Positions 1 through 64,000 of a stretch of 64,000 bases of DNA are shown here, piece after piece. The notes under the pieces were generated by a model. That model did not search any database, had not been told where the DNA came from, and worked only from the letters and a program-made list of their open reading frames with translations. The translations under genes were made by a program, and so were the position numbers. Position 1 is the stretch's first letter, and the number at the start of each line of letters is the position of its first letter. The stretch is from Naegleria gruberi (taxonomy: Eukaryota). The stretch lies in NCBI GenBank assembly GCA_000004985.1, contig GG738891.1; one strand, 5' to 3'.

Positions 1-2026
1 CTTTTGAGAGCTTTTGATTAGCTCTTAAACCCCAACCTCTATTCTTAGTTTTAAAAACACATAATTTAACATTACTTCCTTTTTGCACAACCCTGTTGGG
101 ACAAGTTTCAGAGCACCCACAATCTCTATTGCACTCTAAAATTACATATTTTGTATCAATATCTCTTAACTTTCCACTGTTGTCGTAGTAAACTTCATCA
201 CCTCTTCTAACAGGATTGAATTGACTTGGATCAAATATGTCTGTTCTGAATTCTTGTTGAAGTCTGAGACATTTACAACCCTTTCCACACTTATTTTTAC
301 AATCACATGCTTCAGAGTTTTTAAGAGCTGCCATTACTTCTCTTTGGTCTTCTGTGATTCCTTCACCGTACGTGTTACTTGTTGCATAAGCAAATGGCTC
401 AAATTCAGAAAAATCAACTGCATTTACAACAGGTACGGCTGTCCTAGATTTACCAAGAGAAATATCATCAAAGTAGTAGAAATGAGGAGATCCTTTCTTT
501 TTTCCTAACAGCTCTGGTAAGGTTTCACCATTAATAGTCTTACTAACCATAGATCTTATATAATTAAAGTGCCTACGAATAAATCTCTTCTTATGGTTGA
601 TCAAGTCATCAATTTTGTTGCAGGGATCACTAGGGTCCCTGTTTAAATCATCGTCGTCGTCTTCGCCCTCACTGTCACTTACAGTTATTTTACCCTTATT
701 TGAAAGGAATGACTTGGAGTAAGGATATGCTGATACAGTCTTAGAAATGGCCTTGTCAATCAGCTTGTCAACGTTTTCTAGTGCTTGGTTCAAAATATTT
801 AAATCCATGGTTTCTTCAACATGGAAATTGTTGAACTCTTTCCAATTTAAAGACTTTTCCAAATCACATGCATGTCTCTTTTTTGACTTGATATACTTTT
901 TAATAACCTCTGGATCTCTTCCAAATGAAAGACACACAACGGTCAACCAGTGGACAGGCAGTCTGTCAAATACTTCATTTTTGGACAGCTCATCCAAAAC
1001 ATCCTTTTCTCGTTGAATGAGGTGTGTAGACTTTACAAGGGAACTAAATATTATCCATCTAGTATCCGTTATCACACCGATCATTTGCGATTTAAAATTA
1101 TCATAAACAATTTGAGAAACATTTTCAACTTCAATTATGCCTTGTAAAAATGAATTCAGATAAGACATGATTTGGTCGTGAAGGGCATGCTTTTGATAGT
1201 CGTCCACAACCTCCAAAGCAATTTCACAAGGAGAAGTCATAGAGTCAACTTGAATTGTTCTTTCATCATTTTCCCAATGTGTAATTGACATGTTTTTCTC
1301 TGTAGGTATTCTATACTTCATTCTGAAACCAAAATCACACCTGCTCTCTGTTATAAGAACAGGATTATTTGTGAAATACCCAATGACTGCAAAGTATTTT
1401 TGACCATCATTTCTAGGAGTACAACTTCCAAGATAGATTCCTTTAAATTCCTCAATGTAAACCTCACACAAATATTCAGTAGGATTAAATTTGTGAATTT
1501 GTTCCTTTAGTTGAAGTTTAAATCCAGAGTCACCTTCCCACTCAAACATTTCATGAATCATTTCTTTTTTAATTTCAAAGACCTCTGAGCTTGCATCTGC
1601 ACAAATGTCATAAACAGATGGAGGAATACTATTGTCCACTATAATAATATTCATAAAACTAATCATTTCCAAATACTTTTCCTTGATTTTCATTTGTAAA
1701 GGAGGAGAAATCTTGTTGTTATTACATCGGAACCCATGTCTTGTTAGCCACTCAATCGCACCAGACTTGGTAGAAAAGTTTCTACCGCTCATGTGTTCGA
1801 TCTGACTCCACAGTACGTCAATAGAAATAGCATCACCCTCCAACACTTGTAGAATAAATTTTAAAAAAGATAAAAAGTCTGGGGAATATTGAATTTTCTG
1901 TAATGCTCCACAAACATTTATATCAAATGTTGTTCGGATTGTTTTTTGCTTTTTTGTTTTAGAACCTGTTACCACAACATCAGAATCATCATCCGAACCT
2001 GATGATTGTTTGTTCCGTTTAGACAT
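1..2026 (-). CDS. SET-domain histone-lysine N-methyltransferase, SUV39/Clr4-like (partial; 3' end lies beyond the window edge)
   Basis: Uninterrupted minus-strand frame from the ATG (plus 2026..2024) to position 1, confirmed by manual translation of several segments. It is absent from the ORF track because no stop codon falls inside the window. The translation shows a pre-SET Cys cluster (CDCKNKCGKGCKC ... ECNRDCGCSETCPNRVVQKG) followed by the start of a SET domain (FKTKNRGWGLRANQ) at nt 1..60. No chromodomain is evident in the N-terminal half. Confidence 0.7.
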   Translation of the reverse strand, partial: MSKRNKQSSGSDDDSDVVVTGSKTKKQKTIRTTFDINVCGALQKIQYSPDFLSFLKFILQVLEGDAISIDVLWSQIEHMSGRNFSTKSGAIEWLTRHGFRCNNNKISPPLQMKIKEKYLEMISFMNIIIVDNSIPPSVYDICADASSEVFEIKKEMIHEMFEWEGDSGFKLQLKEQIHKFNPTEYLCEVYIEEFKGIYLGSCTPRNDGQKYFAVIGYFTNNPVLITESRCDFGFRMKYRIPTEKNMSITHWENDERTIQVDSMTSPCEIALEVVDDYQKHALHDQIMSYLNSFLQGIIEVENVSQIVYDNFKSQMIGVITDTRWIIFSSLVKSTHLIQREKDVLDELSKNEVFDRLPVHWLTVVCLSFGRDPEVIKKYIKSKKRHACDLEKSLNWKEFNNFHVEETMDLNILNQALENVDKLIDKAISKTVSAYPYSKSFLSNKGKITVSDSEGEDDDDDLNRDPSDPCNKIDDLINHKKRFIRRHFNYIRSMVSKTINGETLPELLGKKKGSPHFYYFDDISLGKSRTAVPVVNAVDFSEFEPFAYATSNTYGEGITEDQREVMAALKNSEACDCKNKCGKGCKCLRLQQEFRTDIFDPSQFNPVRRGDEVYYDNSGKLRDIDTKYVILECNRDCGCSETCPNRVVQKGSNVKLCVFKTKNRGWGLRANQKLSK

Positions 2027-2372
2027 TTTTTTATCGTTAAAAATTTTAAAATTAAAAAATTTGGCGGGAATATCATGATCCTTAACAGTGAAACCATAAA
2101 AGAATTGTCGTATGCTGAATATTGAGAAATTGAAAAAATCACCATCATGTTGAAAAAATAAACTCCTCCAGTATCTTCATGAGAATACATTTCAACTTAT
2201 TGAAGATCGTTGAGTGGAGATTCTGAACTGTATCTTGTTGGAAATGTATTTTGTTTTAAACTATTTCTCCAAATAAAATTTTCACACCAATTAAGGATTG
2301 AAAAACACTTACCATTACAGTTTCCATATTAAACTCTATAAAGGGCGAGCTTTTCGACTCTACCTTAAAAAA
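2027..2372. promoter_or_regulatory. Divergent intergenic region shared by the SET gene (-) and the secreted-protein gene (+)
   Basis: 346 bp between two divergently oriented start codons. The track ORFs here (1969..2190 -, 2298..2543 +) are spurious or an upstream read-through of exon 1. Confidence 0.35.
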
Positions 2373-3910
2373 ATGTCTAGAGTTTTCTCTTGCTACTCGT
2401 TACTGTTGTTTCTAGTGATTTGTACCTTGTGGATGGCTCAGATGAGTACTTCCCTTGTTCCTGTTAAGCAACCGTATATTATATGGCCAGATTCCAAGAC
2501 AGGAAATGGTAAGTGTTGTGATTTGATGAATGGAAAATCCTAAGATCCAATGTGCAGCTGTTGTTTACTTTAAGAATTCAGGACCTTTCCAAACTGAAGT
2601 TTTGTGGGTTGGTGCTGCAGCATGGAATGATCAATATCAAGTAAGAAATAAGGTTGCTCAATTGGTAAGAGCTGGAATTGTGCCATTCATGTATGTTATT
2701 TAACAAATTGCATCATTAATGATATGATTTTTAAAGTAATTCTTATCAATTCGGAGACAATGGACTTAGAGGAAATTATGATTATGCTGTAAAGTTTGAT
2801 ACAGAAGTTGCCAAAGTAAGTTTATAACAGAGTCAATTGTTTTTAAAGTGAGGAAAGGCGATTGGAAATTCATTTGCTATTATTAATTTGGAAACTGAAT
2901 GGGATGTTGATGAAGTTTTAGGAATTTTCCAATCAAATGCTGGTAAACAATGCTTGTTGGACAGAATTCAAGCTTTCAGAACCTATGCTCCAAATGCTGT
3001 TATTGTGAGCTCACCTGGTCTTTGGAAGCCAGCTTCATCTTATTCATTCTTTGCACCAATTGATAAGAAACTGAATCAAAGAGCAATGTTGAATCATATT
3101 GTCAACTCTTATGATAGTAATTGTGCAAGAACTCCATATGGTGGATTCTGGCAATATGGAGCCAAGTCAGCTAGCTCTGCTATTGAGTTAATGCTTTCCA
3201 ATGTAAACTCTAATTTTCAAAAAATTCAAGATGCTTGGGGTGATGAAGATTATGAATGGATTATGAGTGATGTAGCAGTTACTTCTTGTGGATGGGGAGA
3301 TCAAAACCAAGCCCAAATTCTTCATGAAATTACCAATGTAAGTATTAAGAAAATGCCATACTTGTTATTTAATATCCATTCAATAATTAAGAACATTGAT
3401 TGTTTGTATGCTTCAGGCTTCCGTGGATACGTTTTGAGAAATTCTGGTCCAGATGTTAACGAAAGAGCTATGGGTATTCAAAATGAAGGAATGTTCAAAT
3501 TCACCAGTAATCAATACTCACCAGTTGTTCTTGGAAATGGTTTGAATAAGATGGTTTCATTCTTGAGAGGATCAAGTAAACCAGTTTGTTCTGGTGCTTC
3601 TAGCCCATCAAGTGGTGGAGGTAGTTCTGGAGGTTCTTCACCATCATCTTCCGATTTCACTATTAGAGGAGATCCAGGTATTAATGAATGGTGGGTTGAA
3701 TTATATGTTAATCCAGCTTCAAGTGTTAGATCCATAACTTTCAAATGCAATGGTCTAACAACCACATTGGACAAATCATCTTGGTCAGCAACTCAATTCT
3801 CTAAAGGACTTTCTTCAAGATGTCCAATTGGAACAAAAGCTGAAGTCACAGTTAATGGTCAAAAATACTCTATGGTTTATGGAATTGCTCAACCTGCAAA
3901 GAAAATGTAA
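2373..3910 (+). CDS. Secreted protein: signal peptide, possible glycoside-hydrolase-like domain, Ser/Gly linker, C-terminal beta-rich (carbohydrate-binding-like) domain; 4 exons
   Basis: Model join(2373..2508,2558..2690,2737..2815,2858..3910); introns of 49, 46 and 42 nt (gtaagt..cag, gtatgt..aag, gtaagt..aag), phases consistent, total 1401 nt = 467 codons. Exon 1 encodes a classic signal peptide (MSRVFSCYSLLLFLVICTLWMAQ). Exon 4 contains NLETEWDVDE, then an SSPSSGGGSSGGSSPSSS linker and a C-terminal module with conserved W/C residues. The family assignment is weak. Confidence 0.5.
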
Positions 3911-3982
3911 TTTCTCGAACGAAACCTTATTAAACTTGTATGTTTAAAATTATTATTATCGTAATTTTCTTACTTTAAAAAA

Positions 3983-4405
3983 ATGTCATCAAGAAAGCAA
4001 AGTGCCAAACCAAAAGCCAAATTCAACAAGCCAGAATATTGTTTGAATTTTAGTGCATCGGAAATGATAACAATAACATCAGAAGATGGTTTTCAATTTT
4101 ATATCGATAAGAGATGTGCTTCCTTTTGCAAAAGATTTAGAGAAGGTAAATAATCGTTATAATTTAATGGAGATAGGAAATACAAAAATATTATTACTAA
4201 TACAATAACAATAATCAAAACAGAAATTGATGAAGGAAAAACTGTAATTTGTGTAGACTATCCATCAAATATTGTTGAACAGGTTATTGAATACTTGTAC
4301 TATAAACAAAGATATGATAATGAAGCTGAGAATAGACCTGAATTTCCAATTGATTTATACAACGCTCTCGATTTGATGACTGCAAGTTATGCTTTGGGGT
4401 GTTAA
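3983..4405 (+). CDS. Elongin C (SKP1-fold transcription elongation / E3 ligase adaptor)
   Basis: join(3983..4145,4224..4405); 78-nt intron gtaaat..cag in phase 1. The spliced protein (114 aa) ends ...VICVDYPSNIVEQVIEYLYYKQRYDNEAENRPEFPIDLYNALDLMTASYALGC, closely matching the Elongin C C-terminus. The unspliced ORF is below the track threshold. Confidence 0.8.
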
Positions 4406-4409
4406 TTTC

Positions 4410-6578
4410 TTATTTCAAGAAGTTTTTATTGATTTCTGTAGCTATTTTAACCATTTCAATCTTTGAGTTATGTCTTCTATCGACAGGAAGTGATTTCTGT
4501 TGAACGAATCTAATAGCTATATTTGTAAATAATTTTGGAGCATTTGGAAGAACTTGTTTTCTCCAAAAATCTTCCATATCTGAAATGCTAATACTCTCAT
4601 TACCAAATGTCTCAAATACAATTGCAATTTCCTTAAATACCAATTCATTATATTTAGATGTGAAATTCTTTTCATTCATCTTAAGTTGTACGCTATCATT
4701 TCCACTGATTGGTGAATATCCTACACAAGCACATCTTCTAATATTTGAATACTTGTTGTAAAAGGCGTGTTCAATACAAGGTGGAGCTATCATGTGTTTT
4801 CTTTCATTTTCCAATGCAATATGGAACATGTGGCTCAATCTTCCACAATACCAAAGCATTTTGTTCTCGTCCATGTAGCCAATATCTCCTGTTTTGTGGT
4901 AAAGAATTCCATTTATCATCTCCTTACTTGTCTTCATTGCATTGTCGTCAAGCTCATATCTTGGACTAATGGCAGATCCACCAACCCAAATTTCACCAAT
5001 ATTGGATGTTGAAACATATTCTTGATTTCTAATCAAAATTGTAATGTTTGGACATTCCTTGCCAACACAATATCCCTTTGTAATACTGTATATTTCGCTA
5101 TCTGATGTGTAAATATTATCCAACTCATATGTATTAGTCAAACAAATGGGTAACCCCTCAGTAGCTCCATAAGTTGGGAAAATTGCTGGCTCACTTGATT
5201 CTTTTGAGGCCCATTTTCTTAATTTTTGATGAAGTGAATAAGGAGCTACAGAACCGCCACATAACAATACCTCCAGCGGTGGAGAGATAGTATTCTCTTC
5301 TTTGATTGACCCAGCAGCTTCATTCATTTTCTTGCAATAATCAATTACTTCCATCCATACAATAGGAGAGCAAAATCCCATTCTTGGATAAAATACATTC
5401 AAGGCGTTGATGTAGTGCTTGGAGTTAACACTAGCTGGGCTTGCCAAATTAAAAGGTGGAACAATTGCTGTCAATCCCATACAGTTTACACATAAAGTCA
5501 TTACTGTGTTGTGATTGATTACTCTGTCTTGTCTTCCTTTTATGAGATATGGCCTCATTAATTCGTTAAAGCTATATATTTGATTCTTTAACATTCCGTG
5601 AGTAATGTGAACAAGCTTTGGAATACCTGTAGTTCCAGTTGTATTGACAATAACTACAGTTTCGTCATCATCAAATTGGTAGAGATTTTCATCATTTTCC
5701 TCTGGTTCAATTTGTAGCTTTTCAACATTAACAATTTTTGTAATTTTCTTCCATTCTGGACGATTCTTGCTCAGTAAATTGAAAGCTCTATCAGAAGGTG
5801 TAAATAGCAAAACCTTTTTAGCAATATTGAGGAATTGTCTCTTTTTGAACAAGCTTGCGGCTTGAATCACTAAATAAATAAGTGGTGAAACAATTACAGC
5901 GTCAATATTCAATTTAGGAATCCACTCAAGGAAACTATCAATTCCACATTCATTAGGGTTCAATACAAGAATTTCTTGACCAGTTTGAATCAATGAAAAT
6001 ACCAATGGAACAAGTTGAATATCGTTTGGATCAACTAGAATAATGACTCTATTTTTGTTCTTATCCTTCAATTCATTTCCAATAACTCTATTATAAAATC
6101 TAATTGATTTTCTAACTTGATGAAAGGTCATTGAATTGTTTGTATCATTAATTTTGTAAAGATAATCAGCTGGATATAAATTGATTTTTCCAAGAGCAAA
6201 AAATATCAAAAAAGGTGTAAATAATAATGCCTTTTGATAACCTTCCAAATAATAAAACAGTAAAATGAAAATAGTCCACCCAGTCAAATAATAAATAAAT
6301 TTGTTAAATTTAACATTAGTTGGATAATGAAGAGCAGGTACTTCTGGATCTTTTTCCGCAACTTGTTCAAATAATTTTCCTAAAACATTATTAGGTTTGA
6401 TTTTTTGTTTAGATCGATCTCTTGGTGGAGGAAGAGGTGGTTGTTGAGCAATATTTTCTTGATCACTATCAATTGAAATTGTTGATTGTTCATAGCTTGC
6501 ATCTTCTTCATCGGAAAATTCAATTAAAGCTTCTTTTGTTTTACCAGAGGAAGCAATGCCTTCTCTTGAAATTGGCAT
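4410..6578 (-). CDS. AMP-dependent synthetase/ligase (long-chain acyl-CoA synthetase-like) with an acidic/Pro-rich, 2-TM N-terminal extension
   Basis: 722-aa single exon. AMP-binding P-loop motif NTTGTTGIPKLVHITHGML plus a downstream adenylate-forming core (YKTGDIGYMDENKMLWYCGR). The stop lies 4 bp from the Elongin C stop (convergent). Confidence 0.8.
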   Translation of the reverse strand: MPISREGIASSGKTKEALIEFSDEEDASYEQSTISIDSDQENIAQQPPLPPPRDRSKQKIKPNNVLGKLFEQVAEKDPEVPALHYPTNVKFNKFIYYLTGWTIFILLFYYLEGYQKALLFTPFLIFFALGKINLYPADYLYKINDTNNSMTFHQVRKSIRFYNRVIGNELKDKNKNRVIILVDPNDIQLVPLVFSLIQTGQEILVLNPNECGIDSFLEWIPKLNIDAVIVSPLIYLVIQAASLFKKRQFLNIAKKVLLFTPSDRAFNLLSKNRPEWKKITKIVNVEKLQIEPEENDENLYQFDDDETVVIVNTTGTTGIPKLVHITHGMLKNQIYSFNELMRPYLIKGRQDRVINHNTVMTLCVNCMGLTAIVPPFNLASPASVNSKHYINALNVFYPRMGFCSPIVWMEVIDYCKKMNEAAGSIKEENTISPPLEVLLCGGSVAPYSLHQKLRKWASKESSEPAIFPTYGATEGLPICLTNTYELDNIYTSDSEIYSITKGYCVGKECPNITILIRNQEYVSTSNIGEIWVGGSAISPRYELDDNAMKTSKEMINGILYHKTGDIGYMDENKMLWYCGRLSHMFHIALENERKHMIAPPCIEHAFYNKYSNIRRCACVGYSPISGNDSVQLKMNEKNFTSKYNELVFKEIAIVFETFGNESISISDMEDFWRKQVLPNAPKLFTNIAIRFVQQKSLPVDRRHNSKIEMVKIATEINKNFLK

Positions 6579-6747
6579 TTTTATTTTTAAATTATTTAAA
6601 TAAAAGATAATCCGAATTATTTAAGAAGAACTAATTGTTGACCACATGAGGCATTTCTACTTTTTATTTGGGTTTTTGATCTTTCTTTTATGGCTTATAG
6701 GGTTAAGTTCAAGTATACAACAGTTCCTCAATTATGGATCAAAGAAA

Positions 6748-8463
6748 TTATTGATCGTTTTGACCGTGTTCAACCAAAACTTTGACAGCTTCCTTAATCT
6801 TTTGATTGAGAGCATCAGTAGATTCAATCAATGTCAAAATATCAGAAACTTCCATATCCAAGAGCATACCAGTAATCTTTGGTGCATTCTTTGGTTCTCT
6901 CAAGTGAACGAGTGGGAAAAGTCTTTCACCCAACAATTGCTTTTGATCTTGTTCGCTAAGCTTAGCCAAGTATTCAGCAGTCAATTGATCGGATGGAGCT
7001 TGTGTAGTTTGAGCTTCTTGAGTGTTTGGAGTAGTTTGTTGTGGTTGTTCTCTTGGTTGATTACGAGCATTGTTGTTGTATTTAATACGACCAGCATTCT
7101 TGGCAGTATTAGCATTACCACCACGAGCACCTCTTTGTGATGAACCACCACGAGACATACCACCACGGTTTTGGTTGGATTGACGACCACCAGCAACTGG
7201 TTGCCAACGTGGCTTAATTTGACTTCCTGGAGGTGGGAAAGCACCTTGAGCAGGAATGAAGAATTGTGGCATCATTTGTGGGATCATTTGTGGTTGTTTT
7301 CTAGCATTGTATTGAGCCTCGAGTTGTGAACGACGGAGTTCCTTTGGTTGAGCAAAGTTAACGTAAAGTGGTTTAGATCCAATCATGTGACCAGACATTT
7401 CAGTCAAAGCCTTGTTGGCAGCTTCTGGAGTCTTGAAACAGACGAAACCAAATCCTCTACTTTGCTTGTTATCAGACATAACTTTAGCAGATGTAATATC
7501 ACCAAACTTAGAGAATTCTTGTCTCAATCTTTCATCATCAACAGAATCATCCAAATTTTTAACATAGAGATTCAAACCCTTATATTTGTTAACCTTTTCT
7601 TGCTTCAATTTTTGGAAATATTCCTTCAATTTAGCTCTTCTTTCGTTCTTCTTTTGTGCTCTTCCAACAAACAACTTCTTATTTTTGAAATCCTTTTCAT
7701 TCATCTCATCAATAGCGATAAGTGCTGAAGCGTGATCAGCAAAGTTAATAAAACCGAATTCCTTTGAAGCGCCGTTTTCTCCTCTCATAACGACAGCATT
7801 TTGAATTTCTCCAAACTTTGAGAAAACTTCTGAGAGTTCCTTTTCATCAACAGATGCATCAAGGTTCTTAACATAAATATTGGTGAATGAATCTTCATTG
7901 CTCAAAATCTTCAAACGTTCGGTCTTCTTTACAAATGGTCCAACGAAAACTTGTTTACCGTTTAACAACATTCCGTTAATTTTAGCAATAGCCTTTTCAG
8001 CAGCTTCTTGTGTTTCAAAGTGAACAAAACCATAGCCAGCTGATTCGACGTTATCGCCACCATTATCACCCTTCTTTGTTGCTTGACAAACCTTACAGGA
8101 CAAAATGTTACCAAAGGCAGAGAATGTATCATAAAGAGCCTTGTTATCAATTGATTTATCCAAGTTCTTGATGAAGATATTTCCAATACCACTTTTACGA
8201 ATTGATGGATCTCTTTGTGACCACATAATACGGATTGGAATACCCTTTACACTAGCATAATTCAAGGTATCGAGAGCTCTCTCGGCATCTTGTGGATTTT
8301 GGAAATTTACATAAGCATATCCAAGAGATTTACGAGTCATAGCATCTCTGCAGATACGGATGGAAATAATTGGACCAACTTCATGGAAAAGGTCAAACAA
8401 GAGAGCTTCAGAAATTTCTTCGTGCAAGTCTCCGACGTAAAGAGAAGCAGAACTATAGTTCAT
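6748..8463 (-). CDS. pabpc1: Polyadenylate-binding protein (PABP), cytoplasmic type
   Basis: 571-aa single exon. Four RRMs (RNP1 KGYGFVHF / RGFGFVCF-type motifs), a Gln/Pro/Gly-rich linker and a C-terminal PABC/MLLE domain (KITGMLLDMEVSDILTLIES). Confidence 0.9.
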   Translation of the reverse strand: MNYSSASLYVGDLHEEISEALLFDLFHEVGPIISIRICRDAMTRKSLGYAYVNFQNPQDAERALDTLNYASVKGIPIRIMWSQRDPSIRKSGIGNIFIKNLDKSIDNKALYDTFSAFGNILSCKVCQATKKGDNGGDNVESAGYGFVHFETQEAAEKAIAKINGMLLNGKQVFVGPFVKKTERLKILSNEDSFTNIYVKNLDASVDEKELSEVFSKFGEIQNAVVMRGENGASKEFGFINFADHASALIAIDEMNEKDFKNKKLFVGRAQKKNERRAKLKEYFQKLKQEKVNKYKGLNLYVKNLDDSVDDERLRQEFSKFGDITSAKVMSDNKQSRGFGFVCFKTPEAANKALTEMSGHMIGSKPLYVNFAQPKELRRSQLEAQYNARKQPQMIPQMMPQFFIPAQGAFPPPGSQIKPRWQPVAGGRQSNQNRGGMSRGGSSQRGARGGNANTAKNAGRIKYNNNARNQPREQPQQTTPNTQEAQTTQAPSDQLTAEYLAKLSEQDQKQLLGERLFPLVHLREPKNAPKITGMLLDMEVSDILTLIESTDALNQKIKEAVKVLVEHGQNDQ

Positions 8464-8916
8464 TGTGTAAATTTATAAGAGGTTTTAGAGGAAGAAACCG
8501 AAGCTGTTTGCGACGAGGTATTTTTTCGAAAGAAAAATCGCAATTATTTAGAGTCAACCTAGTCCTTGCCATTCTTACAACGTTGGCCGCTCTAAAAAAT
8601 GCCAACCACGTAAAATTTTTTAAGAACAAAAATTATTGGGCTTGATGGAAACGTGTTATGTGACAAGGCAATAAAGGCAAGTGGCAAACACATCAAAATT
8701 TACCTTCAAGTCTTTGGTTGAAGTAAGACAAAGGTGTTGTGAGAGTTTAGGTAGCAAAGAATAATTTGCAGAAAAACTGAAGGTCCTCATTAGTAACATT
8801 GGACGTAGACAGTATACTACTAGATCGATAGGCCATCTAACAGGAATCCAAATGGAGAACTGATTTTTATTCTTCTCCTCTTCCGATGAGAAAAGTAGTA
8901 ACATTGAACAAAAAAG
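8464..8916. promoter_or_regulatory. Bidirectional promoter and 5'UTR region between PABP (-) and an F-box-like gene (+)
   Basis: 453 bp between divergent ATGs. It is noticeably GC-richer and less repetitive than other spacers. The PABP-sense strand carries short A-runs (possible oligo(A) autoregulatory element, unproven). Overlapping track ORFs (8290..8478, 8370..8645, 8656..8904, 8820..9068) are judged spurious. Confidence 0.35.
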
Positions 8917-10044
8917 ATGGGCAATTCCTCATCATCAAAGTCGTCAATATCAACCTCTCTATTTAATGAAGCGGATGAAGAGGAATACGAGGAAGAACAT
9001 GAGGAAGTAAAAGAAAGACCAAGAAGATGGTTGTTGGATTCTAGTTTTGAAGAAGATAATGCCATCACAGAAAGTGAAATTAAATCGGGTGGAGGAGAGG
9101 AAACTTTCCATGCTTTGTTACAGAACGAGGAAATAATATCACGAATCTTGATGATGTATTGTATAGATTTGTTGGATAATCTACTGACCTTGAGATTAGT
9201 GAATCGATCTTTTATGAAAATTGTTGATCAATTTAATTTTATTTCATTTCATGTATTTGAAAATGCGTCAATCGAATATGTTGTTGATGATGAAGATGTA
9301 AAACAACAACAATTAACATGTAAGCGAATGAGACTTGTTAGGAAAATTCTTGAAAATATAACTAGCAATAAGAGGCAAGATCTACCATGCTTTTTATCAA
9401 ACATCAGTAATAAGAGAGATTTATTATTTACATTTAATTTAAAGGAACGAGAGAATATTACAAAAATTTCAAATCCTTTTTTACAAATTTCAAAATACTT
9501 GAGTACTGGAAAGATGGATCAATATTTTCTAATTCCTTCTATTGAAATTTATTTGGAAATTAATCAATCATCTGTTCCTGTTCACTTTAACATGCTTTTA
9601 ATATCAGAGGAAACATCAAGTTTTGAAGAATATTTATTTAGATATTCCATTTCAATATCAGAGGAAGATGAATGGGAGACTAAGGTTTTTCCAATGCATA
9701 AGAGACAATTCTTTTCGAGTCCAAAGAATAATGCTCATCAAGTTCAACCAATAATTAATCGATCCAATAATAGTATTAATAATACGCAGAAAATCAAAAA
9801 CAGAGGAAAATACAAGATTGTATTTTCATTTTCCAATAATTTTCAATTACACATTTCAACAATAGATATTCAACATAATTACTCCAAAAGCATAGATATA
9901 GTTCCTCTATTATCGGAGGATTATCAGAACAAACAATTGGCAACAATTCAAAATTTGATTAGAGATGTGAAAATTTCATGTTCCTCATCTGATTTGAACA
10001 TTTGCAAGAGGGTTTCTTTCAAAACAAGTTTTGGCATTTCCTGA
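8917..10044 (+). CDS. F-box-like protein with N-terminal myristoylation consensus (MGNSSSSK)
   Basis: 375-aa single exon. Begins with Met-Gly-x-x-x-Ser. Has an acidic stretch, then an F-box-like helix pattern (LQNEEIISRILMMYCIDLLDNLLTLRLVNRSFMKIV). No other recognisable domain. Confidence 0.5.
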   Translation: MGNSSSSKSSISTSLFNEADEEEYEEEHEEVKERPRRWLLDSSFEEDNAITESEIKSGGGEETFHALLQNEEIISRILMMYCIDLLDNLLTLRLVNRSFMKIVDQFNFISFHVFENASIEYVVDDEDVKQQQLTCKRMRLVRKILENITSNKRQDLPCFLSNISNKRDLLFTFNLKERENITKISNPFLQISKYLSTGKMDQYFLIPSIEIYLEINQSSVPVHFNMLLISEETSSFEEYLFRYSISISEEDEWETKVFPMHKRQFFSSPKNNAHQVQPIINRSNNSINNTQKIKNRGKYKIVFSFSNNFQLHISTIDIQHNYSKSIDIVPLLSEDYQNKQLATIQNLIRDVKISCSSSDLNICKRVSFKTSFGIS

Positions 10045-10266
10045 GGAATATCAGATTATTACAGGTTAACTTGTCCTATTTTCAATAAAAGCTTTCAAAG
10101 TTGTTTGTTCTTATGATAATTTATTAACAGGGTAAATTAAACTCACAGAATATCATTTTAAATTTAGCGCCATTTTTGCTTCCCGCCATTAAAAAATGAA
10201 AAATACTCTCGTTACAAGATTTAATAGCTTAACGAACAATGACTTGCCGCTCAGATTTGCTGGTGG

Positions 10267-12614
10267 ATGATGGGAACAATTTCCCTCCCAAGTTGTTTGG
10301 CGCCTCTCACCACTATGAAACAATCATTTAATAAAAAACAAATGAACAACACCACGACCACAAACCTGCTGACGACAAGCAACACTCCTGCTACAGCAAA
10401 TAGAAGTGAAGGAGTACAACAAATGAATACTTGTGGCCGAAGCAATACATCATCAACAATGCCAAGCAATATTCAACATGAATATACTATTGCTTCATCT
10501 CAAGTGCCAAATAATTATTCACGGGAATATACTTTTCTGAAAAACAATTCTAGGAGCAACTCTTCTGCACAGGAAATTAGTTCTTCTATTCAAGGACCAT
10601 TCTCTGAAACAATGTCAATTAAAACTGAGAAGATAGCAGCTGGGATATCAGAAAGAGCAAATGTTTCTCCATTTTCTGAAAGTAAGCCAATAATTGCTTC
10701 TTCATGTATTGAAACATTTACAAATCCATACCATACTCCTTTACTGGGTACGCAATCAATGATCGAGCCTTGTGTACCAATAAGAAAGCTTCCAAACCTT
10801 ACCATAAATGTAAACAATAATAGTAGCACTGCTGTCCTTGCATCAGCTGGTTCACATTCTGCTAAACCAAATCAAACTTCACCTCCTCCACCTTCCAATT
10901 TTCCAACAATTCCATTACTTCCAGCCAATTTCACAACAACTACCACTTTAAGTAGTGGTACTTGCACATCAGTGCTTGGCAACTGTGGACCAATTCCATT
11001 TTCCTTTTCAAAGCCAACTAGTTCATTTGCAGAATTAGGAGAAATCATTTCTCAAGGTAACTTTGGAATACCTAATTCCTCAACCTATTGTAATGATACC
11101 ATTAGTTGCAATTCTACTACTAGCTCTACTTTTGAAGAACCTAAGAAAGTCAAGAATAGAAAAGAAAAATCACTCACCATGATTTGCAGCAAGTTTATCC
11201 AATACTATGAAGAAAAGGCTAATAGCCCAACAACTAGCGCTCAATCAAAGGGTGACATTAAGATTGAAGAAGCTGTTAACACACTAGGTATTGAAAAGAG
11301 AAGAATTTATGATATTTTAAATGTCCTCGAAAGTATTTCTATTGTAACAAAAGTTGGTGTTTCATGCTATAAATTCAATGGAACAAAGTGCCTCAACGCT
11401 ACTCTTGAACAAATGAAAAACAGTGCTTTCGTAGATCCACTCCTTTTTGAAGGTATTCAATCACTCCCAAAAAATCCACAAAACGAACCAATTATTAAGA
11501 GTTTATCAAAGTTTAAACAATCATCTATGACTCATACTTCAAGATCGAACACATTGACATCATTGAGCAGGCTCTTGATTATGTGTTTCTTGGCAACTGA
11601 AGTTAAAGAAATTACACAAGATCAACTTTTGGCCATTGTGCTAAAAGATTCTACCGAAAAGAGTAAGTTGTCAAAGAAATTTTATTCTAATTATGATAAT
11701 TAATAGCGAGAACAAGAAGATTAAATGATATTGTAAACATTTTATCTGCCATTCACTTACTTGAAAAGAAAACTGAAAAGAGTGTTAATGTTTTCAAGTG
11801 GCTTGGTGGATCTTACGCAAATGAAAACAAACCAGTCAGTTCTATCATATCTCCTTCTAAAATGCCTCTGAAAAAGAGAAAGAGAGTTAAGGCTGGATCA
11901 CAAGGATCAGATAACGAAACATCTCCATTAACCATTGAAGGTGGTCCTTCTTTTTCTATTGTTGATATACCACAACCTGAAAATTCAAAGAACGAAATTT
12001 CTGAAATTAGTCCAGTGCCAATCTCTACAGTTTCTCCATCATTTTTCCAAAGCAGTACAACCACTTGTAAAACTCCAACATCTAGTGGTAGCAACAGCAG
12101 TGGTGGTCTTCATTTTCAATTCAGATCGCCACCAAGTAAGAAGAATAAGACCATTCCACTTTCTTCATTCACAACTGTTTTGGGAGGCGCACCAAAGATT
12201 TCTCCAAAGAACTTGAATGAAATCTTCAAGTCAAGCGAGCAACCAATTACGAATAATTCAAATATTCCTGTCCAAAGCCCAACCATTCCAAATGCTGGTA
12301 TTACCACAACATTTGGTAAATTGGGCTCTGGAAGCATTTTTTCACAAACTTCTGGTCAAGTTTCACCTCGAGTAATGCCTTCAGCTATTAAGGCAACCAT
12401 TTTCAACGAAAATAATAAGGAAAATGTCTGTAAGCCAACAGTTTCTCAAACTACAAAGAAACCATTATCACCTAACGACAATGCACAACAAGGTAAAATC
12501 ACTTTCAAGATTCGTGGTACCAATGAAACAACTTTAGCTCCAAGACAACCACTTGGTCTTAAAACAGACAATGGCGTTAATAATCAACAAAATATTAAAT
12601 CTCCAAGACCTTAA
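10267..12614 (+). CDS. Atypical E2F-family transcription factor (E2F7/E2F8/DEL-like) with two winged-helix DNA-binding domains
   Basis: join(10267..11662,11707..12614); 44-nt intron gtaagt..tag in phase 1 fuses track ORFs 10267..11703 and 11862..12614. DBD1 is KSLTMICSKFIQYYEE...IKIEEAVNTLGIEKRRIYDILNVLESISIVTKVG. DBD2 spans the intron: ...TRTRRLNDIVNILSAIHLLEKKTEKSVNVFKWLGG. The N-terminus and tail are long Ser/Thr/Asn-rich low-complexity regions. Confidence 0.65.
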
Positions 12615-12630
12615 ATTTTCTAAAATAGTT

Positions 12631-14906
12631 TTATTTATTCAACAGCTTCATTAATCGTTCAGAATCTACTACAGATGCATCTTTTTCAAGTTTCTTTTTA
12701 CAAGTAAGGTAGGCACGTTCAGCTTGTGCAACAATATTGTTCAGCTCTATGGCTCCAGAAAGATCAATGCATGCCTTCAAAATATCATCAAATCTATACT
12801 TTTGTGTGACAACCTCGTTTCTAATTTTTTGTAACATGGCGTAACAGATGAAAAGATGGAAGTGGTTTCCATATATTCCAGTCCATAACTTTTCCCACAT
12901 ATTTTTGCATGATTCAAAATCAAACTCTCTTTTCAACTCCACTAACACCCATCTGAAACAGAAATACAAGTTAAGTGCATCAACAGATTGTAAGTGACGG
13001 TAGAATTCAGGATCAAGTAATTTGATCAAAGAAACCAATGACACTAATTGATCTTCCATTCCTTGAGAATTCATCTCAAAGTTACTTTGTCTAGTTTCCA
13101 TTATACAAGCAAAACACCAGAATGATTCTACTTCATCTTTCATAATTTCTAACATAATACTGGCATAATCTCCCATTCCTTGTACATAACTCAAATCAAA
13201 ATTGTAGAAAGTGTATGTCAACAGGATGTCATGTAACATAACCAACCATTCACTATCATCACTAGCATACATTGGATGAGTTCTGTCTGTTCTAATAACA
13301 TCCTTTTCTATTCTGCTCTTTCTGTCTCTATAAAGAGCAAATCTAGATTCTTGAATGGTAGAAATTGTTGTCCATTGAGATTTATAACCATAGTATTCCT
13401 TTCTCTTTTCCTCGAGCAGAACTTCTCTTTCACTATAGGTCGAGTTATGAGGATAAAATCCTAACAAGAATTTCCAAACTTCCTTTCTTATACTATTTTC
13501 AACTCCTCCATAGTAAATTTTTTCCTTAAGAGCTTGGAAATCCTTAATTCTACCTTCCTCATCAAAGTATGTCTTCCAAGATTCAGCAGTGATTGGAGTA
13601 TCCATTCTTGGAGTCCAACCAATATCTTCTGGTGATTCAATTTTAGGCTTTTGTTGTTGTACATCTATAACTTTGACTGGTTCAATATCGTTGAAATAAT
13701 CATCTACTTCCTTGTTTTCCTCTGGCAAATAATTATCATATATTGATTCCTTAAGAGATTCTCTTATTATAGGTGGTGGAACTTTCTTCTTGTCCTCTAA
13801 TTAACGATTAAGATCAAATGATATAATTTAACAAAAAACATACCTTCCATCTTTTGCCTTACTTTGAGTAAACTCATAGCAAGATTTTCCGAGCCTCCAA
13901 CTTTGTTATCTACTGAAAGTTCATCTGATTGATTGAATAGTGCACTTGTTAAATCTCTAGCTCCTTTTGTAATTTTACTTCCCCACTCCAAGATTTGCCA
14001 GTATCCATCCTTCTCCTTATACATATCATCAAAATAGTCATCAAAATTAAATTGGTTGATGGTTTTTGATGCTTCTGATGACTCTGCAGAAATGTAGTAA
14101 ATATTCTGATCTTTACTACTCTTTTTCAATGTCACTTGTCTATTAAATTCTGAAATGAAATCTACCAATCCACCATCATGGAAAAACAATGGAGGATAAG
14201 TTGTTTCATCTCTCATTGTGATTAAAAGAAAATGATATCCTAATTTTGGAGTTTGTTTTTTGAAATGAGAAATATCTACTGTTCTCACAACCAATGCGTA
14301 TGCTGATTCATTTCTTTGAACAAATGGGCTATTATTTTGACTTATATCTACAATACTTCCTTGTGATGGACTACTTGCTAAATTTGAGTTTGGAACTCTA
14401 TGAGAATATCTATCAGGTGTTACAATTTCTCCATTAGATCTTTCATGTAAAACTAAATCGCTATTAAAAGTACAAAGTGTTGAATATGGACACCAAACTA
14501 CATAATAACAAGATCTTAAAACTGGTTGTACATTAGATGTTTCAACAATAAGAGATTTAGCTGTCATTACACTTCTACCAGTATTTTCTGTAGTTTTTTC
14601 AGTCAAATCCCTCACTAAAAACATAGCACCAGGAATTTGGTCAACAATATCCGAACCTTTTTGATTTGTTGTTTGAATAGAAGTGTGGATATAGATATCA
14701 TCCTTTCTCACTACAATTGAATACTTTGAAGATGCTAAATTTTGAGAAGAAAGCAATTCCCTAATATTGGGAGTATCTCCTCTCACATAGAATGAACTTC
14801 CGAATGTTGAATCTGAATTAAAAACTACTTGTGGTGATCCTTCTTCACTTTCATCATCTGATGATTCATGATGATAAATCAAAACACTATTATTTAAATC
14901 ATCCAT
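12631..14906 (-). CDS. TBC-domain Rab GTPase-activating protein (TBC1D15/TBC1D17/Gyp7-like)
   Basis: join(complement 13844..14906, 12631..13796); 47-nt intron (gtatgt..ttag) in phase 1 joins track ORFs 13797..14924 and 12631..13728. The N-terminal exon resembles the TBC1D15 N-terminal domain. The C-terminal exon has the Arg-finger IRTDRTHP and Gln-finger YVQGMGDY of the TBC domain. The real ATG is at 14906; the track start is a TTG. Confidence 0.75.
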
Positions 14907-15241
14907 TCTAAATATAATATACAATTACAATCAATATACAACTCCAATTATTCTTCTAAAGTTAGCCTTTATAATCGGAAGAGTTTCTATTCGTTGAAAT
15001 TTGGAGTAACTTTTAGCAACAACACACGTGATGATGATTGTTGTTCGTTATTTTTTTTTAGTATTAAGTGATGAGCTGTTTTTATATTGTGTTACCGCGA
15101 AGAACAATTGAAACACGTTTGATTGAGAGAGAGATGAAGATTTATTAATAACTTTCTAATTGAAGATTTGTTAATATTTCAAAGATCAATGAATAATTTT
15201 ACTCTTTTACAAATGGTTTGAGTTTTTGGTTGACAAAAAAA

Positions 15242-17146
15242 ATGGGCAAACGAAAACATTCAAAAATTGCTAAAGAAAATCATCAAGTTGATAATGATGA
15301 CCAAATAGAAGAAGAGAAAATAGTGGTTTTACCTCCTAAGGTATCAACAAAAAAGAAGAAGAAAAAGAAGAGAAAGAAAACTTCTCATGCATCTATCTCT
15401 TCATCATCAGTCTCGACAATTAATTCTGGTAATTCTATTGGATCGGAAATGATTAAAAAATGGAATCAAATTATTAGTTTGCAAGATACACTTCAATTAA
15501 TATTGGGTTTCATTCCCGATTATTTATTGGAAAGAACGATGAGATTTGTGAATAGGGATTTTTATTTGGCTTCTTCTGTGGTTTTTAGAGAATTGAAAAC
15601 TTGTTTGAAACTTTCTAAATTTAATGGTGACGAGAAAATATTGGAGAGTTGGAAAAAGTTTAAAAATCTGAAGAGTATTGACTTGGAATTTAAATTAGGG
15701 CATGAGGAGTTTAATGCTTCTGGTATGACAGATTTTGGAATTGAAACATGTATAATTAACTTTACAAATTCAGTATTTTCAAAGCCTCTTGTGGGAACTA
15801 AATGGGCTGATACTTTGAGATACTTAGATATTTGTATCCAGCATCAACAGTTTTGTCTATTATTTGAGTTGAGTTTACATACCTTAATAGTAGAACTCCA
15901 AGAAGATAGTGAAATAGATCTAAAGATAGGAAAAGAAGAAAAACCTCTATTCAACAGTTTGACATATTTTAATTATTCTTTATCAACATTCAATAATATG
16001 GAGGAATTCATCAATAGACTTGTTAACCTTACAACGTTAAGGAGTGATGATGAAATGAATATTGAGTTACTGAAACTACCAAAAATTAAGATGTATGACT
16101 GCGCACAGTTTGAACTAGAAGGAATACCAAAGGCATTCCCAAGGTTGGAACACCTCAAATCTTCCTCCTTTCTTTCAACAGCAGATATATTACAAGCACT
16201 AACTCTAAAAACCTTAAAAACTTTATCACTTAACGTAAACACAAGTTCATTTGATTTACTATCAGACGCAATTTTTAGCCTACCACTCCTAGAAAAACTA
16301 TCATTGTTTATCAACTTTAGTAGCTCAGAAAATAATGATGTCATTGCATCAAAGCCATTACCTTATTTGAAAAAGGTCAAATTGGTTCTTATTGATTATG
16401 ATGATGAAATACCTCCAGTATCTATTAGTCATTTCAATCAATGTGAAAATATTGAGAAAATTAGTTTTTTAGATGAAGCGCGACAAATATCAGTAGATCT
16501 TAATGATTTTTCTCCTTTTTCCAAGCTGAAAAGTATTCTAATAACGTGTAAATCTGTTTCTAATTGGAAAAATCCTGTATCTACATTAGAAATTTTGTCC
16601 ATTACTACAGAAAAAGCAAGTAATATAACCCTGATAGGACTCGATAAATTGAGAGAGATAGATTTTGTGTCAGAAAATACGAGTAGTTTAGTTAAATACT
16701 TTAATCATCATGCACCTTGTGATGGCCTTAAAAAATTGAACATTTCTGGAAAAGACATTTTGAAATACCCATTCCCATCAAATCTGGAAAGTCTCACCAT
16801 TAGTAATTTGGAACTCAAAGAAACTGATGATAATTTTACCAACATTTTAAAGAAACAAACTAATCTTAGAAAAATAGTAATTGAAGAATCCAAACTTGAC
16901 CTTCTCTCAATACTAGAAACATTAACATGCCTCATTCATCAAGTTACGAAAATATCCATTGCTGGTAAATCATCCCCAACCCATTCAGAATCCAAATACA
17001 TCACCAATCTACTCAGAGTCCTCTCCATTTTCGATTCAAAGAGAATAATATTGGAATTAACTGAATTCAGTTTAACATTCTCTCATCAAGGAACAAGATA
17101 TCTCCGTTCTCAAATCAAGTCTCGTTTATTTGAATATTGGAAGTGA
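15242..17146 (+). CDS. F-box-like / leucine-rich-repeat protein
   Basis: The track ORF 15218..17146 begins at a TTG; the first ATG (MGKRKHSK) is at 15242. Lys-rich N-terminus, F-box-like segment (LQLILGFIPDYLLERTMRFVNRDF), then degenerate LRRs. See findings: a start-less coding exon in the +1 frame overlaps its 3' end. Confidence 0.5.
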   Translation: MGKRKHSKIAKENHQVDNDDQIEEEKIVVLPPKVSTKKKKKKKRKKTSHASISSSSVSTINSGNSIGSEMIKKWNQIISLQDTLQLILGFIPDYLLERTMRFVNRDFYLASSVVFRELKTCLKLSKFNGDEKILESWKKFKNLKSIDLEFKLGHEEFNASGMTDFGIETCIINFTNSVFSKPLVGTKWADTLRYLDICIQHQQFCLLFELSLHTLIVELQEDSEIDLKIGKEEKPLFNSLTYFNYSLSTFNNMEEFINRLVNLTTLRSDDEMNIELLKLPKIKMYDCAQFELEGIPKAFPRLEHLKSSSFLSTADILQALTLKTLKTLSLNVNTSSFDLLSDAIFSLPLLEKLSLFINFSSSENNDVIASKPLPYLKKVKLVLIDYDDEIPPVSISHFNQCENIEKISFLDEARQISVDLNDFSPFSKLKSILITCKSVSNWKNPVSTLEILSITTEKASNITLIGLDKLREIDFVSENTSSLVKYFNHHAPCDGLKKLNISGKDILKYPFPSNLESLTISNLELKETDDNFTNILKKQTNLRKIVIEESKLDLLSILETLTCLIHQVTKISIAGKSSPTHSESKYITNLLRVLSIFDSKRIILELTEFSLTFSHQGTRYLRSQIKSRLFEYWK

Positions 17147-17895
17147 GGATCAATTAAATGGAACTCAATTCTGTAATTCAATAACAAAGAATATTTGTGA
17201 CAAATTTTGTGATCTATTCAGAAAGGACATTCAAAATACATCAGTTAGAAAGGCATTCAAAGCATTCAAACCTCACTTGAATGTAATTTATAGAGATGTT
17301 ATTCTTTCAATAGGTAAACAATTGATTTATGATTGTACATGTTGTGATGCAAAGGTTGGATGGTTACACATATTTAACATTAAAAATTGCCCCAATATCT
17401 TTACTCCAATAGAGGTTCAAATAGTGGAACAGAAACCAACCAAGAAAAATTCCAAGAGGTAAGTGCATACTAAAAATTAGAGATCTAATACTAGATAGTA
17501 AGAATACAGTACAAAATATTGAAATGGCAAACACCTTTACCAAAGAACTTTCCCATTTTCAATGGATAATTGAATTAGAGAATGATCAACCACAAGTAGT
17601 TATTCTAGTCAATGATTTTCTAAATGCCTTTGTAAAAATTTGTAAAATATTCCCAGAAATACCCAACTTTACCAAAGTACGAGCCAAAACAGCTCCATCA
17701 AACACTTTTCAAGAGTGTTACATAATGAAATTTAACAATACTTTTGCCTGTCTACCAATAACAATAGATGCAGGAAATATTGATATAGAATCAGATATCC
17801 AATCAATTGTAAATATTCACTTGGAACGAATTGATAAATTTTTGGAAACTATACAAACAGAACTATCCCCACAAATAACCAATATTAAACTATAG
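17076..17895 (+). CDS. Cys-rich hypothetical protein segment: start-less exon plus a downstream exon (possibly the C-terminal part of the preceding LRR gene)
   Basis: Frame open from 17076; the track starts it at a TTG (17130). There is no ATG or internal Met in the 128 codons before a canonical 40-nt intron (17459..17498, gtaagt..atag), which splices in phase into track ORF 17524..17895 (MANTFTKELSHFQWIIELEND...). Contains a CxxC-rich segment (CNSITKNICDKFCDLF ... DCTCCDAKVGW). Confidence 0.4.
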
Positions 17896-17935
17896 ATCTG
17901 TCATGATAAGAAGATCAGTAATGATATATATAGTT

Positions 17936-18505
17936 TTACATCTTTGAATCAAAAGGTCCATTATGAATTCTAAGTCCAGTCTTTAGACAATTCAAATAAT
18001 ATCCATAAAATAAATCTTTACAGTTTTCATGTGTAAGCATGACATTTGCTGGATTAAACTCTTTAGCTCCCAAATTCATTAATTTGAAACATTTTTCATA
18101 CAATTTATAATGTAAATTGCATTTTCTAGTATTTGAAGCTGTTGCTGCTGCAAGATAATGCCTCCTATAAATACAATCACCATAATCCTTTGATATCTTT
18201 AAACAATCTTTATCATAATTAATTTCTTGATTATTCTGAAAACAATTTTTTAATTCATTATGTTCTAGAGAACAAACTAATCCACTAAATTTAAATGCAA
18301 ATGTATCCAATGTATCAAGTTGAACTCTGTAGAGTATTTCTCTCGGAATTTGTTTTTCATCTACTGGTCCAGCAGAGAATAATTCTCCCGATTCATAGTT
18401 GGGCATTTTTTTATTTGGTTTTTTAATTATTTGTTTTATTACTTTATTTTCACAACAAGTGAAAGTACTATAATATAATTCATTGAAAAAGTTACTGTAT
18501 TGCAT
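17936..18505 (-). CDS. Hypothetical Cys-containing protein (189 aa)
   Basis: ATG-initiated single ORF with no recognisable domain. The composition is not low-complexity. Confidence 0.4.
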   Translation of the reverse strand: MQYSNFFNELYYSTFTCCENKVIKQIIKKPNKKMPNYESGELFSAGPVDEKQIPREILYRVQLDTLDTFAFKFSGLVCSLEHNELKNCFQNNQEINYDKDCLKISKDYGDCIYRRHYLAAATASNTRKCNLHYKLYEKCFKLMNLGAKEFNPANVMLTHENCKDLFYGYYLNCLKTGLRIHNGPFDSKM

Positions 18506-18593
18506 TCATAACATTGATAATTGTAAGAGTATTTAATTATTCAATTATTCGGCTATAATTGAATTTTTATTTTTTTCATCAAGAAGGAAAAAA

Positions 18594-18797
18594 ATGGCTT
18601 TGTCCACTGTTCACGGAAAAGATTTAAAGATTTTAGGCGCCATCGTATTCGCTAGGTAAGTTGATGATGATGTTTAGTAGTGGAGATTAATTGATGATGA
18701 TTATAGAGTGTTGGTTAAAGCATACAGGGAATACACTAGACCAGATTATGCTGAAGTCACAAAGGCTGCCATTGGAAACGCACCAGCAAGCAATTAA
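18594..18797 (+). CDS. Small two-exon protein (50 aa), likely small membrane/mitochondrial subunit-like
   Basis: join(18594..18655,18707..18797); 51-nt intron gtaagt..tatag in phase 2, aaaaATG context. The product is MALSTVHGKDLKILGAIVFARVLVKAYREYTRPDYAEVTKAAIGNAPASN. It is invisible to the ORF track (too short, spliced). Confidence 0.4.
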
Positions 18798-18851
18798 ATT
18801 TTCGGATGTTTGATAGTTTTAAAGTGATTGTACAATTTAAAATATATATAT

Positions 18852-21633
18852 TTAAATAATAGGATTTTCTTTTAGAAATTTTCTGATAGAATCATATTCT
18901 CCTTTCGGGTGGGGTAAAACATCATCAAACTGATCAAAACTTAGGGTATATATAGTTCTTGGACCAGTTTGTTCAAGTGTTATTTCCTTCTCCCAATCTT
19001 CTTTTACATACAAATCCATAATTGATGGTCTTTGTTTTATCTCCTTCAAATGCTTCTTGCTAACTTGCTTTTTCAATTTCGTTTCAACAATATCATAATT
19101 CTTTTCGGCAACATCTTGTTTTTCTACTATATTTCCAAACATTGATTCACCAGGTGTATAGTTGAGTACCTTCTCTGCATCATTCTTGTTGAATAGACTG
19201 TTCTCTTTCAGTACTTGTCTAGCAGTTTGTTCATTAAATTCTTCGGATTGTTTTTGATGAAGTTTATACTCAATTCTTCTCGATGAATTGGGTATTATTG
19301 CTGGTGTATGTTGTGGAATGTCATACTCTGGTTCTGTATTCTGGGTTGGTTCAGTTTCAGCATCAGAGAAATGGTTGACTATCTTTACCTGATTAGAGGA
19401 TGATGATTTCTTCAGTGAGCTAGGTTTTGGCTTCTTTGGCACTAGAACCTCAATTTGAAGATTGGAACCTGAGTTGACTCTTGTTGTTTCTGGTTTGATA
19501 CGTTTTCTGAGTGGCTTACTAGCGTTAACTGGGGATTGAGATGCAATGACATCATCAATGATAACAGGCTTGGGGATTTCTTTCTCTCTTCGTATGACTG
19601 GCTTTGGAAGACTCTCAGTTATCTGTGGAGTTTGAATAAGCTCTTCATCTAGGGAAGGAGATTGTTTGTTAAATTCTGGAAGGGAATGAGTTTTGAGAAT
19701 GGGAGATGATTGTTTGGGCGGGGATTTCGTTTTTCTAATTTTGATAACCTGTGGCTCAGGAGTTAACATGTCTCTGTTTCTATCAATATCATTAAGGTCA
19801 ATACGATCGTCTTGAGGTTTGTTTGGAGTAAATTCTTGGCTCCATAGCATTTGGTCCATCGTTTGTGGTATTGTGGGATCCATATTGTCAGTAGATGGAC
19901 TTTTAGTTGGCTTTGGTACATTTCTAATCTCCCTTGGTAACGATATTGAGGATAAACTACTCATTACTGAGGTAACATCAGACAGCAGATCTTCATCAGA
20001 TGAATAATCGATAGTGTTAGGTTGTTGTTCTTCTTCTGTTAGCTCCTGTGCATGATCCTTCTCTTCGTGAGGGGAATAATATGACTGCATTTGTTTTGGA
20101 ACACTTTGTGGCCTAGGAGTTTCCAATGAAAAGCTCATGTTTTGATAAGACTCTTCTGGTTGCTCTGGTTGTTCGAGAGGGTATTCATCATAGTGATTTT
20201 CTTGTTGGTCTTTCTTGATAATTTGACTTATTATTTCATCAATCAGCCAAACATGACCCCTTCCATCCTTATCACAAGCTACCAAATGAGATCCTGGAAG
20301 TGGAATGGAGCTTTTTACATTAATACGATTGTCTTTCTTCATGCTAAATACTGTACAAAATAAAATAGGAGTTTCAAAACTATACTCCATTACCAAGAGT
20401 TGACCAATATAGAATTGCATTGAATTTGAAATAATCCTGTTATTCTTATCCCTGAATGAAACGGAAAACACGTTTACCATATCATTATTCATGAAAAAGC
20501 AAGTTACTGAATTCACAGTTATATTCTTTTAAAAGTCAATAAGTGAAATGAGAGTTTACATACAGGTTGATCTGAAATAATATAGTATGCTATTTGTAAA
20601 TTTAGTACTGTCTTTGAGTAAACGTCTTCAGACTCCTCATACAGATAAACTGTTCCTAGTTGATTACAAGCAATTAAAGATGACGAAGGCAAGAAGTCCC
20701 TCATTAGAGATAATGGACTCGATTCTAAAATGATTTGTTGAAGTAATTGTTGGTTTTCTATGTCGTGTCTGATTTACAATTAGATGAAAATTATTCCTTA
20801 ATTAAAACCTACATTAATAAAATTCCATCTTGTCCACCTCCACTCACTATAAATGGGTTCTTTGAGTAGCCACTTGTTGGTATTACAATGGCCACTTTTT
20901 GAAGAAATTGTTTTTTGTGTACACCTTTCAAAGACCAGGCCAATTCAAAAGACTCGTCTTGATTCATTTCAACACTCTCCTCTCTATGAATCCATACTTT
21001 TAAATCTCCATTAATTGATCCAGTTACTAAATAATTATTCTCCATGTCAAAACAAGTGATTTGATCTTGATGTTGAGCACATCCAAATACATGGGTCGAT
21101 CTGGCAAATAAACTATCATTCTCATAATATGTTTTTCCAAAGTGTACCACAGAGTAGAACATTTTGTTTGAATTTTGCTGTAAAAAGCAAATTTTGTATG
21201 CTGGACATCCATGATAGCATGGAGGCTCATCTTCCTCATTCTCAAATAAAATCCTTGATTTATAAGTCCTAGGTGTTGATAATTGATTATTAGAAATGAA
21301 TTTGAACTGTTTCCATGGTGTATTCAGAGGAATGATATCACCTTCTGATTCTACAAACAATTTGTAAATTGCATATTCATTTTGTTGTATGTTGAAAAGT
21401 CTAATTATTAGACAAGGTCACTCTCTACAACTGCAAACAAATACTCACTTTAAATAACCCTTATTATCCGATATACCAATAACTTCATCTTCAGTATGAA
21501 GAGATGGTACTTGATAGATTGTTGTAGTATAATCCTTAGTTGATGCATCCTCTGCATACCGATCCAGATAAAAATCCTCATCAATCCTTGCCAATCTAAA
21601 GCCAACCTGTTGTTCACTGCTTGTTTTCTGCAT
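18852..21633 (-). CDS. WD40-repeat protein with a long acidic/Pro/Ser-rich C-terminal tail; 4 exons
   Basis: join(complement 21449..21633, 20813..21400, 20564..20768, 18852..20525); introns of 48, 44 and 38 nt (gtgagt..ttag, gtaggt..tcag, gtatgt..aaag), all phase-consistent. They join track ORFs 21445..21666, 20809..21360, 20519..20704 and 18852..20516, whose track starts are GTG/TTG. WD-like blocks include ITCFDMENNYLVTGSINGDLKVWI, FIVSGGGQDGILLIHD, IACNQLGTVYLYE and LVACDKDGRGHVWLID. Confidence 0.6.
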
Positions 21634-21658
21634 TTTTTCTTTTTTTAAACTTAAAAAT
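21634..21658. promoter_or_regulatory. 25-bp spacer between the divergent start codons of the WD40 gene (-) and the GET1/WRB-like gene (+)
   Basis: ATG of the minus-strand gene is at 21633..21631; ATG of the plus-strand gene is at 21659..21661. 5'UTRs and promoters must overlap. Confidence 0.4.
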
Positions 21659-22204
21659 ATGAGCACAACATTATCTGCTTCGGAACTGAATCAAAAGAAT
21701 GAAACATTAATATTGAATATAATAATAGTAATATTGATTGCTAAAATTTTGAATATTATTTGGAAAAAGCTTATTCATGATAGATTAATTAATGGAACGG
21801 CTCGGAAATTGGAAAGGGAAATTGCTCTCCTTCAAAAGAGTAGCATTGCTCTTAACACACCTTCAAAGTTTGTAGAATATTCCAAGACTCAAAGAAGATG
21901 GAAAAAGAGAGAAAAGTTATTATCGGAAATTAAGAATACGTCATCTTATCGAGTTAAGATTGTTATTTCCTATGTCATACAATATGCACTTTCTCTAGGA
22001 GCACCTATTTGTTGCACTTTGTTGTGGTATGGGGAGAAGATTTCCACACTGGCCAGACCAGACTTTTGTTGTTTATCCAGAGGAGAATCATTGTGTTTGC
22101 CACAATTAATTTGTAGTGAGAGTGGATTTCAAATTGTTACTACATCATTTGTAATACTCACAATGAAGAGTTTGGATTATCTCAGTTCCATTCTGTTCAA
22201 ATAA
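21659..22204 (+). CDS. GET1/WRB-like tail-anchored protein insertion receptor subunit
   Basis: 181 aa. N-terminal TM (LILNIIIVILIAKILNII), a coiled-coil segment (ARKLEREIALLQKSSIALNTPSKFVEYSKTQRRWKKREKLLSE), then two further hydrophobic helices (RVKIVISYVIQYALSLGAPICCTLLWYG). This architecture matches Get1/WRB. Confidence 0.5.
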   Translation: MSTTLSASELNQKNETLILNIIIVILIAKILNIIWKKLIHDRLINGTARKLEREIALLQKSSIALNTPSKFVEYSKTQRRWKKREKLLSEIKNTSSYRVKIVISYVIQYALSLGAPICCTLLWYGEKISTLARPDFCCLSRGESLCLPQLICSESGFQIVTTSFVILTMKSLDYLSSILFK

Positions 22205-22293
22205 ATTCATGATTTAAAATGCTATCACTGTTTGCAACATCATTGGATTCAAGGAATTGATTTAAATAATTTTTGGAGTTTTATTCAACAAAT

Positions 22294-22575
22294 TTAGTTT
22301 TGCTTGTTGTTAACGGCAGCCTTTGGGGTGCTTCCGACCTTCCATCCGTTTCTTTCTCTTCTCAAAGCGAGCTTCAAATAACGACATCTACCAGTACCAG
22401 TGGTGTTTCTTCTAATAGCCTTATAAGCCCATTGGTACTTTCTGATCTTTGGTGATGGGAATCCGCAAGAAGCACAAGTCTTCTTTTGAATATGGTAAGA
22501 TCTTCTATCACATCTTGGACACATACCGTGTGTCTTGGTGTGTCTCAAACCGAATGATTGGGTACCCTTGGTCAT
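22294..22575 (-). CDS. rpl37: 60S ribosomal protein L37 (eL37)
   Basis: [68 protein letters not shown]... with the C4 zinc-ribbon motif. A probable 42-nt 5'UTR intron (plus 22579..22620, gtaagt..ttag) ends 2 nt before the ATG. Confidence 0.85.
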
Positions 22576-23001
22576 TTCTAATTTATTGATGAATAATGCA
22601 ACTACGAGGGCAATACTTACTTTTCTAGTGACGTTTTTTTTTTCAACAAATTTTCAGGTTGATAGAAATTTTGGGTTGGTATTCTTTACAATGAAACTTT
22701 TTTGCTGGTAAAATGTAACTGGAAAAAATGTTGATGCTTTGCTAGCGTTAGTGCACGGAGTATCAATCATCAATTATTCATACTCATATTAGTACATAGA
22801 TGATTATTATATAGAGATTGAATCATCATTATTGAACAAAATATATTAAATAAATATAATTTTTCTCATCAAACTTATAATATTCGGAAGATGGTAATCT
22901 AGGAAGACCATCACTGAACAGAATTTATTCTCAAGACTTGGTAATGAACATTATCATTGAAGAAGAAGTAATTGATAATTTAATAATAAAACAATTAAAA
23001 A

Positions 23002-24135
23002 ATGAGTCATCTCGATCAAAGGAAGAGGAAATACAATGATGATGAGGACGATAATTCTCCATCCACAGACACACAACTCATGATCAGAGCAGACAGTCAT
23101 GAACAAGATGAAAAGAGGAGAAAATTAACATCTTTAATGGAATTACCTCCACGTTCGTCATCGCTTTCAGCACCAATTTTAAAACTTGATGGACACAAAT
23201 CCGAAGTATTTACTTGTAAATTTTCGAATAGTGGAAATTTTCTTGCTACAGGTTCAGCAGATAAATCAGTTTTATTGTGGGATGTTTTCGGAGAGAGTGC
23301 CAAGAGTGAAGATGATGACTTATCATCAACCACTGTGAATTATGGTAGCTTATTGGGACATAAGAATGCTGTATTGGATTTGGATTGGTTTACATCAGAG
23401 GATCGTATTTGTACAGCTTCAGCTGATAATACTGTCATCTTGTGGGATATTATCAAATGTCTTAAAGTGAGACAATTTAAACAACATTCATCAATTGTAA
23501 ATTCTTGTTCAACATCAAAATATTCAAAACAATCGGATCTATTTGTATCAGCAGGTGATGATAGAGCCATCAATATTTATGACCAAAGAGAAAGAAAATG
23601 TATAAAAACAATCAAGAGCAAATATCCAGTCTTCTCGGCATGCTTTTCAGAAAATAATGATAGATTATTCACATGTGGAATTGATAGTGTCATTACTACA
23701 TGGGATTTGAAAACTGATAAATTCATTTACAACCTAGGCAGTGGGCACACTGATTCAATTACAGATATCAAGCTTTCACCTGATGGTAATTTCCTCCTAA
23801 GTAATTCTATGGATGGCACATGTCGTGTTTGGGATTGTAGACATTATGCCGAATCTGCCAATAGATGTGTAAAATTATTTAATGGAGCTAAACATTCAAT
23901 GGATAAGAATCTAGTTCGTGTTGCATGGTATAAGGATAGCTCATTGATTTCAACAGGTGCCGAAAATGATGTCATGATTTGGAATACCACTACAAGAAAG
24001 ATTGAATATCAATTACCTGGACATCATGGTTCTGTAAATTGTGTTCATTTCCATCCTCAACAACCAATTATTGCCTCAGCTTCAAGTGACAAGACTGTTT
24101 ATTTGGGTGAAATTGATTCAAAATCTATTTATTAA
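23002..24135 (+). CDS. snrnp40: U5 snRNP 40 kDa WD40 protein (SNRNP40/PRP8-binding protein)
   Basis: 377-aa single exon. Collinear similarity to SNRNP40 throughout (LDGHKSEVFTCKFSNSGNFLATGSADKSVLLWDVFG ... LPGHHGSVNCVHFHPQQPIIASASSDKTVYLGEI). Seven WD repeats. Confidence 0.85.
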   Translation: MSHLDQRKRKYNDDEDDNSPSTDTQLMIRADSHEQDEKRRKLTSLMELPPRSSSLSAPILKLDGHKSEVFTCKFSNSGNFLATGSADKSVLLWDVFGESAKSEDDDLSSTTVNYGSLLGHKNAVLDLDWFTSEDRICTASADNTVILWDIIKCLKVRQFKQHSSIVNSCSTSKYSKQSDLFVSAGDDRAINIYDQRERKCIKTIKSKYPVFSACFSENNDRLFTCGIDSVITTWDLKTDKFIYNLGSGHTDSITDIKLSPDGNFLLSNSMDGTCRVWDCRHYAESANRCVKLFNGAKHSMDKNLVRVAWYKDSSLISTGAENDVMIWNTTTRKIEYQLPGHHGSVNCVHFHPQQPIIASASSDKTVYLGEIDSKSIY

Positions 24136-25597
24136 ATAATAATTTTTCAATTTTGGCCAATCTTGCTTCTAAAACAGCTTTATCCTTATACAGATAAAGT
24201 TCATTAAAATCTTCAGCCTTCTTCTTTACCAGAGTTGACTTCTTGGGTGTTGCCTGTTGTAATTTGTTGCTGACATTGTTCACAATTTCACTTTCAGCAA
24301 GACTTTGACTCTTTTTCAACAATATTTGTTCCTCTCTTTTCACATTTTCCTTAAAGGTCTCTCTTGGAACCATCATAATATTATTGACAATAAAATCAAC
24401 CATTACATCCATCTTTAAAAAGTTTTCACTATTAATCCATTCATAATTTGTTTCATCTTTTCTGAACCATGTATTTTGATGTTTGGAATATCTTCTGGTG
24501 GAAACTTTGAATTCTCTCAAAAATCTCAAGAAGGATTTCTTTAAAGCTGATTTGAAAAAGTGATCCCTCCTATCAACAGTTTTCATATAATTAATGAAAT
24601 CATAAGCTTCCTTATAACCAATTGATCTGAATGGAACTGTATGATCTAGTAATATTCCTCGATCCATTAAACTGTATACTTCTTCTAAAAGTCCAGCTTC
24701 CACTAAATTTTCACATCTCCTTTCCAAACTTGCATAGAGTTTATATCTGTCTAAATAGAGAACAATTCCACGAACATCTAAATTATTTTCAGATACTTTA
24801 TCCATAAATCCATTCTTATACTTGAATTCTTTCATTGTTTTTCCAGATTCAGTCACAATAGTATAAGCTCTATTCAATCTATATAAATCATTTCTGTGAA
24901 TTTTTGATGCATATTCTGGATCTTTTTCTTGTAAAACTTTATATCTTCTATCCCATTCATCAGTTGAAACTCGTGTTAAATCATCCATTTTTTGAACAGA
25001 AAGAGTAGTTGGTTGTGGAATTTCCAAATTAGTTCCATCAATGAATGTATTCAAGTAAAAAGCACTTCCTCCAACGAGTATTGGCAATTTTCCTCTCGCC
25101 AGAATTTCCAAACACTTTTCATGAGCATCAACATAAAATTGTTGAACTGTATATTGATGAGTTTTATCGTGTGCACATTTTTCCAATGAAACATTATTAA
25201 CTAAATGATGAGAAATTCCTTGCATTTCCTCTTCTTTAATTTTGTTACTTCCGATAGAACATTCCTTATACATTTGAACAGAATCTACATTAATAATTTC
25301 TCCATTCAATCTTTTAGCAATTTCAATAGAAATTGGTGTTTTACCTGTACCTGTTGCTCCTGTTATTATAAAAACTTGATTTTTCAATTCTTTTGCAATA
25401 TTATTAGTATGATTATTGTTACTATCCATTGTTGTTGTATTATTAATAGTTGTTGTTGTTGATGAATAATTAAATTTAATAATAGGAGCAACATTTTGAA
25501 TCAGTAGTGATTTGATAAATCCTCTTCGGAGCATTGCATTATTACATGATGGTGGACCACCAAACAACAATTTCAATCCTTGTTGTTGTTTGAACAT
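24125..25597 (-). CDS. tRNA dimethylallyltransferase (tRNA isopentenyltransferase, MiaA/Mod5/TRIT1 family), probable organellar presequence
   Basis: 490 aa. P-loop IITGATGTGKTPISIEIAKRLNGEIINVDSVQMYKECSIGSNKI and downstream IPT core (LPILVGGSAFYLNTFIDG). The 3' end overlaps the SNRNP40 CDS by 11 bp (24125..24135, convergent). Confidence 0.85.
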   Translation of the reverse strand: MFKQQQGLKLLFGGPPSCNNAMLRRGFIKSLLIQNVAPIIKFNYSSTTTTINNTTTMDSNNNHTNNIAKELKNQVFIITGATGTGKTPISIEIAKRLNGEIINVDSVQMYKECSIGSNKIKEEEMQGISHHLVNNVSLEKCAHDKTHQYTVQQFYVDAHEKCLEILARGKLPILVGGSAFYLNTFIDGTNLEIPQPTTLSVQKMDDLTRVSTDEWDRRYKVLQEKDPEYASKIHRNDLYRLNRAYTIVTESGKTMKEFKYKNGFMDKVSENNLDVRGIVLYLDRYKLYASLERRCENLVEAGLLEEVYSLMDRGILLDHTVPFRSIGYKEAYDFINYMKTVDRRDHFFKSALKKSFLRFLREFKVSTRRYSKHQNTWFRKDETNYEWINSENFLKMDVMVDFIVNNIMMVPRETFKENVKREEQILLKKSQSLAESEIVNNVSNKLQQATPKKSTLVKKKAEDFNELYLYKDKAVLEARLAKIEKLLFNK

Positions 25598-25724
25598 TTT
25601 TTTTAAATTTCAATTTTTACATTAAAATTCAATAATCGATTGAAATCTCAATTTTTAAAGAAATTTGTTATTTATTTACACAAATGATTGAATACTAAGT
25701 AGTATATATATTTGATGATAATGA

Positions 25725-27341
25725 TTACCATTGAGCAAGAGCATCATAATCAGAATCAATATTATCCAATTCACCTAATTCTTCCATTACCAATCTCATA
25801 AATTCATCAGTTTTAGAGAAAACTCTCAATGCAGATAAATTATCACATGGTGTCTTTTGTAAATTTACAATACACATAATAGATCCCTTATTTTTCAATG
25901 CCATTTTTGGAAGTTGAGCAGCTGGATTAACCATCATTGAAGTTCCCAATACAAGTGATAAATCAGACTTTTTAGAATGGTCAATTGCATTGTCTAATTC
26001 CTTTTCAGGTAAAGATTCAGAAAAGTGAATAATTGTATCTTTGAGTTTTCCACCACATTCACAAAATCTTCCTGTCAAGTGAGTAGTATGACGTTGAACT
26101 GTCTTTAAAACATCAAATCCTCTCAAATATTCCTTTCCACAATCAGCACAAACTTCACGATAACAATTTCCATGTAATTCAGATAATTCATCTGGAGTCA
26201 ACCCACTTCTACGATGTAATCCATCAACATTGGTAGAAACTACATATTTCACAAAACCTAATTTGATTAAATGCTTAATAGCATAATGTGTAAATGTTGG
26301 TAATGCTTGTTCAATATCAATTTTGGCAATTTCATTTTCCTTTCCTGAACTTTTCAATGTCCAAACTCCCTTAGGTCCACGATAATCTGGAATTTTAGCA
26401 CTTGTTGAAATACCTGCACCTGTATAAACAGTACAATGTTTACAATTCTTTAAAACTTGTGCCAATTGACTTGCTTTTTCTTTAAGAGTCATTTCATCTT
26501 CCATAAATTCACGAATATCTTCTGGAACACCTGTAATTGAATTAATCATATCAGAGTGGTCATTATTCTTTGGAAGAATTCTATTACCAAAATCAATTTG
26601 ATCATTATCACCAACAAAATCCAATAATGAAGATTCCTTAGTTTCTGATTGAGTTAATGAGGAAGAATTGAACTTTCTAATTTGATCGAGGAAATTACCA
26701 GAAGTAGTACTAGATGATTGTTCTCTCTTTGCTTTGAGTTTTTCTTGAATTTCTTTTGATTTCTTAATTGATTTTTCCTTTTTTGCTAACAATTCTTGTG
26801 GATCTTGACCTGAGAGAACTTTTTCATTGATGAATTTTTCCATTCTTCTTTCAAATTCTTGTTGAATTCTATCTTTGAAAGCCTTTTCTGATTTGGTGGA
26901 GACATATCCACAACCTTCACGAACTGCAACTTCTGTACTCATAATAATTCCATTTTTGGAATTTACAAATCTGGAAACAAATTGAATGGAACTTCTATTA
27001 TCTTGTAAAATTGATTCATCAACTGATTGATAGACAAGAGATGAATCTAAAAGAATAATTCCACTTTCAGTTTCTAATCTAAATTTAACATTTTGACAAT
27101 CAATATTCGAAACTATTGCCAATTGATTACAGAAACTATTCAATAAATCATTAGTTAAAGCCAATTGATCAGTTACAATAAATACAATTTCACAATTATT
27201 CAAAGTATCTAATTGTAAAGTCTTAATCTTATTTGAACAATTAGAGTTCAATAAAATTGTGGAATTTTCACACTTGATAATTTCAACAAAACCAGTTGTA
27301 ATTGAGTTGACTTTTGTAATAATAATAATTCCTTTTAGCAA
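25725..27341 (-). CDS. NAD-dependent protein deacylase, class IV sirtuin (SIRT7/SIRT6-like), with an uncertain N-terminal boundary
   Basis: Catalytic core CTVYTGAGISTSAKIPDYRGPKGVWTL ... VVSTNVDGLHRRSGL ... Zn-binding CADCGKEYLRGF...CECGGKLKDTIIHFSESLP ... GTSMMVNPAAQLP. The first in-frame ATG is at 26942 (MSTEVAVREG..., giving 405 aa). The frame stays open for about 150 further codons upstream, to roughly 27400, without an ATG (the track start 27341 is a TTG). Confidence 0.8.
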   Translation of the reverse strand: MLKGIIIITKVNSITTGFVEIIKCENSTILLNSNCSNKIKTLQLDTLNNCEIVFIVTDQLALTNDLLNSFCNQLAIVSNIDCQNVKFRLETESGIILLDSSLVYQSVDESILQDNRSSIQFVSRFVNSKNGIIMSTEVAVREGCGYVSTKSEKAFKDRIQQEFERRMEKFINEKVLSGQDPQELLAKKEKSIKKSKEIQEKLKAKREQSSSTTSGNFLDQIRKFNSSSLTQSETKESSLLDFVGDNDQIDFGNRILPKNNDHSDMINSITGVPEDIREFMEDEMTLKEKASQLAQVLKNCKHCTVYTGAGISTSAKIPDYRGPKGVWTLKSSGKENEIAKIDIEQALPTFTHYAIKHLIKLGFVKYVVSTNVDGLHRRSGLTPDELSELHGNCYREVCADCGKEYLRGFDVLKTVQRHTTHLTGRFCECGGKLKDTIIHFSESLPEKELDNAIDHSKKSDLSLVLGTSMMVNPAAQLPKMALKNKGSIMCIVNLQKTPCDNLSALRVFSKTDEFMRLVMEELGELDNIDSDYDALAQW

Positions 27342-27804
27342 ATGGTGATTGAATGAGTGCTGACATTTTTTGTTGATTGGAAAATCTCTTTCAAAGGTTG
27401 AATAAGCGTTTTATTGAAAATAGCAGAGTTCCAATTTCATTGATTGTTGTTGAGGTTTCTAATAGAATTATCGGAAATGATGAACTATGCTGGTGGTAGT
27501 ATTGCACAATACAAAGTTCCGACTTCATTGCAATAGCTGAAAAGTAATTTCCGCTTATCCATCAAAATGAAACATTTCTATTGGTTGATTCTGCACCAAT
27601 CTTTCAAACTTGTTACATTTCATCGACTAATTTATGATGGAAGCACATTACAACAACATTTTAGTTGAGGAATGGTTTCGCCTAGACATTAATCATATCT
27701 ATCATGGTCCTGTGCTGTTAAGTTTAACAAAATAATTCTATCTAATAAACTATCAACACTATTTCTATTATTTCAATAAGTCCATAATTGGTTTTTTTAT
27801 ATAA

Positions 27805-30057
27805 TTATTGTTTGCATTGACTTTTGTGAATTGGCCAATCAATACTTTGACAATCTTGTCCACAATATTTAACTTTTTTACAATAACCACAAAGTAAATT
27901 CTTTTTCTTCTCCTTCTTTCCACAACAATCACATCTGTTCTTATCAAACTCAACTATTTCTCTATTAATATCAATATCAGTATCAGCCTTAGCATACGAA
28001 AAGCCAATTGGAGGTTTTGCACCTTTTAAAATTGCTCCACGTATTGATAACAGGTTCATACAATTTGGAGAAAGATAAGGATCTCCAGACTTGACAGTTT
28101 CTTGAGCCCAATTTAAATACCTGGTAAATGACGTTGAATTTCCAATTTGTGGGTCTACAATAAGTCTGGGATATGATACAATTAGAGAAACTATAAAACT
28201 TGTAAGGTTTGATAATATGTGTGATTGACTTAAATTAGCAATGTCAATGAAATATAAAAATCCTCCCTTTGTTTTGTCTAATATGTAGTGCAAAATTGAC
28301 TTGTTTTCATGATCTTTGATATTCGCAAGATACATCACCAAAGCTGCTGAATATTTCACTAATCCTTGTTCTTCCTCTTTTATAATCTTGACAGGTGGTG
28401 GTAAACGAAACTGTAAATTAGCTATACAAGTAAATGCAAGCTCTTTAGCTTTTTCGAAAGGAATTCTAGATTGAAATGATTGAAAGACGAAACAATTATT
28501 GAAAATATCCATACACGCTTTTGTAACTGCGATTGACTCATTCTTGTAATTGTTAAATATTGGATATAGCTTGTCTAAAATTTGATATTGTTTCTCCAAC
28601 ATGTTTCTAAAGCTTCCTGTTTGATTTTTGTAACACCATGAAAGCGTACTTAGAGCCATTTCCAAATTTTGGTGATGTGAATCTAATGTAATAAAGGGCA
28701 TGCAAACATCTACGACTCCAAGATCATGCATTTTGTATGCAAAATCAACAGAAATATCCAACAATATTTGGAAATATTTTTGAAAATCTGAAATAACTCT
28801 TTCTTCAACAGTATTTGGACCATATTCCTTTAAATGTGAATCTATCCTTTTGATTACATCAGGTACAATACTGAGCCCTTTCTTTAATACATACATTATT
28901 CAAATCAATGTTGGGTTAAAACTTACATGAGTCATTAAAACAATTTTGTCTACATCTTCGTCTTCAACTAATAATAACTTAGAATAAAGATAACAGGAAG
29001 CACTGTGAAATTCAGTATCCTTTTTTGAAAATCTGATTGCCTGTAAGAATATATTACATAATTTACCAATATGGAAATCCTGTAGCTGTTTGATAACTGG
29101 CCAAAACTTGTTTTGAAATACTGCATAAAATAGTCTAAAACCTAATACAGAAATTGTATAATATTTCTTGCTTTTGTTTCTCACAAACATTAAATCGTTG
29201 AGTAATTCCTTAACCTTTTGTGATACTTCAAATCTATGTCTTGTAATTGGATCCATAAGAAAGAAAATGTTACCAAACATGATGAGCAGAGGTTTCAAAT
29301 TTTCATCGCAAAGATCATCGCTGTAGGAAAGGCAAGTAACAAAAAACTGATCTAAATTTGAAACATTCATCGCTTTTCTTGAAAAACATTCTCTATTACA
29401 AACCATTAGTGTTATGGCCTCAGATTCTTCCTTTGTTGGCTGATTGTTCTTACATTTTGACATTAATCCGTCAAGTAATTCATTACACTTTTGACGAAGG
29501 TCTCTTTCATTCAAACATCCATATGTCTTTACCCAATTAAAACTGTTGTAATTACTTGGTAACATCAAAGAAGATTCAGTGATGGAAAATAACTTATCAG
29601 CTGGTTCGTCAATAGGAAGGGATGAAACACTATCAACAAATGCATCTATTCCATTTTTAGGTTTGGTTTCAAGTGCTTTCTTAACTTCTTCCTTTAAAGA
29701 TTTCAATATTTTTCTTCCTTCATCATCATTAACTCTTTTACAATTTTGTAATCCCAATATACAAACAGTATTAGCTTCTTCAAATCTAGTCAATAATAAA
29801 AGAATTTTAGCTTTTCTTGAATAAGCCTTGTACCACTTGTTATCTAATGAAAGTGATTTGTTTGCGTCTTCCAAGGCTTCGCGATATTTTCCCATCTGAA
29901 TATACGTTTGTGCTCTATTTCCTAAATAAACAGAATTGTTGGGATCCAATTCAATAGCCTTGGAATAGTGAGTAAGGGCCTGAAGAAAATTCTTATCTCG
30001 GAAAAAATCATTCCCCAATTTCTTTTCCTCTTCAGCTTGAACAATATTGTTGTTCAT
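27805..30057 (-). CDS. TPR-repeat protein with a C-terminal MYND zinc finger
   Basis: join(complement 28927..30057, 27805..28881); 45-nt intron (gtaagt..ttaaag) in phase 0 joins track ORFs 28900..30177 and 27805..28896. N-terminal TPRs (KKLGNDFFRDKNFLQALTHYSKAIELDPNNSVYLGNRAQTYIQMGKYREALEDANKSLSLDNKWYKAYSRKA). C-terminal MYND is CDCCGKKEKKKNLLCGYCKKVKYCGQDCQSIDWPIHKSQC. The start is taken as the A-rich-context ATG at 30057 (MNNNIVQAEEEKK); an upstream in-frame ATG near 30141 is possible. Confidence 0.6.
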
Positions 30058-30453
30058 TTTTTTTGTGCACGAGAGCTTAATGTAAATGTTAAGGCAGTGT
30101 AGGCAACAAAACACTTGAAACCAGAAAGCGGTTCGAGGAAAATTCATGTGATGGAGTGAGACAGAGAGAAAGTCCAATCACAGTGTGTATCTATTTGTTG
30201 AATGCTTAATGTGGCAGAAGGTAACCCCACTTCAAGAAATGCAGTTGTACGACATTTACGTACTAGAGATTAGAGATGGGGAATAAAACTAGCTTTATGT
30301 TTCGAGGCTAATTGGAATTTGGATAGAAGACAACTTTACACAAGATGCCATGTTTGCTAATGTTGGATAGAATCTAATTGGAAGAATCGAAATGATCATC
30401 GAATGTTTATTTAAAAATACGCGCAAAAACTGGTCTTTCAAAAACAAAACAAA

Positions 30454-30984
30454 ATGCAATCAAATCCTATTGAAACTCACCAAAATACTTCATCAAATAT
30501 TAAACAATACTTTGAAAATTGGAGGAAATTAATCAAATCTAATCCAGTTGTTACCGCTCAAGTAATAATCATTGCTATCATGTTGATACTTTTTATAATA
30601 TCAACATTCGGACAAAGTGAAAGAGATATCAGTTCTGCTACATGTTTATTGGCTGTCAAGTTTGTTTTACCATTCTTTTCGTGTATATTTTGTTTGGCTA
30701 GGAGTAAGCTCTTGGTAGGAGTGATGGCCTTCCTTTCATTAATCTCACTCACTGCAGGAAGTTTATGTGCATTCTTGATCATGTATCCATTCCATGGTAA
30801 GGTTGTGGAAGACCCATTAATTAGTGGTCCTGCTTGGGGAATTATGGGATTTGAAGTCGTTTCATTTTCTTGTCAAATTGTAATGATTTTCTGGATTAGG
30901 TCCATTGAAAAGACACCTAGTGAAACAATGAGTATTCCACAACAAGAACAAGTACAACTTAATGACGAAGAAGATCAAGTTTAA
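30454..30984 (+). CDS. Small polytopic membrane protein (about 4 TM), hypothetical
   Basis: 176 aa with four hydrophobic helices and an acidic C-terminus. Its stop is 1 bp from the stop of the convergent gene at 30986. Confidence 0.45.
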   Translation: MQSNPIETHQNTSSNIKQYFENWRKLIKSNPVVTAQVIIIAIMLILFIISTFGQSERDISSATCLLAVKFVLPFFSCIFCLARSKLLVGVMAFLSLISLTAGSLCAFLIMYPFHGKVVEDPLISGPAWGIMGFEVVSFSCQIVMIFWIRSIEKTPSETMSIPQQEQVQLNDEEDQV

Positions 30985-30985
30985 T

Positions 30986-32887
30986 TTACTTTTTAGGTTT
31001 TTCTTTTCTAATAAACTCAATAGTATTTTCACTATCCTCACAATTTGAATAAGTTTCTAAATATTTCAGAGAGGGCATTAGTTTCTTAAGAGAAGGTAGA
31101 TTTAAATCATTAGACCTCCAAAAGAATGTTTTTAAACATAAATATTCCACATTACTGAATACACCAGAATTAGGAACATCGATCATAAATAATTTCTTGG
31201 AATCAATAATTCCAACTAATTGAACTGAACGAAGTTCCAATTCTTCTACATGATCTGGAATATTCATTTCAATGGAAGTGTTTTTAGCAGCCTGTAAGGC
31301 CAAATTGTTAATAGATTTCATTCGCTTTAACATTTTCTCAACCTGAGCTGACTTTAGGGATGTTTTTGTAAAATTGTTAATTTTTAAAATGTGAAGATTT
31401 GGAAATGTTGAAGGATCTAAAATATCTAATAATGTTTTTGATAAGTTAATTTTTGTAAAAGTTATTCCTCTAACACACTCAGAAAGTGAATTCAAGATGG
31501 TGGCGACGAAATCTGGACTACAATCTTCTAATGTTACGTATTCAACAACTTTCAAAACCTGATCAAGAATTTTCTTATCTGGAAGACCTTCATTCTTTTT
31601 AAAGTTTTTGCATGTGATTTCTTTCAAGCATTGATTTGTTGAAGGCAATTTCTTAAGGCAGTCATAACCAATTGATTCTCCATTCACAATCATAGAAACC
31701 AAGTTTGGTACATATTTGATCATTGAGTCATGATTAACATAGGCCCTCTTTACAAATGGGCAATCTAATTTTACAATTACTGTAACATGCTCTAAATCTA
31801 TTAAATCCCAAGCCATAGTAGGTTCCTTTACATTCAGTACAGCAATATCATTTAGACCTAAACTTGAAAGTTGTTTAGAATCAATGCTTAAATTTTCTGA
31901 TCTAAAAACAGTACATTTCTCCAAAGTTGGGCACTGAATCACTATATTGGAAAAGTCACTTATATGTAAGCTTGTGATAGTTGGGTGGGATATTGTAATC
32001 TCTTTGGTTTTTTTGTGATGGGATGTTATACAAAGATGTGTAAGGGTTGGAAACTGCTTCAAAGCACTTGATGCCTTGGAGAATACATTGAGTATGAAAG
32101 GACTTGAATGACAGCTCAATGATTTTAACTTGTCAAAAACAGTATCTGTTCTCTCGAATATCGTACAGTAAGCCGAAATGTCATCCTTTTCTGGGGCAGC
32201 ATTTTTTGAGTGATCAAGGGGTATGGCCTTTGCCTTAATGTTATGCTTGTTTACCATATTTTCAATACCTGGAATTCTGGTATAAGTTTTGATTGCATCA
32301 ATTCTAAATGTAATGTACTTTTCAAAAAAAATCATTTCACTTTTAACATCAATTGGATATTCATAATGAACAAGTGCTTGTGGCAATTCACTCGCTTGTT
32401 TCCACAATTTGCAAACTCTATTAATTTGAACAAATTCCTTAACTGGAAGGTATGAAAATATGATAGCCCATATTTCTGGAATATCAAGTTTAAAAAGAAA
32501 GTAACTATCCTGAGAGGGATTAATTGTTCGAATAGAATTGGACGTCATGAACATGTCTGCTTGCATTACAGAAACCAAAAACTCATCAGTCACTTGTTTC
32601 AAATGTTTAACAATATTAATTGACAATTCTTTTTGTTTCAAATTAGTTTCATCAGAAAAGAGCCTTCGGAGAGAGTCTTCATCCTTTAATTTCTTGACTG
32701 TCTGTGCCATCCATTGAACAAAATCATCCGATGATGTCTCACACTCAATCAAAACTTGATCACTATTCTTCTCTTTAATTTCTTCATCAGTACTTGATGA
32801 TTGTTTCACCTTTTTTACTTCTACTTCACAAGCAGAATCTGCTTCCGTAATCTTTCTCTTACTGGCCACTTTTTTGTGTGGTGGCAT
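30986..32887 (-). CDS. F-box / leucine-rich-repeat protein
   Basis: 633 aa. F-box LDIPEIWAIIFSYLPVKEFVQINRVCKLWKQASELP, followed by degenerate LRRs. Confidence 0.6.
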   Translation of the reverse strand: MPPHKKVASKRKITEADSACEVEVKKVKQSSSTDEEIKEKNSDQVLIECETSSDDFVQWMAQTVKKLKDEDSLRRLFSDETNLKQKELSINIVKHLKQVTDEFLVSVMQADMFMTSNSIRTINPSQDSYFLFKLDIPEIWAIIFSYLPVKEFVQINRVCKLWKQASELPQALVHYEYPIDVKSEMIFFEKYITFRIDAIKTYTRIPGIENMVNKHNIKAKAIPLDHSKNAAPEKDDISAYCTIFERTDTVFDKLKSLSCHSSPFILNVFSKASSALKQFPTLTHLCITSHHKKTKEITISHPTITSLHISDFSNIVIQCPTLEKCTVFRSENLSIDSKQLSSLGLNDIAVLNVKEPTMAWDLIDLEHVTVIVKLDCPFVKRAYVNHDSMIKYVPNLVSMIVNGESIGYDCLKKLPSTNQCLKEITCKNFKKNEGLPDKKILDQVLKVVEYVTLEDCSPDFVATILNSLSECVRGITFTKINLSKTLLDILDPSTFPNLHILKINNFTKTSLKSAQVEKMLKRMKSINNLALQAAKNTSIEMNIPDHVEELELRSVQLVGIIDSKKLFMIDVPNSGVFSNVEYLCLKTFFWRSNDLNLPSLKKLMPSLKYLETYSNCEDSENTIEFIRKEKPKK

Positions 32888-33019
32888 TTTTTAGTTTCAC
32901 CGATTAGCAACAAACATCTCGATTTTGTAATCGAATAATGTTGATTGATTCTTGTTCGAAAAATACAAATTTACGAATGTTGTTTTGGCGCCATTTTTGT
33001 TTTTCAATTTTAAAAAAAA

Positions 33020-34714
33020 ATGTACAGTAATGATCCTTTTGATGATGGGGAAAGAGTGAATCGTTTCTCTTCATTTGAACAGTCGGAGCCAGCGTTTGAT
33101 GAGAGGATGATGGAAGATAGACAACAATCATTTGGTGGTCCTTCTTCAAACTCAGCCTTGGATCCAGCCCTTAGAGCTCTTATTAAATATAGAAGAAGAA
33201 AATTTACAGAGTCTGTGGATGCTTGTAATCAGTTATTATCCAAAAATTATAAGGATATGTCCATGTGGTATATAAAATGTAGGGCGTTGACTGCTAAAAT
33301 GTGGATTGATGATACAGAAATGGAAGATGAAGGTATTGCTGATATTTTACTTGATGAAACATCGGTAACAACAGCTCCTCGTCCTGGAACTTCTCTTAAA
33401 AGACCACACACTAATTCATCAGGCAAAAGAAGTGCCAATCCGAGTGTCAGACCTCAAACTAAGGATGGAAGACCAATCACTGGTTTTTCAAGACCTGGTA
33501 CCAATAGCGGAAGAAACACTGCAAGTAGAGGTGGGACAGGAACACAAAGTAGAGGTGGAACTTCAAGTATTGAAAATATATTTAAAGGTGCAAGACCTGG
33601 AACAACAAGACCAGTTACTACAACAGGTAGATTTGTTCGTTTGGGTACTGCCTCAATGAAAATATCTGGACTTGATCAAGAATATGCAATTTCAACAGAA
33701 CATATTGATTTGAAAAAGTATGCTGCTATTCCTCCTCTTGCTAAAGCATTGTATGACTATTTTATAGTTGTGGAACATGATGTAAAAAAAGCATTAGAAT
33801 TGGCTTCTTATGCTACAATTGAGGCTGAATTTAAGGATTGGTGGTGGAAGGCTCGTCTCGGAAAATGTTACTACCAATTGGGTTTATTGAGAGAAGCTGA
33901 AAAACAATATAGATCTGCAATCAAGAGCCAGCACATGATTGCAACATGCTTGGAATTAGGCAAAGTTTTCCTACGATTGGATCAGCCTAATAAGGCTTTA
34001 GAAGAATACGAGTCAGCATGTTTGAAATTCCCAAATGATACACATTTGATACTAGGTATTGCAAGAGTTTATGATAGTATGAACGATCTGGACAAGGCCA
34101 TTCAATATTATGAAAAAGTGCTGCATCTTAACAGTAGTAACGTTGAAAGTATTGCTTGTTTGGCAGGTAACTATTTCTATGAAGATCAACCTGAAGTAGC
34201 TATCAGACTGTACAGAAGATTGATTCAAATGGGTGTTAATAATTCAGAATTGTGGAACAATTTGGGACTTTGTTGTTTCTACGCTTCTCAATATGATATG
34301 GTATTCTCATGTTTTGATAGAGCTCTCCAATTAGCTGAAGATAATAATGAAGCAGAAGTGTGGTACAATATTGGTCAAGTTGCCATTGGTATTGGTGATG
34401 TTGGTCTTGCATATCAGTGTTTCAAGATTGCCACAAGTATTGACAATGAACATGCAGAAAGCTTTAACAATTTGGGTGTTTTAGAATTGAGAATGGGCAA
34501 TACAGAAGAAAGTAAGAATTACTTTGCTCAATCAATGGCTCTTGGACCAAGTCAACACGAACAAATATTCAACAATGCCTTATTATCATTCAAGAGAGGC
34601 AATCACCAACAAGCTCACGAACTTGTATTGAAGATTCTGAAAGATATTTATCCTGAACATGCTGATTCTCAGGAATTGAGGAAGAAATTAGAAGCCAAAT
34701 ATTTAATGCTCTAA
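33020..34714 (+). CDS. bbs8: Bardet-Biedl syndrome 8 protein homologue (TTC8/BBS8, BBSome subunit)
   Basis: 564-aa single exon. Collinear with TTC8: YRRRKF...PRPGTSLKRP...GRPITGFSRPGT...GRFVRLGTASM...KDWWWKARLGKCYYQLGLLREAEKQYRSA...IARVYDSMND...VESIACLAGNYFYEDQPEVAIRLYRRLIQMG...LWNNLGLCCFYASQYDM...AEVWYNIGQVAIGIGD...FNNLGVLELRMGN, with a C-terminus ending ...KYLML. Confidence 0.85.
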   Translation: MYSNDPFDDGERVNRFSSFEQSEPAFDERMMEDRQQSFGGPSSNSALDPALRALIKYRRRKFTESVDACNQLLSKNYKDMSMWYIKCRALTAKMWIDDTEMEDEGIADILLDETSVTTAPRPGTSLKRPHTNSSGKRSANPSVRPQTKDGRPITGFSRPGTNSGRNTASRGGTGTQSRGGTSSIENIFKGARPGTTRPVTTTGRFVRLGTASMKISGLDQEYAISTEHIDLKKYAAIPPLAKALYDYFIVVEHDVKKALELASYATIEAEFKDWWWKARLGKCYYQLGLLREAEKQYRSAIKSQHMIATCLELGKVFLRLDQPNKALEEYESACLKFPNDTHLILGIARVYDSMNDLDKAIQYYEKVLHLNSSNVESIACLAGNYFYEDQPEVAIRLYRRLIQMGVNNSELWNNLGLCCFYASQYDMVFSCFDRALQLAEDNNEAEVWYNIGQVAIGIGDVGLAYQCFKIATSIDNEHAESFNNLGVLELRMGNTEESKNYFAQSMALGPSQHEQIFNNALLSFKRGNHQQAHELVLKILKDIYPEHADSQELRKKLEAKYLML

Positions 34715-34744
34715 ATAAATTGTCAATAAACCAATATTTAAAAA

Positions 34745-36508
34745 ATGCAACAATCTAGTCGGAGATTAATCTCCAAATTACGAGCATCACCTTCACTACT
34801 TCGGAGGAAAACAAATAATATTTCTTTATCATCAAATTATTCTTCTTCTTTTCATCGATCCATTATTAAACAAAATACTAATAATAATAGCAATAATACT
34901 GTGGAAATAATTAATGAAGAAAAGGCTAAAGAACCTATTAAACTTCTTCAAAGAACAATTTCCTATCCAATTTATGAATCATTAGAATTTAATGATAAAA
35001 CTCATCTAGTCTATCAAAAGGAATTTAAATTATTGGAATCAAAATCTTTAAATTTAGAAATTAATACACGTAATATGAATGTAGAAATTTGTAATTATCA
35101 AGATGATGATAGTGATTCTATTAAAATTGAAATATATACACATAATTGTAATCCATATTCATGGTATGATTTAAATAATACACCACAAGGCTTCTTCTCC
35201 GATTATAAAATTGAACATTTATTTAGAGATTTAACAAATACATTGAGAATTAATGTTCATCAAGCACCAGTTCCTTCTCTTTTCTATAGACATAAATTAT
35301 TTAATCAAACTATTGATAATGTATTTCTTCCTAATGAAGTTTCTAAATTTATTGAAAGTAGAACTAAATTTACAACAATGAAAGTTTATTTACCTAAAGA
35401 AAATAATTCAATTAAAGTTGAAACTGATATTGGAAATATTATATTTAGAAATTTGAAAAATTTAAATGAATGTTTTGTAAAATCATCATTTGGATCATTA
35501 TATATTGATAAAGATGGCATTGATAATGTAAAAAAATTTAATTTGGAAATGTTATATGGATCTTGCTTTATTAAGAAAGTATCTAATGTGGAAAATTTGA
35601 AAATTAATCATTTATTTTCACTTATAGATCATTTTGGACGTGGAGCTGGAATTTTAGCATCAAATTCAATTACATTAGATAATATTGATTCAAATTCTAA
35701 TGTAAATATTCATACAATAGATCCAATAGATATATTTGTTAATCAGATTAGTCTTACAAATAATAATACTCTATCAATTTCATGTAGAACTAAAGATGGT
35801 ACTTTATTTACGTATACTTCAAATGGAATTCAAGTTTTTGTATCTGATGAAGTCAATTCAGGCACAAATTCAAAACTTAAAATATTCTCAGATTCTAATC
35901 CAATTACTTGCTATTTTGATAAGAATTCTGTTGTAAATTATAAAGTACAGGCTGTTTCACAAAGAAGTGATGTCTCAGTAGATTACAACAATATAATATT
36001 TGATGGAAGTGATGTTGTGAATAGTGTGAATGGAACAATTGTTAGTAGAAAAGATACTAAACGATTACATCTTCTCAATCAATCAATAATTGATTCTCCT
36101 CAAGAAGAAAATATTGATACTACTGCTACTGATTTATCCTCATTAACTGAATGCCCAATTGGTGGTGATGTATCAATGACTTGTAGACATTCACAAATTC
36201 ACATTAAACAATATGAATATCTTTTATTGGGTGATGGTGAACAAGGTGCTGATTCTGATTTGAGTACAAGACGATTACTCTATCAGAAACAAAGTACCTC
36301 AGAGTATTATATTGAACTTTTGGATTATAGAATTGCAAAGAGAGATGCTTTTGTTTACGTTTCCATAGCTGTTTTATTGATAATTTATGTTTCCATTATC
36401 AAATTTTATTCAATTCCAACATTTGAAAAGCAAGCTTGGTTGAACAATAGTGGAATGGCTTCAACGATGGGAAATCCAACTGAGGCTTTAAGACCAAACA
36501 CTAAATAA
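34745..36508 (+). CDS. Hypothetical protein with an Arg/Ser-rich N-terminus (possible organellar presequence) and a C-terminal transmembrane anchor
   Basis: 587-aa ATG-initiated ORF with Asn-rich low complexity near the N-terminus and a hydrophobic segment AFVYVSIAVLLIIYVSIIKFY near the C-terminus. No recognised domain. Confidence 0.45.
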   Translation: MQQSSRRLISKLRASPSLLRRKTNNISLSSNYSSSFHRSIIKQNTNNNSNNTVEIINEEKAKEPIKLLQRTISYPIYESLEFNDKTHLVYQKEFKLLESKSLNLEINTRNMNVEICNYQDDDSDSIKIEIYTHNCNPYSWYDLNNTPQGFFSDYKIEHLFRDLTNTLRINVHQAPVPSLFYRHKLFNQTIDNVFLPNEVSKFIESRTKFTTMKVYLPKENNSIKVETDIGNIIFRNLKNLNECFVKSSFGSLYIDKDGIDNVKKFNLEMLYGSCFIKKVSNVENLKINHLFSLIDHFGRGAGILASNSITLDNIDSNSNVNIHTIDPIDIFVNQISLTNNNTLSISCRTKDGTLFTYTSNGIQVFVSDEVNSGTNSKLKIFSDSNPITCYFDKNSVVNYKVQAVSQRSDVSVDYNNIIFDGSDVVNSVNGTIVSRKDTKRLHLLNQSIIDSPQEENIDTTATDLSSLTECPIGGDVSMTCRHSQIHIKQYEYLLLGDGEQGADSDLSTRRLLYQKQSTSEYYIELLDYRIAKRDAFVYVSIAVLLIIYVSIIKFYSIPTFEKQAWLNNSGMASTMGNPTEALRPNTK

Positions 36509-36525
36509 ATTAAATATTTAATTTC

Positions 36526-37176
36526 CTACTTGTTGAATAATGAATAGTAACAAATAATAATACATGTAAATACTGTAATAGAAAGTGTTACTAATTTAAC
36601 AATTTCAAAATCTTGTAAGTTTCCAACTGGTATATCTACTGATATTATTTGAGTATTTTCTGAATTGATAATATTAAATTCCTTTCCATCAATATAGAAA
36701 ATTGTTGGGATATTAATTTGCACAGTTGTGAAAGATTCAGTTGAGCTTGGAAATTGATATCTAAAATGTATTGGATATTTAAAAGTAACAGTGAATTCAT
36801 TTCCACTTTGTTTTACAATCTTTGACAATGTGACATTATGTTCAGTACTAGAATATGATGGTGCCTCAACATTGATATAATATTGATGTTTGGGTAAGAG
36901 AATTTCTTTCATATTATTAATTTCATAAATATCAATATAAATATCCTTTGATAATTTTTCCACATAGGAAATATTCATCAATTTACCAACAGCACTGTTC
37001 TCGGAATTATTTAATTTAATTCTAAATGTGCTAATTAATTCTCTGTGAAATCCTTGTTTTGTTAATTCCCTAGATATTAAAGATACTTCTTGTGTAGTAA
37101 CAAATTCTAGTTGTTGAATAAATAAAAGAGTGCCAATAATTAACATAATAGTGTTCCGAATAATCTTATTGTACAT
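36526..37176 (-). CDS. Type I membrane protein, possibly PIG-X/PBN1-like (GPI mannosyltransferase I accessory subunit)
   Basis: 216 aa. N-terminal signal/anchor (MLIIGTLLFIQQLEF), a C-terminal TM (IVKLVTLSITVFTCIIICYY) and a KYPIHFRYQFP segment resembling the PIG-X HxRY motif. Weak assignment. Confidence 0.35.
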   Translation of the reverse strand: MYNKIIRNTIMLIIGTLLFIQQLEFVTTQEVSLISRELTKQGFHRELISTFRIKLNNSENSAVGKLMNISYVEKLSKDIYIDIYEINNMKEILLPKHQYYINVEAPSYSSTEHNVTLSKIVKQSGNEFTVTFKYPIHFRYQFPSSTESFTTVQINIPTIFYIDGKEFNIINSENTQIISVDIPVGNLQDFEIVKLVTLSITVFTCIIICYYSLFNK

Positions 37177-37193
37177 TTTTTTAATTTAGTTTT

Positions 37194-40100
37194 TTACATT
37201 TGATTATTTTCTCTTACAATCTTTTGGATCAACTCTAATTTGGATTGTTCCATTTCTTGAATCTTATTAACAATGAAAAACATTTGATCTTTGGTTGTTT
37301 GTGCAACACTATCACATTGTAATCCTATTGAATTAATCTTTGAGAAACATGTTGAAATCTTTTCAAACATATTCTTTGAAATCTCTGATTGATCATTAGC
37401 TGAACTTTCTTGTTCATTCTTCATTTCTTCAACTTGTTTGGAAACATTTTGAATAGTTTCTGTCAATTCTTTAGAAACTTTATCCAAATTCTTCTTTTCT
37501 TCCTCTAATTTTTGGAGAACATCTTGTTTCACCTCATCTTCTAATAATTTAATACATTCTATCAAATCATCCTTTCCATTATTCAACCCCATTTCTGTTA
37601 TCTTGGCTTCAATTTGTGTAATTTGTTCTACATTCTTTGAAATCTTTCCAAGTACTTCATCGTCAATGGTTTTTCTTAAACTGGAGAGAGTTTCAGATTG
37701 TTCTTTGATTTGAGAAAGAGTTGGAGCTATTTCCTTATCGAGTTGTACCTTGATTTCATTTTCTTGGTTTTGTTTAAATGTAGATATAATATTTTCTTTC
37801 AATTCCACTTCTCTCTTTTCCAAACTTTCAATATCCAGTTTTTTCTTATCTAATTCTTGTAATTGGGTTTGAATTTGTTGAACCATTTCAGAATATTTCT
37901 TGAGATTTTCATCTTGAACGGATTGATTTTCTTTAGATATTAAGCTTTCCACTTGTGTTTTAAGATCTGAGAGTGTTTGAATTGTTATCTTATCTATAAC
38001 TTCCTTCAATCCAGTTATGGCTGTTTGATTTTCCTCGATTTGCTTCTTCATAGCGTCATTATCTCGTTTTTCTTTAAGGTTAGACAAAATATCTGAAGTT
38101 TCTGTCTTGAACTTTTGCAAATCCTCAAGAATCATATTGTTACACTTGGAATCTAATTCATAAACATCAAAGTGTGATTTAATATCACCCTTGATCTTAG
38201 TATTATCTTCTTGTAAAGCAGTAATAATATTGGAATCAACAGTTAAAATATTTTCACTCGAATTCTTTAAATCTTGTACAAGTTTATCTGACTCGGCAAA
38301 CTTTTCTTTCATTTCTTCAACTGATTTAGAGGTTTCATTCAATTTGTTTTGAATTTCTTCTTGATTTTCATTTAACTTCTTCAACGCTTCCTTAGTGTTT
38401 TGATCATCCTTTTCATTTTCCTCCAGCTCGTTTCTTAGATCCTCAATTGAAACTTCAATTGTTGCAAGTCTATCTATTGGAAGAGAATTCTTGATATCTA
38501 AAACAGAATTAACAATATCAGATGCTGTAGCTCTAACTTCTGAAATAGATTCATTCATATTTTGAATGGATGTTGTCATGGTATCTTTAACATTTTCAAT
38601 GGATGATTTGAGGGAAGATATACTTTCATCCATTTCAGTCTTGTTGATATCATTAACTTTTTTGATATTTTCGTCTAACTTGTTTTGAATATCTTTCAAT
38701 TCATTCTTTGTCTCATTGTCATCTTTTTCATTCTCCTGTATATCCTTTCGTATTTGATCCAAAGATTCTTCAATCTTTCCAATTTTTTCTAAAGGTAATT
38801 TTGATTTAATATCAACAACTTCATTAGAAAGTTCGTTTTGCTTTTCTTGAATATTGATTACGCTGTTTTGTAATTCATTGATCTTATTTTCACTATTTGT
38901 GATTGCTTTTACGCCATCCTTTGCAGATTTGATTTCCTCTTTGTGTGATTCGAGTAATTTTTCTTGGGATTCTACTTGAGTTGTTAAACTAGAAATTCTT
39001 TCATCATGGGATTTGACTTTTTCCTCGGTGGATGTAATTTGATCTTCAACCTTTTTGATTTCCTCTGCTACTACTTGTTGGACTTTTTCACCAAGCGATG
39101 TTTCTGAAACTACATTGTCCATCTTCTTGCTGACTTCTTGCAATTGGTTTTGGGATTCTTCTTGATTCGCCTTAATATTAATGTTCTCATTTTCCATTGT
39201 ACTAACAGATGATACGACATTTTCAATCTTTCGTAGAATGTCTGATTGAGATTTCTTGAGTTGATCCACTTCATCTTTTCCTTTGATTACCTCACCTTCC
39301 AAATTGGTTACCTTTACAGCAACATCAGAAACTGTACCATTAACAATAGTTTCCATTTCATCAAGTTTTGTTTTGAGCTTGTTATAATTTTCAGTGTCAA
39401 GTTTAGAGATTCTTTCAGCAATCTTGTCTTCAAATTGGTCTGCCAACTTTTTAACAGAATCATGTGATTCTTTCAAATCATTCAAGTTTGTATTCAATTC
39501 CTGAACCTTGTTTGAACTTTCAGTTAATTTTTGATGAATTTCCTGTTGATCTTCATTCAATTTCTTCAAGAGTTCCTTTGTATTTTGGTCATCCTTTTCA
39601 TTTTCTTCAAGTTCATTTCTTATTTCTTCCATAGAAACTTCCATGTTTGAAATTGTATCGATTGGTATTGAATTCTTGAATAAATCGACAGAGTTAACAA
39701 TCTCTGTTGCTGTATTTCTCACATCAGAAATAGATTGATTCATTTGTTGAATTGATGTTGTTAAAGATTGATTGATATTATCGACATCGTTCTTTACACC
39801 ATTAATCTTGTCTTCCAATAAAAGCTCTTCCTTTCTAATTTCTTCAATGGAAACTTCCATTTTTGAAATTGTATCAATAGGTAAGGTTTGTTTAACGCTT
39901 TCCACAGACTCTATAATTTCGCTGGCTGTGTTTCTAACATCTAATATTGAGCTGTTCATTTGTTGAACAGATGTCATCATGGTATCCTTAACATTTTCAA
40001 TGTCATTTTTAAGTGATAATATCTTTTCATCAAATTGTTGTTCAGTAGAAGTATTATTGGTTTCTATCAATCCCTTTAATTCTTCTCTAGATGTAGTAGT

Positions 40101-43100
40101 ATCATTTTTCAAAGTTGCAACATCCATTTCTAAAGTGGTAACAGATTTCTCCAATGATTGTGTTGATATCTTTACATGTTCATCAATAGTATTTGATAAT
40201 TGTTCTTGGGCAGATTTCAATTTTTCTTCAACGATAGCATTTACATCCAAACTAGAAGCAATCTTTTCGTTCAACTCTGCTTTGGTTTCATTGACATTTT
40301 CATGTAGACTATTCACATTCTCACTAATTCTTTCTATTTTATCTGAACTATCTTTCTCAACTCTTACTAATATTTCAGAACTATTTGCAATTTGTTTAAC
40401 AATTTCTTGAGTCTTATTATTCAAAATTTCAATCTTGGAAATGGTTTCAGTATTACTACCTTCTAATTTCTTTATGGATTCAAGAGCTGGTTGTAAATTA
40501 GTCTCAATCTTCTTGATTTGTTGTTTAGCATCTTCTATTCCTTTAGAATTTTCTTTAGAGTCATTCTTAACAGTTTCCAAATCTGTCTTTGTTGCTACAG
40601 TCTTGGTGGCTTCAGCTTGCTCCTCTTTGAACTTGAGTAATTTTTCAATCTTGTCATTCACAGTACTAAACTTTTCCAAAGAATTATCTCTAATATTTTC
40701 AAACTCCTTTTTCAAAGCATCAACCCTTTCAGTTGTTAATGTTAATTGTTGTGGTCTAACAGATTCTAATCTGATTTTATCATAAATATCTGAAATCTTC
40801 TCTTTAATTTCAAGTTTAACGCTCTTCTCTAGAGTTTCAATTTCATCTTTGAGTTTTTGTTTTTGATTGTCGTTGAGAGAATTCATTAGATCATTAATCT
40901 TTTTCAAAGATGTATCAATCTCTGACTTGGTATCTTGAATAAGCTTTTCAAATCTATTAATAACAGATTTCGTGTCTTGCTTAAGAGAATCTGTAATTCC
41001 AATAATGTTTTCAATTTTAGAATCAGAAGATTGAGAGTGTTCCTTGAGTGCTGTTGAAACTGTATCAATCTTATGATGTGCGCTCTTGGATTGTTCTTGC
41101 AAGGTTTCTGTTGTTGAAACGACTGAAGAAATTTTCTTGTTGATTGATTCTTCCATATTAGATACGTCTGTTTTTTTAACATGTTCAGTGATTTGTTTCT
41201 TGATTGCTTCAATCTTTTCATTCAATTCCTCTTCTGCTTTTTTAATCTTTGTAATTGTATCTTCTTGCTTTTTAGATGTATCACTTGTCGATTGTTCCAA
41301 ATCTCGTTGAATATCGCCAAGATCCTTGTTGGTTTGAATTTTCATGTCATCCAAAAGAACCTTGAAATCATCTAATCCTTTTCTAAGTTTTTCTGCTGAT
41401 TCTTTAAGCAAGGAATTCTCCTCCTTGAGTCTTTCTAATCTAAAGGTTGTATCGGAAATAGAGTTCTTTAATCCAATTTCTACATCAGATACTGAATCCT
41501 TCAACTTTCTGATACCTTCACTATTTTCATTATATTGTTGTTGCGATGTTGTACTATTGTTTTCAATCTTCTTATTAATTTGTTGAGTCTCTGATTCAAT
41601 GGAGGATTTCAAGTCTTTAACCTCATTATTTAGTGACTTCTTTACAGAGGTAATAGCTTCATCAGAATTTTCCTTATTCTTATTGATTAAATCCTTTGAT
41701 TCCTTCTTAAATGATTCCAAATCATTTTGTAAGGTATTGGATTTATCTTCAATAGTTTTCTCTAGAGTTTGACTTGTTTGGGTAATGTTCTTCTTGAGCT
41801 CTTCTTTTTGTTTTGTCATTGACGTTTCCAAATCAGTTTTAGATGTATTGATCATACTCTTAAGATCAATAAACTTTTTATCAATCTTGGAGTTTGTATC
41901 CTTTTCTCTATTAATAATATCTGACTTGACTGAAGAAATGTCCGAGTCGAGTTTCTTAGAAACTGTTCTGACTTGTTCTTCTGCTGAAGTTTTGTTGGCA
42001 TTAATTTCCTTCATCAAACTTTGCTCTAGCTTATTAGTCTTTTCATTCAAGTTTGTGTTGGCTTCAACCAACTTCTTAGAGACGTTTTCAAAGCGTGCAT
42101 CATTCAATTTTTGCTTTGAATTAACATCTTGCTCTAATTTTACAATATGTTGCTGCTGTGTTTGTATCTTTGTATCCATTTCCTTCTTGAGATTATCACT
42201 CTTTGTTAATAATTCTTCCTTATTTACGGTTAAAATTCTATTAACTTCAACTTCATGCTTTGAAAGGTTTGTTTTCATTTCATTCCTAGCATTTTCCAAA
42301 TTATCAGACAATGTTAAAGTTTCAGAATCGAATTTAACATTAAGGGCTGATATTTCAGAAATTAATTCCATTTCACTTTCGTTTAAAATCTTTTGAACAT
42401 CACTAACCTTTTCTTGAACGTCATTTTGAAGTCTACTATGTGATGCGATCATATCTTGTTTCAAGTTGTGTATAATCTTTTCTGTACTGGATTTTGTAGC
42501 TTGAACTCCTTCCTTTAGGTTTGAAGCTTCGTCCTTGAGATGAACGTTTGTCTTTTGAAGATCATGTTCCAGCTTTTCTACTTTTAAATCCATATATTGT
42601 CTAGCTACTTCTGAGGCACTTTTCAATACAAACTCATCACCTCTATTCATGGTTTTAATTAATTCTTCTCTCAGAGTAGTATTCATATAATCAAATAATT
42701 CTCTCTTCAAATTTGAAAGAGAAGAATTAAATTCTTTTTGAACTCCTGTTGCTGTTTCAAGAGCTTTAGCCAAATCCTTTTTGTGTTCTTCAATTTCTGT
42801 AAAGGCTTTTTCATTGCTTAATGTGAGAGAATCAACTGATAAATCAATTTTCTTATTCAATAGCTCTAAAATTTCGTGTTTTGCTTCGTTTTGTTGCTGT
42901 TTATGTTCTAAAAAGTCTTGTTTCACCTGAATGATACTCTTATCTATATATTCTTTGGTATTTTCCATAAAGCCTCGTATTCTCTTATCAATGTTATCAA
43001 ACTTTGATAATAATTCAACTTTGATTTCATCCAATGAATCACTTGTTACATGAAGAGAACCAGAATCTCTATCCTGAGTATCTATTGAAGAGTATGAAGT

Positions 43101-43484
43101 ATTACTTAAAGATGGAGTGATAAGATTTGTAGAGCTGATCAATGAATTTACGAAGAGTTTCTGTTTTTCTTCCGAGATGGAAATTTGTTCATTCATATTA
43201 GATTGAAGTCTTTTCCAATCCTTAGTTCTTAGTTGATTAAAGTCTTGTTGTACGGATATGATGGTGTTTCTAAAATTTACTGCCTGTTCTTCTAACAATT
43301 TCTTAAATAATGTAAATTGTTCTTCTATTAATTCATGTTGAGCAACGGCTGTTTCCTCCTTCTTTTCATTCAACAATACTTCCTTCACAATATTTCTTCG
43401 TTGTTCATCATACTCCTCCGAAGATATAAAACCCTGATTTAATAATTCCTTGAGAAGGAATAAGGTTTGTAAATGTTCCTTCAT
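37194..43484 (-). CDS. Giant (2096 aa) coiled-coil protein with internal tandem repeats
   Basis: Single 6.3-kb ORF, ATG at 43484..43482. Heptad-rich with E/K/L/N/Q/S/I-dominated composition throughout. Overlapping plus-strand track ORFs (39246.., 39772.., 39979.., 40435.., 41086.., 41181.., 41344.., 41785..) are low-complexity antisense artefacts. Confidence 0.75.
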   Translation of the reverse strand: MKEHLQTLFLLKELLNQGFISSEEYDEQRRNIVKEVLLNEKKEETAVAQHELIEEQFTLFKKLLEEQAVNFRNTIISVQQDFNQLRTKDWKRLQSNMNEQISISEEKQKLFVNSLISSTNLITPSLSNTSYSSIDTQDRDSGSLHVTSDSLDEIKVELLSKFDNIDKRIRGFMENTKEYIDKSIIQVKQDFLEHKQQQNEAKHEILELLNKKIDLSVDSLTLSNEKAFTEIEEHKKDLAKALETATGVQKEFNSSLSNLKRELFDYMNTTLREELIKTMNRGDEFVLKSASEVARQYMDLKVEKLEHDLQKTNVHLKDEASNLKEGVQATKSSTEKIIHNLKQDMIASHSRLQNDVQEKVSDVQKILNESEMELISEISALNVKFDSETLTLSDNLENARNEMKTNLSKHEVEVNRILTVNKEELLTKSDNLKKEMDTKIQTQQQHIVKLEQDVNSKQKLNDARFENVSKKLVEANTNLNEKTNKLEQSLMKEINANKTSAEEQVRTVSKKLDSDISSVKSDIINREKDTNSKIDKKFIDLKSMINTSKTDLETSMTKQKEELKKNITQTSQTLEKTIEDKSNTLQNDLESFKKESKDLINKNKENSDEAITSVKKSLNNEVKDLKSSIESETQQINKKIENNSTTSQQQYNENSEGIRKLKDSVSDVEIGLKNSISDTTFRLERLKEENSLLKESAEKLRKGLDDFKVLLDDMKIQTNKDLGDIQRDLEQSTSDTSKKQEDTITKIKKAEEELNEKIEAIKKQITEHVKKTDVSNMEESINKKISSVVSTTETLQEQSKSAHHKIDTVSTALKEHSQSSDSKIENIIGITDSLKQDTKSVINRFEKLIQDTKSEIDTSLKKINDLMNSLNDNQKQKLKDEIETLEKSVKLEIKEKISDIYDKIRLESVRPQQLTLTTERVDALKKEFENIRDNSLEKFSTVNDKIEKLLKFKEEQAEATKTVATKTDLETVKNDSKENSKGIEDAKQQIKKIETNLQPALESIKKLEGSNTETISKIEILNNKTQEIVKQIANSSEILVRVEKDSSDKIERISENVNSLHENVNETKAELNEKIASSLDVNAIVEEKLKSAQEQLSNTIDEHVKISTQSLEKSVTTLEMDVATLKNDTTTSREELKGLIETNNTSTEQQFDEKILSLKNDIENVKDTMMTSVQQMNSSILDVRNTASEIIESVESVKQTLPIDTISKMEVSIEEIRKEELLLEDKINGVKNDVDNINQSLTTSIQQMNQSISDVRNTATEIVNSVDLFKNSIPIDTISNMEVSMEEIRNELEENEKDDQNTKELLKKLNEDQQEIHQKLTESSNKVQELNTNLNDLKESHDSVKKLADQFEDKIAERISKLDTENYNKLKTKLDEMETIVNGTVSDVAVKVTNLEGEVIKGKDEVDQLKKSQSDILRKIENVVSSVSTMENENINIKANQEESQNQLQEVSKKMDNVVSETSLGEKVQQVVAEEIKKVEDQITSTEEKVKSHDERISSLTTQVESQEKLLESHKEEIKSAKDGVKAITNSENKINELQNSVINIQEKQNELSNEVVDIKSKLPLEKIGKIEESLDQIRKDIQENEKDDNETKNELKDIQNKLDENIKKVNDINKTEMDESISSLKSSIENVKDTMTTSIQNMNESISEVRATASDIVNSVLDIKNSLPIDRLATIEVSIEDLRNELEENEKDDQNTKEALKKLNENQEEIQNKLNETSKSVEEMKEKFAESDKLVQDLKNSSENILTVDSNIITALQEDNTKIKGDIKSHFDVYELDSKCNNMILEDLQKFKTETSDILSNLKEKRDNDAMKKQIEENQTAITGLKEVIDKITIQTLSDLKTQVESLISKENQSVQDENLKKYSEMVQQIQTQLQELDKKKLDIESLEKREVELKENIISTFKQNQENEIKVQLDKEIAPTLSQIKEQSETLSSLRKTIDDEVLGKISKNVEQITQIEAKITEMGLNNGKDDLIECIKLLEDEVKQDVLQKLEEEKKNLDKVSKELTETIQNVSKQVEEMKNEQESSANDQSEISKNMFEKISTCFSKINSIGLQCDSVAQTTKDQMFFIVNKIQEMEQSKLELIQKIVRENNQM
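38290..40010 (-). repeat. Intragenic tandem duplications (about 300-nt units, roughly 75-85% identical) inside the coiled-coil gene
   Basis: Three copies of the module IENVKDTM(M/T)TS(V/I)QxMNxSIxxVRxTAxxIVxSV...LPIDxxxxxEVS(I/M)E(E/D)(I/L)RxE (about 39800..40010, 39490..39790, 38290..38600). Two to three copies of LEENEKDDQNTKE(L/A)LKKLNExQxEIxxKL (about 39540..39620, 38360..38450, variant 38700..38800). Confidence 0.6.
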
Positions 43485-43767
43485 GATTTAATCACAATGT
43501 AAAAAGGCCTTAAAAAAAACTCTGTAGGCTTCGAGCTATTTTACCGTTGAGGATTTTGGCTTAATTTTTTAAAAAATAACTGAAAGTTTTCCCTCTCTTT
43601 TTGGATTTGGTTCAAATCTGGTTATGATCGGAACCTTATTATCTTATTGTTATCATAATATCATTCCGTTCATTTACAATAATAATTAATAGAGTAGCAG
43701 TGTTAGTATCAATATATCAATATTATTCATTAATACTACTATTATCATCCGTATATGTAATAATTTT

Positions 43768-45135
43768 CTAATCATAAATATTCAATGATTGTTTAAGAGA
43801 ATATCCAATGAGTTTAGAAATGGGATTTAAGGTTTTGGATTGATAAGCTACACCACTCTTCAATGCTCTCTCACAATGACTCACAATTTCAGCACATGAT
43901 ATTCTCTGAGATGACTTTCTTCTTGTCATTCCAATAATTAGATCCAACATTTCTGGAGATGCTTTCTCATTCAGAGTCCATGTTATCTTCCTTCTGAAAT
44001 GTGAATCTGGATGAGTATTTTCACATGCCATTTGTTGTCCCATTCCCATTTTACAATCAGATAAGCAAGTAGATGCAATTAAATTAATCATTGTAACACC
44101 CAATGAGAAAACATCAGAGGATGGAGTAATTTCTCTGTGAAAAGTAAATTGCTCAGGAGCCATATACAGTAAACTACCTGCTCCTAAGGGATTTGAGCTA
44201 AGTGTTTCTAATGATCTAGTTAATCCAAAATCTGACAAGACAACATCAATAATTCCATTTTCCAAATCAATACTACGAATTAAAATATTCTCTGGTTTTA
44301 CATCTCTATGAATAAATAATGATTTATGCATATAATCAAGTGCAGATGCAATTTGATGTAAAACTTGCCAACACATTTCTGGTTTTAATTTTCCCTTATA
44401 TTTCGTCAATGAACCATCTTTCATATATTCACTTTCTACAAGTGCATAATTGAAACAATATTTCATTTCTGGGTTGATTTTCAAAATATGAGGATGTATC
44501 AAATTTCTTGAACATTCTCTTTGAATTTCTGTTAGTAAATGTTCTTCATTCTTAATTTCAATCATTTTAACAGCTAATGAATTTGGAAAAGTGCTACGAA
44601 TATGATAGACAATTCCATATCCACCCTCTCCAATCACTTCACCAACAAGTCCAGGATATAAATTTTCCAAAATTAGTCTTCTAGGATCATCAGTACTTGG
44701 ATTATTATTGACTATTAAATCATATCCAAATGAATTGTAATAATTATTTATAAAACATTGTTTTGATTCCATTCCTCCTCCTACTCCAACTACTGATGGT
44801 GATACTAATGGAAGAAGAGGTTGTTGTTGATGTAAATTGGTCAGTGATGATGATAATGTTGTCATGTCATTATGTTGAGGTTGAGTTTCTTCTTGTGAAT
44901 TATAATACATATTAGAATTAATTGCAAATGTTATTGAATTCCGTAAATGATTCATTGCTGTGGAGTCAATTGCCATCATCATTGAAGAGTAGTCATCAGT
45001 GTAATTGTCACTGTTGTTTGATGTAATTATCGGAAGTGATTGATAAGTGTTGTTAGTGGTGGTATTGGAAATTGGTTGTTGTTGTGGTTGAGTATTTTCA
45101 TTAGAATCGTTAAAGTAATAGTTAGTGGGAATCAT
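43768..45135 (-). CDS. Ser/Thr protein kinase with an Asn/Gln-rich N-terminal region
   Basis: 455 aa. Kinase subdomains GEGGYGIVYH, AVKMI, HRDVKPENILI, DFGLTRS, YMAPEQF. Confidence 0.8.
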   Translation of the reverse strand: MIPTNYYFNDSNENTQPQQQPISNTTTNNTYQSLPIITSNNSDNYTDDYSSMMMAIDSTAMNHLRNSITFAINSNMYYNSQEETQPQHNDMTTLSSSLTNLHQQQPLLPLVSPSVVGVGGGMESKQCFINNYYNSFGYDLIVNNNPSTDDPRRLILENLYPGLVGEVIGEGGYGIVYHIRSTFPNSLAVKMIEIKNEEHLLTEIQRECSRNLIHPHILKINPEMKYCFNYALVESEYMKDGSLTKYKGKLKPEMCWQVLHQIASALDYMHKSLFIHRDVKPENILIRSIDLENGIIDVVLSDFGLTRSLETLSSNPLGAGSLLYMAPEQFTFHREITPSSDVFSLGVTMINLIASTCLSDCKMGMGQQMACENTHPDSHFRRKITWTLNEKASPEMLDLIIGMTRRKSSQRISCAEIVSHCERALKSGVAYQSKTLNPISKLIGYSLKQSLNIYD

Positions 45136-45457
45136 TTAGAAGAAGGTTAATTATTTGTTTTTTTTTACATTTACAATTTCAAAGTCAATTAGGATAGTAA
45201 TTTACCTAATTGAATCAAGTCTTTGATAACATAATATTTCAATGTATTACAATCATAATAGAATAGTGCTTGCTCACTCTTAGATTCTTAGTCCTCACAC
45301 ACTTGTATTTTGAATAAATAATATCAGGCTTATGGCTATGTCTCCATAGCCTGTAGAGTTATTTGAATAAGAATGGAATCCATTCTTAAAATAAAATTTT
45401 CAATTTAAAAAAAAAGCCTAGCTTGTGTATTATTTGATTGATCAATCATTTTAAAAA

Positions 45458-47182
45458 ATGTTCATCACAAGCAAATTGACTCGTATGAATCGCTTGATTG
45501 CTTCCAATCAAAATGCAACCAATGTACTTTTAAAATCTTCACAACAACGTTTATTTTCTACCTTAAATAATCAAATTCGTAATTCCCAATTTGAAGATGA
45601 AGAAACTAGTGAAACCAAGACTGAAGAAGAAAAATCAATTGAAGAAATTTTGAGAACTAAAACATCATTAACACCAAGTGAAATTGTTTCTCAATTGGAT
45701 AGGAATATTGTCGGACAAGCTGATGCTAAGCGTGCTGTAGCTGTTGCTTTAAGAAATCGTTGGAGAAGACAACAATTGGATTCCTCTATCAAGGATGAAA
45801 TTATTCCTAAGAATATTCTCATGGTTGGTCCAACAGGGTATGTTTTTTAATGCTAGTTATTATTATATATTTTAATATTTAAATCATATGATGGTTGTAT
45901 TGTCAATAATAATTATTAATCTTTCTATTTTACATATTATTCGACACATAATAATACTAATAATAACAATACTATTTACATGAAATATCAAATTCTAATA
46001 ACAATAATACATCCGATTTTAATAATATTATTAATCCTATATAGTGTTGGTAAGACTGAAATTGCCAGACGTTTAAGTAAATTAGCCAATGCCCCATTTA
46101 TTAAAACAGAAGCAACTAAATACACTGAAGTTGGATTCCACGGAAGTGATGTAGATAGTATTATTCGTGATTTGGTTGAAGTTGGTATTCAACACACAAA
46201 GGATAGATTGAGAGCAGCATATAAAACTAAAGCTCGTGAATTTGCCGAAAATAAGATTATTGAAACATTGACTGGTAAAAAGAAGAATAGTGATGAATCT
46301 CTTTTCAATGAGTGGAGAAAACAATTGAGGAGTGGAGTATTGGATGATAAAGAAATTGAAGTTGAACTTCCAGTTGAAAAACCAAGAGGATTACCTGGAG
46401 CAGGAAATATGCAAGGAAGAATGCCACCACAAGTTGATATTCAAGATTTATTATCTCCATTGTTTGGTGGAAGTGGAAGTAAAACTAAGAAACGTAGAAT
46501 GAAAATCAAGGAATGTCTTCCAAAATTAGAAGAAAGTGAAGTTGACAAATTATTACAAACTGATGTTGTTATCAAGGAAGCTATTCGTTCTGTTGAAGAA
46601 GATGGTATTGTTTTCATTGATGAAATTGATAAGATTTGTAGTTCTTATAAGGATAGACATGATGCTTCATCGGAAGGTGTTCAACGTGATTTACTTCCAA
46701 TTATTGAAGGAACCACTGTTAGTACAAAATATGGTAATGTAAAGACTGATCACATTTTGTTCATTGCATGTGGTGCTTTCCATAGTGTTAAACCAAGTGA
46801 TATGTTGGCTGAATTACAAGGTAGATTGCCAATTCGTGTTGAATTGAAGGGATTGACTGAAAAGGATTTCAATAGAGTTTTGACTGAACCTGAAACAAAT
46901 ATTTTAAGACAAAATATTGAATTACTCAAGACTGAAGGTGTTGATTTGGAATTCACTCCTAGTGGTGTTAATGAAATTGCTAAGGTTGCCTTTGAAGTTA
47001 ATACAACAATTGAAAATATTGGTGCTCGTCGATTGATTACCATTGTAGAAAAGATTTTGGAAGAAATTTCATTCAATGCTCCAAGTATGAGTGGTCAAAA
47101 GGTTGTCATAACAGATAAGGAAGTTCAACAACATGTTGGTGCATTGTTGAAGAAGTCAGATTTGAAGAAATTCATTTTGTAA
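45458..47182 (+). CDS. hslU: ATP-dependent protease ATPase subunit HslU (mitochondrial-type, with N-terminal presequence)
   Basis: join(45458..45837,46045..47182); 207-nt intron gtatgt..atatag in phase 2 splits the Walker A motif (MVGPTG|[10 protein letters not shown]). Collinear with bacterial HslU ([30 protein letters not shown] ... [11 protein letters not shown] ... [38 protein letters not shown] ... [11 protein letters not shown] ... NIGARRL) and ends ...KKFIL like E. coli HslU. The track start 45980 is an artefact. Confidence 0.85.
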
Positions 47183-47220
47183 ATTTAATTAAAAATTGTA
47201 AAAAAACTTTGAGGTAATCT

Positions 47221-47952
47221 TTACATTGAATAAGCAATGATATTTTGAGCAATGAAATAAGTTGGTAATCCAATCATTGAATTATATGGAGATTGAATTA
47301 AAAATTGTTGACGAGCTACAAAAATATCTGATAAACAAAATAGAGAAGCTCCAATAACTCTCAAATAGGCAAGTTCTAAAGATGAAAATCCTTCTCCTCT
47401 AAAAATTAATTTGTAAAATAAATTCTTGAAAAAAACAAAATAATTCTTTGTCAATAAATTTTCACCTGCACCTGAAATGGCAGTCATTGTTGAAATAACT
47501 CCTAAATATGGATAAACAAGAACATCATAACTTCTATCTTGAATTTTTGCAACAACAAATAAATAACCATATCCATAACAAATAATAAAGGATGCAACAA
47601 TTGGAATGATTAAACTAATATAATGTTCTCTGGTTGACTTGAATTTTGATTTAAAAATTGTAAGAAAAGTCAAAGCATAAAAAACATGACATAATAAGAA
47701 TGAAAAACCACCCATCATGAAACCATTTGGAAGGGCTAATAAAACATCACCAATAATTGCAAATATTAAAGCAATAAAAGTGAGTACATTCTCTGAATTC
47801 AATCTCATATATCCAATATAAACAAATAACAAGGCACAACTTGCTTTAGTATATACATTCGGACCCAAACCTATAAAGTGATTCAATAACAAGACAATTA
47901 ATAATGTCCATTCATAGATACGATTGTAATTATTTGATCCTAAGAATACCAT
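47221..47952 (-). CDS. YhhN-family membrane protein (TMEM86/lysoplasmalogenase-like)
   Basis: 243 aa, about 7 TM, with the family motif IFAIIGDVLLAL and a second conserved region. Confidence 0.6.
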   Translation of the reverse strand: MVFLGSNNYNRIYEWTLLIVLLLNHFIGLGPNVYTKASCALLFVYIGYMRLNSENVLTFIALIFAIIGDVLLALPNGFMMGGFSFLLCHVFYALTFLTIFKSKFKSTREHYISLIIPIVASFIICYGYGYLFVVAKIQDRSYDVLVYPYLGVISTMTAISGAGENLLTKNYFVFFKNLFYKLIFRGEGFSSLELAYLRVIGASLFCLSDIFVARQQFLIQSPYNSMIGLPTYFIAQNIIAYSM

Positions 47953-48284
47953 ATCTTTCTTTTTTATCTATTATTATTATGATATTGAATATTGATGAAG
48001 GAGTGATTCTATTTTTTATGTGGTGAATCTCTCTCGTTGTTCTGAATGATTCTAAAATGATGATTTTTAAATTTAATCTTTTATTGTCGGTTTTCAATCC
48101 GATCAACAACATTCCTCAAATTTAATTTAGCCTGTTTAGATCGGTAAGCTGTACGATCAAGTAAATTCTGTTCAGTCAAATCCTTATTAGAAAGCCTTTT
48201 TAGAAAATAATTTGAAAATAATTTCAATTACAAAAAACTATTTATTATTTTATTAAGCATTGGTTATAATATTATTGTAAAATA

Positions 48285-49634
48285 TTACAAAATTGGAACA
48301 TTTTTCTGTACAAATAATTTAGAAAGTGAATCTCTTGATTTTAAAATAAATCTTTCAAGTAAAATTTGTAAATCTTGTAAAACAAAATTACATAAAGTTG
48401 TATGTAAAATTAATGAAATTCTTTCAAATCTTTCTAAAATTAATTTTAATTCTTCAATTTCTCTAATTTTACTTGTTGATGAAAATTCTTTTAATAAATC
48501 TTCATAAATTGTAATCCAATCATCAATAAAATGAATATTATTAAATACTTGTATTAACCATGGTACATATGGTCTTTCTGATGTTTCTTCTTTAGCATTT
48601 CCTTTTATAGTATTTGATATTGTTTTAAACATTGATTTACCAAATCCAAATACTTTACTTGATAAGGAAATTGATGAATCAATATTATAATTTTCATTTT
48701 CATTATTTCCTGTTGTTACTCCTGCTATTGTTGTTGCTCCTGTTGTTGCTGTTGTTGTTGTTGCTGATGATGAAGAAGATGATAAATTATCATTTTCATC
48801 ATTTTCATCATCTAAAAATAAATTAAACATATTTGGATCTTGAATTGATAAAGGTTGATTTGATTGTTGTAATTGAATATTTAAATTAATATATTTAGAT
48901 AAATCTTTTTGTAAAATTAACATGTTATTTAATAATTTATCTTGAATATTAATAACAATTCCAAAATCAATTAATTTAATATCCTTTCCATTTTTAGAAT
49001 GTATTAACATGTCAGTTTTAAAATCAGAAATATTTTCTGATAATTTTTGACAAAAATTAATTTTATGAGATTGACCAAATAATTTTGCACCTTGTTGAAA
49101 CCAAACTTTCTTACTTATATACAAATTTGGAAATAAATGTCCTCCATTTAACATTGTTTGTGATAATCTTTTAATTAACCAATATGTACGATGTCTATAT
49201 TTAGTAGGTATATCAAATTCATTTGAATATTTTGGTATTTCTTCTTCAATATATTGAAATTTATCATTAAATATTATTAACTGTTGATGATTTTCTATAT
49301 TTGTTACAATTTCATTTGGATATAAATAGTCATGTAATTCTGAATTTAATTCTTTAACACTTTTTTTAATTTTTTTATGATTTGATAAAATATTTGAAAG
49401 TGTTGAATGATTTGTATTATTATTATTATTATTAGATGTATTATTATTGGATGTAGAATTGGATGTATTATTGGATAATGTAGAATTTAAATTGGATGTA
49501 GAATTGGATATAGCAGAATTATTCAAGACTGTTGAAATAGTTTGATTATTTCCATTAGTATTATTATTATTAGATACATTTTGATTATTATTTTCAATTA
49601 CAATAAAATTATCTTCTGTTGTAATACCTTCCAC
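48285..49634 (-). CDS. Asn-rich hypothetical protein; 5' end unresolved
   Basis: The track start is a GTG. The frame is open upstream to about 49761 through an AAT-microsatellite-encoded poly-Asn region with no ATG; the first in-frame ATG is far downstream (...SQTMLNG). A folded-looking region (YPNEIVTNIENHQQLIIFNDKFQYIEEEIPKY ... PYVPWLIQVFNNIHFIDDWITIYEDLLKEF) supports coding. Confidence 0.4.
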   Translation of the reverse strand: MEGITTEDNFIVIENNNQNVSNNNNTNGNNQTISTVLNNSAISNSTSNLNSTLSNNTSNSTSNNNTSNNNNNNTNHSTLSNILSNHKKIKKSVKELNSELHDYLYPNEIVTNIENHQQLIIFNDKFQYIEEEIPKYSNEFDIPTKYRHRTYWLIKRLSQTMLNGGHLFPNLYISKKVWFQQGAKLFGQSHKINFCQKLSENISDFKTDMLIHSKNGKDIKLIDFGIVINIQDKLLNNMLILQKDLSKYINLNIQLQQSNQPLSIQDPNMFNLFLDDENDENDNLSSSSSSATTTTATTGATTIAGVTTGNNENENYNIDSSISLSSKVFGFGKSMFKTISNTIKGNAKEETSERPYVPWLIQVFNNIHFIDDWITIYEDLLKEFSSTSKIREIEELKLILERFERISLILHTTLCNFVLQDLQILLERFILKSRDSLSKLFVQKNVPIL

Positions 49635-49700
49635 TATATTACCATTATTATTATTATTATTATTAATATTATTATTAACATTCTTATTATTATTAAATTG
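49410..49700. repeat. AAT/ATT (Asn-codon) microsatellite-rich segment
   Basis: Runs of (att)n/(aat)n at about 49415..49445, 49561..49572 and 49645..49700 within and upstream of the coding frame. Confidence 0.6.
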
Positions 49701-49857
49701 TTCTTGTTGATTTAATTTAGATAAATGATTAGCTCTATCTGAATATAATTTTGAATATTTAATACTTTTTTAAATATTTGAGAAAGATATTATAACAATA
49801 AATTACATTTCTGATAAAATTGTTTTTTACAAAAAAGAAAATTAAAATAGTTTATTG

Positions 49858-50778
49858 TTAATTTGATTTTGTAATAATTGGTGAATATTGAATAGGTTGA
49901 TTATTGAGTTCAAAATTTAAATCATTTTGTTTTTGTTTAAATTCAAATCTAATAAATAATATAATTACTATAAATGTAAATAAAAATAAAATTGATAAAA
50001 TTATTAAATTAAAATTTTGATTAAAATAAAATAATAATTGATTATCATCCATATTCATAATACTACATTTATTTTTAATACAAATAGGTTTTAATTTTAA
50101 ATTACCATATATATACATATTACTATATAAATTTAAATATTCTTTTTTACAATTATTATTATTGGAATCATTTTTACATTTATAAATATCATAATTACAA
50201 ATAATATTTTTTCTATTATTATACCAATTTAAATTTAAACTTGTAAAATCATTTAAATTATTAAAATTATTTTTTAAATTATTTAATAAATAACAATATT
50301 GTTCATTACAACAATCCCATCTAAAATTTAAATTATTAACAATTAAACAATCATTATCATAATTGCAATTAAATTTATCATTTTCATATTTTTTTAATTC
50401 ATAATCAGATGGATCTCCTTTTATAGTATTTATTGTAATATCATTATATATATTTAAATCAAATGGTAATGGTTCATTAAATATTTTAGGTAATTGTGAT
50501 ATAACTGTACATTTCATTGGATATACATTTTTATTAATTAAACAATCTTTAATTGATATACATTTATAGAAATTATTAATTTGATTCGAATTTTTATAAC
50601 ATTCACTTTTTAATAATTCATTATTATTAATTAATTCCGATTGTTGTTGTTTAGATTTATTTATTAATAATAAAAATGTTATTGTTATGATGATGAATAA
50701 TAATAATAGATTTGATGATGATTTGATGATTGTTGTTGTTGGTGTAGAGTGATTTGTTCTTTGGTGGCGTGATTGCAT
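49858..50778 (-). CDS. Cys-rich type I membrane protein, hypothetical
   Basis: The first ATG (50778) gives MQSRHQRTNHSTP..., followed by a hydrophobic signal/anchor (LLLLFIIITITFLLLI), about 27 Cys in an Asn/Tyr-rich ectodomain, a C-terminal TM (LIILSILFLFTFIVIILFI) and a short tail. The track start 50832 is a TTG. Very AT-rich coding, so moderate confidence only. Confidence 0.4.
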   Translation of the reverse strand: MQSRHQRTNHSTPTTTIIKSSSNLLLLFIIITITFLLLINKSKQQQSELINNNELLKSECYKNSNQINNFYKCISIKDCLINKNVYPMKCTVISQLPKIFNEPLPFDLNIYNDITINTIKGDPSDYELKKYENDKFNCNYDNDCLIVNNLNFRWDCCNEQYCYLLNNLKNNFNNLNDFTSLNLNWYNNRKNIICNYDIYKCKNDSNNNNCKKEYLNLYSNMYIYGNLKLKPICIKNKCSIMNMDDNQLLFYFNQNFNLIILSILFLFTFIVIILFIRFEFKQKQNDLNFELNNQPIQYSPIITKSN

Positions 50779-50852
50779 TTTTTTTGTAGTGAAATGTGAC
50801 AGGAGTAAATAATTATCAAAGTAAAAAGTCAATTAAAACAGATGGGGAGGGC

Positions 50853-50857
50853 AAAAG
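50853..50857 (-). terminator. RNA polymerase III terminator T-run immediately 3' of the tRNA
   Basis: Minus-strand ...TGACTCCA|CTTTTG: a TTTT run begins 1 nt after the discriminator base. Confidence 0.45.
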
Positions 50858-50893
50858 TGGAGTCATAGGGAATCGAACCCTAGACCTTCTGCA

Positions 50894-50924
<31 letters not shown>

Positions 50925-50930
50925 AACCCC
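50858..50930 (-). tRNA. tRNA-Ala (anticodon UGC)
   Basis: Minus-strand sequence GGGGTTATAGCTCAGTTGGTAGAGCGTCTGCTTTGCATGCAGAAGGTCTAGGGTTCGATTCCCTATGACTCCA folds as a cloverleaf: 7-bp acceptor stem with the G3:U70 Ala identity pair, D arm GCTC/GAGC, anticodon stem TCTGC/GCAGA, loop TTTGCAT (anticodon TGC), T arm TAGGG/CCCTA with TTCGATT loop, discriminator A. A and B boxes are present. Confidence 0.9.
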
Positions 50931-51183
50931 TTATGTTCATTGTCCCAAAAATTCAGTATTTGACACGAAACAGAATGTGAACTAAGGAGACATTGTTGTT
51001 CGATCTTAACTGCAGTCAAGTGATCCTTTGGTTGGATCCTTCATCAAGTGTTGCTCTCTTGATATTTTTTTGGATCTTCACTGCAATATTTTTCAGCCTC
51101 TTTTCTTATTAAACGACAAGTTGCTGTAATGGTTGCCGTACAACCAACTTGAACCATTTTGAAAAAAATGAATAAATACAACA

Positions 51184-53163
51184 ATGCGTTTGTTCATACC
51201 AAATTCAACTCAAAACAAATTTCATAATACATCAACAACACTAACAATGAACAACCATGAAACTGTACTCTGTGAAGGAACTTTAGACATGTTTGATGCT
51301 CCATCTTTTACTAGCATCAATATTAGTAGTAATTCTTCATCTTCTCCGTCATCTAATTCTCCATCACTTGTTTTTCATCTTTCAACATCATCCGACTTTC
51401 AAACATCTGAACAAACCAAACAAAGTTCAAGTGGAAAAAGATCTAAATCAAAGGCAAAGAAGAGGAAAGTTATTTTGGATGAGGATGATGAACGTGATTA
51501 TGAGGAGTGTGATTTTATTTTGGAAATNNNNNNNNNNNNNNNNNNNNNNNNNNNNNNNNNNNNNNNNNNNNNNNNNNATGCTGATAGTCAGATTCCAACA
51601 ACCATTGTTCAGGCTATTTTGGATGTTGTAGCTGCTTCTATAAATCCACCACCTCAACAACCTCAACCAACACAAGAAGAACAAGCCTCCACAACTAATT
51701 CTAATGAACAAATTTCATCATCCGAAGGTATAGCTGAATCAATAACAACTAGTGATGATAATACACTTCAATCAGAACCAGCCATGCCAAAGCCTATTGA
51801 GGCTACTCAAACACCACCAACTGCAGCATCCACCATTGAAGCAAAACTTTCAAGCCAATCAACAAATAAGATTCTTGATGAACTTTATCGTGGATTGAAT
51901 ATATTCTATGATGAAGGTGCAAATGGACAATATGTACCTAGAACAATAATGGCAGATTTAGATCATTCATCACTTGATTCAATAATGTCTAATCAAGAAA
52001 TTGGTAAATGGTTTAGACCAGATTATTCATTAGGTAGTACAGGTAGTAGTGGTAATAATTGGGCTAAAGGTTATTATACAGAAGGACCTGAATTGGCAGA
52101 ATTAGTTATGGATGTTGTTAGAAAATCAGCAGAAAGTTGTGATTGTATTCAAGGATTTCAAATATTTCATTCAATTGGAGGTGGATGTGGTTCAGGAATG
52201 GGATGTTTCATAACAAATAGACTTCAAGATGAATATGGTGGTGCAATGATTATGACAAATTCTGTATTTCCATCTACAAAAACTGTTGATAGTGTTCTTG
52301 CACCTTATAACTCTGTTTTAACTTTACATCACTTGATTGAAAATGTTCAAATGGTTAATTGTTTTGATAATCATGCTCTTAATCAAATTAGTCAAAAATT
52401 ATTTAGAATTGAATCACCTGAAATGGTTGATTTGAATGAAATTGTTGCACAATCTGTTACAGGTATGTTGTTTTATAGAATGATTATGATGACATTTAAA
52501 TCATTATTAATATACTATTAAGGTATTACAAGTTCATTTAGATTTTCAGGTATTATAAATTCAGATTTACGTAAAATGGCAACCAATTTAGTTCCATTTC
52601 CAAGAGCTCACTTTTTCATGAATTCATTATCACCATTAGGAAGTTCATTTGATAATTCAGATCTTAAAGTTGAACAAATTACAAGTCAATTATTTAATCC
52701 AAATCATTTCCTAGTTGATGCCAATCCAAAGAATGGTAAATATTTAACAGCAAGTGTTATATTTAGAGGAGATGTTAGTTCATCATCAGCAGAAGAACAA
52801 GTTAATGGTATTCTTCAAAGAGATTCTTCTTACTTTTACAAATCAATTCCAAATAATTTACAAACTTCTATATGTAAAGTTGCACCACCTGGTATTAAGA
52901 GAACAGGAACTTTAATTGCTAATTCTACTTCTATTTTAACTATATTTAGACAATTATCATCTTCATTCTCAATGTTATTTAAGAGAAAGGCTTTTATGAA
53001 ATCATTTGAAATTGAAGGAATGGATGAATTGGAATTTTCAGAAGCAATTTCAAATCTTAATGATTTAATAGCTGAATATGAATTACAAGAATATGAACAA
53101 GATAATCATATTAATGTTGATGATGAAGAATTGGGAGGAGGAGAATCTGAACATGTTGAATAA
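51184..53163 (+). CDS. Divergent beta-tubulin-like protein with a Ser/Thr/Pro/Gln-rich N-terminal extension, interrupted by a scaffold gap
   Basis: Model join(51184..51527, gap, 51578..52462, 52523..53163); 60-nt intron gtatgt..ttaag in phase 1 gives ...SVTG|ITSSFRFSGIINSDLRKMATNLVPFPRAHFF, collinear with beta-tubulin [32 protein letters not shown]. The tubulin body is recognisable from about beta residue 45 (LNIFYDEGANGQYVPRTIMADLD...GSSGNNWAKGYYTEGPELAELVMDVVRKSAESCDCIQGFQIFHSIGGGCGSGMG ... RKAFMKSFEIEGMDELEFSEAISNLNDLIAEYELQEYEQD). The N-terminal GQCGNQ T1-loop region is absent. The GGGTGSG signature reads GGGCGSG. Confidence 0.7.
51528..51577. other. Assembly gap (50 N) inside the tubulin-like gene
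   Basis: Run of n characters. The true length is unknown, so the N-terminal exon structure cannot be fixed. Confidence 0.95.
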
Positions 53164-53419
53164 AATAGTTTAATAGGTGTAATTATATAATATGTTAATA
53201 TGATTGATATTTGTAATTTGGAAGATTTCATGAATTAAACACATTTTGATTGAATTTTTTGGCAAAGTTATCTGTCAAACCCCAATCAACAAATTCGAAA
53301 CAAAAGTTCGCACCAAGAACGATAACTTCATAGTCAGAACCGTGCCGGTTCTAACTACCAAATAAACAAACACTATTTTGATTGAATTTTTATTTGAACA
53401 AAATTAAAAAATTAAAAAC

Positions 53420-54061
53420 ATGACATCTTCGACTACAAGTAATAATAATAACACAAGTAATGATCATTCAACATCAACAACAACAAATAATGAAGAATAT
53501 GATTTATATAAACATTCAATTGTTAGATATTTAGGATATACTAATGAAGTTGGTGAAGCCTTTAGAAGTTTTCTACCAAAATCAATTGTTAATTTTACAT
53601 ATATTGTTGCATCGGGATATGCTCTAGCTGATGCTGTTGATAAAGGTTATAAACAATATAAATTACAATCTAATAATAATATTACATCAAATATTGATAA
53701 TAATAATATTGACAATATTAATAATATTAATAATATTGATACTAATAATTTAACAAAATCATCAACAACAATTAATTATAAACCAATTATTCATCATACA
53801 AGTGATACATTAATATGGCAATTTTTTGCATCAGTAACAATTCCAGCCTTTTTTGTAAATAGAACATGTTCAATAGTTAAATATTCAATGAATAGAATGA
53901 ATTTAAGTGAAGGCTTTAAAAGATCAATTTATTTCAAATCAATTCCAACATTGAGTGGATTAGCAATCATTCCATTCCTACCACTATTATTAGATCATCC
54001 AATTGATTTAATTTTAGATAAAACCACTAGACCTTTATTAAATAAATATTTAAAAGATTAA
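53420..54061 (+). CDS. mtfp1: Mitochondrial fission process protein 1 (MTFP1/MTP18 family)
   Basis: 213 aa. IVRYLGYTNEVGEAFRSFLPKSIVNFTYIVASGYALADAVDKGYK ... TLIWQFFASVTIPAFFVNRTCSIV ... LAIIPFLPLLLDHPIDLILDKT is collinear with MTP18. An Asn-rich insertion (NIDNNNIDNINNINNIDTNN) splits the two conserved halves. Confidence 0.75.
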   Translation: MTSSTTSNNNNTSNDHSTSTTTNNEEYDLYKHSIVRYLGYTNEVGEAFRSFLPKSIVNFTYIVASGYALADAVDKGYKQYKLQSNNNITSNIDNNNIDNINNINNIDTNNLTKSSTTINYKPIIHHTSDTLIWQFFASVTIPAFFVNRTCSIVKYSMNRMNLSEGFKRSIYFKSIPTLSGLAIIPFLPLLLDHPIDLILDKTTRPLLNKYLKD

Positions 54062-54441
54062 ACCATAATTAATTATTTTAATTTATTTTTTTATATTTAT
54101 TAAATTTAATATTCTAATGTAAATAGATGGGAATATCAATATTCTTTATGAGATGTGAAAATCATCTCTCTATGGCGCTCAATGGTGTCTTTAATATATT
54201 TGTTTAACATAAATAAAATTATTGAAGACTTATGAGGTCAGGCTTACTGAAAGGTTGGCAATGTTACGTTCAAGGATGAGAGGACATTGGTATTCTTTTT
54301 ATATTATTATTTATTTTTCTTATTATTGTTTATTAAGGAAGATTAAAATGCTATACGTAACTTGAACCATAACTTGTTTTATAAATTTATTAAAAATAAT
54401 TTCATGTTCATTTTGAACATTGATTAGGTTATGGAGATATT

Positions 54442-54666
54442 TCATTTATTAGTGAAATCTATAAACTCATTAATGTATGTCTGCATTGAGTGGAATACTG
54501 AGGCTATATTAAATAGCAATGTGTTAAGATGTGTAGAGGTAATTAATTCATGAAATGTCTCTTTTTTTAACATCAAATCATAAAAGATTACATCTACATG
54601 AGTCATGCCCACTATTCTCTTTATTTCTTTTGAAATAAAATGTGAAATTGTAAAGTCAAAGTCCAT
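54442..54666 (-). CDS. Small hypothetical protein (74 aa)
   Basis: ATG-initiated ORF of non-low-complexity sequence in an otherwise empty 700-bp spacer. No confident homology; a faint TFB5/p8-like D-THxxV pattern only. Confidence 0.2.
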   Translation of the reverse strand: MDFDFTISHFISKEIKRIVGMTHVDVIFYDLMLKKETFHELITSTHLNTLLFNIASVFHSMQTYINEFIDFTNK

Positions 54667-54748
54667 GTAAAATCAGCCAATGGATAATAATCAACCAAAT
54701 CAAAACCAATCAACGTCACTTGTCAATATAAAAAATAATAATTAAAAA

Positions 54749-56859
54749 ATGCCACCATCAACATCCACCACTAATGGACCTATTGTAACCATATCATTCC
54801 AAGGAGGTGAATATACAGGTACAATTAATGAACAAAATGAACCTCATGGTAAAGGTACAATAATTTATCCCTACACTAAACATAAATATGAAGGTGAATT
54901 TATTAATGGTAAAGCTCATGGTAAAGGTATTGCAAGTGGTTTAATTACCAATGAAATGAGTTTTATTATTAATAATGAATTACGTGATATTGGTGATAAA
55001 TATGTTATTCCAATCAATTCTTATACTTCTACTACTACTAATAATACTGGTGATAATTCTAATACTACTAATAATACTCCATCCATCAAATAATCATAAT
55101 TAATAATTGGAGTTATGATGGACAATGGAATGAAGGAGTAATGAATGGTCAAGGTACATTTGTATTTTGTAATGGTGATATGTATAGTGGTGAATGGAAG
55201 GATGGAGTAGCTAATGGTAAAGGACTCTATACATGGAAAGTAACAGATGATAGATATATGGGTGAATTTTTAAATATGAAAAGACATGGTTCAGGTACAA
55301 TGTTATTTCAGAATGGACATAAATATGATGGTCTATTTTATAATGATTATAGATATGGTCATGGTGTTGAAACATTTGCCAATGGTAATAGATATGAAGG
55401 TTATTGGATTATGGATAAAAGACATGGTTATGGTTTAGCATATATTAAATTTGATAATTTAGATAAGAAATTACAAAAAAAGAGAAAACAATTAGTTAAA
55501 GGTCAATCTTTTAATGGTAGTAGTAATAGTTCTAATAATTCTAATTCTAATAATAGCAGTACAACTACTAATAATGGTAATACTATTAATAATTTATATA
55601 TTAATAATTTACATTCAATTGATAATTATGTAATATATTTACAAGAATATCAAATTGGTAAATTATTAAATGAAAAGGAATTATTTCCAACTGATTATAA
55701 TCAATATTTACCATCAAATCCAAATCAAGAACAACATTTAAAACCACCAAAAGAATTATTTAATGAAGAAATTAATGAAATTTTATTTAAAATTGATGAA
55801 GAAATTCAATTACTTGTTGAAGATTCAAATGGTCAATTAAAATTATCAAATCATCATCATGATAATCATTCTAATAATAATAATAATAATGATAATAATA
55901 ATACTAGTCCATCTATGGATGATATAAATGGTAATAATAATACAAATATAGAAGATGTATCACCACTTTCTAGAAATTCACATTTAAGTGAAATAGTTCA
56001 ACCAATTCTATGTACAGATAATGTTTTTGTTCAGGGAGTTGTTTGTTGGGAAGATAAATATTGGGATATGATTCAACAATTATTTGTTCAACAATATACA
56101 TTTAAATGTGAATTAAATCATTCTAAAAAATTATTACAACAATTAGATCAATTAACATATTTAGAACAACGTAGAATGGAAATTTTAGAAAAGATTGAAA
56201 TGTGTAATAATGCAAAAACTAAAACTAAATGGGAAATGAAACGTGTTATTGTTGAAGAATTAAATAGTGAAGCACCAAATGATTATAGTGGTGTTGATTT
56301 ATTCCAAGATAGATTAGATGAATTAATTTCTGAAATGAAATTAGAATTGACCGAAATTTTACAATTAAAAAATAATGCAAGTCAAGAAAGAGATGAAAAG
56401 AAAATTCAACAAACTTCACAACAAGTTTCAGATATTGAAAAAAAGATTTTCAGATTAGAATCAGCTTTACAAACTGCAAAGAATACTTCCATTCAAAATC
56501 CAAAATTGAAACAAGTTAGAGAACATGCTTTATATTCACAATTATTAGAAACTGTTGCAATTCATTTACAACGTTTAAGAGTTTTATTACGTCGTTTAAT
56601 GTCATTTAAATATGGTTTAGGTGCTGTTATTTTCACTCCAAATCAATTGGATATTGTTATTAATAATAATAATGGTGGTGCAAATGAAGAAGAATTGAAC
56701 AATACTAAGAATTTAATCATGTTAGTTCAAGGCTTGTTTGAATCTAATATTGTACGTTCAAGAGATCAAATTGCTCAACACTTAAAGATTGCTGGTATTG
56801 ATGCTGATAACATTTTGAAACGTACCAGATCTATCAGTGATGATTTACAAAAACAATAA
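54749..56859 (+). CDS. MORN-repeat protein with a long Asn-rich/coiled-coil C-terminal region; exon junction near 55060..55115 unresolved
   Basis: Segment 1 (54749..55093) carries MORN units YTGTINEQNEPHGKGTIIYPYTKHK / YEGEFINGKAHGKG. Segment 2 continues in another frame from the AG at 55113..55114 with YDGQWNEGVMNGQGTFVFCNGDM / YSGEWKDGVANGKGLYTW / YMGEFLNMKRHGSGTMLF / YDGLFYNDYRYGHGVETF / YEGYWIMDKRHGYGLAYI (track ORF 55141..56859). A phase-compatible GT donor for this acceptor was not found. Confidence 0.55.
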
Positions 56860-57075
56860 TTATTATTGATGAAGATTAATTATTCTTGTAATACTTACAT
56901 CATCATTATGATTAATAAACAATTTGTTTTTGTTTACTTCCGATGAGCCTTACAAGTCAAAATCACCCATCATAATTATTAAATTCAATAATTGATGATA
57001 TCTTCTTCATCTTCATCAAATAATAAATAAATATATAATAAATATATAATAAATAACAAAAATTTAAAACATGAT

Positions 57076-57546
57076 TTAATTCTTTCTCATTAATAAATAC
57101 AAATGTGTATCAGGTTCAATGTGTTGAATATCTCTAGCTTCACCTTTTAATTTCATTAATAAACCACCAAATGACACATAAATAGAAACGACAGAATAAT
57201 TCTTTTCAGGTTGATATTTATAAACTCTTCCGTACATGACATAATCATAATTGTCCATTAAAGATGGTTTGTCATCAGTTCCTAGGGTTGGATCATATGT
57301 ATCTTTAGTTTTCTTTGAATCTACTTGTTTTGATGGTTTAATTTCCAGGCTTGTTGCCAATGAAATTGTTAATTTATCATTAATTTCTACTGGGAATATA
57401 TCAGTGTTAATATCAATAATTAATTCCATTTCATCTTCACTTTCACAATAAAGACGTGATACTTTATCAAACTTCTTTCCTTCTGGATCAATGTTTTTGA
57501 CTTCAAAGAATTTATCTTCAAGAACAACAGGTCCCGATGATGACAT
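57076..57546 (-). CDS. rpb8: DNA-directed RNA polymerases I/II/III subunit RPB8 (RPABC3)
   Basis: 156 aa. VLEDKFFEVKNIDPEGKKFDKVSRLYCESE ... YDYVMYGRVYKYQP ... VSIYVSFGGLLMKLKG is collinear with Rpb8. Confidence 0.85.
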   Translation of the reverse strand: MSSSGPVVLEDKFFEVKNIDPEGKKFDKVSRLYCESEDEMELIIDINTDIFPVEINDKLTISLATSLEIKPSKQVDSKKTKDTYDPTLGTDDKPSLMDNYDYVMYGRVYKYQPEKNYSVVSIYVSFGGLLMKLKGEARDIQHIEPDTHLYLLMRKN

Positions 57547-58769
57547 TTTTTTTTAAATACAAATTTTATTATTTTTATTTTTATCGCAACGGAAGAAGTA
57601 AAAGCTTTGGAGAGGCTTGAAAGTTGGAATTTTTTTTTGAAGTTTTTTCATCATCTTCACCTCCAGAATTCGCTTTGATTATTAATACTGTAGTAAGTAG
57701 GAGCCAATTTCATTAATAACCACAGCTTTCAATACATTTGTTGTTCACAGTATGAAATAAAGTGCAATTATTAGTTAGAATTATAATGTCAACTCTCAAT
57801 CATTAATGAATTCATAACGAGCTCATTAACTTTGGATTCAATTCTTAAGAGAAACAAAACAGTCAAAATATTATATAAATAAATATTCAATATTGTAACA
57901 ATCTGTTTCTACAGTTTCTATTTGATTTTATACAACAACATCTTCTTAATGGAGCTTTCAATATAATATCATTTGAGGTATGTACTCAATTCGTGTTGTT
58001 GGTTGGTTGGCTACTGTTGATTGTTGTGTTGTTTGTGATATAATATCTGTGTGAATTGTTGACATAGTTTTTTGATCAATTTCACTAGTCCGCATTTGAG
58101 TTTGATCAGCTGGAATGTTGAGCATTGTGTGAAATTTTGTTGTGTTTTCCAACAACAACAAGGCTAGGCACTCTGTGTTATAGTGTTACTGCTGTAATAA
58201 TAATCCTCACAAATTTAATAAGGTAATCTAACTGATATCTGTTATTCTTCCAAATGAGAAAACGTTCACTCCTTAAATTCTTAAATATTCCATTCATTTT
58301 GATTAAAATTTCATTGTTTTTGAAAAGAATCAATAAACTCCTACACCACTAGAAAATTGTAATAGCCTCCAAACAAGTGCAAATGGCCTAAAAAGAACAA
58401 ACCATGGAAACGCGAGATTCGTTCCAACTGTTTTTCAATGTTCGTTTTTCGCGTTTTTACTATGGACCTTAATGGAAGCAACATTAAAGAAACTTCAACA
58501 ACAGCAACAAAGCGAAAGGGCGGTTAACTCAAAAAGGTCCGTCCAAGGTATTTCTGAAGCCTATTTCATGTCTGGCCACACTCTCCATTTGAAAATTACA
58601 AAAGCGAAAAAAACAATTTAACACAATTAAGCTAAATAGCTGCAGTCATTATTGTACAATTTATTAATATTATTAATCACATTCACTCTCAATAGACAGA
58701 AGATCACATCCAATAACACATATCATCCACAATAATACCAATAATAATACTACTACTTCCAAATATATA

Positions 58770-60470
58770 ATGAGTGATCCAGTATTATTATCATCCAATC
58801 ATCATCAACATCATCAAGATGATGATACTAGTGCGTCACATGAAATGGTTGAATTCACATTATCTCATCCAAACAGTTCAACTACATCACTTCCTAATCA
58901 TCAACATCATCGTGCCATGATGACATCACAATCATCATTCCAATCCACAAGTACCTCAAATCATGATGATTTAGAATTGGGTCATCGACCACAATTAAGA
59001 GTTGCAGAGAGTGAAATATTTGATCAACATTTATATCCACCCAATGATGATTCATCCTCTGCTGATCATTCACCTACTCCGACTACCTTAGTGGATGGTG
59101 ATGATCAACCTACAAGATTATTAAATGGTACATCTATTAATACTACTAATACTACTAATACTGCCACTGGTGGTGGTTGTGCTTCTACTACTATAAAGTC
59201 ATCAACAAATAATTATGGTAGTACTACTAATAGTACTTCTAATGTTATTAAGAATGTTAATAATACCAATACTACCAATGGTAACTCTACTACTCTTACT
59301 ACAAAGGGACGTTCATCATCCATTGCTAAACAACAACCAGCAACACCACTCACTAGAAAAGCAGCTATTAAACAATATTTCCAAAGAAAATATTTAAGTT
59401 TTGAACATCATTTAGTTTCACGTTCAGCTAAACATAGAGATTCTGAATATAGATCTCAATTAGAATTAATTACTGCCATTGATGAACATTGTGATAGTGT
59501 ACTACATACTTATAGTAGTTTTAGAATGTTTATATTATCATTGATGGGTGGTATTTATGTTTCTATTGCAACCTTATTGACAGGTTTAATTTCATCTGAT
59601 ATATCAAGTAAGGCTATGCAAAAATTCATGACTGGTATTGCATTTGTTGGTGGTTTTACAATGATTATATTTAGTAAGAGTATTCTATTTACAGAAGTTA
59701 ATATATCTGTTAGTGTTCATTTATTTAAAAATGATTTAATTGGTATTATTAGAAGAAGTGTCTATTGGGTTATTAAGGGAATATTCAGTTGTTTTAAAAA
59801 TCATTTACATATTAAAATTAGAAGACCACATAAGAGTATTAAATTAATTACACTTTTAAATTCTATTAAATTATGGAGTATTTCCATAGTTGGGAATATA
59901 TTAGGTACAGTGATGATGTCAGCAGTATTAGGAGCATGTTTCTCATGGTATGACAGTCAATCTATGGTACAATATTTGAGTGCATTAACTAAACACAAAT
60001 TAGATATTTTCATTGAAAGAGGTGCAAGTGGATGGTTTAGTTGTTTATTAAGTGGAATGGTTGCTAATTTCATGATTGGTGTTGCTTCTTTATTATGTAC
60101 TGCTGGTACTACTATTATTGGAAAGATTTTAGCTTTATTCTTCCCTATTATTGCTTTTGCTGTATGTTTTATTTATTATTAATATTAATTATTTATATAA
60201 TCTTTTTATGGTAATATTTCAATACTATTTATTTAGGCATTGGGTGTACAACATGCACCTGCTAATGTTGGATATTTCTCACATATTTTCATTTGGGATT
60301 CCATGTATGGTAATACTACTAATTTAACAATTACACCTGAAATTAATTATGTTATGAATTCAGTTGAATGGTATGATGGTTTAGCATGGAATTTAATTCC
60401 AGCTGCAATTGGTAATGCTTTGGGTGGTTTCTTCTTGGCATTTGTTTTTGTTTTTGTTTTTATTAAATAA
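58770..60470 (+). CDS. Formate/nitrite transporter family protein (FNT), copy 1, with a 270-aa low-complexity N-terminal extension
   Basis: join(58770..60161,60237..60470); 75-nt intron gtatgt..tttag in phase 0 joins track ORFs 58770..60182 and 60240..60470 (FFPIIAFA|ALGVQHAPANVGYFSHIF, corresponding to the FNT signature around the second half-helix). Six TM helices. The N-terminus is Ser/Thr/Asn/His-rich and contains the motif SEIFDQHLYPP. Confidence 0.75.
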
Positions 60471-60959
60471 TATTTAAATATAAAAGGAATTATTTAAAAA
60501 TAATACTCTCCTCTCATATATTATAAATGTTAAAAATAAAGTTTTATATTTTTAAAAATTACTTGATTAATTACAATCTTATCAAGAAAACATCAATACA
60601 TATAAGAGTTTTAAACATAAATATTTAAATGACCTTATTAGAAACCAATCTCATTCCATCAAATACTAAAATGATATTTACTCTAATCAAAATTATTAAT
60701 CAACAACTCAACACTATTCTCTCACTCAAGTAGTAAAATTCAATACCAAGTAGTAAATTACATCAATAACAACAGATAGATAATATCTAGGTTACAATAG
60801 CTTTCAATTAAACATCAATAAGTAGTGAAATGGATAATAATAAATGGATAATTAACCCAATTTGTAATTTAATGTTCCCAAAGGTCTGACTTTAAATTCT
60901 AAAGCGAAAAATAATCTGAAATAAAAAACAAAACAATAACATCAATATTGAATATCAAT

Positions 60960-62777
60960 ATGACAAGTGACAGTGGTGCATTGAGTACTTCATCTGTTTC
61001 TTCAACAATAGTTGATACAAATAATATTAATAATACAGTTAATACAAGACAACAACAATTAAATAATAATAATACTAATCCATATGGATCATCACAAAGA
61101 TTAGCACATTCACATCATCCACGTGTTCATCATCCTCATAATATTCATCATCATAATAATAATAATATACGTAAAGTTATGAGTCAATTAAGTATTAATA
61201 GTCAACAACAACAACAACAACAATATAATAGTAATGAACAATTATCATCTCTATATAGTATTGATAATAATAATATTATTAACATGTCTTCTAATAATAA
61301 TTTAAATAATTTGAATAATAATAATTTGAATAATAATAGAATTCATTCAGCACAATCATTTAGTTCACTTTCATCTTATTATAGAGATGATGAACATCCA
61401 CAACAACGTCATGTTCATTATTTTGATAGTGATGAATTTGATCAACATTTATATCCACCACCAATAATAATAATAATAATAATATACTTACTAAGAATGG
61501 TAAAAATAATGTTCATTTTGATACTAATGAAGATGATGAACAAGGACATTATCATGGTCATCATCATGAACATGAATTAGATGATAATCATCATCATCAT
61601 ATTATTGATCATCACCATGACCATCATCACCATCATCATCATGAAGATGATCATTGTGCTCATACTACTACCAATAATAATAATACTATTAAAAGTAGTA
61701 ATACTTGTTGTGGTGGTGAAGAAAATCCAATTATTGTTGGTAAATATCATCCAACAACAATGAACAAATCACCTCAATTAATTGAACATGAAGCGCAACT
61801 ACATGAACAACATGAACAATCCATCAATAATAGAAAAGAAAGAAATCCCTTAAACAATATTTCAACAAGAATATTAGGATTGAAGTGNNNNNNNNNNNNN
61901 NNNNNNNNNNNNNNNNNNNNNNNNNNNNNNNNNNNNNTTTGTATCAATTGGTACTTTATTATCTGCTCTAATTTCATCTGATATTACTACTAAATCATTA
62001 CAAAAATTTATGATTGGTATTGCATTTGTTGGTGCATTTACAATGATTATATTTAGTAAGAGTATTCTATTTACAGAAGTTAACATATCTGTTAGTGTAC
62101 ATTTATTTAAAAATGATTTAATTGGTATTTTTAGAAGAAGTATATATTGGTTATTTAATAATATATTTACTTGTTTTAAAAATCATTTACATATTAAAAT
62201 TAGAAGACCACATAAGAGTATTAAATTAATGACATTATTAAATTCTATTAAATTATGGAGTATAGCTATATTTGGTAATATATTAGGTACAATATTAATG
62301 TCAGCAATATTATCAGGTAGTTATGTATGGTATGATAATCAAAGTGTTATTCAATTTTTAAGTTCAACAACTAAACATAAAATTCATACATTTGAAGAGA
62401 GAGGTGTTAATGGATGGTTTAGTTGTTTATTAAGTGGAATGGTTGCTAATTTCATGATTGGTGTTGCTACTTTATTATGTTCTTCTGGTACTACTATTAT
62501 TGGTAAAATTATTGCTTTATTCTTTCCAATTATAGCATTTGCTGCATTAGGTGTACAACATGCACCTGCTAATGTTGGTTATTTTTCTCATATTTTCATT
62601 TGGGATTCTTTATATGGTTCAACTAGTAATATTACAATGACAAGTGAAATTAATTTTGTAATGAATGAAATTCAATGGTATGAATCTATTTATTGGAATT
62701 TAATTCCAGCTGCACTTGGTAATGCTTTGGGTGCTGTCTTTTTAGCTTTTATATTTGTTTTTATTTTTGTTAAATAA
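60960..62777 (+). CDS. Formate/nitrite transporter family protein (FNT), copy 2 (tandem paralogue): intronless, interrupted by a frameshift and a scaffold gap; possibly a pseudogene or an assembly error
   Basis: ATG at 60960 (track start 60948 is a TTG). Frame 0 up to about 61465, including the motif DEFDQHLYPP. The reading frame then shifts into a His-rich stretch (HYHGHHHEHELDDNHHHHIIDHHHDHHHHHHHEDDH) that runs to the N gap (61888..61937). After the gap the FNT body (62010..62777 in the track) is 80-90% identical to copy 1 and reads through FFPIIAFAALGVQHAPANVGYF without an intron. Confidence 0.55.
61540..61665 (+). repeat. CAT/CAC (His-codon) microsatellite-like tract
   Basis: catcatcatgaacatgaa...catcatcatcatattattgatcatcaccatgaccatcatcaccatcatcatcatgaagat, encoding a poly-His/Asp tract in FNT copy 2. 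Confidence 0.6.
61888..61937. other. Assembly gap (50 N) inside FNT copy 2
   Basis: Run of n characters. The frame changes across it, as expected for an arbitrary-length gap. Confidence 0.95.
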
Positions 62778-62799
62778 ATATTTTAATTATTAGGAATAT

Positions 62800-64000
62800 A
62801 TTATTTTTAATTTTTAAAGAAAAGAGAGCTATTCAACTTTGTCCATTAGTTTAATAATCAAGTTTACACATCAATGAAAAGCACAATATTAACTTGAATA
62901 GGAGTTCATTGAGTTATCTTTAAACATGGAATGCAAATGGATAGGAATCTAAGGATGATAATAATTTAATCATTTCTTCATTCTCAGTTGGAAGTGTAAC
63001 TTCGAGTGGTGATAAGAAATCATTCACATTCACTAACGTTGCTGGAAATGTTGGCACTCAAACATTTACCTATGTAAGCTAATGCCAATTATTACATTAT
63101 CTCACAAATTGATATCAGAATCAGTGGTTTCATTCTTGAACAGTAAAACAAGATCAATTTAGTTAATTTAGTTGATTCAAGGCCTGCAACATAATAGAGG
63201 ATCCAATGCTCTTATTCTTGAAACTGCATTCTTGTCAGCTTTAATACTAGAATCACACACGCGTTCCTGCAAGTTTGTTCGCTACTACAACACTGCAGTA
63301 AATATAGCAGTTTTACTTGGAAGAATATTAGACAACATAATGTAATAATAAGATAAGTATATAACAATAGCTAGTCTATGAACAACCGGGTATGAAGTAA
63401 TAAACTTATTAATAAAACATCTTACCATTAGAGTAATATGTGAAATACTATTCTAATTGGCAAACCGTAATAGTACACCAATATATATATGTTCTTTGCA
63501 AATCCAACATTGTGTGACAATCGTTTAGTATAACGAATAGCATTCCTTGTATTTGCTTATTAACGGTAGCTTAATGTAATTCGCATGGTGTTGTGGTTTG
63601 AGGAATGTTATTAATATGTATTATTGTTCTAAATCTTGAGCAGTTGATATGTATTGTTGTTAGATGAGTGTTGAACTATCCTTTTGACAGTATGCAAACG
63701 ATATCGGGTCTAAAGTTTTAGCCTAAGTTTATCTCTTGTCATTATTTACTTTTATTTGAGACAACAGGCTCCTATCTGGATGCTCCATGTTCCACTATGC
63801 GGCTTTAAACACTTGTCTAGAAATATGTGCGAGTGGTGGAAAGGCCAGATTAATCTCCATCTCTGTAAAATTATCATTTTTGATCACATGACCCTTTATT
63901 GTCTCAATTTTATTGAACCAATTTTTTAGATAATGAACCAAATCCTAAAATAATTCATCCATTGGAAATTCGCTCCATAAATTTTCTTGACAAAATTCAC
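62800..64000. other. Compositionally distinct terminal region with no long ORF (possible multi-exon gene fragment, degenerate mobile element or ncRNA locus)
   Basis: No ORF of 60 aa or more on either strand over 1.2 kb, in a window where genes otherwise occur every 1.6 kb. GC is higher and GC-rich codons (ggc, ctg, cgc, acg) appear in short open segments, e.g. 62988..63073 flanked by tctcag| and |gtaagc, and 63180..63350 (LIQGLQHNRGSNALILETAFLSALILESHTRSCKFVRYYNTAVNIAVLLGRILDNIM). Confidence 0.3.

Follow-up and report, generated by a model that had tools for sequence, protein, structure and literature searches.

A 64-kb window of nuclear DNA assigned to the amoeboflagellate Naegleria gruberi NEG-M

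The window, meaning the whole 64-kb stretch of DNA analysed here, almost certainly comes, judged by the proteins it encodes, from the nuclear genome of Naegleria gruberi strain NEG-M, a heterolobosean amoeboflagellate; it is a gene-dense part of the published scaffold assembly. Eleven of the 20 window-encoded protein sequences that we looked up agree at every residue with proteins deposited for N. gruberi NEG-M, which establishes the organism. The identical proteins, namely BBS8, PABP, RPB8, eL37, spliced HslU, and six others, are encoded between 4.4 and 57.5 kb of the window and all lie on one 339,217-nt scaffold. Their accessions ascend along each strand, with EFC40605-40616 on the plus strand and EFC40675-40687 on the minus strand, plus NAEGRDRAFT_80979. 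The content of the window is already known from the published NEG-M genome and is no discovery. A sequence-only reading had described the window as eukaryotic with a misleading ORF track, and had placed it in an AT-rich, flagellum-capable protist rather than a bacterium, dictyostelid, or ciliate. The NEG-M protein identities and the introns bear this out, and Naegleria was the genus which that reading listed first for comparison.

Gene content and layout of the window

Some 35 protein genes are spread over the two strands of the window, and many of them are single-exon. Others contain short spliceosomal introns that are AT-rich and have the borders GTA(A/T)GT...AG. One Pol III-type tRNA gene is also present, and translation follows the standard code. 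The features are as follows.

2..2026, minus strand: 5' part of a SUV39/Clr4-type H3K9-methyltransferase-like gene; 725 stop-free codons; Pfam Pre-SET, 2.5e-15
3983..4405, plus strand: Elongin C gene, two exons, predicted 78-nt intron 4146-4223 (GTAAAT..AG); PDB Elongin-C, 5.7e-6
4410..6578, minus strand: AMP-binding enzyme gene, single exon; Pfam AMP-binding; identical to XP_002673419.1 (N. gruberi NEG-M)
6748..8463, minus strand: poly(A)-binding protein (PABP) gene; Pfam RRM (four) and MLLE; identical to XP_002673420.1
10267..12614, plus strand: E2F-family gene, predicted 44-nt intron 11663-11706; Pfam E2F_TDP
12631..14906, minus strand: RabGAP-TBC gene, predicted 47-nt intron 13797-13843; Pfam RabGAP-TBC
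18852..21690, minus strand: predicted multi-exon gene with weak WD40 signal, 38-nt intron 20526-20563
22294..22575, minus strand: ribosomal protein eL37 gene; Pfam Ribosomal_L37e, 6.4e-26; identical to XP_002673425.1
23002..24135, plus strand: U5 snRNP 40-kDa (SNRNP40) gene; WD40; best PDB match U5-40K (3jcr_D, 3e-84)
24125..25597, minus strand: tRNA isopentenyltransferase (IPPT) gene; Pfam IPPT, 2.7e-57
25725..27341, minus strand: main exon of a sirtuin (SIR2) gene; Pfam SIR2; its TTG "start" in the ORF list is artefactual
27805..30147, minus strand: predicted TPR and zf-MYND gene, two listed ORFs joined by a putative 45-nt intron 28882-28926
33020..34714, plus strand: BBS8/TTC8 (BBSome subunit) gene, single exon; identical to NAEGRDRAFT_80979
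37194..43484, minus strand: gene for a 2,096-residue protein of coiled-coil-like appearance
45458..47182, plus strand: gene for HslU, a mitochondrial-type AAA+ ATPase, 207-nt intron 45838-46044; spliced product identical to XP_002673356.1
50857..50930, minus strand: tRNA-Ala(TGC), no encoded CCA, followed directly by TTTT; ARAGORN; Rfam, 72.2 bits
51528..51577, no strand: 50-N scaffold gap inside the beta-tubulin-like gene, seen as an N run
51604..53163, plus strand: divergent beta-tubulin-like gene, predicted 60-nt intron 52463-52522; two ORFs with Pfam Tubulin and Tubulin_C matches
57076..57546, minus strand: RPB8 (RPABC3) RNA polymerase subunit gene; Pfam RNA_pol_Rpb8, 4.4e-49; identical to XP_002673431.1
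58770..60470, plus strand: formate/nitrite transporter (FNT) paralogue 1, 75-nt intron 60162-60236; Pfam Form_Nir_trans
60948..62777, plus strand: FNT paralogue 2, broken by a 50-N gap (61888-61937); Pfam Form_Nir_trans

The eukaryote-specific machinery genes present are SNRNP40, RPB8, eL37, PABP with its MLLE domain, Elongin C, E2F, and BBS8. These identifications, together with HslU and the two FNT genes, had been made in the sequence-only reading and are upheld; for its SUV39 gene, only the pre-SET part is visible because the ORF continues past window position 1. Inside the window this gene has the Pre-SET domain and the first ~25 SET residues, with the rest of SET and the post-SET region lying beyond position 1. 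Its best PDB matches are Clr4, DIM-5, and SUV39H2 (1.5e-13), and the 725 residues encoded inside the window showed no chromodomain. As the catalytic SET domain is outside the window, the SUV39 label stems from the pre-SET region. The pre-SET gene and eL37 were located by stop-to-stop ORF listing, simple eL37 and SET motif searches having given no match. In keeping with the standard code, the window has 27 stretches of 300 or more codons without a stop, against zero in shuffled sequences. The tRNA with a Pol III T-run, also claimed earlier, is the tRNA-Ala(TGC), and the Rfam search of the window returned tRNA and no other RNA family. Two 50-N runs, at 51528-51577 and 61888-61937, had gone unmentioned in that reading; they look like scaffold gaps of an assembled record.

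Source genome and closest relatives

Aside from the 11 identical proteins, nine of the 20 sequences had no exact counterpart in the protein collection, so the models built here or the deposited ones differ; this was counted against the NEG-M reading. No exact deposited match was found for Elongin C, E2F, FNT1, RabGAP, and TPR-MYND as spliced here, or for SNRNP40, IPPT, the 2,096-residue protein, YhhN, and 34745-36505 as plain ORFs. These failed look-ups are neutral, speaking neither for nor against the gene models concerned. The NEG-M (ATCC 30224) draft genome of N. gruberi is reportedly that of Fritz-Laylin et al. 2010. It shares with the window a high AT content, densely packed genes, short introns, and scaffold gaps filled with N. 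Nothing substantive sets the two apart; the differences are a window GC below the genome mean and several exon models without an exact protein. The NEG-M genome was sequenced by the Sanger method and comprises 40.9 Mb at 35% GC in 1,977 scaffolds with 16,620 genes (PMC9928731). Window GC is 30.5% and falls to 24% near 50 kb. Since the genome is AT-rich (~35% GC, PMC9928731), the value of 30.5% was counted in favour of N. gruberi; its position below the reported mean of 35% was counted against the NEG-M reading.

We considered whether the window derives from another heterolobosean (N. fowleri, N. lovaniensis, or Willaertia magna) or from an N. gruberi-group strain other than NEG-M. The BBS8 and HslU orthologues of these species are the next-best matches, but at protein identities of only 74-84%, as opposed to 100% for the 11 NEG-M proteins. 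Overall, identity is 81-84% in N. lovaniensis/N. fowleri, 74-77% in Willaertia, and 58-62% in Acrasis. Specifically, BBS8 is 84% identical in N. lovaniensis, 77% in Willaertia, and 62% in Acrasis, and the corresponding values for HslU are 81% in N. fowleri, 74% in Willaertia, and 58% in Acrasis; protein identity drops as phylogenetic distance grows. Close relatives do exist. A 2-kb ENA metagenome contig, found via RPB8, is 97.9% identical to window positions 57047-59057, and the PABP cluster also contains non-identical 572-residue Logan variants. Even this near-identical environmental strain has 15 mismatches to the window over 2 kb, along with 15 gaps. We consider a source other than NEG-M very unlikely.

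BBS8, HslU, and rival origins

The TPR protein encoded at 33020..34714 is, by alignment, BBS8. It matches PDB BBS8 (6vbu_8) with 9.3e-156, residues 48-564 aligning to 2-501. This similarity is near full-length and clearly exceeds that to other TPR subunits, of which BBS4 reaches only 1e-20. Its neighbours in the database carry the name TTC8/BBS8 and belong to lineages with flagella. A mis-call of BBS8, raised beforehand in the sequence-only reading as a way in which it could fail, is contradicted by the match and by these neighbours. N. gruberi amoebae differentiate into flagellates (PMC2115128, PMC9081340), and because the species has a flagellate stage (PMC2115128, PMC9081340), the earlier argument built on BBS8 holds. 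The window does resemble Dictyostelium in being AT-rich, in having Asn-rich tracts, and in its A-rich start contexts, and a dictyostelid or other aflagellate AT-rich amoeba would turn the BBS8 call into a generic TPR protein. Against this stand the near full-length BBS8 match at 9e-156, the next TPR subunit being BBS4 at 1e-20, the TTC8/BBS8-named neighbours, and exact protein matches that are to N. gruberi and not to a dictyostelid. We consider an aflagellate origin extremely unlikely and rejected it on the exact matches and the identity of BBS8.

The product of 45458..47182 is, on similarity, HslU (ClpY) and not ClpX, as HslU proteins match it at ~1e-134 over residues 69-505 and ClpX at only ~1e-39. 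The intron falls within the Walker A motif (GPTG|VGKT), and splicing restores GPTGVGKT; the spliced alignment extends to the last residue of Escherichia coli HslU. Window HslU has a ~70-residue N-terminal extension before the region aligning with bacterial HslU. It is 57-58% identical to alphaproteobacterial HslU and 57% identical to HslU of Andalucia godoyi, which is annotated as mitochondrial (PMC7050145). Other eukaryotic relatives are likewise annotated as mitochondrial. Naegleria HslU is classed here as mitochondrial-type, with putative targeting. The window does not contain the HslV partner with which HslU forms the mitochondrial HslUV protease of protists such as A. godoyi. The absence of HslU from animals and fungi, noted earlier from the sequence, agrees with PMC7050145. 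The best matches of BBS8, RPB8, PABP, and, after splicing, HslU are all identical N. gruberi NEG-M proteins.

HslU, FNT, and YhhN are bacterial-type families, and with the 57-58% identity to alphaproteobacterial HslU they could point to a bacterial window; an organism with reassigned stops (ciliate-type code) was weighed alongside. Spliceosomal introns lie inside HslU and FNT1, however, and the window carries spliceosome, RNA polymerase II, and BBSome subunit genes. TAA, TAG, and TGA are all found at confirmed gene ends, conserved proteins have no in-frame stops, and eukaryotic relatives of HslU carry a mitochondrial annotation (PMC7050145). The probability of either origin is practically nil, and both were rejected on the spliced HslU identity, the HslU C-terminal alignment, and stop-codon usage. 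The genetic code, as read from these gene ends, is standard and not ciliate-type. The earlier statement that stops align with homologue C-termini agrees with the HslU alignment to the final bacterial residue, and the stop read-through that could have undone it is countered by intact conserved proteins ending at TAA, TAG, or TGA.

Introns, ORF track, and local annotation

Eight GT..AG introns were placed, of 38, 44, 45, 47, 60, 75, 78, and 207 nt. Seven of the eight have the donor GTA[A/T]GT, and intron GC ranges from 0.11 to 0.26. The extremes match the 38-207 nt range given previously. Only the 207-nt HslU intron is confirmed by an exact deposited protein; for the remaining seven the precise ends are predicted, three of these introns being supported by restored domains or an intron-less paralogue and four inferred. 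An A-rich start context (aaaaATG or near) occurs at most confirmed starts, again as described before. Every TTG or GTG start previously listed was reproduced (20516, 21360, 14924, 15218, 17130, 27341, 49634, 50832, and 60948), and so was the fragmentation of spliced genes; the gene at 18852..21690, for instance, is broken into pieces with GTG or TTG starts. Such "starts" are artefacts that bacterial rules create. An ORF caller made for bacteria places spurious TTG/GTG starts at the edges of exons and fragments spliced genes, which explains the odd look of the ORF track. The main value of the analysis is quality control, the track here assuming table 11, TTG/GTG starts, and no introns; other findings relying on it need re-reading with spliced eukaryotic gene models. 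The biology matches the published N. gruberi genome in its flagellar (BBSome) genes, a mitochondrial-type HslU, its FNT transporters, and its divergent tubulins.

In the 2010 annotation, several genes may be mis-modelled, among them E2F, TPR-MYND, RabGAP, FNT1, and Elongin C. Together with a MORN exon and a possibly aberrant tubulin, such local issues are the sole room for novelty in a known genome, and we regard novelty there as doubtful. The Elongin C product aligns with PDB Elongin-C up to the C-terminus of the latter. E2F_TDP matches one stretch of the unspliced E2F gene (10267-11700) and two after splicing (E 6.6e-31), as removal of the 44-nt intron restores the second winged-helix domain; the spliced model has two DNA-binding domains, as in E2F7/8/DEL. 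Spliced FNT1 aligns without gaps to its intron-less paralogue across the junction. The spliced beta-tubulin-like product aligns contiguously to residues 46-435 of yeast beta-tubulin (6e-122). As assembled, the gene has nothing corresponding to the first ~45 residues of the GTP-binding domain, and a Ser-rich extension stands in their place; the N-terminal motif GQCGNQ was not found within the window. The gene may encode a genuinely aberrant tubulin rather than reflect a gap artefact. As for the MORN-repeat exon (54749-55090), the deposited model starts downstream of it.

Origin of the window

Judged from its protein sequences, the window is an already known segment of the published N. gruberi NEG-M draft assembly, a Sanger assembly of 40.9 Mb with 35% GC and 1,977 scaffolds (PMC9928731). 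The BBS8 ORF is NAEGRDRAFT_80979 of Naegleria gruberi (100% over 564 residues), and its next matches are from N. lovaniensis (84%), Willaertia magna (77%), and Acrasis kona (62%). By exact-sequence look-up, ten more proteins between 4.4 and 57.5 kb are NEG-M entries, namely an AMP-binding enzyme, PABP, NAEGRDRAFT_51685, a kinase, RPB8, a MORN protein, MTP18, eL37, an F-box protein, and the spliced HslU. The accessions of the matched proteins rise in two series, EFC40605-40616 on the plus strand and EFC40675-40687 on the minus strand, and a single contig of 339,217 nt encodes all of these proteins. The window also has two stretches of exactly 50 N (51528-51577 and 61888-61937), which look like scaffold gaps. 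The exact matches, the shared contig, and the 50-N runs together point to the NEG-M draft. For nine of the sequences looked up, five of them spliced models, no deposited protein matches exactly; in those genes, the fault lies either with our junctions or start sites or with the 2010 models.

It is very unlikely that the window comes from a different Naegleria species or strain, as other species reach just 74–84% protein identity and a near-identical environmental strain still differs by 2% of nucleotides. A 2,024-nt metagenome contig (ENA ERZ929261; run ERR1078381, PRJEB11402) is 97.9% identical to 57047-59057 (15 mismatches, 15 gap openings), and its RPB8 is the same as that of the window. 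That environmental sample thus contains a very close relative of NEG-M.

The sequence-only reading had called the source an AT-rich flagellated protist, not a bacterium. This observation is confirmed, and its interpretation is supported. Introns, stop-codon usage, and exact protein matches rule out a bacterial, ciliate, or dictyostelid origin. N. gruberi is a classic amoeba that converts to a flagellate (PMC2115128, PMC9081340), and a BBSome subunit is therefore expected. After N. gruberi, HslU is matched by N. fowleri (81%), Willaertia (74%), Acrasis (58%), an Andalucia 'mitochondrial HslU' (57%), and then alphaproteobacteria. HslUV is reported as absent in animals, fungi, and plants and as a mitochondrial protease in some protists (PMC7050145), in agreement with the absence from animals and fungi claimed earlier.

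Introns and gene models

The first HslU ORF runs to MVGPTG followed by GTATGT, and TATAG precedes the second ORF, which resumes with VGKTEIARR. Once the 207-nt intron (45838-46044) is excised, the Walker A motif is restored as GPTGVGKT, and the spliced product of 505 residues is identical to XP_002673356.1. From its residue 69 to its last, this product aligns unbroken with bacterial HslU. Besides HslU, three introns have independent support:

11663-11706, 44 nt, E2F gene; splicing turns one E2F_TDP stretch into two (E 6.6e-31)
52463-52522, 60 nt, beta-tubulin-like gene; the spliced product is contiguous with beta-tubulin residues 46-435 (6e-122)
60162-60236, 75 nt, FNT1 (formate/nitrite transporter paralogue 1); the spliced product is gap-free against the neighbouring paralogue across the junction (78% identity)

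Four more were placed solely by frame continuity and splice signals, in the genes for Elongin C (78 nt), RabGAP (47 nt), and TPR-MYND (45 nt) and in a gene with a weak WD40 signal (38 nt). The eight placed introns span 38–207 nt, exactly the range proposed for GT..AG introns from sequence. The donor is GTA[A/T]GT in seven of them, all end in AG, and their GC is 0.11–0.26 versus 0.31 in coding sequence.

With its intron removed, the E2F gene (10267-12614, plus strand) has two E2F_TDP winged-helix domains, which we take to be the architecture of atypical E2F7/8/DEL factors; no deposited protein is identical to the spliced model. The deposited model of the MORN protein (55141-56859, start 55141) is preceded, at a distance of ~50 nt, by a plus-strand ORF with MORN repeats (54749-55090), which may be a missed 5' exon of that gene; no strong GTA[A/T][G/A]T donor linking the two was found.

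Each 50-N run interrupts a gene, the first the beta-tubulin-like gene and the second FNT paralogue 2, and the assembly thus gives neither model in full:

51184-53163, plus strand, divergent beta-tubulin-like gene; beta-tubulin alignment only from residue 46 onward
58770-60470 and 60948-62777, plus strand, FNT paralogues in tandem; transporter cores 78% identical

A motif search found GQCGNQ nowhere in the 64-kb window, and the missing N-terminus of the beta-tubulin-like gene could be a gap artefact. In N. gruberi, highly divergent 'bonus' beta-tubulins have been described (PMC9081340), and the gene is consistent with these. Upstream of its beta-tubulin-like part is a Ser-rich ORF broken by the N gap. 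Both FNT paralogues carry a long, low-complexity, His/Asn/Thr-rich N-terminal extension. The 75-nt intron of FNT1 has no counterpart at that site in paralogue 2.

Gene content

Pfam and PDB comparison bore out every gene named from sequence, with SUV39 as the sole partial case. PABP has four RRMs and an MLLE domain, eL37 matches Ribosomal_L37e (6e-26), and RPB8 matches its family (4e-49). The best PDB match of SNRNP40 is human U5-40K (3e-84), and Elongin C matches Elongin-C (5.7e-6) in an alignment reaching the C-terminus. BBS8/TTC8 matches the BBSome BBS8 chain across nearly its full length (9.3e-156), the next TPR protein being BBS4 (1e-20). Both formate/nitrite transporters were confirmed. 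In the SUV39-type gene, whose best PDB matches are Clr4, DIM-5, and SUV39H2, the Pre-SET domain (2.5e-15) and the first SET residues are visible; the ORF leaves the window at position 1, and the rest of SET lies beyond.

The window further contains genes for an AMP-binding enzyme, RabGAP-TBC, IPP transferase, a sirtuin, TPR-MYND, PIG-X, a protein kinase, YhhN, MTP18, a MORN-repeat protein, and an F-box protein, together with:

37194-43484, minus strand, single ORF of 2,096 codons for a coiled-coil-looking, Glu/Lys/Ser-rich protein
50857-50930, minus strand, tRNA-Ala(TGC), Rfam 72 bits

The former has internal repeats like '...NVKDTMTTSIQ.MN.SI..VR.TA..IV.SV...K..LPID...' and no exact-sequence match among deposited proteins. 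The tRNA gene encodes no CCA and is directly followed by TTTT, the T-run noted earlier, as fits a Pol III-transcribed eukaryotic tRNA gene.

Reading frames, genetic code, and composition

Stop-free stretches of 150 codons or more cover about 82% of the window, and 27 of them reach at least 300 codons, versus none in 20 composition-matched shuffles. The ORF track, which follows bacterial rules, was said to mislead. We reproduced its TTG/GTG starts of long ORFs at 20516, 21360, 14924, 15218, 17130, 27341, 49634, 50832, and 60948. Neighbouring same-strand ORFs also hold two halves of one domain family. The window is of value as a warning that ORF rules for bacteria do not hold here. Starts fixed by exact protein identity mostly have an A-rich context (e.g., aaaaaaaaATG in BBS8 and RPB8), in line with the proposed aaaaATG type. 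Genes end mostly with TAA, but also with TAG and TGA, and conserved proteins lack in-frame stops; hence the code is standard, as had been claimed.

The GC content is 30.5%, falling from ~34% at the left to 24–30% at the right. The right half (36001-64000) has a GC of 0.24–0.30 versus ~0.32–0.34 in the left half and is lowest, at 0.235, between 48 and 52 kb; this low-GC region is also where coding tracts of low complexity, rich in Asn, Thr, and Ser, are located.

What the first reader, a model, noticed from the sequence alone, without database searches (positions are those of the whole stretch)
16950..17900. Start-less coding exon overlapping the 3' end of the LRR gene and splicing into the downstream ORF
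The frame at 17076..17458 is open for 128 codons, has no ATG or internal Met, begins inside the last 70 nt of the LRR gene (+1 frame) and is joined by a textbook 40-nt GTAAGT..ATAG intron, in phase, to ORF 17524..17895. An open, Cys-patterned, spliced segment is very unlikely to be UTR. Either the LRR gene continues into it (alternative 3' exon via the donor gct g|gtaaat near 16962 and the acceptor gaacaag| at 17097, which is phase-compatible), or there is a +1 indel in the draft sequence, or it is an unusual overlapping gene.
Basis: seen in the sequence. Interest (0 to 1): 0.55.

Follow-up and report, generated by a model that had tools for sequence, protein, structure and literature searches.

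The report
Gene beheaded by a 565-bp deletion
The "start-less spliced exon" is the surviving 3' two-thirds of an ordinary neighbouring gene (a longin-domain protein of Naegleria) whose promoter, start codon and first 144 codons are missing from this Naegleria gruberi reference sequence because of a 565-bp deletion that also clipped the end of the upstream leucine-rich-repeat gene.

Summary
The window is Naegleria gruberi. The LRR ORF ends at TGA 17144-17146. A Met-less frame is open from 17076 to 17458. A 40-nt GTAAGT..ATAG intron (17459-17498) joins it in phase to the frame ending at 17895.

A contig from a closely related N. gruberi strain (L002, 99.4-99.6% identical on both sides) carries 565 extra bases exactly at window 17126/17127. 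Those bases hold the ancestral LRR C-terminus (FTTISFD*, also kept by the paralogues in the reference genome), a 113-bp spacer, and the ATG plus 144 codons of the downstream gene.

Intact, that gene encodes a 386-aa protein. Stand-alone orthologues of 417-424 aa exist in N. fowleri and Willaertia magna, and they run collinear across both the deletion point and the intron. The fold is longin plus roadblock, closest to Mon1/Ccz1/Fuzzy/Inturned/HPS4.

The window therefore shows a truncated gene remnant and an LRR gene with a six-residue accidental tail (LFEYWK*). I could not determine whether the deletion is a real allele of the sequenced strain or an assembly fault. The finding is ordinary and of low interest.

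The parts
15242..17146 (+). LRR (F-box-LRR-like) gene as it reads in this sequence, 634 aa. It equals the annotated N. gruberi 'predicted protein' P0001.
   Evidence: translation. (100% identity to the NCBI N. gruberi protein); the model has alternating strand/helix repeats and every top Foldseek hit is an LRR protein, the best being F-box protein 6brp_D at E 5e-7. Pfam finds nothing.
17126..17127 (.). Deletion junction. This 2-bp 'TT' microhomology is shared by both flanks, and 565 bp present in L002 (243..807) are absent here.
   Evidence: L002 1..242 matches window 16886..17127 and L002 808..2519 matches window 17126..18833. One search gives the junction sequences.
17126..17146 (+). Accidental new C-terminus of the LRR protein, LFEYWK*. 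It arises because the LRR frame reads the neighbour's codons for (D)YLNIGSE out of frame, and it replaces the ancestral FTTISFD*.
   Evidence: L002 reads ...SQIKSRFTTISFD*. (paralogues P0002 and P0020 end ...SRFTTISFTS).
17076..17126 (+). Seventeen codons of LRR-gene sequence that happen to be stop-free in the +1 frame. They are not part of the downstream gene.
   Evidence: Homology to the downstream gene starts at 17127, and everything upstream aligns to the LRR gene end in L002 and L001.
17127..17458 (+). Remnant of exon 1 of the longin-domain gene: codons 145-254 plus the first 2 nt of codon 255. It has no start codon and no promoter.
   Evidence: 100% identical to P0003 residues 145-254. 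(aligns to N. fowleri P0004 at about residues 165-270).
17459..17498 (+). 40-nt phase-2 spliceosomal intron, GTAAGT..(TACTAAA)..ATAG.
   Evidence: Orthologous proteins are collinear across it. The N. fowleri orthologue has a phase-2 intron in the same K/S-rich linker.
17499..17895 (+). Exon 2 of the longin-domain gene: third base of codon 255, codons 256-386, and stop TAG 17893-17895.
   Evidence: Two amino-acid differences from L002. Aligns to the C-terminal roadblock-type domain of P0004, P0006 and P0007.

Best explanation
The window is the Naegleria gruberi reference sequence. In the ancestral arrangement, still present in a closely related N. gruberi strain (contig L002), the LRR gene ends ...SQIKSRFTTISFD*. 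A 113-bp spacer follows. Then a separate two-exon gene starts with ATG and encodes a 386-aa protein with an N-terminal longin domain and a C-terminal roadblock/lamtor-type domain.

In the window a single 565-bp deletion with 2 bp of microhomology has removed four things: the last 8 codons (FTTISFD plus the stop) of the LRR gene, the spacer (and with it, presumably, the LRR 3' end signals and the neighbour's promoter), the neighbour's ATG, and its first 144 codons. Those codons are essentially all five strands of its first longin domain.

What is shown:
- The LRR frame now runs 6 codons into the neighbour's interior, out of frame, and stops at 17146.
- The neighbour survives as a start-less but otherwise undecayed remnant: 17127..17458, the intron, then 17499..17895.
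- The apparent 'overlap' is 51 nt of chance-open LRR sequence plus 20 nt of former neighbour codons.

What is inferred:
- The remnant cannot make the normal protein, because no in-frame start exists and the first longin domain is gone. In tri-longin RabGEFs the first longin domains (LD1) form the catalytic centre (PMC8833172).
- If the remnant is transcribed at all, it is most likely as a long intron-containing 3' UTR of the LRR mRNA.
- The absence of stops or frameshifts, with only 3 substitutions in about 730 nt, means the deletion is recent. Alternatively it is one allele of a heterozygous strain, or an assembly fault.
For: Organism:
- the LRR protein is 100% identical to 'predicted protein [Naegleria gruberi]'.

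Intact allele:
- P0003 (255 aa, contig L002) has 144 extra N-terminal residues beginning with ATG, followed by a 100% match to the window's start-less frame.
- L002 1..242 matches window 16886..17127 (99.6%) and L002 808..2519 matches window 17126..18833 (99.4%).
- 565 bp are absent from the window, the junction carries TT microhomology, and the L002 gene is 377..1140 + 1181..1577, giving 386 aa.

L002 is the ancestral state, not an insertion or a chimera:
- Its LRR tail FTTISFD* matches the paralogues P0002 and P0020 (...SRFTTISFTS).
- Its extra N-terminus MNGILIISSKIGTPIWSREY... is conserved in N. fowleri FDP41_006445 (417 aa, E 1.5e-44, one aligned stretch 1-227 spanning the deletion point), in Willaertia magna ABK040_002075 (424 aa) and in others.

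The intron is real:
- Orthologues are collinear across it.
- N. fowleri has a phase-2 intron in the same linker.

Fold of the lost gene:
- AlphaFold model with pLDDT 60 and pTM 0.62, showing a longin beta-beta-alpha-beta-beta-beta-alpha layout followed by a roadblock-type domain.
- Foldseek top hits are Fuzzy-Inturned (E 2.7e-4), CPLANE and Mon1-Ccz1.

Not annotated in N. gruberi:
- Searches return no NCBI N. gruberi protein for it.
Against: - The intact allele rests on a single 2.5-kb metagenome-assembled contig (L002).
- No independent contig was found: two scans of JGI metagenomes returned nothing, and exact-protein look-ups returned only L002 again.
- No reads or transcripts of the sequenced strain could be examined. 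Whether the deletion exists in the organism, on all chromosome copies, or only in the assembly is therefore unknown.
- The remnant shows no decay at all. This fits a very recent deletion, but it fits an artefact or a heterozygous allele equally well.
Confidence: 0.9

Rival explanations
1. The deletion is not biological. The 565 bp were lost in the draft assembly or in cloning, and the living NEG-M strain has both genes intact.
For: - The remnant is completely undecayed: 0 differences from L002 in 17127..17795, and no stops or frameshifts.
- No independent sequence of the reference strain could be found to confirm the junction.
Against: - No repeats flank the segment that could collapse an assembly. 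Only 2 bp of microhomology are present, which is typical of a real end-joining deletion.
- The junction sits inside clean, N-free sequence.
- From general knowledge, consensus sequences of multi-fold shotgun assemblies rarely carry clone-specific deletions.
- Naegleria is described as mainly a heterozygous diploid (PMC9928731), so a one-allele deletion picked up by the assembler is plausible.
Confidence: 0.25
2. One reading: the LRR gene continues into the start-less frame through an alternative 3' exon (donor 16965, acceptor 17097), producing one long LRR-plus-tail protein.
For: The 133-nt interval is GT..AG bounded and phase-compatible.
Against: - The proposed intron is conserved protein-coding sequence in the LRR frame: 48 aa at 68.8% identity to the paralogue over 16982..17125, and 241/242 nt identical in L002.
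- At 133 nt it is far longer than the 40-51-nt introns seen locally.
- The downstream frames are a separate gene in L002, N. fowleri and Willaertia, with no LRR attached.
Confidence: 0.02
3. A programmed +1 ribosomal frameshift at AAG-UGA-G (17141-17147), of the antizyme or Euplotes kind, fuses the LRR protein to the downstream frame (…EYWK|EDQLNG…).
For: Skipping T17144 does put the ribosome into the open frame. A stop codon in the A site is the classic context for +1 shifting (general knowledge).
Against: - The 0/+1 juxtaposition was created by the deletion and is absent from the intact allele and from the paralogues. There the LRR gene has its own stop and the neighbour its own ATG.
- No relative has an LRR-longin fusion.
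- The fused product would begin within the final helix of a beheaded longin domain.
Confidence: 0.02
4. The start-less frame is an independent functional gene that initiates at a non-AUG codon, or at Met 17524, and overlaps the LRR gene end.
For: The frame is intact, and a 123-codon ATG ORF exists at 17524..17895.
Against: - All orthologues start 144-160 residues further upstream with the invariant MNG...GTPI motif.
- Met 17524 is an internal, non-conserved residue in a disordered linker.
- The promoter region of the intact allele is deleted.
Confidence: 0.04
5. The window is the ancestral state and L002 carries a 565-bp insertion, or is a chimeric metagenome contig.
For: L002 is a single short MEGAHIT-style contig from a sample labelled as a metagenome.
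Against: - The extra 565 bp complete two different genes in frame.
- They restore the LRR tail shared with the paralogues.
- They supply an N-terminus 51% identical to the N. fowleri orthologue, aligned as one stretch across the junction.
- A random insertion or chimera could not do this.
Confidence: 0.01

Closest known systems
5'-truncated gene remnant (deletion pseudogene or deletion allele) created by a microhomology-mediated deletion
   Same: A homologous intact copy exists in a sister strain and in other species. The promoter, the start codon and 37% of the CDS are missing. The flanks are joined at 2 bp of microhomology. The neighbouring gene acquires a short out-of-frame tail.
   Different: No secondary decay has occurred yet. 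It is not established that the deletion is fixed in the strain, or that it is real rather than an assembly fault.
Tri-longin-domain (TLD) RabGEF subunits: Mon1, Ccz1, Fuzzy, Inturned, HPS1, HPS4
   Same: The intact protein starts with a longin domain. Its best structural matches are Mon1, HPS4, CCZ1, Inturned and Fuzzy. A long helix follows the first longin domain, like the alphaX element, and the last domain is roadblock/lamtor-type, as LD3 of Mon1/Ccz1 is described (PMC8833172). At 386-424 aa its size is similar to Fuzzy.
   Different: Only two longin/roadblock domains are recognisable in the model, not three. The Pfam Fuz_longin_1 match is far below threshold (12 bits against 26.1, and only for the Willaertia homologue). 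A profile search finds no sequence match to any solved TLD protein. Relatives were found only in Heterolobosea-like sequences.
Programmed +1 frameshift genes (antizyme, Euplotes AAA-UAA sites)
   Same: A 0-frame stop is followed immediately by a long open +1 frame.
   Different: Here the arrangement is an accident of a deletion. It is not conserved, and the two frames belong to unrelated genes.

Membership tests
Truncated gene remnant produced by deletion | Collinear homology to an intact gene, with a block missing at one point | tested here: met
   99.4-99.6% identity on both sides of a 565-bp gap at 17126/17127.
Truncated gene remnant produced by deletion | The missing block is ancestral (a deletion here, not an insertion elsewhere) | tested here: met
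   The N-terminus is conserved in N. fowleri and Willaertia. The LRR tail is conserved in the paralogues.
Truncated gene remnant produced by deletion | Loss of start codon and promoter; no alternative in-frame start | tested here: met
   No ATG in 17076..17458. The ATG and the spacer lie in the deleted segment.
Truncated gene remnant produced by deletion | The deletion is present in the organism's DNA, not only in the assembly | not testable with these tools
   No reads or second assembly of the strain were available.
Spliceosomal GT-AG intron (17459..17498) | Consensus donor and acceptor, with an in-phase join of two open frames | tested here: met
   GTAAGT...ATAG, 40 nt, phase 2.
Spliceosomal GT-AG intron (17459..17498) | Homologous proteins are continuous across the junction | tested here: met
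   N. fowleri has a phase-2 intron within about 2 residues of the same spot.
Spliceosomal GT-AG intron (17459..17498) | Spliced transcript observed | not testable with these tools
   No transcript data were reachable.
Tri-longin-domain RabGEF subunit (Mon1/Ccz1/Fuzzy/Inturned/HPS1/HPS4) | Sequence match to the family's first-longin-domain model (Pfam PF19036) above threshold | tested here: not met
   The only hit is P0006 at E 0.24 and 12 bits, against a cut-off of 26.1.
Tri-longin-domain RabGEF subunit (Mon1/Ccz1/Fuzzy/Inturned/HPS1/HPS4) | Three longin-type domains in one chain | tested here: inconclusive
   The model (pLDDT 60) shows one longin and one roadblock-type domain, plus long low-confidence loops. 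A third domain is not evident.
Tri-longin-domain RabGEF subunit (Mon1/Ccz1/Fuzzy/Inturned/HPS1/HPS4) | Closest solved structures are TLD subunits | tested here: met
Tri-longin-domain RabGEF subunit (Mon1/Ccz1/Fuzzy/Inturned/HPS1/HPS4) | Heterodimer with a second TLD subunit, and Rab nucleotide-exchange activity | not testable with these tools
   Needs biochemistry.
Leucine-rich-repeat protein (upstream gene) | Match to LRR sequence profiles | tested here: not met
   no Pfam family at E<=1.
Leucine-rich-repeat protein (upstream gene) | Solenoid of strand/helix repeats resembling solved LRR proteins | tested here: met
   (repeating E/H units, pLDDT 57); the listed top 50 hits are almost all LRR proteins, and the best is F-box protein 6brp_D at E 5e-7.
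Programmed +1 ribosomal frameshift gene | The 0/+1 frame arrangement is conserved in relatives and the product is a single conserved protein | tested here: not met
   relatives have two separate genes with their own stop and start.

The most novel reading that the evidence does not exclude
The deletion is real and homozygous in the laboratory strain NEG-M. The reference N. gruberi would then be a natural knockout of a heterolobosean-conserved longin/roadblock protein related to the Mon1/Fuzzy class of Rab activators. Its LRR (F-box-like) neighbour would be expressed with a new tail and a roughly 750-nt 3' UTR containing a spliceable intron, and so might be subject to nonsense-mediated decay. 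That would make NEG-M versus wild strains a ready-made genetic contrast for the function of an uncharacterised trafficking factor.
Probability: 0.3. Interest if true: 0.3.

Novelty: new member of a known kind. Interest (0 to 1): 0.15.

Why it matters
- **Annotation.** The reference N. gruberi protein P0001 carries a six-residue artefactual C-terminus.
- **Missing gene.** A gene conserved in N. fowleri and Willaertia is absent from the N. gruberi gene set, because only a beheaded copy is in the assembly.
- **Effect on comparative studies.** Comparative gene-content studies of Naegleria would score this family as 'lost in N. gruberi', although a near-identical strain has it intact.
- **Biology.** Nothing new is implied. 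Deletions with microhomology that truncate genes are commonplace.

Tried and rejected
1. Exact-protein look-ups for the LRR protein, the 123-aa ORF and the 189-aa neighbour found no second assembly of the locus. Only L002 came back.
2. Two scans of JGI metagenome contigs with the left and right junction flanks returned nothing.
3. Literature searches for the ENA project and run identifiers of L002 returned nothing, so the origin of the intact strain is unknown.
4. I first took P0002/L001 for an orthologue from another species. and one search showed it is 98% identical to N. gruberi NAEGRDRAFT_48349, so it is a paralogue. The conclusion about the ancestral C-terminus is unchanged.
5. I checked by hand several other routes: a short intron inside 17070..17190 (GT 17070/AG 17097, 28 nt; GTGAGG 17143/AG 17189, 47 nt) and a mini-exon ATG 17158 with donor 17173. 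Each is out of phase, runs into stops, or would discard conserved residues. The deletion makes them unnecessary.
6. Pfam on the remnant, on the intact protein and on its homologues gave nothing significant. A profile search against PDB sequences also gave nothing.
The afdb50 fold library was unavailable.
Full report
**What is in the sequence**

The window is AT-rich eukaryotic DNA (about 30% GC). The upstream ORF (15242..17146, 634 aa) is 100% identical to an annotated 'predicted protein' of Naegleria gruberi.

- The LRR frame stops at TGA 17144-17146.
- The +1 frame is open from 17076 to 17458 with no Met.
- GTAAGT at 17459 and ATAG ending at 17498 delimit a 40-nt intron.
- The split codon AG|T continues in phase through 17499..17895, which includes ATG 17524.

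In 200 shuffles of the window, open frames of at least 128 codons occur 0.36 times per window. Frames of at least 260 codons, the spliced length, never occur.

**The decisive comparison**

I searched with the spliced start-less protein. The only hit was P0003, a 255-aa protein from a 2.5-kb ENA contig (L002). Its C-terminal 110 residues are identical to the window's frame, and they are preceded by 144 further residues starting with Met.

At the DNA level, L002 1..242 matches window 16886..17127 (99.6%) and L002 808..2519 matches window 17126..18833 (99.4%). The window therefore lacks 565 bp exactly at 17126/17127, where the two flanks share only 'TT'.

The missing piece contains three things:
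- The end of the LRR gene (...SQIKSR-FTTISFD*).
- A 113-bp spacer.
- The ATG and first 144 codons of the downstream gene.

In L002 that gene reads 377..1140 + intron + 1181..1577, giving 386 aa.

**Direction of the change**

L002 is the ancestral state, for two reasons. First, the LRR paralogues in the N. gruberi reference itself (P0020, 98% identical to P0002 on contig L001) end ...SRFTTISFTS, like L002 and unlike the window's ...SRLFEYWK. Second, the N-terminus that the window lacks (MNGILIISSKIGTPIWSREY...) is conserved. It is present in N. fowleri FDP41_006445 (417 aa, E 1.5e-44, aligned as one stretch across the deletion point), in Willaertia magna ABK040_002075 (424 aa), and in several environmental sequences.

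These orthologues are stand-alone proteins without LRRs. In N. fowleri the gene's upstream neighbour is a different gene.

- The proposed 16965..17097 intron is conserved coding sequence in the LRR frame: 68.8% amino-acid identity to the paralogue, and 241/242 nt identical in L002. That reading fails.
- A +1 frameshift at AAG-TGA-G would be arithmetically possible. But the juxtaposition exists only because of the deletion and is not conserved.
- The 'overlap' has two parts. One is 51 nt of LRR sequence that happens to be open in the +1 frame (17076..17126). The other is 20 nt of former downstream-gene codons that the LRR frame now reads until it meets a stop (17126..17146, LFEYWK*).

The intron is real. 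Orthologues are collinear across it, and the N. fowleri gene has a phase-2 intron in the same K/S-rich linker.

**What the beheaded gene is**

Sequence profiles are silent. I therefore built an AlphaFold model of the N. fowleri orthologue from the family alignment (pLDDT 60, pTM 0.62). It shows an N-terminal longin layout (beta-beta-alpha-beta-beta-beta-alpha), a long helix, and a C-terminal roadblock/lamtor-type domain.

- Foldseek ranks Fuzzy-Inturned (E 2.7e-4), CPLANE and Mon1-Ccz1 first.

The protein thus resembles subunits of the tri-longin RabGEFs. Membership is not established, because only two domains are visible and the Pfam match is far below threshold.

The deletion removes residues 1-144, which are all five strands of the first longin domain. 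In Mon1-Ccz1 the catalytic centre lies between the LD1 domains (PMC8833172). By inference, any product of the remnant would be non-functional.

**The upstream gene**

Pfam finds no LRR. The model is a strand/helix solenoid, and its Foldseek hits are LRR proteins led by the F-box protein D3/MAX2 family.

**What remains open**

The remnant differs from L002 by only three substitutions, all in the last 100 nt of the CDS. It has no stop or frameshift. The deletion is therefore recent, or it is one allele of a heterozygous strain (Naegleria is described as mainly a heterozygous diploid, PMC9928731), or it is an assembly or cloning fault.

The absence of flanking repeats and the 2-bp microhomology favour a real end-joining deletion. 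I could find no independent sequence of the strain to settle it.

**Verdict**

- The mechanism is an ordinary 565-bp deletion that beheaded a neighbouring gene.
- The practical value is an annotation correction for N. gruberi, namely a false C-terminus on the LRR protein and a conserved gene missing from the gene set.
- Interest is low.

Noticed in passing
L001 2621..2653 (paralogous locus; corresponds to N. gruberi NAEGRDRAFT_48349): Directly on the stop codon of the LRR paralogue (TC-ATG-A) sits 'MIGILIISSKI'. It is 10/11 aa and 29/33 nt identical to the start of the longin gene, and the frame closes 5 codons later. The paralogous locus therefore also keeps only a stub of the neighbour. This suggests a segmental duplication of the LRR gene plus the neighbour's start, followed by decay.
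   Followed up: partly
P0021 (N. gruberi EFC45603, 773 aa; not in the window): A third LRR paralogue is almost identical to P0020 up to ...DSKKIDLKLN. It then continues into an unrelated 167-aa coiled-coil-like tail. This is either another 3'-end rearrangement in the family or a fused gene model.
   Followed up: no
window 12631..13728 (-) and 13797..14924 (-): Two adjacent minus-strand ORFs carry a RabGAP-TBC domain (E 2.5e-37) and a PH-like Rab-binding domain (E 6e-5). They are probably two exons of a single TBC RabGAP gene lying just upstream of the LRR gene.
   Followed up: partly
window 18594..18655 + 18707..18797 (+): A tiny two-exon ORF of 50 aa (MALSTVHGKDLKILGAIVFA-R-VLVKAYREYTRPDYAEVTKAAIGNAPASN) is split by a 51-nt GTAAGT..TAG intron. 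L002 has 3 extra bases inside that intron. The identity of the ORF was not examined.
   Followed up: no
whole window: GTAAGT is strongly under-represented: 16 occurrences on both strands against about 43 expected from base composition. Twelve of the 16 are followed by YAG within 26-76 nt. This is consistent with the hexamer being largely reserved for short introns.
   Followed up: partly
L003 6001..7370 (N. fowleri orthologue FDP41_006445): The N. fowleri gene has a second intron, inside ...ICDK|FC..., that N. gruberi lacks (window 17195..17215 is continuous). This is an intron gain or loss between the two Naegleria species.
   Followed up: no
window 17936..18505 (-): A 189-aa ORF converges on the remnant gene and ends 41 nt after its stop. 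It has no Pfam match and is conserved in L002 with one substitution.
   Followed up: no

What the first reader, a model, noticed from the sequence alone, without database searches (positions are those of the whole stretch)
21449..21700. Head-to-head genes with start codons only 25 bp apart
The WD40 gene's first exon is spliced in-frame (via a GTGAGT..TTAG 48-nt intron) to the rest of the gene and starts at ATG 21633 on the minus strand. The GET1/WRB-like gene starts at ATG 21659 on the plus strand. With 25 bp between initiation codons, the two 5'UTRs and core promoters must overlap or be nearly nonexistent. This implies an unusual shared initiation region or antisense-overlapping transcripts.
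Basis: seen in the sequence. Interest (0 to 1): 0.55.

Follow-up and report, generated by a model that had tools for sequence, protein, structure and literature searches.

The report
Two divergent Naegleria genes, 25 bp apart
Two real genes of the amoeba Naegleria gruberi, a WD-repeat protein gene and a GET1/WRB membrane-insertase homologue, point away from each other with only 25 A/T-rich bases between their start codons. This is an extreme but understandable case of genome compaction, and how transcription starts there is still untested.

Summary
The minus-strand ATG is at 21633, the plus-strand ATG at 21659, and 25 bp (23 A/T) lie between them. A 48-nt GTGAGT..TTAG intron joins exon 1 in frame to exon 2.

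The window is Naegleria gruberi. Both start codons hold up against orthologous loci:
- Exon 1, its ATG, and the intron position and phase are conserved in two other Naegleria-like taxa, with a coding pattern of substitution.
- The GET1-like ORF has no other ATG before its first membrane helix.

The same gene pair has a 28-bp spacer in one relative and 46 or 184 bp in another. The tight spacing is therefore long-lived but not obligatory.

Genes are tightly packed across the window. Convergent genes touch or overlap, and other divergent spacers run from 132 to about 1200 bp. About a quarter of the long ORFs carry a (T)TTAAAAA element directly against the ATG. The spacer is essentially two such A-rich leaders back to back.

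Most likely this is a minimal bidirectional initiation region. It would give very short 5' UTRs, 5' ends that overlap in antisense, or both, and the upstream promoter sequence of each gene would lie inside the other's first exon. No transcript data were reachable, so this mechanism is inferred.

It is a new instance of a known kind, of modest interest. The reference annotation misses exon 1 and splits the WD gene.

The parts
21634..21658 (.). 25-bp spacer between the two start codons (TTTTTCTTTTTTTAAACTTAAAAAT). It is a T-run followed by an A-run on either strand, so each gene has an A-rich leader against its ATG. A palindromic TTTAAA sits at 21644-21649.
   Evidence: Identical in the 98%-identical strain contig L001.
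21449..21633 (-). Exon 1 of the WD-repeat gene (ATG 21633; 61 codons plus 2 nt).
   Evidence: Conserved in L002 (ATG 4256) and L004 (ATG 785) with a coding substitution pattern.
21401..21448 (-). Intron 1, 48 nt, GTGAGT...TTAG, phase 2.
   Evidence: Same position and phase in L002 (58 nt) and L004 (45 nt).
20813..21400 (-). Exon 2 of the WD-repeat gene. It holds the one recognisable WD repeat.
20769..20812 (-). Intron 2, 44 nt, GTAGGT...TCAG.
20564..20768 (-). Exon 3.
20526..20563 (-). Intron 3, 38 nt, GTATGT...AAAAG. Preferred over a 53-nt alternative because it restores the conserved segment V-x-S-x-T-C-F-F-M.
18852..20525 (-). Exon 4 with the stop codon. The whole protein is 883 aa.
   Evidence: The reference model P0003 (542 aa) covers only part of this exon.
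21659..22204 (+). Single-exon GET1/WRB-like gene, 181 aa, identical to N. gruberi XP_002673352.1 / EFC40608.1.

Best explanation
This is a genuine head-to-head gene pair of Naegleria gruberi. An 883-aa WD-repeat protein gene (four exons, minus strand) and a GET1/WRB-type tail-anchored-protein insertase subunit (one exon, plus strand) have start codons separated by a 25-bp spacer that is 92% A/T.

The spacer is two short A-rich leaders placed back to back, one against each ATG. They are of the (T)TTAAAAA-ATG type found at many start codons in this genome.

Shown: both start codons are real, the arrangement is old, and the surrounding genome is tightly packed.

Inferred: the region works as a minimal bidirectional initiation region. 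Transcription of each gene would start in or just beside the spacer, giving 5' UTRs of about 5-25 nt, possibly with a few bases of antisense overlap. Whatever upstream core-promoter sequence each gene needs would lie inside the first coding exon of the other. It is the extreme end of genome compaction, not a separate mechanism.
For: Organism and gene identity:
- The GET1-like protein is identical to N. gruberi XP_002673352.1.

Start codons:
- The WD exon 1, its ATG and the phase-2 intron are conserved in L002 and L004, with third-position-biased substitution.
- GET1 has no alternative ATG before TM1.
- Its N-terminus aligns with the orthologues.

Persistence:
- L004 has the same pair with a 28-bp spacer.
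- L002 has 46 bp (ATG 4209) or, more likely, 184 bp (ATG 4071).
- The three taxa are roughly equidistant, at 54-60% amino-acid identity in the WD domain.

Compaction:
- Convergent ORFs overlap by 11 bp or lie 1-17 bp apart.
- A more distant GET1 homologue sits 64 bp head-to-head with a GTPase gene.

Leader element:
- TTAAAAA lies within 19 nt upstream of 11 of 47 long-ORF ATGs, against 19 of 2593 other ATGs (p = 7e-13).
- Upstream ATGs are depleted only within about 20 nt of start codons.
- The WD gene has an upstream ATG at -38.

Precedent:
- In Giardia, AT-rich initiators sit next to the ATG, 5' UTRs are about 3-25 nt, intergenic spacers are 30-177 bp, and a 153-bp head-to-head spacer drives both genes (PMC1885649).
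Against: - No transcription start site data for Naegleria could be reached. Exact-protein look-ups returned only genomic contigs, and the literature searches found no TSS or UTR measurements.
- The A-rich element may be only a translation-context preference and say nothing about where transcription starts.
- The upstream-ATG test rests on 31 genes and is weak.
- GET1 has no upstream ATG for 116 nt, so a long leader overlapping WD exon 1 is equally possible.
- L002 probably manages with 184 bp, and L005 lacks the pairing, so the tight spacing has no demonstrated function.
- Third-position identity in exon 1 is near background, so there is no sign of a conserved promoter element embedded there.
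Confidence: 0.6

Rival explanations
1. Antisense-overlapping 5' ends. Each gene starts transcription tens to about 100 nt inside the other's first exon, so the two mRNAs share a complementary 5' segment and have ordinary-length leaders. The spacer itself is not an initiation site.
For: - The plus strand has no ATG for 116 nt upstream of the GET1 start, so a long leader would be tolerated.
- AT-rich, TATA-like sequence lies in the TM1-coding part of GET1, about 60-90 nt upstream of the WD ATG.
- Overlapping transcription is well known in compacted eukaryotic genomes such as microsporidia and nucleomorphs (my own knowledge: Williams et al. 2005 PNAS).
Against: - A WD leader longer than 38 nt would carry an upstream ATG with a 6-codon uORF.
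- Window-wide, upstream ATGs return to background density beyond about 20 nt, which suggests leaders are generally short.
- There is no conserved synonymous-site signal in exon 1.
Confidence: 0.28
2. Gene-model artefact. One of the two start codons is not used, for example because WD exon 1 is not really part of the gene as the reference annotation implies. The true spacing would then be hundreds of bp.
For: The NCBI/JGI annotation has no model over exon 1. It offers only a 117-aa fragment (P0008) and a 542-aa C-terminal model (P0003).
Against: - Exon 1 is conserved in three taxa with a coding substitution pattern.
- The ATG lies 4-10 codons before the first conserved residue in all three.
- The intron position and phase are conserved.
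- There is no in-frame ATG in exon 2 before residue about 142.
- GET1 TM1 starts at codon 17 with no other ATG.
- The three four-exon models are colinear over 814-883 aa.
Confidence: 0.05
3. Functionally coupled pair. The tight spacing is selected because the two genes must be co-regulated from one shared element.
For: The pairing, and in two of three taxa the spacing of 28 bp or less, has survived divergence to about 55% amino-acid identity.
Against: - No functional link between a generic WD-repeat protein and GET1 is evident.
- The spacer sequence is not conserved beyond the A-runs.
- L002 probably has 184 bp between the genes.
- In L005 and L006, GET1 has other neighbours.
Confidence: 0.07

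Closest known systems
Giardia lamblia compact bidirectional promoters with AT-rich initiators (Teodorovic et al. 2007, PMC1885649)
   Same: An AT-rich element lies directly next to the start codon. Leaders are very short (about 3-25 nt), intergenic spacers are tens of bp, and head-to-head genes are driven from one short spacer (153 bp for ran/phd).
   Different: In Giardia the start sites and bidirectionality were mapped by 5' RACE and reporters. Here nothing is mapped. Naegleria is a free-living heterolobosean with introns and, as far as I recall, a genome of about 41 Mb. The 25-bp spacer is much shorter than the documented Giardia head-to-head case.
Overlapping transcription in compacted eukaryotic genomes: microsporidia and nucleomorphs (Williams et al. 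2005 PNAS; my own knowledge, title seen cited)
   Same: Intergenic regions are too short to hold UTRs and promoters, so transcripts begin or end inside neighbouring genes.
   Different: Those genomes are extremely reduced and belong to parasites or endosymbionts. N. gruberi is not reduced, and most of its divergent spacers in this window are 130-450 bp.
Bidirectional (head-to-head) promoters of yeast and mammals
   Same: Two divergent protein-coding genes share one short promoter region, and the arrangement tends to be conserved.
   Different: Those are defined by TSS-to-TSS distances of up to 1 kb, with separate core promoters in a nucleosome-depleted region of 100 bp or more. Here even the ATG-to-ATG distance is 25 bp, less than the footprint of one pre-initiation complex.
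GET1/WRB (Pfam PF04420 CHD5; PDB 6SO5 chain C)
   Same: The plus-strand gene product has the same layout: a short N-terminal tail, TM1, a long coiled-coil hairpin with the F-x-x-Y-A/S-K-x-x-R motif, then TM2 and TM3. WRB is its best solved match by sequence.
   Different: It is very divergent. The direct Pfam score is below the curated cut-off, and a cysteine-rich loop between TM2 and TM3 is specific to the Naegleria-like proteins.

Membership tests
GET1/WRB (Pfam PF04420, CHD5-like) | Match to PF04420 at or above the gathering score (29.3 bits) | tested here: inconclusive
   The window protein scores 17.9 bits (E = 0.0028), the L002 orthologue 18.8 bits and P0010 22.3 bits, all below the cut-off. 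PF04420 is nevertheless the top family for every homologue. Two homologues retrieved by phmmer with the window protein pass the cut-off: P0013 at 32.6 bits and P0014 at 45.5 bits.
GET1/WRB (Pfam PF04420, CHD5-like) | Three transmembrane helices with a long cytosolic coiled-coil hairpin between TM1 and TM2 | tested here: met
   The AlphaFold2 model has mean pLDDT 81, with helices 7-44, 46-64, 68-93, 95-122 and 161-180. Hydropathy peaks centre at about residues 22-31, 108-113 and 160.
GET1/WRB (Pfam PF04420, CHD5-like) | Closest solved relatives are Get1/WRB | tested here: inconclusive
   A profile search of PDB sequences returned only WRB/GET1 chains (6so5_C E = 0.0067; 8cr2_C and 8cr1_C E = 0.016). 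In Foldseek, five of the top eight hits were TMCO1, WRB or Get1, but with E = 0.28-2.1 and TM-scores of 0.29-0.36.
GET1/WRB (Pfam PF04420, CHD5-like) | Binds Get3/TRC40 and pairs with Get2/CAML | not testable with these tools
   This needs biochemistry.
Bidirectional (head-to-head) promoter gene pair | Two protein-coding genes on opposite strands with adjacent 5' ends | tested here: met
   ATG 21633 (-) and ATG 21659 (+), both supported by orthologues.
Bidirectional (head-to-head) promoter gene pair | Both transcription start sites map to the shared region, and one fragment drives both genes | not testable with these tools
   No transcript or 5'-end data were reachable.
Bidirectional (head-to-head) promoter gene pair | Arrangement conserved between species | tested here: met
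   The same pair occurs in L002 (46 or 184 bp) and L004 (28 bp). It is not kept in the more distant L005 and L006.
Giardia-type AT-rich initiator with minimal 5' UTR | AT-rich element positioned against the start codon, genome-wide | tested here: met
   TTAAAAA lies within 19 nt upstream of 11 of 47 long-ORF ATGs against 19 of 2593 other ATGs, p = 7e-13.
Giardia-type AT-rich initiator with minimal 5' UTR | Transcription starts inside that element | not testable with these tools
   There is only an indirect hint: upstream ATGs are depleted no further than about 20 nt from start codons.
WD40-repeat beta-propeller protein | Pfam PF00400 at or above 27 bits, or several recognisable repeats | tested here: inconclusive
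   One repeat (residues 170-198) scores 24 bits, E = 5.5e-5, below the cut-off. All three orthologues match it. PDB profile hits to WD40 proteins reach E = 5e-7 for FBXW7 and 4e-6 for a nucleoporin chain (6lk8_C), mostly through that single repeat.

The most novel reading that the evidence does not exclude
Naegleria RNA polymerase II promoters may be reducible to an element of about 10 bp, (T)TTAAAAA, sitting on the start codon. Two such elements in opposite orientation within 25-28 bp would then form a complete bidirectional promoter, kept since the divergence of Naegleria lineages. That would give near-leaderless mRNAs in a free-living, intron-containing eukaryote, and a region shorter than the footprint of a single pre-initiation complex would launch two genes.
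Probability: 0.2. Interest if true: 0.55.

Novelty: new member of a known kind. Interest (0 to 1): 0.3.

Why it matters
If the start sites really lie within the 25 bp, this locus is a ready-made natural test case for the smallest functional bidirectional Pol II promoter. It would also bear on how scanning ribosomes handle leaders of only a few nucleotides outside the parasitic protists where this has been studied.

There is also a practical point. The reference N. gruberi annotation misses exon 1 and splits this gene into fragments. Annotation-based statistics on intergenic distances in this genome therefore hide such cases.

Tried and rejected
- Two scans of metagenome contigs, one with the WD exon-2 alignment and one with the GET1 alignment, found no further orthologous loci.
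- Exact-protein look-ups for the GET1-like and L37e proteins returned only one genomic metagenome contig and no transcript assemblies, so 5' ends could not be read.
- Literature searches on Naegleria UTRs, intergenic distances, transcription start sites, initiator elements and bidirectional promoters gave no measurements. The 2010 genome paper is not held.
- An Rfam scan of 20500-23000 found no RNA family.
- The inverted-repeat search found only short AT-rich matches in the TM1-coding region, plus a 13-nt, 85% pair (21559-21571 / 21671-21683) that is not centred on the spacer. I treat these as chance.
- My first model of intron 3 (53 nt, GTAAAC donor) was rejected in favour of a 38-nt GTATGT...AAAAG intron, because only that one restores the segment conserved in L002 and L003/L004.
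- The 243-aa ORF of L002 (ATG 4209) is probably over-extended. The extra 46 residues have no counterpart in four homologues and lack the A-rich context that ATG 4071 has. This remains unproven.
- I looked for a specific orthologue identity for the WD protein and found only generic WD40 matches.
Full report
**What is at the coordinates.**
- An ATG lies at 21633-21631 on the minus strand and an ATG at 21659-21661 on the plus strand.
- Between them lie 25 bp, TTTTTCTTTTTTTAAACTTAAAAAT, of which 23 are A/T.
- The minus-strand ORF runs 185 nt to 21449.
- A 48-nt intron (GTGAGT...TTAG, 21448-21401, phase 2) follows and joins it in frame to the ORF 20809-21360.

**Organism.** The plus-strand 181-aa protein is identical to Naegleria gruberi XP_002673352.1 / EFC40608.1, 'predicted protein' NAEGRDRAFT_71597. 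The window is therefore N. gruberi nuclear DNA, about 31% G+C.

**Are both start codons real?**

The WD-repeat gene:
- ATG 21633 is the first in-frame ATG after an in-frame TGA.
- The next in-frame Met is about 140 codons downstream.
- I recovered two orthologous loci from other Naegleria-like organisms: L002 (Logan SRR29240419, 15.5 kb) and L004 (ENA ERZ27315067, 8 kb). L003 is a shorter contig of the same taxon as L004.
- In both, exon 1 is present, starts with ATG 4-10 codons before the first conserved residue, and ends at an intron in the same position and phase.
- Pairwise codon comparison gives 64-82% identity at positions 1 and 2 against 35-40% at position 3 (Fisher p = 1e-4 to 8e-8). 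This is the signature of a translated exon.
- All three species give colinear four-exon proteins of 883, 853 and 814 aa.

The GET1-like gene:
- The first transmembrane helix begins at codon 17, and there is no other ATG before residue 168.
- Its N-terminus aligns with the orthologues.

The 'wrong start' rival is therefore unlikely.

**Gene identities.**

The plus-strand protein:
- It matches Pfam CHD5 (the Get1/WRB family) only below the cut-off (17.9 bits against 29.3).
- A full HMMER search of 1.8 billion proteins retrieved seven proteins. Apart from P0001, the near-identical copy of the query, CHD5 is the best Pfam family for all of them, and two of them pass the cut-off.
- A two-sequence profile against PDB sequences returned only WRB/GET1 chains.
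- An AlphaFold2 model (pLDDT 81) shows TM1, a long helical hairpin, TM2 and TM3.
- Its best Foldseek matches include TMCO1, WRB and Get1, though with non-significant E-values.
- 'GET1/WRB-like' is a fair name.

The minus-strand protein has one clear WD repeat and generic beta-propeller matches, with no specific orthologue.

**Conservation of the arrangement.**
- In L004 the same two genes are head to head with 28 bp between the ATGs (756 and 785), and again there is no alternative start.
- In L002 the spacer is 46 bp if ATG 4209 is used. It is 184 bp if the start is ATG 4071, which I favour. The extra 46 residues have no counterpart in four homologues, and 4071 has the A-rich context while 4209 does not.
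- The three taxa are about equally distant from one another, at 54-60% identity in the WD domain and 46% in GET1. The direction of change cannot be inferred, but a spacer under 30 bp has persisted in at least two deep lineages.
- In the more distant L005, GET1 follows a PIG-X gene in the same orientation and the WD gene is absent.
- In L006, a GET1 homologue lies 64 bp head to head with an Arf/Ras GTPase gene.
- Between the window and a 98%-identical strain (L001) the spacer is unchanged. At that divergence 25 bp carries no information.

**Context in the window.**
- Convergent ORFs overlap by 11 bp (24125-24135) or lie 1, 16 and 17 bp apart. 3' ends therefore routinely overlap.
- The other divergent ATG-ATG spacers are 132, 322, 426, 453 and 1223 bp, plus three of roughly 335-400 bp.
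- 25 bp is the minimum of a continuous distribution.

**A recurrent start-codon element.**
- Upstream regions of 31 confident starts show A at 60-70% of positions -1 to -5. Many also show an explicit (T)TTAAAAA(A)ATG.
- TTAAAAA lies within 19 nt upstream of 11 of 47 long-ORF ATGs but only 19 of 2593 other ATGs (odds ratio 41, p = 7e-13).
- Both genes of the pair have it: GTTTAAAAAAAGAAAAAATG for the WD gene and CTTAAAAATATG for GET1.
- The L004 spacer likewise begins with a T-run and ends with an A-run on either strand.
- The spacer is thus essentially two A-rich leaders back to back, sharing a central palindromic TTTAAA.
- Upstream-ATG density is reduced only within about 20 nt of start codons (5 observed against about 10 expected) and is at background beyond that. 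This weakly suggests that leaders are usually short.

**Mechanism.** What follows necessarily is that the combined 5' UTRs cannot exceed 25 nt without overlapping. Any core-promoter sequence more than a few bases upstream of either start site lies in the other gene's coding exon.

What I infer is a minimal bidirectional initiation region with very short leaders. This resembles Giardia, where AT-rich initiators sit next to the ATG, leaders are about 3-25 nt, and short spacers drive divergent genes (PMC1885649).

The main rival is that each transcript starts inside the other's exon, as in the overlapping transcription known from microsporidia and nucleomorphs (my own knowledge). The WD gene would acquire a 6-codon uORF if its leader exceeded 38 nt, which argues mildly against this. 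GET1 has no upstream ATG for 116 nt, which permits it. Only 5'-end mapping can decide.

**Novelty and interest.** Head-to-head genes sharing very short spacers are a known consequence of genome compaction. This is a new and fairly extreme instance in a free-living heterolobosean, with some evolutionary persistence. It is worth a look in RNA-seq data but does not change the field. A useful by-product concerns the reference annotation, which lacks exon 1 and splits the gene into a 117-aa fragment and a 542-aa C-terminal model. The tight spacing is therefore invisible in that annotation.

Noticed in passing
window 18852-21633 (-): The reference N. gruberi annotation splits this gene into a 117-aa fragment (P0008, part of exon 2) and a 542-aa model (P0003, exon 4 from MVNVF). 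Exon 1, most of exon 2 and exon 3 are unannotated. A four-exon, 883-aa model is colinear with orthologues in L002 and L004. Its introns are 48, 44 and 38 nt.
   Followed up: yes
window-wide; e.g. upstream of ATGs at 24125-25597(-), 33020, 34745, 36526-37176(-), 45458, 54749, 57076-57546(-): A (T)TTAAAAA(A) element directly abuts many start codons: 11 of 47 long-ORF ATGs against 19 of 2593 other ATGs, p = 7e-13. It could be an initiator or a translation-context signal. I found no description of it for Naegleria in the searched literature.
   Followed up: partly
window 24125-24135; 30984-30986; 12614-12631; 36508-36526; 17895-17936: Convergent ORF pairs overlap by 11 bp or are separated by only 1-40 bp, so 3' UTRs and terminators of opposite-strand genes must overlap routinely.
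   Followed up: no
window 50857-50930 (-): A tRNA-Ala (TGC) gene sits inside the divergent spacer between ORFs 49858-50832 (-) and 51184-52521 (+).
   Followed up: no
window, inside ORF 51184-52521 (+): A run of N (an assembly gap, translated as X) interrupts an ORF whose C-terminal part looks tubulin-like.
   Followed up: no
L006 7936-8001 (GCA_026419775.2): A distant GET1 homologue (P0011) lies head to head with an Arf/Ras-type GTPase gene, with 64 bp between the annotated start codons. This is another short divergent spacer in a related lineage.
   Followed up: partly
window 22576-23001 versus L001: The 426-bp divergent spacer between the L37e gene and the SNRNP40-like WD40 gene carries several indels of 7-19 bp between two 98%-identical strains. 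The stretch 21623-21949, which includes the 25-bp spacer, has no differences.
   Followed up: no
window 21659-22204; L002, L004, L005 orthologues: The Naegleria-type GET1 proteins share a cysteine-rich loop between TM2 and TM3 (CC-L...C-x-P-x-x-x-C) that is absent from WRB and Get1. In the model it is low-confidence (pLDDT about 56-64).
   Followed up: no

What the first reader, a model, noticed from the sequence alone, without database searches (positions are those of the whole stretch)
24125..24135. Convergent genes with overlapping or abutting coding ends (extreme 3' packing)
The SNRNP40 CDS ends at 24135 while the convergent tRNA-IPT CDS ends at 24125, an 11-bp overlap of coding sequence on opposite strands. 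The membrane-protein gene (stop 30984) and the F-box/LRR gene (stop 30986) are 1 bp apart. Elongin C (4405) and acyl-CoA synthetase (4410) are 4 bp apart. The 3'UTRs must be fully antisense-overlapping, suggesting shared bidirectional polyadenylation regions or pervasive sense/antisense transcript overlap.
Basis: seen in the sequence. Interest (0 to 1): 0.5.

Follow-up and report, generated by a model that had tools for sequence, protein, structure and literature searches.

The report
Tail-to-tail overlapping genes in Naegleria
Two real genes on opposite strands of the Naegleria gruberi genome share their last 11 bases, but this is one local case of that organism's already described habit of packing gene ends tightly with very short mRNA tails.

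Summary
The window is Naegleria gruberi NEG-M nuclear DNA. The U5 snRNP 40K (SNRNP40) CDS ends with TAA at 24133-24135. The convergent tRNA isopentenyltransferase (IPT) CDS ends with TAG at 24127-24125. They share 11 bp, 5 bp excluding the stops. Both C-termini are collinear with orthologues, match the deposited N. gruberi protein models, and recur in an independent 99.1%-identical metagenome contig. The 1-bp and 4-bp junctions are also real.

This is a regional rule rather than an oddity. The nine convergent gaps in the window have a median of 17 bp, against 322 bp for divergent and 223 bp for tandem pairs. AAUAAA/AUUAAA hexamers cluster at stop codons (22 of 40 genes, about 5 expected). This matches published nanopore RNA data for N. 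gruberi: median 3' UTR 39 nt, with some stop codons doubling as poly(A) signals.

At the focal junction a 9-bp core, TTTATTAAA, reads AUUAAA for SNRNP40 and AAUAAA for IPT. I infer mRNA 3' ends that are complementary over roughly 40 nt. No RNA data were available here.

The pair is convergent in five related lineages, with gaps of +134, +65, -11, -17 and probably -38 bp.

Verdict: real, ordinary for this genome, low to moderate interest.

The parts
23002..24135 (+). SNRNP40 (U5 snRNP 40K, WD40) CDS, stop TAA at 24133-24135. The deposited model starts further in, at MELPPRS.
   Evidence: ORF. Homologues: P0003 (N. gruberi, 332 aa) is 100% identical. The C-terminus ...YLGEIDSKSIY is collinear with orthologues.
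24125..25597 (-). tRNA isopentenyltransferase (IPT) ORF, stop TAG at 24127-24125. The deposited model XP_002673426.1 equals 24128-25429.
   Evidence: Pfam IPPT 2.7e-57. Exact match of 24128-25429(-) to NAEGRDRAFT_51690. The C-terminus ...RLAKIEKLLFNK is collinear with five orthologues.
24125..24135 (.). 11-bp segment shared by the two CDS. It covers SNRNP40 codons Ser-Ile-Tyr-stop and IPT codons Phe-Asn-Lys-stop.
   Evidence: Direct reading. The junction is identical in the independent contig L005.
24131..24136 (+). ATTAAA hexamer containing the SNRNP40 UAA stop. Candidate dual-use stop and poly(A) signal.
   Evidence: offset -2. Signal rules from PMC11529991. Its use as a signal is inferred.
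24128..24133 (-). AATAAA hexamer forming the last two IPT sense codons (Asn-Lys), immediately before the TAG stop. Candidate IPT poly(A) signal.
   Evidence: offset -6. Its use as a signal is inferred.
24098..24103 (-). Second AATAAA on the IPT strand, 24 nt past its stop and antisense to the SNRNP40 Val-Tyr-Leu codons. Alternative IPT poly(A) signal.
   Evidence: offset +24.
24142..24156 (+). T-rich stretch (atttttcaattttgg) downstream of the SNRNP40 hexamer. Candidate downstream U-rich element and cleavage zone, inside the IPT CDS.
   Evidence: Sequence. A U-rich downstream element is reported for N. gruberi in PMC11529991. Inferred.
30454..30984 (+). 176-aa hydrophobic ORF ('membrane protein'), stop TAA at 30982-30984. 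AATAAA lies at 31010-31015.
   Evidence: No deposited protein found. A weak homologue, P0137, aligns up to residue 167 of 176.
30986..32887 (-). F-box protein CDS, stop TAA at 30988-30986. An ATTAAA on the - strand at 30985-30980 covers the neighbour's stop codon.
   Evidence: Exact match to XP_002673428.1. Pfam F-box-like. Hexamer.
3983..4405 (+). Elongin C gene (two exons), stop TAA at 4403-4405.
   Evidence: ORFs. The last exon aligns to the final residue of human Elongin C, 1lm8_C.
4410..6578 (-). AMP-binding (acyl-CoA synthetase-like) CDS, stop TAA at 4412-4410.
   Evidence: Exact match to XP_002673419.1.
36508..36523 (.). 16-bp perfect palindrome AATTAAATATTTAATT filling the 17-bp spacer between ORF587 (+, stop 36506-36508) and PIG-X (-, stop 36528-36526). 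It carries ATTAAA on both strands.
   Evidence: PIG-X 2.2e-25. The palindrome was read directly.
47184..47193 (.). 10-bp palindrome TTTAATTAAA in the 38-bp spacer between the AAA ATPase (+) and YhhN (-) genes. It carries ATTAAA on both strands.
   Evidence: Pfam hits.

Best explanation
This is a genuine tail-to-tail overlap of two protein-coding genes, SNRNP40 and tRNA isopentenyltransferase, in the gene-dense nuclear genome of Naegleria gruberi.

It exists because 3'-end formation in this organism needs very little space. The poly(A) signal (AAUAAA, or the weaker AUUAAA) commonly sits on or next to the stop codon, and cleavage follows about 15-20 nt later. Convergent neighbours can therefore slide together until their coding ends touch or overlap.

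At this junction the 9-bp core TTTATTAAA (24128-24136) supplies AUUAAA to SNRNP40, with its UAA stop embedded. On the other strand it supplies AAUAAA to IPT, as its last two codons, Asn-Lys.

Each mRNA is predicted to be cleaved about 15-20 nt further on, inside the partner's coding region: near 24151 for SNRNP40 and near 24113 for IPT. That gives 3' ends complementary over roughly 40 nt.

The overlapped codons encode short C-terminal tails that vary between species, apart from the conserved IPT Phe codon (24136-24134), so the double coding costs little.

Shown here: the overlap, the reality of both C-termini, the enrichment of hexamers at stops, the short convergent gaps, and conservation of the gene pair. 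Inferred: which hexamers are used, where cleavage occurs, and that the transcripts overlap.
For: Organism and deposited models:
- Searches identify N. gruberi NEG-M. The deposited IPT model is identical to 24128-25429(-).
- P0003, the deposited SNRNP40 model, ends ...DSKSIY. The public annotation therefore already carries the 11-bp overlap.

C-termini are real:
- SNRNP40 is collinear to its end with N. fowleri, N. lovaniensis, another Naegleria species and Willaertia.
- IPT is conserved through ...LLF in all Naegleria and aligns to the end in Willaertia.

Not an assembly error:
- Contig L005, from an unrelated metagenome, is 99.1% identical and has the same junction.

A regional rule:
- Convergent gaps are -11, 1, 4, 16, 17, 38, 40, 89 and 216 bp. 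The median is 17, against 322 for divergent and 223 for tandem pairs, p about 3e-4.

Signals:
- AWTAAA lies within -6..+40 of the stop in 22 of 40 genes, against 4.8 expected (0 of 2000 random-position controls reached 22).
- AWTAAA contains the TAA stop in 8 of 31 TAA stops, against a 9.5% background (p=0.007).

Published direct RNA sequencing of N. gruberi (PMC11529991):
- AAUAAA is the top signal and lies 15-20 nt upstream of cleavage.
- Median 3' UTR is 39 nt.
- 11-13% of stop codons overlap AAUAAA, and those UTRs have a median of 22 nt.

The same gene pair is convergent in relatives, with gaps of +65 (N. fowleri), +134 (N. lovaniensis), -17 (L006) and -38 by uninterrupted ORF (Willaertia).
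Against: - No transcript 3' ends for these two genes could be inspected, so hexamer usage and the size of the mRNA overlap are predictions.
- AUUAAA was reported as the weaker hexamer, one that also occurs in coding regions, so SNRNP40 might use another site. The next ATTAAA is 70 nt downstream.
- IPT has a second AATAAA 24 nt past its stop.
- Several tightly packed neighbours (Elongin C, ORF250, ORF123/ORF189) show no AWTAAA near the stop, so the rule is incomplete.
- The statistics rest on about 40 ORF-defined genes in one window. Some of those have no homology support.
Confidence: 0.78

Rival explanations
1. The overlap is an annotation or ORF-calling artefact. On this view one C-terminal tail is not translated, because of an earlier stop, an unseen 3' intron or a frameshift, and the true CDS do not overlap.
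For: The overlapped residues are poorly conserved tails: SNRNP40 ...SKSIY against ...PKAI in relatives, and IPT ...NK against ...TNV or ...ENVSSI. The Willaertia annotators placed an intron near the IPT 3' end.
Against: Both proteins align without gaps to orthologues right up to the stop. The IPT Phe codon within the overlap belongs to the LLF motif shared by N. gruberi, N. fowleri and N. lovaniensis (Leu in L006, Pro in Willaertia). The deposited N. gruberi models use the same stops. The Willaertia 'intron' (L007 7185-7234) deletes residues conserved in all Naegleria, so it looks like a predictor's way of avoiding an overlap.
Confidence: 0.04
2. The overlap is an assembly error, for example a collapsed or deleted spacer in the NEG-M draft.
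For: N. fowleri and N. lovaniensis have 65-bp and 134-bp spacers at the same junction.
Against: An independently assembled metagenome contig, L005, is 99.1% identical over 3.2 kb and has the identical junction. Another Naegleria species (L006) has a 17-bp overlap.
Confidence: 0.02
3. The overlap is a selected regulatory unit. Convergent transcription and complementary 3' ends would couple or mutually restrain expression of the two genes through transcriptional interference, double-stranded RNA or small RNAs. This would also explain why the pair stayed together since the Naegleria-Willaertia ancestor.
For: The convergent SNRNP40/IPT pair is kept in all five lineages examined, despite rearrangements around it. 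The AAA/YhhN convergent pair is also kept in Willaertia. The two hexamers are interlocked in 9 bp.
Against: The spacing is not conserved and ranges from +134 to -38 bp. The overlapped sequence differs between lineages. Tight packing applies to unrelated neighbours throughout the window, which fits general compaction. Retention of tightly packed pairs is expected passively, because a breakpoint between them would damage both 3' ends. No expression or small-RNA data are available.
Confidence: 0.1
4. The packing is neutral and there is no shared signal. The hexamers at the junction are chance products of AT-rich sequence, and 3' ends form elsewhere, for example at the second IPT AATAAA (24103-24098) and the ATTAAA 70 nt downstream of the SNRNP40 stop.
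For: The window is about 30% G+C. It holds 193 plus-strand and 185 minus-strand AWTAAA. The back-to-back arrangement is only weakly enriched at convergent junctions: 3 of 25, p=0.005, and one of the three is doubtful.
Against: AWTAAA is 4- to 5-fold enriched next to stops in this window. Stop-overlapping signals have been validated at transcript level for this species (PMC11529991).
Confidence: 0.15

Closest known systems
Ultrashort 3' UTRs and 'dual-use' stop codon/poly(A) signals in N. gruberi and Giardia (Genome Res 2024, PMC11529991)
   Same: Same organism and same signal set (AAUAAA, then AUUAAA). The hexamer lies on or beside the stop codon, with cleavage 15-20 nt downstream. In this window 5 of 40 genes have AATAAA containing the stop, in line with the published 11-13%.
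   Different: In the passages read, the paper treats genes singly and does not discuss convergent neighbours or CDS overlap ('antisense' does not occur in its text). Here two such signals on opposite strands interlock in 9 bp. The IPT AAUAAA lies wholly in sense codons rather than overlapping its stop.
Overlapping genes and overlapping transcription in compacted eukaryotic genomes: microsporidia (Williams et al. 2005 PNAS, PMC1182411; Corradi et al. 2008) and nucleomorphs (Gilson & McFadden 1996, PMC38817). All are cited via PMC3629993.
   Same: Intergenic space is squeezed until transcripts, and sometimes CDS, of neighbours overlap. Tight neighbours tend to remain syntenic.
   Different: Those are highly reduced parasite or endosymbiont genomes. 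From my own knowledge, N. gruberi is a free-living amoeboflagellate with a genome of about 41 Mb. The compaction seen here is specific to 3' ends: convergent gaps have a median of 17 bp, whereas promoter-containing gaps are about 220-320 bp.
Convergent gene pairs with overlapping 3' UTRs, bidirectional terminators and cis-natural antisense pairs in yeasts and plants (from my own knowledge: S. cerevisiae bidirectional terminators; S. pombe convergent genes, Gullerova & Proudfoot 2008; Arabidopsis cis-NATs)
   Same: Tail-to-tail arrangement, 3'-end signals for both strands within a shared short region, and the potential for complementary mRNA ends.
   Different: In those systems the UTRs overlap but the coding sequences usually do not. 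Any function (termination coupling, siRNA) is untested here.
Short convergent CDS overlaps in bacteria and viruses
   Same: Stop-proximal codons are shared on opposite strands, and the overlap is confined to a few poorly constrained terminal codons.
   Different: This is a eukaryotic nuclear context with separate polyadenylated mRNAs. The overlap also carries the poly(A) signals.

Membership tests
Tail-to-tail (convergent) overlapping protein-coding gene pair | Two CDS on opposite strands share nucleotides at their 3' ends | tested here: met
   24125-24135 is shared: 11 bp with both stops, 5 bp of sense codons.
Tail-to-tail (convergent) overlapping protein-coding gene pair | Both ORFs are genuine genes | tested here: met
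   IPT matches Pfam IPPT at 2.7e-57. SNRNP40 orthologues are found across eukaryotes. Both match deposited N. gruberi proteins.
Tail-to-tail (convergent) overlapping protein-coding gene pair | Both C-termini are translated up to the stated stops, with no 3' intron or earlier stop | tested here: met
   Gap-free alignment to orthologues up to the stop for both proteins. There is no peptide or cDNA evidence.
Tail-to-tail (convergent) overlapping protein-coding gene pair | The overlap is not an assembly artefact | tested here: met
   The independent contig L005 is 99.1% identical and has the same junction.
Dual-use stop codon / poly(A) signal (PMC11529991) | The AAUAAA hexamer overlaps the stop codon | tested here: not met
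   SNRNP40 has AUUAAA, not AAUAAA, around its UAA. The IPT AAUAAA ends one base before its UAG. Both are near-misses of the strict definition. Five other genes in the window meet it.
Dual-use stop codon / poly(A) signal (PMC11529991) | The resulting 3' UTR is about 20 nt, shown by mapped cleavage sites | not testable with these tools
   No RNA reads were available, and the paper's supplementary tables are not held.
Bidirectional poly(A) site / terminator at convergent genes | Poly(A) signals for both strands lie within one short shared region | tested here: met
   +ATTAAA at 24131-24136 and -AATAAA at 24133-24128. Palindromes carrying ATTAAA on both strands lie at 36508-36523 and 47184-47193.
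Bidirectional poly(A) site / terminator at convergent genes | The region actually directs cleavage or termination in both directions | not testable with these tools
   This needs 3'-end sequencing or reporter assays.
cis-natural antisense transcript pair yielding small RNAs | Complementary transcripts and derived small RNAs are detected | not testable with these tools
   There is only the geometric inference of a complementary region of roughly 40 nt.

The most novel reading that the evidence does not exclude
The SNRNP40/IPT junction could be an ancient, selected bidirectional 3'-end module. It may already have been overlapped in the common ancestor of Naegleria and Willaertia: three of five lineages overlap, by 11, 17 and probably 38 bp. 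In Willaertia the last IPT codons would be read antisense to the conserved SNRNP40 YLGEVD motif. In this reading the interlocked poly(A) signals and complementary mRNA ends couple termination or expression of the two genes, and this keeps the pair together.
Probability: 0.1. Interest if true: 0.5.

Novelty: new member of a known kind. Interest (0 to 1): 0.25.

Why it matters
The finding gives a concrete, well-verified example of how far 3'-end compaction can go in a free-living eukaryote. Two essential-type genes share coding bases and, apparently, a 9-bp two-way poly(A) core.

It has practical consequences:
- Gene predictors that forbid opposite-strand overlaps will mis-model such loci. The Willaertia IPT model appears to carry a spurious 50-nt intron for this reason, and the 176-aa ORF abutting the F-box gene seems to lack a deposited protein.
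- Unstranded RNA-seq will mis-assign reads at these junctions.
- Knock-out or tagging designs at either C-terminus will hit both genes.

Biologically it is an instance of a known phenomenon, not a new mechanism.

Tried and rejected
- Exact look-ups of the full ATG-to-stop ORFs for SNRNP40 (377 aa), IPT (490 aa) and the membrane ORF found nothing. The deposited models start at internal Met codons, which I found by trying Met variants.
- The look-up of encoding contigs for the N. gruberi proteins P0001 and P0003 returned nothing. The reference GFF could therefore not be read directly.
- A homologue search with only the C-terminal 200 aa of IPT missed all heterolobosean orthologues and returned only distant 311-317-aa IPT-domain proteins from metagenome and sequencing-run assemblies. 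I took IPT orthologues from the syntenic loci instead.
- A homologue search for the membrane ORF found nothing. The exhaustive HMMER search gave only three weak hits.
- I first read the Willaertia and N. gruberi minus-strand sequences as showing 'stop-codon sliding' in a shared register. The protein alignment shows instead that the IPT C-termini end at equivalent residues. The difference in overlap is therefore a relative displacement of the genes, and the DNA resemblance comes from being antisense to the conserved SNRNP40 motif. I dropped the sliding idea.
- I also considered that the SNRNP40 tail KSIY* is a duplicate of the DKTVYL motif. A hand count over 10 codons gave 16/30 identical bases, which I judged no better than expected in AT-rich DNA; not tested formally. 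Rejected.
- A literature search for Naegleria-specific reports of overlapping or convergent genes found none.
- An Rfam and tRNA scan found nothing at the junctions.
- The apparent 3-bp gap between ORFs at 28896/28900 is a GTAAGT intron within one TPR+MYND gene, not another packing case.
Full report
**What the window is**

Exact-sequence look-ups place the window on a 339-kb scaffold of Naegleria gruberi strain NEG-M. The F-box ORF 30989-32887(-) is XP_002673428.1 and the AMP-binding ORF 4413-6578(-) is XP_002673419.1. The DNA is about 30% G+C. ORFs cover about 83% of the region.

**Checking the observation**

The + strand reads ...tca aaa tct att tat TAA, with the stop at 24133-24135. This ends a 377-codon ORF that starts at 23002.

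The - strand reads ...TTA TTT AAT AAA TAG, with the stop at 24127-24125. This ends a 490-codon ORF that starts at 25597.

The two CDS share 24125-24135. That is 11 bp counting both stops, and 5 bp (24128-24132) that are sense codons on both strands. SNRNP40 contributes Ser-Ile-Tyr-stop and IPT contributes Phe-Asn-Lys-stop.

The other two junctions are as described:
- TAA-t-TTA at 30982-30988, a 1-bp gap.
- TAA-tttc-TTA at 4403-4412, a 4-bp gap.

**Are the genes and their ends real?**

*SNRNP40.* The ORF has hundreds of homologues, including named U5 snRNP 40 kDa and Prp8-binding proteins. The deposited N. gruberi protein P0003 is 100% identical over its 332 aa and ends with the same ...YLGEIDSKSIY. 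Orthologues from N. lovaniensis, N. fowleri, another Naegleria species and Willaertia magna align without gaps to within one or two residues of the stop.

*IPT.* The ORF matches Pfam IPPT at 2.7e-57. The deposited model XP_002673426.1 (NAEGRDRAFT_51690, 434 aa) is exactly window 24128-25429(-), so it uses the same TAG. Its C-terminal motif LY.YKD...RL..I..LLF is conserved in N. fowleri (...LLFENVSSI*), N. lovaniensis (...LLFTNV*) and a further Naegleria species (...LLLRSKVLD*). It aligns to the end in Willaertia (...LPLNK*).

The public annotation already contains the 11-bp overlap.

*Assembly.* An independently assembled metagenome contig, L005, is 99.1% identical over 3.2 kb and carries the identical junction. 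This rules out an assembly error.

*The other junction genes.*
- Elongin C: the last exon aligns to the final Cys of human Elongin C.
- F-box and AMP-binding: the deposited models equal the ORFs.
- The 176-aa hydrophobic ORF ending at 30984 is the least secure. I found no deposited protein. A distant 195-aa homologue aligns to residue 167 of 176. A 189-codon open frame is very unlikely by chance at 30% G+C, but its last nine residues are unverified.

**Is it more than chance, and is it special?**

I used about 40 ORF-defined genes in the window.

| Neighbour type | n | Gaps (bp) | Median |
|---|---|---|---|
| Convergent | 9 | -11, 1, 4, 16, 17, 38, 40, 89, 216 | 17 |
| Divergent | 9 | 132 to 1223 | 322 |
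| Tandem | 21 | 17 to 1079 | 223 |

Convergent gaps are shorter than either other class, with Mann-Whitney p about 3e-4. Tight tail-to-tail packing is therefore systematic here, and the focal overlap is the extreme of a continuous distribution.

Related loci show the same habit. Examples are PIG-X and its convergent neighbour at 4 bp in N. fowleri and 17 bp in N. lovaniensis, and AAA/YhhN at 26 bp in Willaertia.

**How it most likely works**

Nanopore direct RNA sequencing of N. gruberi (PMC11529991) established these points:
- AAUAAA is the main poly(A) signal, and AUUAAA is weaker.
- The signal lies 15-20 nt upstream of cleavage.
- The median 3' UTR is 39 nt.
- 11-13% of stop codons overlap AAUAAA ('dual-use' stops), and those UTRs have a median of 22 nt.
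- U-rich sequence follows the signal.

The window reproduces this:
- AWTAAA begins within -6..+40 of the stop in 22 of 40 genes. About 4.8 are expected at random positions, and 0 of 2000 controls reached 22.
- The hexamer contains the TAA stop in 8 of 31 TAA-terminated genes, against a 9.5% background (p=0.007). Five of the eight are AATAAA.

At the focal junction:
- SNRNP40 reads tAT TAA A, so ATTAAA (24131-24136) has the stop embedded. It is followed by the T-rich stretch atttttcaattttgg.
- IPT ends AAT AAA TAG, so AATAAA (24133-24128) forms its last two sense codons. A second AATAAA lies at 24103-24098.
- The two hexamers interlock in the 9-bp core TTTATTAAA.

Applying the published spacing, SNRNP40 mRNA should end near 24151 and IPT mRNA near 24113. 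Each 3' UTR would lie wholly inside the partner's coding region, and the two mRNAs would be complementary over roughly 40 nt.

The same arithmetic predicts overlaps for three more convergent pairs, and none where there is room:

| Pair | Predicted mRNA overlap |
|---|---|
| Membrane ORF / F-box | about 66 nt |
| ORF587 / PIG-X | about 23 nt |
| AAA / YhhN | about 40 nt |
| ORF181 / RPL37e (89-bp gap) | none |

The ORF587/PIG-X spacer is filled by the 16-bp palindrome AATTAAATATTTAATT. The AAA/YhhN spacer contains the 10-bp palindrome TTTAATTAAA. Both palindromes present ATTAAA on both strands.

These are inferences. I had no RNA data, and the paper's supplementary tables are not held. Several tight neighbours (Elongin C, ORF250, ORF123/ORF189) show no recognisable hexamer. 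The back-to-back hexamer arrangement is only weakly enriched at convergent junctions (3 of 25 occurrences in 1.4% of the window, p=0.005, one of them doubtful).

**Evolution of the junction**

The SNRNP40-> <-IPT arrangement is kept in every relative I could fetch.

| Lineage | Gap between the two CDS |
|---|---|
| N. lovaniensis | +134 bp |
| N. fowleri | +65 bp |
| N. gruberi and the L005 strain | -11 bp |
| Uncultured Naegleria species, L006 | -17 bp |
| Willaertia magna (uninterrupted ORF) | -38 bp |

The deposited Willaertia model instead ends 41 bp clear of SNRNP40. It does so through a 50-nt GT..AG 'intron' (L007 7185-7234) that removes residues conserved in all Naegleria IPTs and shifts the frame to ...QSTRVR*.

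I judge that model to be a predictor artefact of forbidding opposite-strand overlap. RNA evidence is needed to confirm this.

The spacing and the overlapped sequence differ between lineages. The overlap itself is therefore not conserved; only the adjacency is. That fits passive retention: a breakpoint between two genes packed this tightly would damage both. General 3'-end compaction explains it better than a selected regulatory unit does, although I cannot exclude the latter.

**Comparison with what is known**

The closest description is the N. gruberi and Giardia work on ultrashort 3' UTRs and dual-use stops (PMC11529991). In the passages I read it treats genes singly and does not discuss convergent overlap.

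The general phenomenon is classic for microsporidia and nucleomorphs: neighbouring genes and transcripts overlap in compacted eukaryotic genomes (Williams et al. 2005; Corradi et al. 2008; Gilson & McFadden 1996; cited through PMC3629993).

Convergent 3'-UTR overlap, bidirectional terminators and cis-antisense pairs are well known in yeasts and plants (my own knowledge).

This case differs in three respects:
- It is in a free-living protist.
- The compaction is specific to 3' ends.
- The coding sequences themselves overlap, and the two poly(A) hexamers overlap with them.

By the strict published definition neither gene has a 'dual-use AAUAAA' stop. SNRNP40 uses the AUUAAA variant, and the IPT AAUAAA ends one base before its stop.

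**Verdict**

It is a new, well-documented member of a known kind. Interest is low to moderate (0.25). Its main value is practical, for annotation and experimental design.

The most novel reading still open is a selected, ancient two-way 3'-end module coupling the two genes. I put that at about 10%.

Noticed in passing
L007 7085-7240 (Willaertia magna, GCA_041937235.1 JBEGDK010000054.1): The deposited IPT model (393 aa, ending at 7164) uses a 50-nt GT..AG intron at 7185-7234. That intron deletes a C-terminal stretch conserved in all Naegleria IPTs. The uninterrupted 436-aa ORF aligns to the end and would overlap SNRNP40 by 38 bp, antisense to its conserved YLGEVDLKSY. The model is probably a mis-annotation caused by avoiding an overlap.
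   Followed up: partly
window 30454-30984 (+): This 176-aa hydrophobic ORF abuts the F-box gene. No deposited N. gruberi protein was found by exact look-up or homology search. Only three weak hits appeared among 1.84 billion representatives. It is possibly an unannotated small membrane-protein gene.
   Followed up: partly
window 37176-37194 and 34714-34745: Two tandem pairs are almost as tight as the convergent ones. There are 17 bp between the ORF2096 stop and the PIG-X ATG, with ATTAAA 3 nt before that ATG. There are 30 bp between the TPR gene stop (TAAATAAA...AATAAA) and the ORF587 ATG. The upstream mRNA 3' end should therefore fall at or inside the downstream gene's start, and the downstream promoter must lie inside the upstream CDS.
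   Followed up: no
window 36508-36523 and 47184-47193: Perfect palindromes AATTAAATATTTAATT (16 bp) and TTTAATTAAA (10 bp) sit in convergent spacers. Each presents ATTAAA on both strands. Significance is uncertain in AT-rich DNA.
   Followed up: partly
window 28860-28940 (-): The 3-bp 'gap' between ORFs 28900-30177 and 27805-28896 lies within a short intron that starts with GTAAGT. The TPR part and the zf-MYND part are one spliced gene.
   Followed up: yes
window 4410-4435 (-): The only nearby AATAAA for the AMP-binding gene lies 18 nt upstream of its stop, inside the CDS (ATC AAT AAA AAC TTC TTG AAA TAA). With the published 15-20 nt spacing, cleavage would fall at about the stop codon, implying a near-zero 3' UTR or use of a non-canonical signal.
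   Followed up: no
window 50857-50930 (-): A tRNA-Ala(UGC) gene (Rfam 72 bits; also called by ARAGORN) lies 25 bp upstream of the start of ORF 49858-50832. It is the only structured RNA found in the window.
   Followed up: no
window 48001-50000 and 54001-56000: G+C content dips locally to 0.20 and 0.25, against about 0.30-0.35 in the first half of the window. The second half of the window is more AT-rich overall.
   Followed up: no
window 45980-47952 versus L007 10983-13122: The convergent AAA-ATPase/YhhN pair is also conserved between N. gruberi (38-bp gap) and Willaertia (26-bp gap), although the surrounding gene order differs. Tightly packed convergent pairs seem to travel as units.
   Followed up: partly

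Follow-up and report, generated by a model that had tools for sequence, protein, structure and literature searches.

Non-heptad (hendecad or 11-residue) coiled-coil rods include tetrabrachion, the bacterial Scy/FilP proteins, which repeat every 51 residues, and SF-assemblin, whose repeat spans 29 residues. The 22-residue amphipathic helices of apolipoproteins A1/A4/E are punctuated by prolines, and helices of the perilipin/synuclein type have small-residue faces. The striated flagellar rootlet (rhizoplast) of Naegleria consists to at least 50% of one large protein, a 170-kDa species synthesized de novo during differentiation, for which a 2016 review gives no gene (PMC2111796, PMC4819266). The SHOCT domain is expanded in Naegleria gruberi, where it has been reported in 14 proteins, and the sole published test of this domain found no oligomerization (PMC3581485). 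Our literature search found no paper connecting the rhizoplast protein with a gene of Naegleria and nothing on hendecad proteins in this genus.

The window, a stretch of 64,000 nucleotides from N. gruberi (contig GG738891.1), contains a genuine Naegleria-restricted gene with a conserved syntenic ortholog. Its product, referred to here as the rod protein, is predicted to be a soluble, acidic, and almost entirely α-helical protein with a calculated mass of 240 kDa and a pI of 4.9 (E 13%, K 12.7%, S 9.9%, L 9.4%, I 8.4%, N 8.3%, P 0.4%). As the first-pass annotation had stated, the minus-strand frame continues through its 2096 codons without interruption, and the single exon that it proposed is corroborated by N. 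lovaniensis, whose ortholog is annotated with a single exon of 6054 nt and is conserved at its start as well as its end. This ortholog, C9374_009891 (XP_044544442.1, 2017 aa), is the sole homologue found (E 9e-85 and 7e-222), and the gene order YhhN - AAA_2 - rod gene - PIG-X is shared by the two species. BBS8 is indeed 2.5 kb away, as noted earlier (33020-34714; match to the PDB BBS8 chain 6vbu_8, E 9e-156), but the adjacency is not conserved in N. lovaniensis, and a meaning for it is not supported. ORFs neighboring the rod gene are exact matches to N. gruberi proteins; the rod gene itself appears to be absent from the public N. gruberi protein sets, as its PIG-X neighbor probably is also, and an exact look-up of the antisense ORFs within the gene gave no annotated wrong-strand model. 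Differentiation proteomics or expression studies that used the public Naegleria set would therefore have missed the rod gene, and the main value of the present analysis is practical, in that a gene of 6.3 kb that is clearly functional in N. gruberi seems to be missing from the public protein set. The features of the gene are listed in Table 1.

Table 1. Features of the rod gene and its product, with positions in the window
Feature	Positions	Strand	Details
Complete single-exon ORF	37194..43484	(-)	2096 aa; syntenic single-exon ortholog in N. lovaniensis
SHOCT-like helix-turn-helix, aa 6-35 (LQTLFLLKELLNQGFISSEEYDEQRRNIVKEVL)	43380..43469	(-)	Near-threshold Pfam SHOCT; AlphaFold2 pLDDT 80-89
Conserved N-terminal region, aa 1-440	42165..43484	(-)	Collinear with N. 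lovaniensis; 44% identity over aa 1-420
Module copy A, 72-aa core aa 1149-1220, without ENEKDD tail	39825..40040	(-)	HMM iE 4e-38
Module copy B, core aa 1221-1292 and ENEKDD tail aa 1293-1345	39450..39824	(-)	iE 6e-57
Module copy D, old/divergent, core aa 1511-1582 and ENEKDD tail aa 1583-1615	38640..38954	(-)	iE 1e-12
Module copy C, core aa 1616-1687 and ENEKDD tail aa 1688-1740	38265..38639	(-)	iE 2e-55
Weakly conserved C-terminal end, aa 1980-2089	37218..37547	(-)	29% identity, E 3e-5; z 10.2

All statements on conservation refer to one species pair, N. gruberi and N. lovaniensis. The first ~440 residues, a module island, and the C terminus are conserved between the two proteins, and the remaining rod is largely unalignable; an additional conserved island, aa 881-1000, is off-register. 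The conserved C-terminal end holds three of the four cysteines of the protein. The rod of about 1,500 residues has evolved rapidly in sequence while keeping its amphipathic-helix periodicity, and the conserved island within it comprises the second half of the module and the acidic ENEKDD tail. The protein is a clean example of conservation confined to the ends and one short island. The SHOCT-like motif is also conserved between the two species; relative to the gathering threshold of 27 bits for Pfam SHOCT (PF09851), it scores 19.1 in the full protein, 25.5 in the isolated 40-aa N terminus, and 15.8 in N. lovaniensis. A "SHOCT domain-containing protein" of the N. fowleri secretome, with a mass of 69 kDa, was considered as an ortholog and ruled out.

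The long α-helical, fibrous character proposed by the first-pass annotation agrees with the AlphaFold2 models of aa 1-420 and aa 1140-1745, in which only helices, spanning 57-135 residues, are found; the N-terminal model is all-helical except for a disordered linker of ~30 residues (aa 118-149). There are 8 prolines in 2096 residues, and the helix breaks coincide exactly with those of the modules. The tertiary arrangement in these models is of low confidence (pTM 0.24-0.27). The GRAVY value is -0.88, no hydrophobic segment is present (maximum KD19 0.72), and Leu/Ile/Val make up 23.5% of the residues, with 2.8% Ala and 1.3% Gly. For N. gruberi, the global peaks of hydrophobic periodicity are at 3.60/3.65, the N. 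lovaniensis values being 3.66/3.58; a weak peak at 3.47 also passes the threshold in N. gruberi, and none of the main peaks is at 3.50. Significant periodicity was detected in 85% of 77-aa windows, and 77% of these have a period of at least 3.55. The earlier description of the protein as heptad-rich applies to 56 of the 246 significant windows (~23%, period ≤3.54), the global peaks reflecting 11- and 18-residue patterns, and a periodicity of 3.5 is confined to some stretches (about aa 700-800, 1400-1540, and 1700-1800). Autocorrelation peaks occur at offsets of 7, 11, 14, 18, and 25 for N. gruberi, those for N. lovaniensis being 11, 22, 33, and 44, and aa 150-1130 of the rod protein give a peak at offset 51 (z 4.9). 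The rod protein was also searched for a long-range periodicity of charge as a sign of staggered assembly, and none was detected.

The three copies of the IENVKD...LPID...EVSIE module described previously are present (A, B, and C), together with a fourth, divergent copy (D), and the HMM scores of all four are far above chance. The ENEKDD module, previously counted as two or three copies, is present three times, following B, D, and C. The proposed unit of about 100 residues consists of a core of only 72 residues and reaches 105-125 residues when the ENEKDD tail is included. Copy D occupies the position at which N. lovaniensis has its one module (aa 1509-1601), and copy C follows D in tandem, shifted by 105 residues. 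The protein is not, however, built from these modules, which cover about 427 of its 2096 residues (about 20%); a search for a 72- or 105-residue super-repeat outside aa 1140-1745 found none, and TRF identified no tandem DNA repeat or array in the gene.

Intragenic duplication did occur, but the copies are not recent. They share 50-57% amino acid identity and about 65% nucleotide identity over the full 72-codon core, as opposed to the 75-85% given previously, and only the best BLAST sub-segments (147-247 nt) reach 69-78%. Identity at codon position 3 is 35-47%, as compared with 31 ± 5% for unrelated in-frame pairs, and dS between copies is 0.87-2.2. Synonymous sites are close to saturation, whereas the amino acid sequence has been maintained (dN/dS about 0.2-0.4). 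Because the copies are old, with near-random third positions, and exact internal DNA repeats extend to 17 nt at most, the assembly collapse to which the gene was thought to be prone is of no concern. According to the similarity scores, the N. gruberi copies arose in three steps. (i) A 105-aa tandem duplication produced C from D. (ii) C and its tail were copied 395 residues upstream to give B. (iii) A tandem duplication of the 72-aa core generated the A/B pair. A conserved island was in this way multiplied through old intragenic duplications, which have then been held under purifying selection.

In a word-index search with the full rod protein, the N. lovaniensis ortholog was the sole match. 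The same search with aa 1511-1740 gave 934 candidates and zero matches; with the N-terminal 420 residues, it returned no match, not even the ortholog, but the 8000 candidates were saturated by low-complexity proteins and this result is uninformative. HMMER comparison of an N-terminal profile with 1.84 billion representatives recovered only the ortholog and four repeat or low-complexity proteins, including a 4261-aa protein of Legionella antarctica and a 3956-aa ENA protein; the latter was rejected as a homologue on pairwise comparison, which gave just a weak resemblance between E/P/V-rich repeats. A scan of metagenome contigs found no relatives. Foldseek searches of the PDB with both AlphaFold2 models gave nothing below E 0.01, the sub-threshold matches being generic helical hairpins (Smc arms, chemoreceptors, and axonemal proteins), and the module profile gave only sub-threshold generic helical matches in the PDB and Pfam. 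The Pfam scan at E ≤1 listed only Apolipoprotein, SHOCT, AAA_13, and SHOCT_2, and none of the golgin, rootletin, SF-assemblin, intermediate filament, SMC, or apolipoprotein models reached threshold. In NCBIfam, the coiled-coil arms of SMC/Rad50/SbcC alone matched, with 20-55 bits against cut-offs of 300-1087; membership of that group, whose proteins have halves of a Walker A/B ATPase head at the two ends, was rejected, as there is no Pfam ATPase domain apart from the sub-threshold AAA_13 coiled-coil stretch and no full-length match. An intermediate filament or lamin-like identity, which would call for a rod domain with conserved end motifs, was also discarded, there being no Pfam Filament match and a match of the module profile to a keratin 2B segment at only E 0.003-0.02.

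On balance, the rod protein is probably a Naegleria-restricted giant helical protein that serves as a structural spacer, tether, or scaffold. Its Leu/Ile/Val stripe would be buried through self-association, yielding a near-straight or slightly right-handed helical bundle in which the conserved prolines of the modules form kinks or hinges. Such a rod would act as a long spacer, tether, or scaffold in which the conserved ends supply anchoring or oligomerization. The repeated module is a putative partner-binding or hinge site, and its duplication would multiply that site, each copy adding about 11-16 nm to the length of the rod.

The 11-residue periodicity is, however, also typical of amphipathic helices that bind surfaces, such as those of apolipoproteins, and the protein might be a giant version of these that acts in the manner of an apolipoprotein, perilipin, or LEA protein on membranes or lipid droplets or in desiccation protection, instead of associating with itself as a rod. 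The period of 3.6-3.67 and the coherent 11/22/33/44 offsets in N. lovaniensis are consistent with this, as are the weak matches to Pfam Apolipoprotein A1/A4/E (N. gruberi, 23.9 bits; N. lovaniensis, 48.3 bits), the match of aa 508-713 to ApoA-IV in the PDB (E 2.5e-5), and the presence of Apolipophorin-III among the weak matches of the module profile. These Pfam scores are nevertheless far below the gathering threshold of 90 bits, there is no LEA family match in Pfam, the few prolines and long helices leave no proline-punctuated 22-mers, and the high content of Leu/Ile/Val with little Ala and Gly is better suited to a protein core than to small-residue faces of the perilipin/synuclein type; surface binding is therefore unlikely. 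A canonical heptad coiled-coil fiber of the golgin, centrosomal, or rootlet type, with recent duplications and an unreliable assembled repeat number, is less likely still. The size, K/E/L-rich composition, and long helices of the rod protein suit fibrous proteins generally, some stretches do have the 3.5 periodicity, and the SMC/Rad50 arms provide weak generic matches, but less than one-quarter of the significant windows are heptad-like, the nucleotide divergence and dS of the copies and the 17-nt longest repeat tell against this reading, and no rootletin, golgin, GRIP, or SF-assemblin model is matched in Pfam at E 1. The resemblance to golgin, centrosomal, and rootlet proteins drawn in the first-pass annotation finds no counterpart in Pfam, PDB, fold, or GRIP/GRAB matches, and there is no C-terminal membrane anchor. 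The readings of the gene as recent in its duplications and heptad-rich are largely refuted.

The ORF is large, fibrous, and Naegleria-specific, and it appears to be missing from the public protein set and would have been overlooked by array and proteome studies that used this set, features that would fit the major structural protein of the rhizoplast, at least half of which is a single large protein with no gene named in the 2016 review. We consider this identity highly improbable, because the calculated mass is 240 kDa rather than 170 kDa, no charge periodicity suggests a staggered assembly with 21-nm banding, the proximity to BBS8 is peculiar to N. gruberi in this species pair, and every eukaryotic genome has many further genes for large coiled-coil proteins. 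There is an equally slim chance that the product of the ORF is the main filament-forming protein in a cytoskeletal structure specific to Naegleria, with the rhizoplast as the most attractive candidate, in the form of an unusual straight, non-heptad (11/18-residue) coiled coil in place of heptads of the rootletin type; if it were a subunit of the rootlet or of another cytoskeletal filament, the non-heptad periodicity would be structurally interesting. The absence of the ORF and its fragments from a 15-billion-protein collection that holds its neighbors could also be accounted for by a spurious ORF or pseudogene within AT-rich DNA. The chance of this is negligible: judged from stop-codon frequency, a 6.3-kb open frame could not have arisen by chance at 30% GC, the internal copies differ from one another with a dN/dS of less than 0.4, and the existence of the syntenic N. 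lovaniensis ortholog, with its conserved start and end and the N-terminal identity given in Table 1, effectively refutes this explanation.

The rod protein is one more giant rod restricted to its lineage, an ordinary fibrous protein, and the analysis gave no evidence for a new kind of system. It is most similar to N. lovaniensis C9374_009891, with which it shares gene order, the single exon, the conserved N-terminal ~440 residues and C terminus, the periodicity of 3.6-3.67, and a module copy with "LKENEKEDEETK"; the latter protein differs in having one recognizable module instead of four and its own 11/22/33-residue tandem region (aa 897-976), and its central rod is mostly unalignable save for the off-register island. 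The N-terminal 30 residues fit the helix-turn-helix consensus of SHOCT proteins, but the motif is N-terminal instead of C-terminal as is usual, and its best score is just under the cut-off. Rootletin, golgin, and centrosomal proteins are likewise large, fibrous, and helical, with an acidic composition rich in K and E, whereas the rod protein is predominantly non-heptad and has no family-specific domain, membrane anchor, or homology in common with them. The 11/22-residue amphipathic helix pattern is shared with exchangeable apolipoproteins (PF01442; ApoA-IV, PDB 3s84), which both orthologs match weakly (24-48 bits versus 90), but the rod protein is about ten times longer and lacks a signal peptide and proline punctuation. 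Although it has no sequence homology to the hendecad rods Scy/FilP, tetrabrachion, and SF-assemblin, differs from them in size and taxon, and has no Pfam SF-assemblin match, the rod protein resembles them, as compared by description, in its periodicity above 3.5 (3.6-3.67) and in its offset-51 peak.

The frame at 37194–43484 is open without interruption for 2096 codons on the minus strand, in a window of ~30% GC with densely packed, intron-poor ORFs, and it encodes a lineage-specific giant helical rod, the product of a real gene that is ordinary in kind. The sole homolog found is the 2017-residue protein C9374_009891 of Naegleria lovaniensis, which aligns with residues 1–642 at 35% identity (44% over residues 1–420) and with the last ~110 residues at 29%. 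Because the start and end of the two proteins coincide, the ORF represents the whole gene, and the single exon proposed in the first-pass annotation is confirmed by the ortholog, which is annotated as one exon. No further relatives were present among 1.84 billion representatives or metagenome contigs. Extra HMMER matches to the N-terminal profile were rejected as repeat or low-complexity artifacts: P0005 (ENA, 3956 residues) and P0006 (BCA96633.1, 4261 residues, from the amoeba-associated bacterium Legionella antarctica) are giant repeat proteins that each match profile positions 295–423 in 18–22 stretches, and pairwise comparison with P0005 gave low-complexity likeness only. The exact N. gruberi protein is absent from a collection of 15 billion sequences, and no N. 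gruberi match was obtained with the full protein, its first 420 residues, or residues 1511–1740 (the last with an unsaturated candidate list). The flanking minus-strand genes for an F-box protein and a kinase carry consecutive GenBank protein numbers, suggesting that the public annotation of N. gruberi lacks both the rod ORF and the PIG-X ORF, which lie between them.

Coordinates of the rod gene, its module copies, and other features of the window
Feature	Position	Strand	Remark
Rod gene	37194-43484	minus	2096 aa
Module copy A, core	aa 1149-1220		no ENEKDD tail
Module copy B, core	aa 1221-1292		ENEKDD tail aa 1293-1345
Module copy D, core	aa 1511-1582		ENEKDD tail aa 1583-1615
Module copy C, core	aa 1616-1687		ENEKDD tail aa 1688-1740
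Kinase, NAEGRDRAFT_71604, EFC40685	43768-45135	minus	exact match to N. gruberi protein
PIG-X ORF	36526-37176	minus	conserved; between F-box and kinase genes
587-aa ORF	34745-36508	plus	adjoins PIG-X; no Pfam or NCBIfam match
TPR protein (BBS8), NAEGRDRAFT_80979	33020-34714	plus	exact match to N. gruberi protein
F-box protein, NAEGRDRAFT_71600, EFC40684	30986-32887	minus	exact match to N. gruberi protein
449-aa ORF	48285-49634	minus	GTG start; no Pfam match
GC minimum of the window	48001-50000		GC 0.20; overlapped by 449-aa ORF

Self-comparison of the DNA yields three related segments spaced by 216 and 1185 nt, and the protein self-dot-plot has offsets of 72, 395, 467, 105, and 290 residues. 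An HMM built from copies A, B, and C recovers these three with iE values of 4e-38 to 6e-57 and copy D at 1e-12, with no further significant match elsewhere in the protein. Repeat modules, as proposed earlier, are therefore present (four core copies and three acidic ENEKDD tails), but the unit is not ~100 residues, the core having 72 and the core with its tail 105–125. Nor is the protein built from them: the modules make up ~20% of it, no 72- or 105-residue periodicity was seen outside residues 1140–1745, and TRF detected no tandem array in the DNA.

The first-pass annotation described the copies as recent, 75–85% identical in nucleotides, and prone to assembly collapse, none of which was borne out. 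Copies A, B, and C are pairwise 50–57% identical in amino acids and 65% in nucleotides over the entire core, with 69–78% nucleotide identity confined to the best BLAST sub-segments. Between copies, codon positions 1 and 2 are 74–80% identical, and position 3 is 35–47% identical as compared with 31 ± 5% when in-frame pairs are drawn at random from this gene; Nei-Gojobori estimates give dS of 0.87–2.2 and dN/dS of about 0.2–0.4, and the longest exact DNA repeat in the whole ORF is 17 nt. The near-random third positions, the dS values, and the short exact repeats indicate that the duplications are old, that the copies are held by purifying selection, and that collapse is not a realistic risk. By Smith-Waterman score the grouping is ((A,B,C),D), to which the copy from N. 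lovaniensis is external, and this fits an order in which a 105-residue tandem duplication would have produced C from D, C and its tail would then have been copied 395 residues upstream to give B, and a tandem duplication of the core over 72 residues would have given the A/B pair. All three duplications belong to the N. gruberi lineage after its separation from N. lovaniensis, unless N. lovaniensis has lost them.

Window-by-window comparison with the ortholog identifies a strongly conserved, collinear region (residues 1–440), a conserved island (residues 881–1000), and a conserved C terminus. The second half of the module and the ENEKDD tail are also conserved, every N. gruberi copy matching N. 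lovaniensis residues 1530–1600; conservation was not detectable in the remaining rod. The ortholog has one recognizable module (residues 1509–1601, iE 4e-7), which contains ITEIRSALKENEKEDEETK. Its own internal repeats, at residues 897–976 and 1040–1114, have offsets that are multiples of 11 (11, 22, 33, 132, and 165 residues), so the parts of the rod that have expanded differ between the two species.

The N. gruberi protein (240 kDa, calculated pI 4.9, GRAVY −0.88) is rich in Glu (13%), Lys (12.7%), Ser (9.9%), Leu (9.4%), Ile (8.4%), and Asn (8.3%), with 0.4% Pro and 1.3% Gly, and neither a hydrophobic segment nor a basic cluster was found in its sequence. AlphaFold2 models of residues 1–420 and 1140–1745 contain only helices (pLDDT about 65, rising to 77–89 for residues 1–40), with a disordered linker predicted at residues 118–149; four of the six helix breaks predicted in the module region coincide with the conserved prolines of the LPID/IPID/LPLE motifs of the four modules. 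The long helices accord with the coiled-coil fiber proposed at first, but its heptad-rich character does not hold: 85% of 77-residue windows have significant periodicity, and among these 246 windows 56 are heptad-like (period ≤3.54), 85 are near 3.6, and 105 are at ≥3.63. The global spectrum has its peaks at 3.60 and 3.65 for N. gruberi and at 3.66 and 3.58 for N. lovaniensis; near 3.5 there is no signal apart from a weak peak at 3.47 in the former. Autocorrelation peaks fall at offsets of 7, 11, 14, 18, and 25 in N. gruberi and at 11, 22, 33, and 44 in N. lovaniensis, where they are coherent to 264 residues; no long-range charge periodicity was found. The rod is an amphipathic helix in which heptad and hendecad spacing are mixed. 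By coiled-coil geometry, such mixed spacing implies near-straight or slightly right-handed packing rather than a classical left-handed supercoil.

Three other identities draw only on composition, size, or periodicity. A surface-binding 11-mer amphipathic protein resembling apolipoproteins or LEA proteins is unlikely, the apolipoprotein signals being weak: the Pfam Apolipoprotein model scores 23.9 bits with the N. gruberi protein and 48.3 with its ortholog (cut-off 90), and ApoA-IV is the only PDB match by sequence (E 2.5e-5). The heptad golgin or rootlet protein suggested by the first-pass annotation is less probable still. Pfam gave sub-threshold matches only, the NCBIfam matches were to coiled-coil arms of SMC/Rad50 alone and fell far short of the cut-offs, no PDB or Pfam match to the module profile reached threshold, and Foldseek with both AlphaFold2 models returned nothing below E 0.01; membership in the golgin, rootletin, SF-assemblin, intermediate filament, SMC, and apolipoprotein families is therefore rejected. 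Identity with the major 170-kDa rhizoplast protein of Naegleria (PMC2111796 and PMC4819266) is the most improbable of the three. A SHOCT-like motif, conserved at the N terminus in both species, is plausible, with scores below the cut-off of 27 bits (19.1 in the full protein and 25.5 in the isolated N terminus). SHOCT has been reported in 14 N. gruberi proteins, and one published test did not find oligomerization (PMC3581485).

The gene order YhhN, AAA_2, rod gene, PIG-X is common to both species except for the kinase gene, which in N. gruberi lies between the AAA_2 and rod genes that are adjacent in N. lovaniensis (7533–16054 of locus L001); the difference is a local insertion or loss in an otherwise conserved order. 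Only 17 nt (AAAACTAAATTAAAAAA, 37177–37193) separate the stop codon of the rod gene (37194–37196) from the co-oriented PIG-X ATG (37176), as compared with 87 nt in N. lovaniensis, and so, unless the two genes are transcribed together, the 3′ end signals of the rod gene and the PIG-X promoter must extend into coding sequence. The exact sequence of the 587-residue ORF adjoining PIG-X is not in the public protein collection, and it may be another Naegleria-specific gene; a 659-residue gene without a domain occupies the matching position in N. lovaniensis (L001 16810–18789). The TPR protein is a clear ortholog of BBS8/TTC8 and matches PDB BBS8 chains (6vbu_8) over its whole length at E 9e-156, so the earlier placement of the rod gene 2.5 kb from BBS8 was right; BBS8 does not adjoin the ortholog in N. 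lovaniensis. Its public names, "PI-PLC Y-box domain-containing protein" in UniRef and hypothetical at NCBI, look wrong or uninformative.

The giant rod comprises a conserved head, a fast-evolving periodic rod, a conserved module island that is multiplied in N. gruberi, and a conserved C-terminal end. The protein probably self-associates through the stripe formed by its Leu, Ile, and Val residues, giving a long bundle, and probably serves as a spacer, tether, or scaffold in which the ends and the repeated, proline-kinked, acidic module would make the functional contacts. With a rise of roughly 0.15 nm per residue in an α-helix, a continuous helix of 2096 residues would be about 300 nm long. The protein is of modest interest for its non-heptad periodicity, conserved multiplied island, SHOCT-like head, and likely absence from the annotation. 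Outside the module region, residues 150–1130 (about 40095–43037 in the window) give an autocorrelation peak at an offset of 51 residues (z 4.9). This is the repeat length (4 × 11 + 7) of bacterial Scy-type hendecad coiled coils, a likeness to the rod that may be coincidence.
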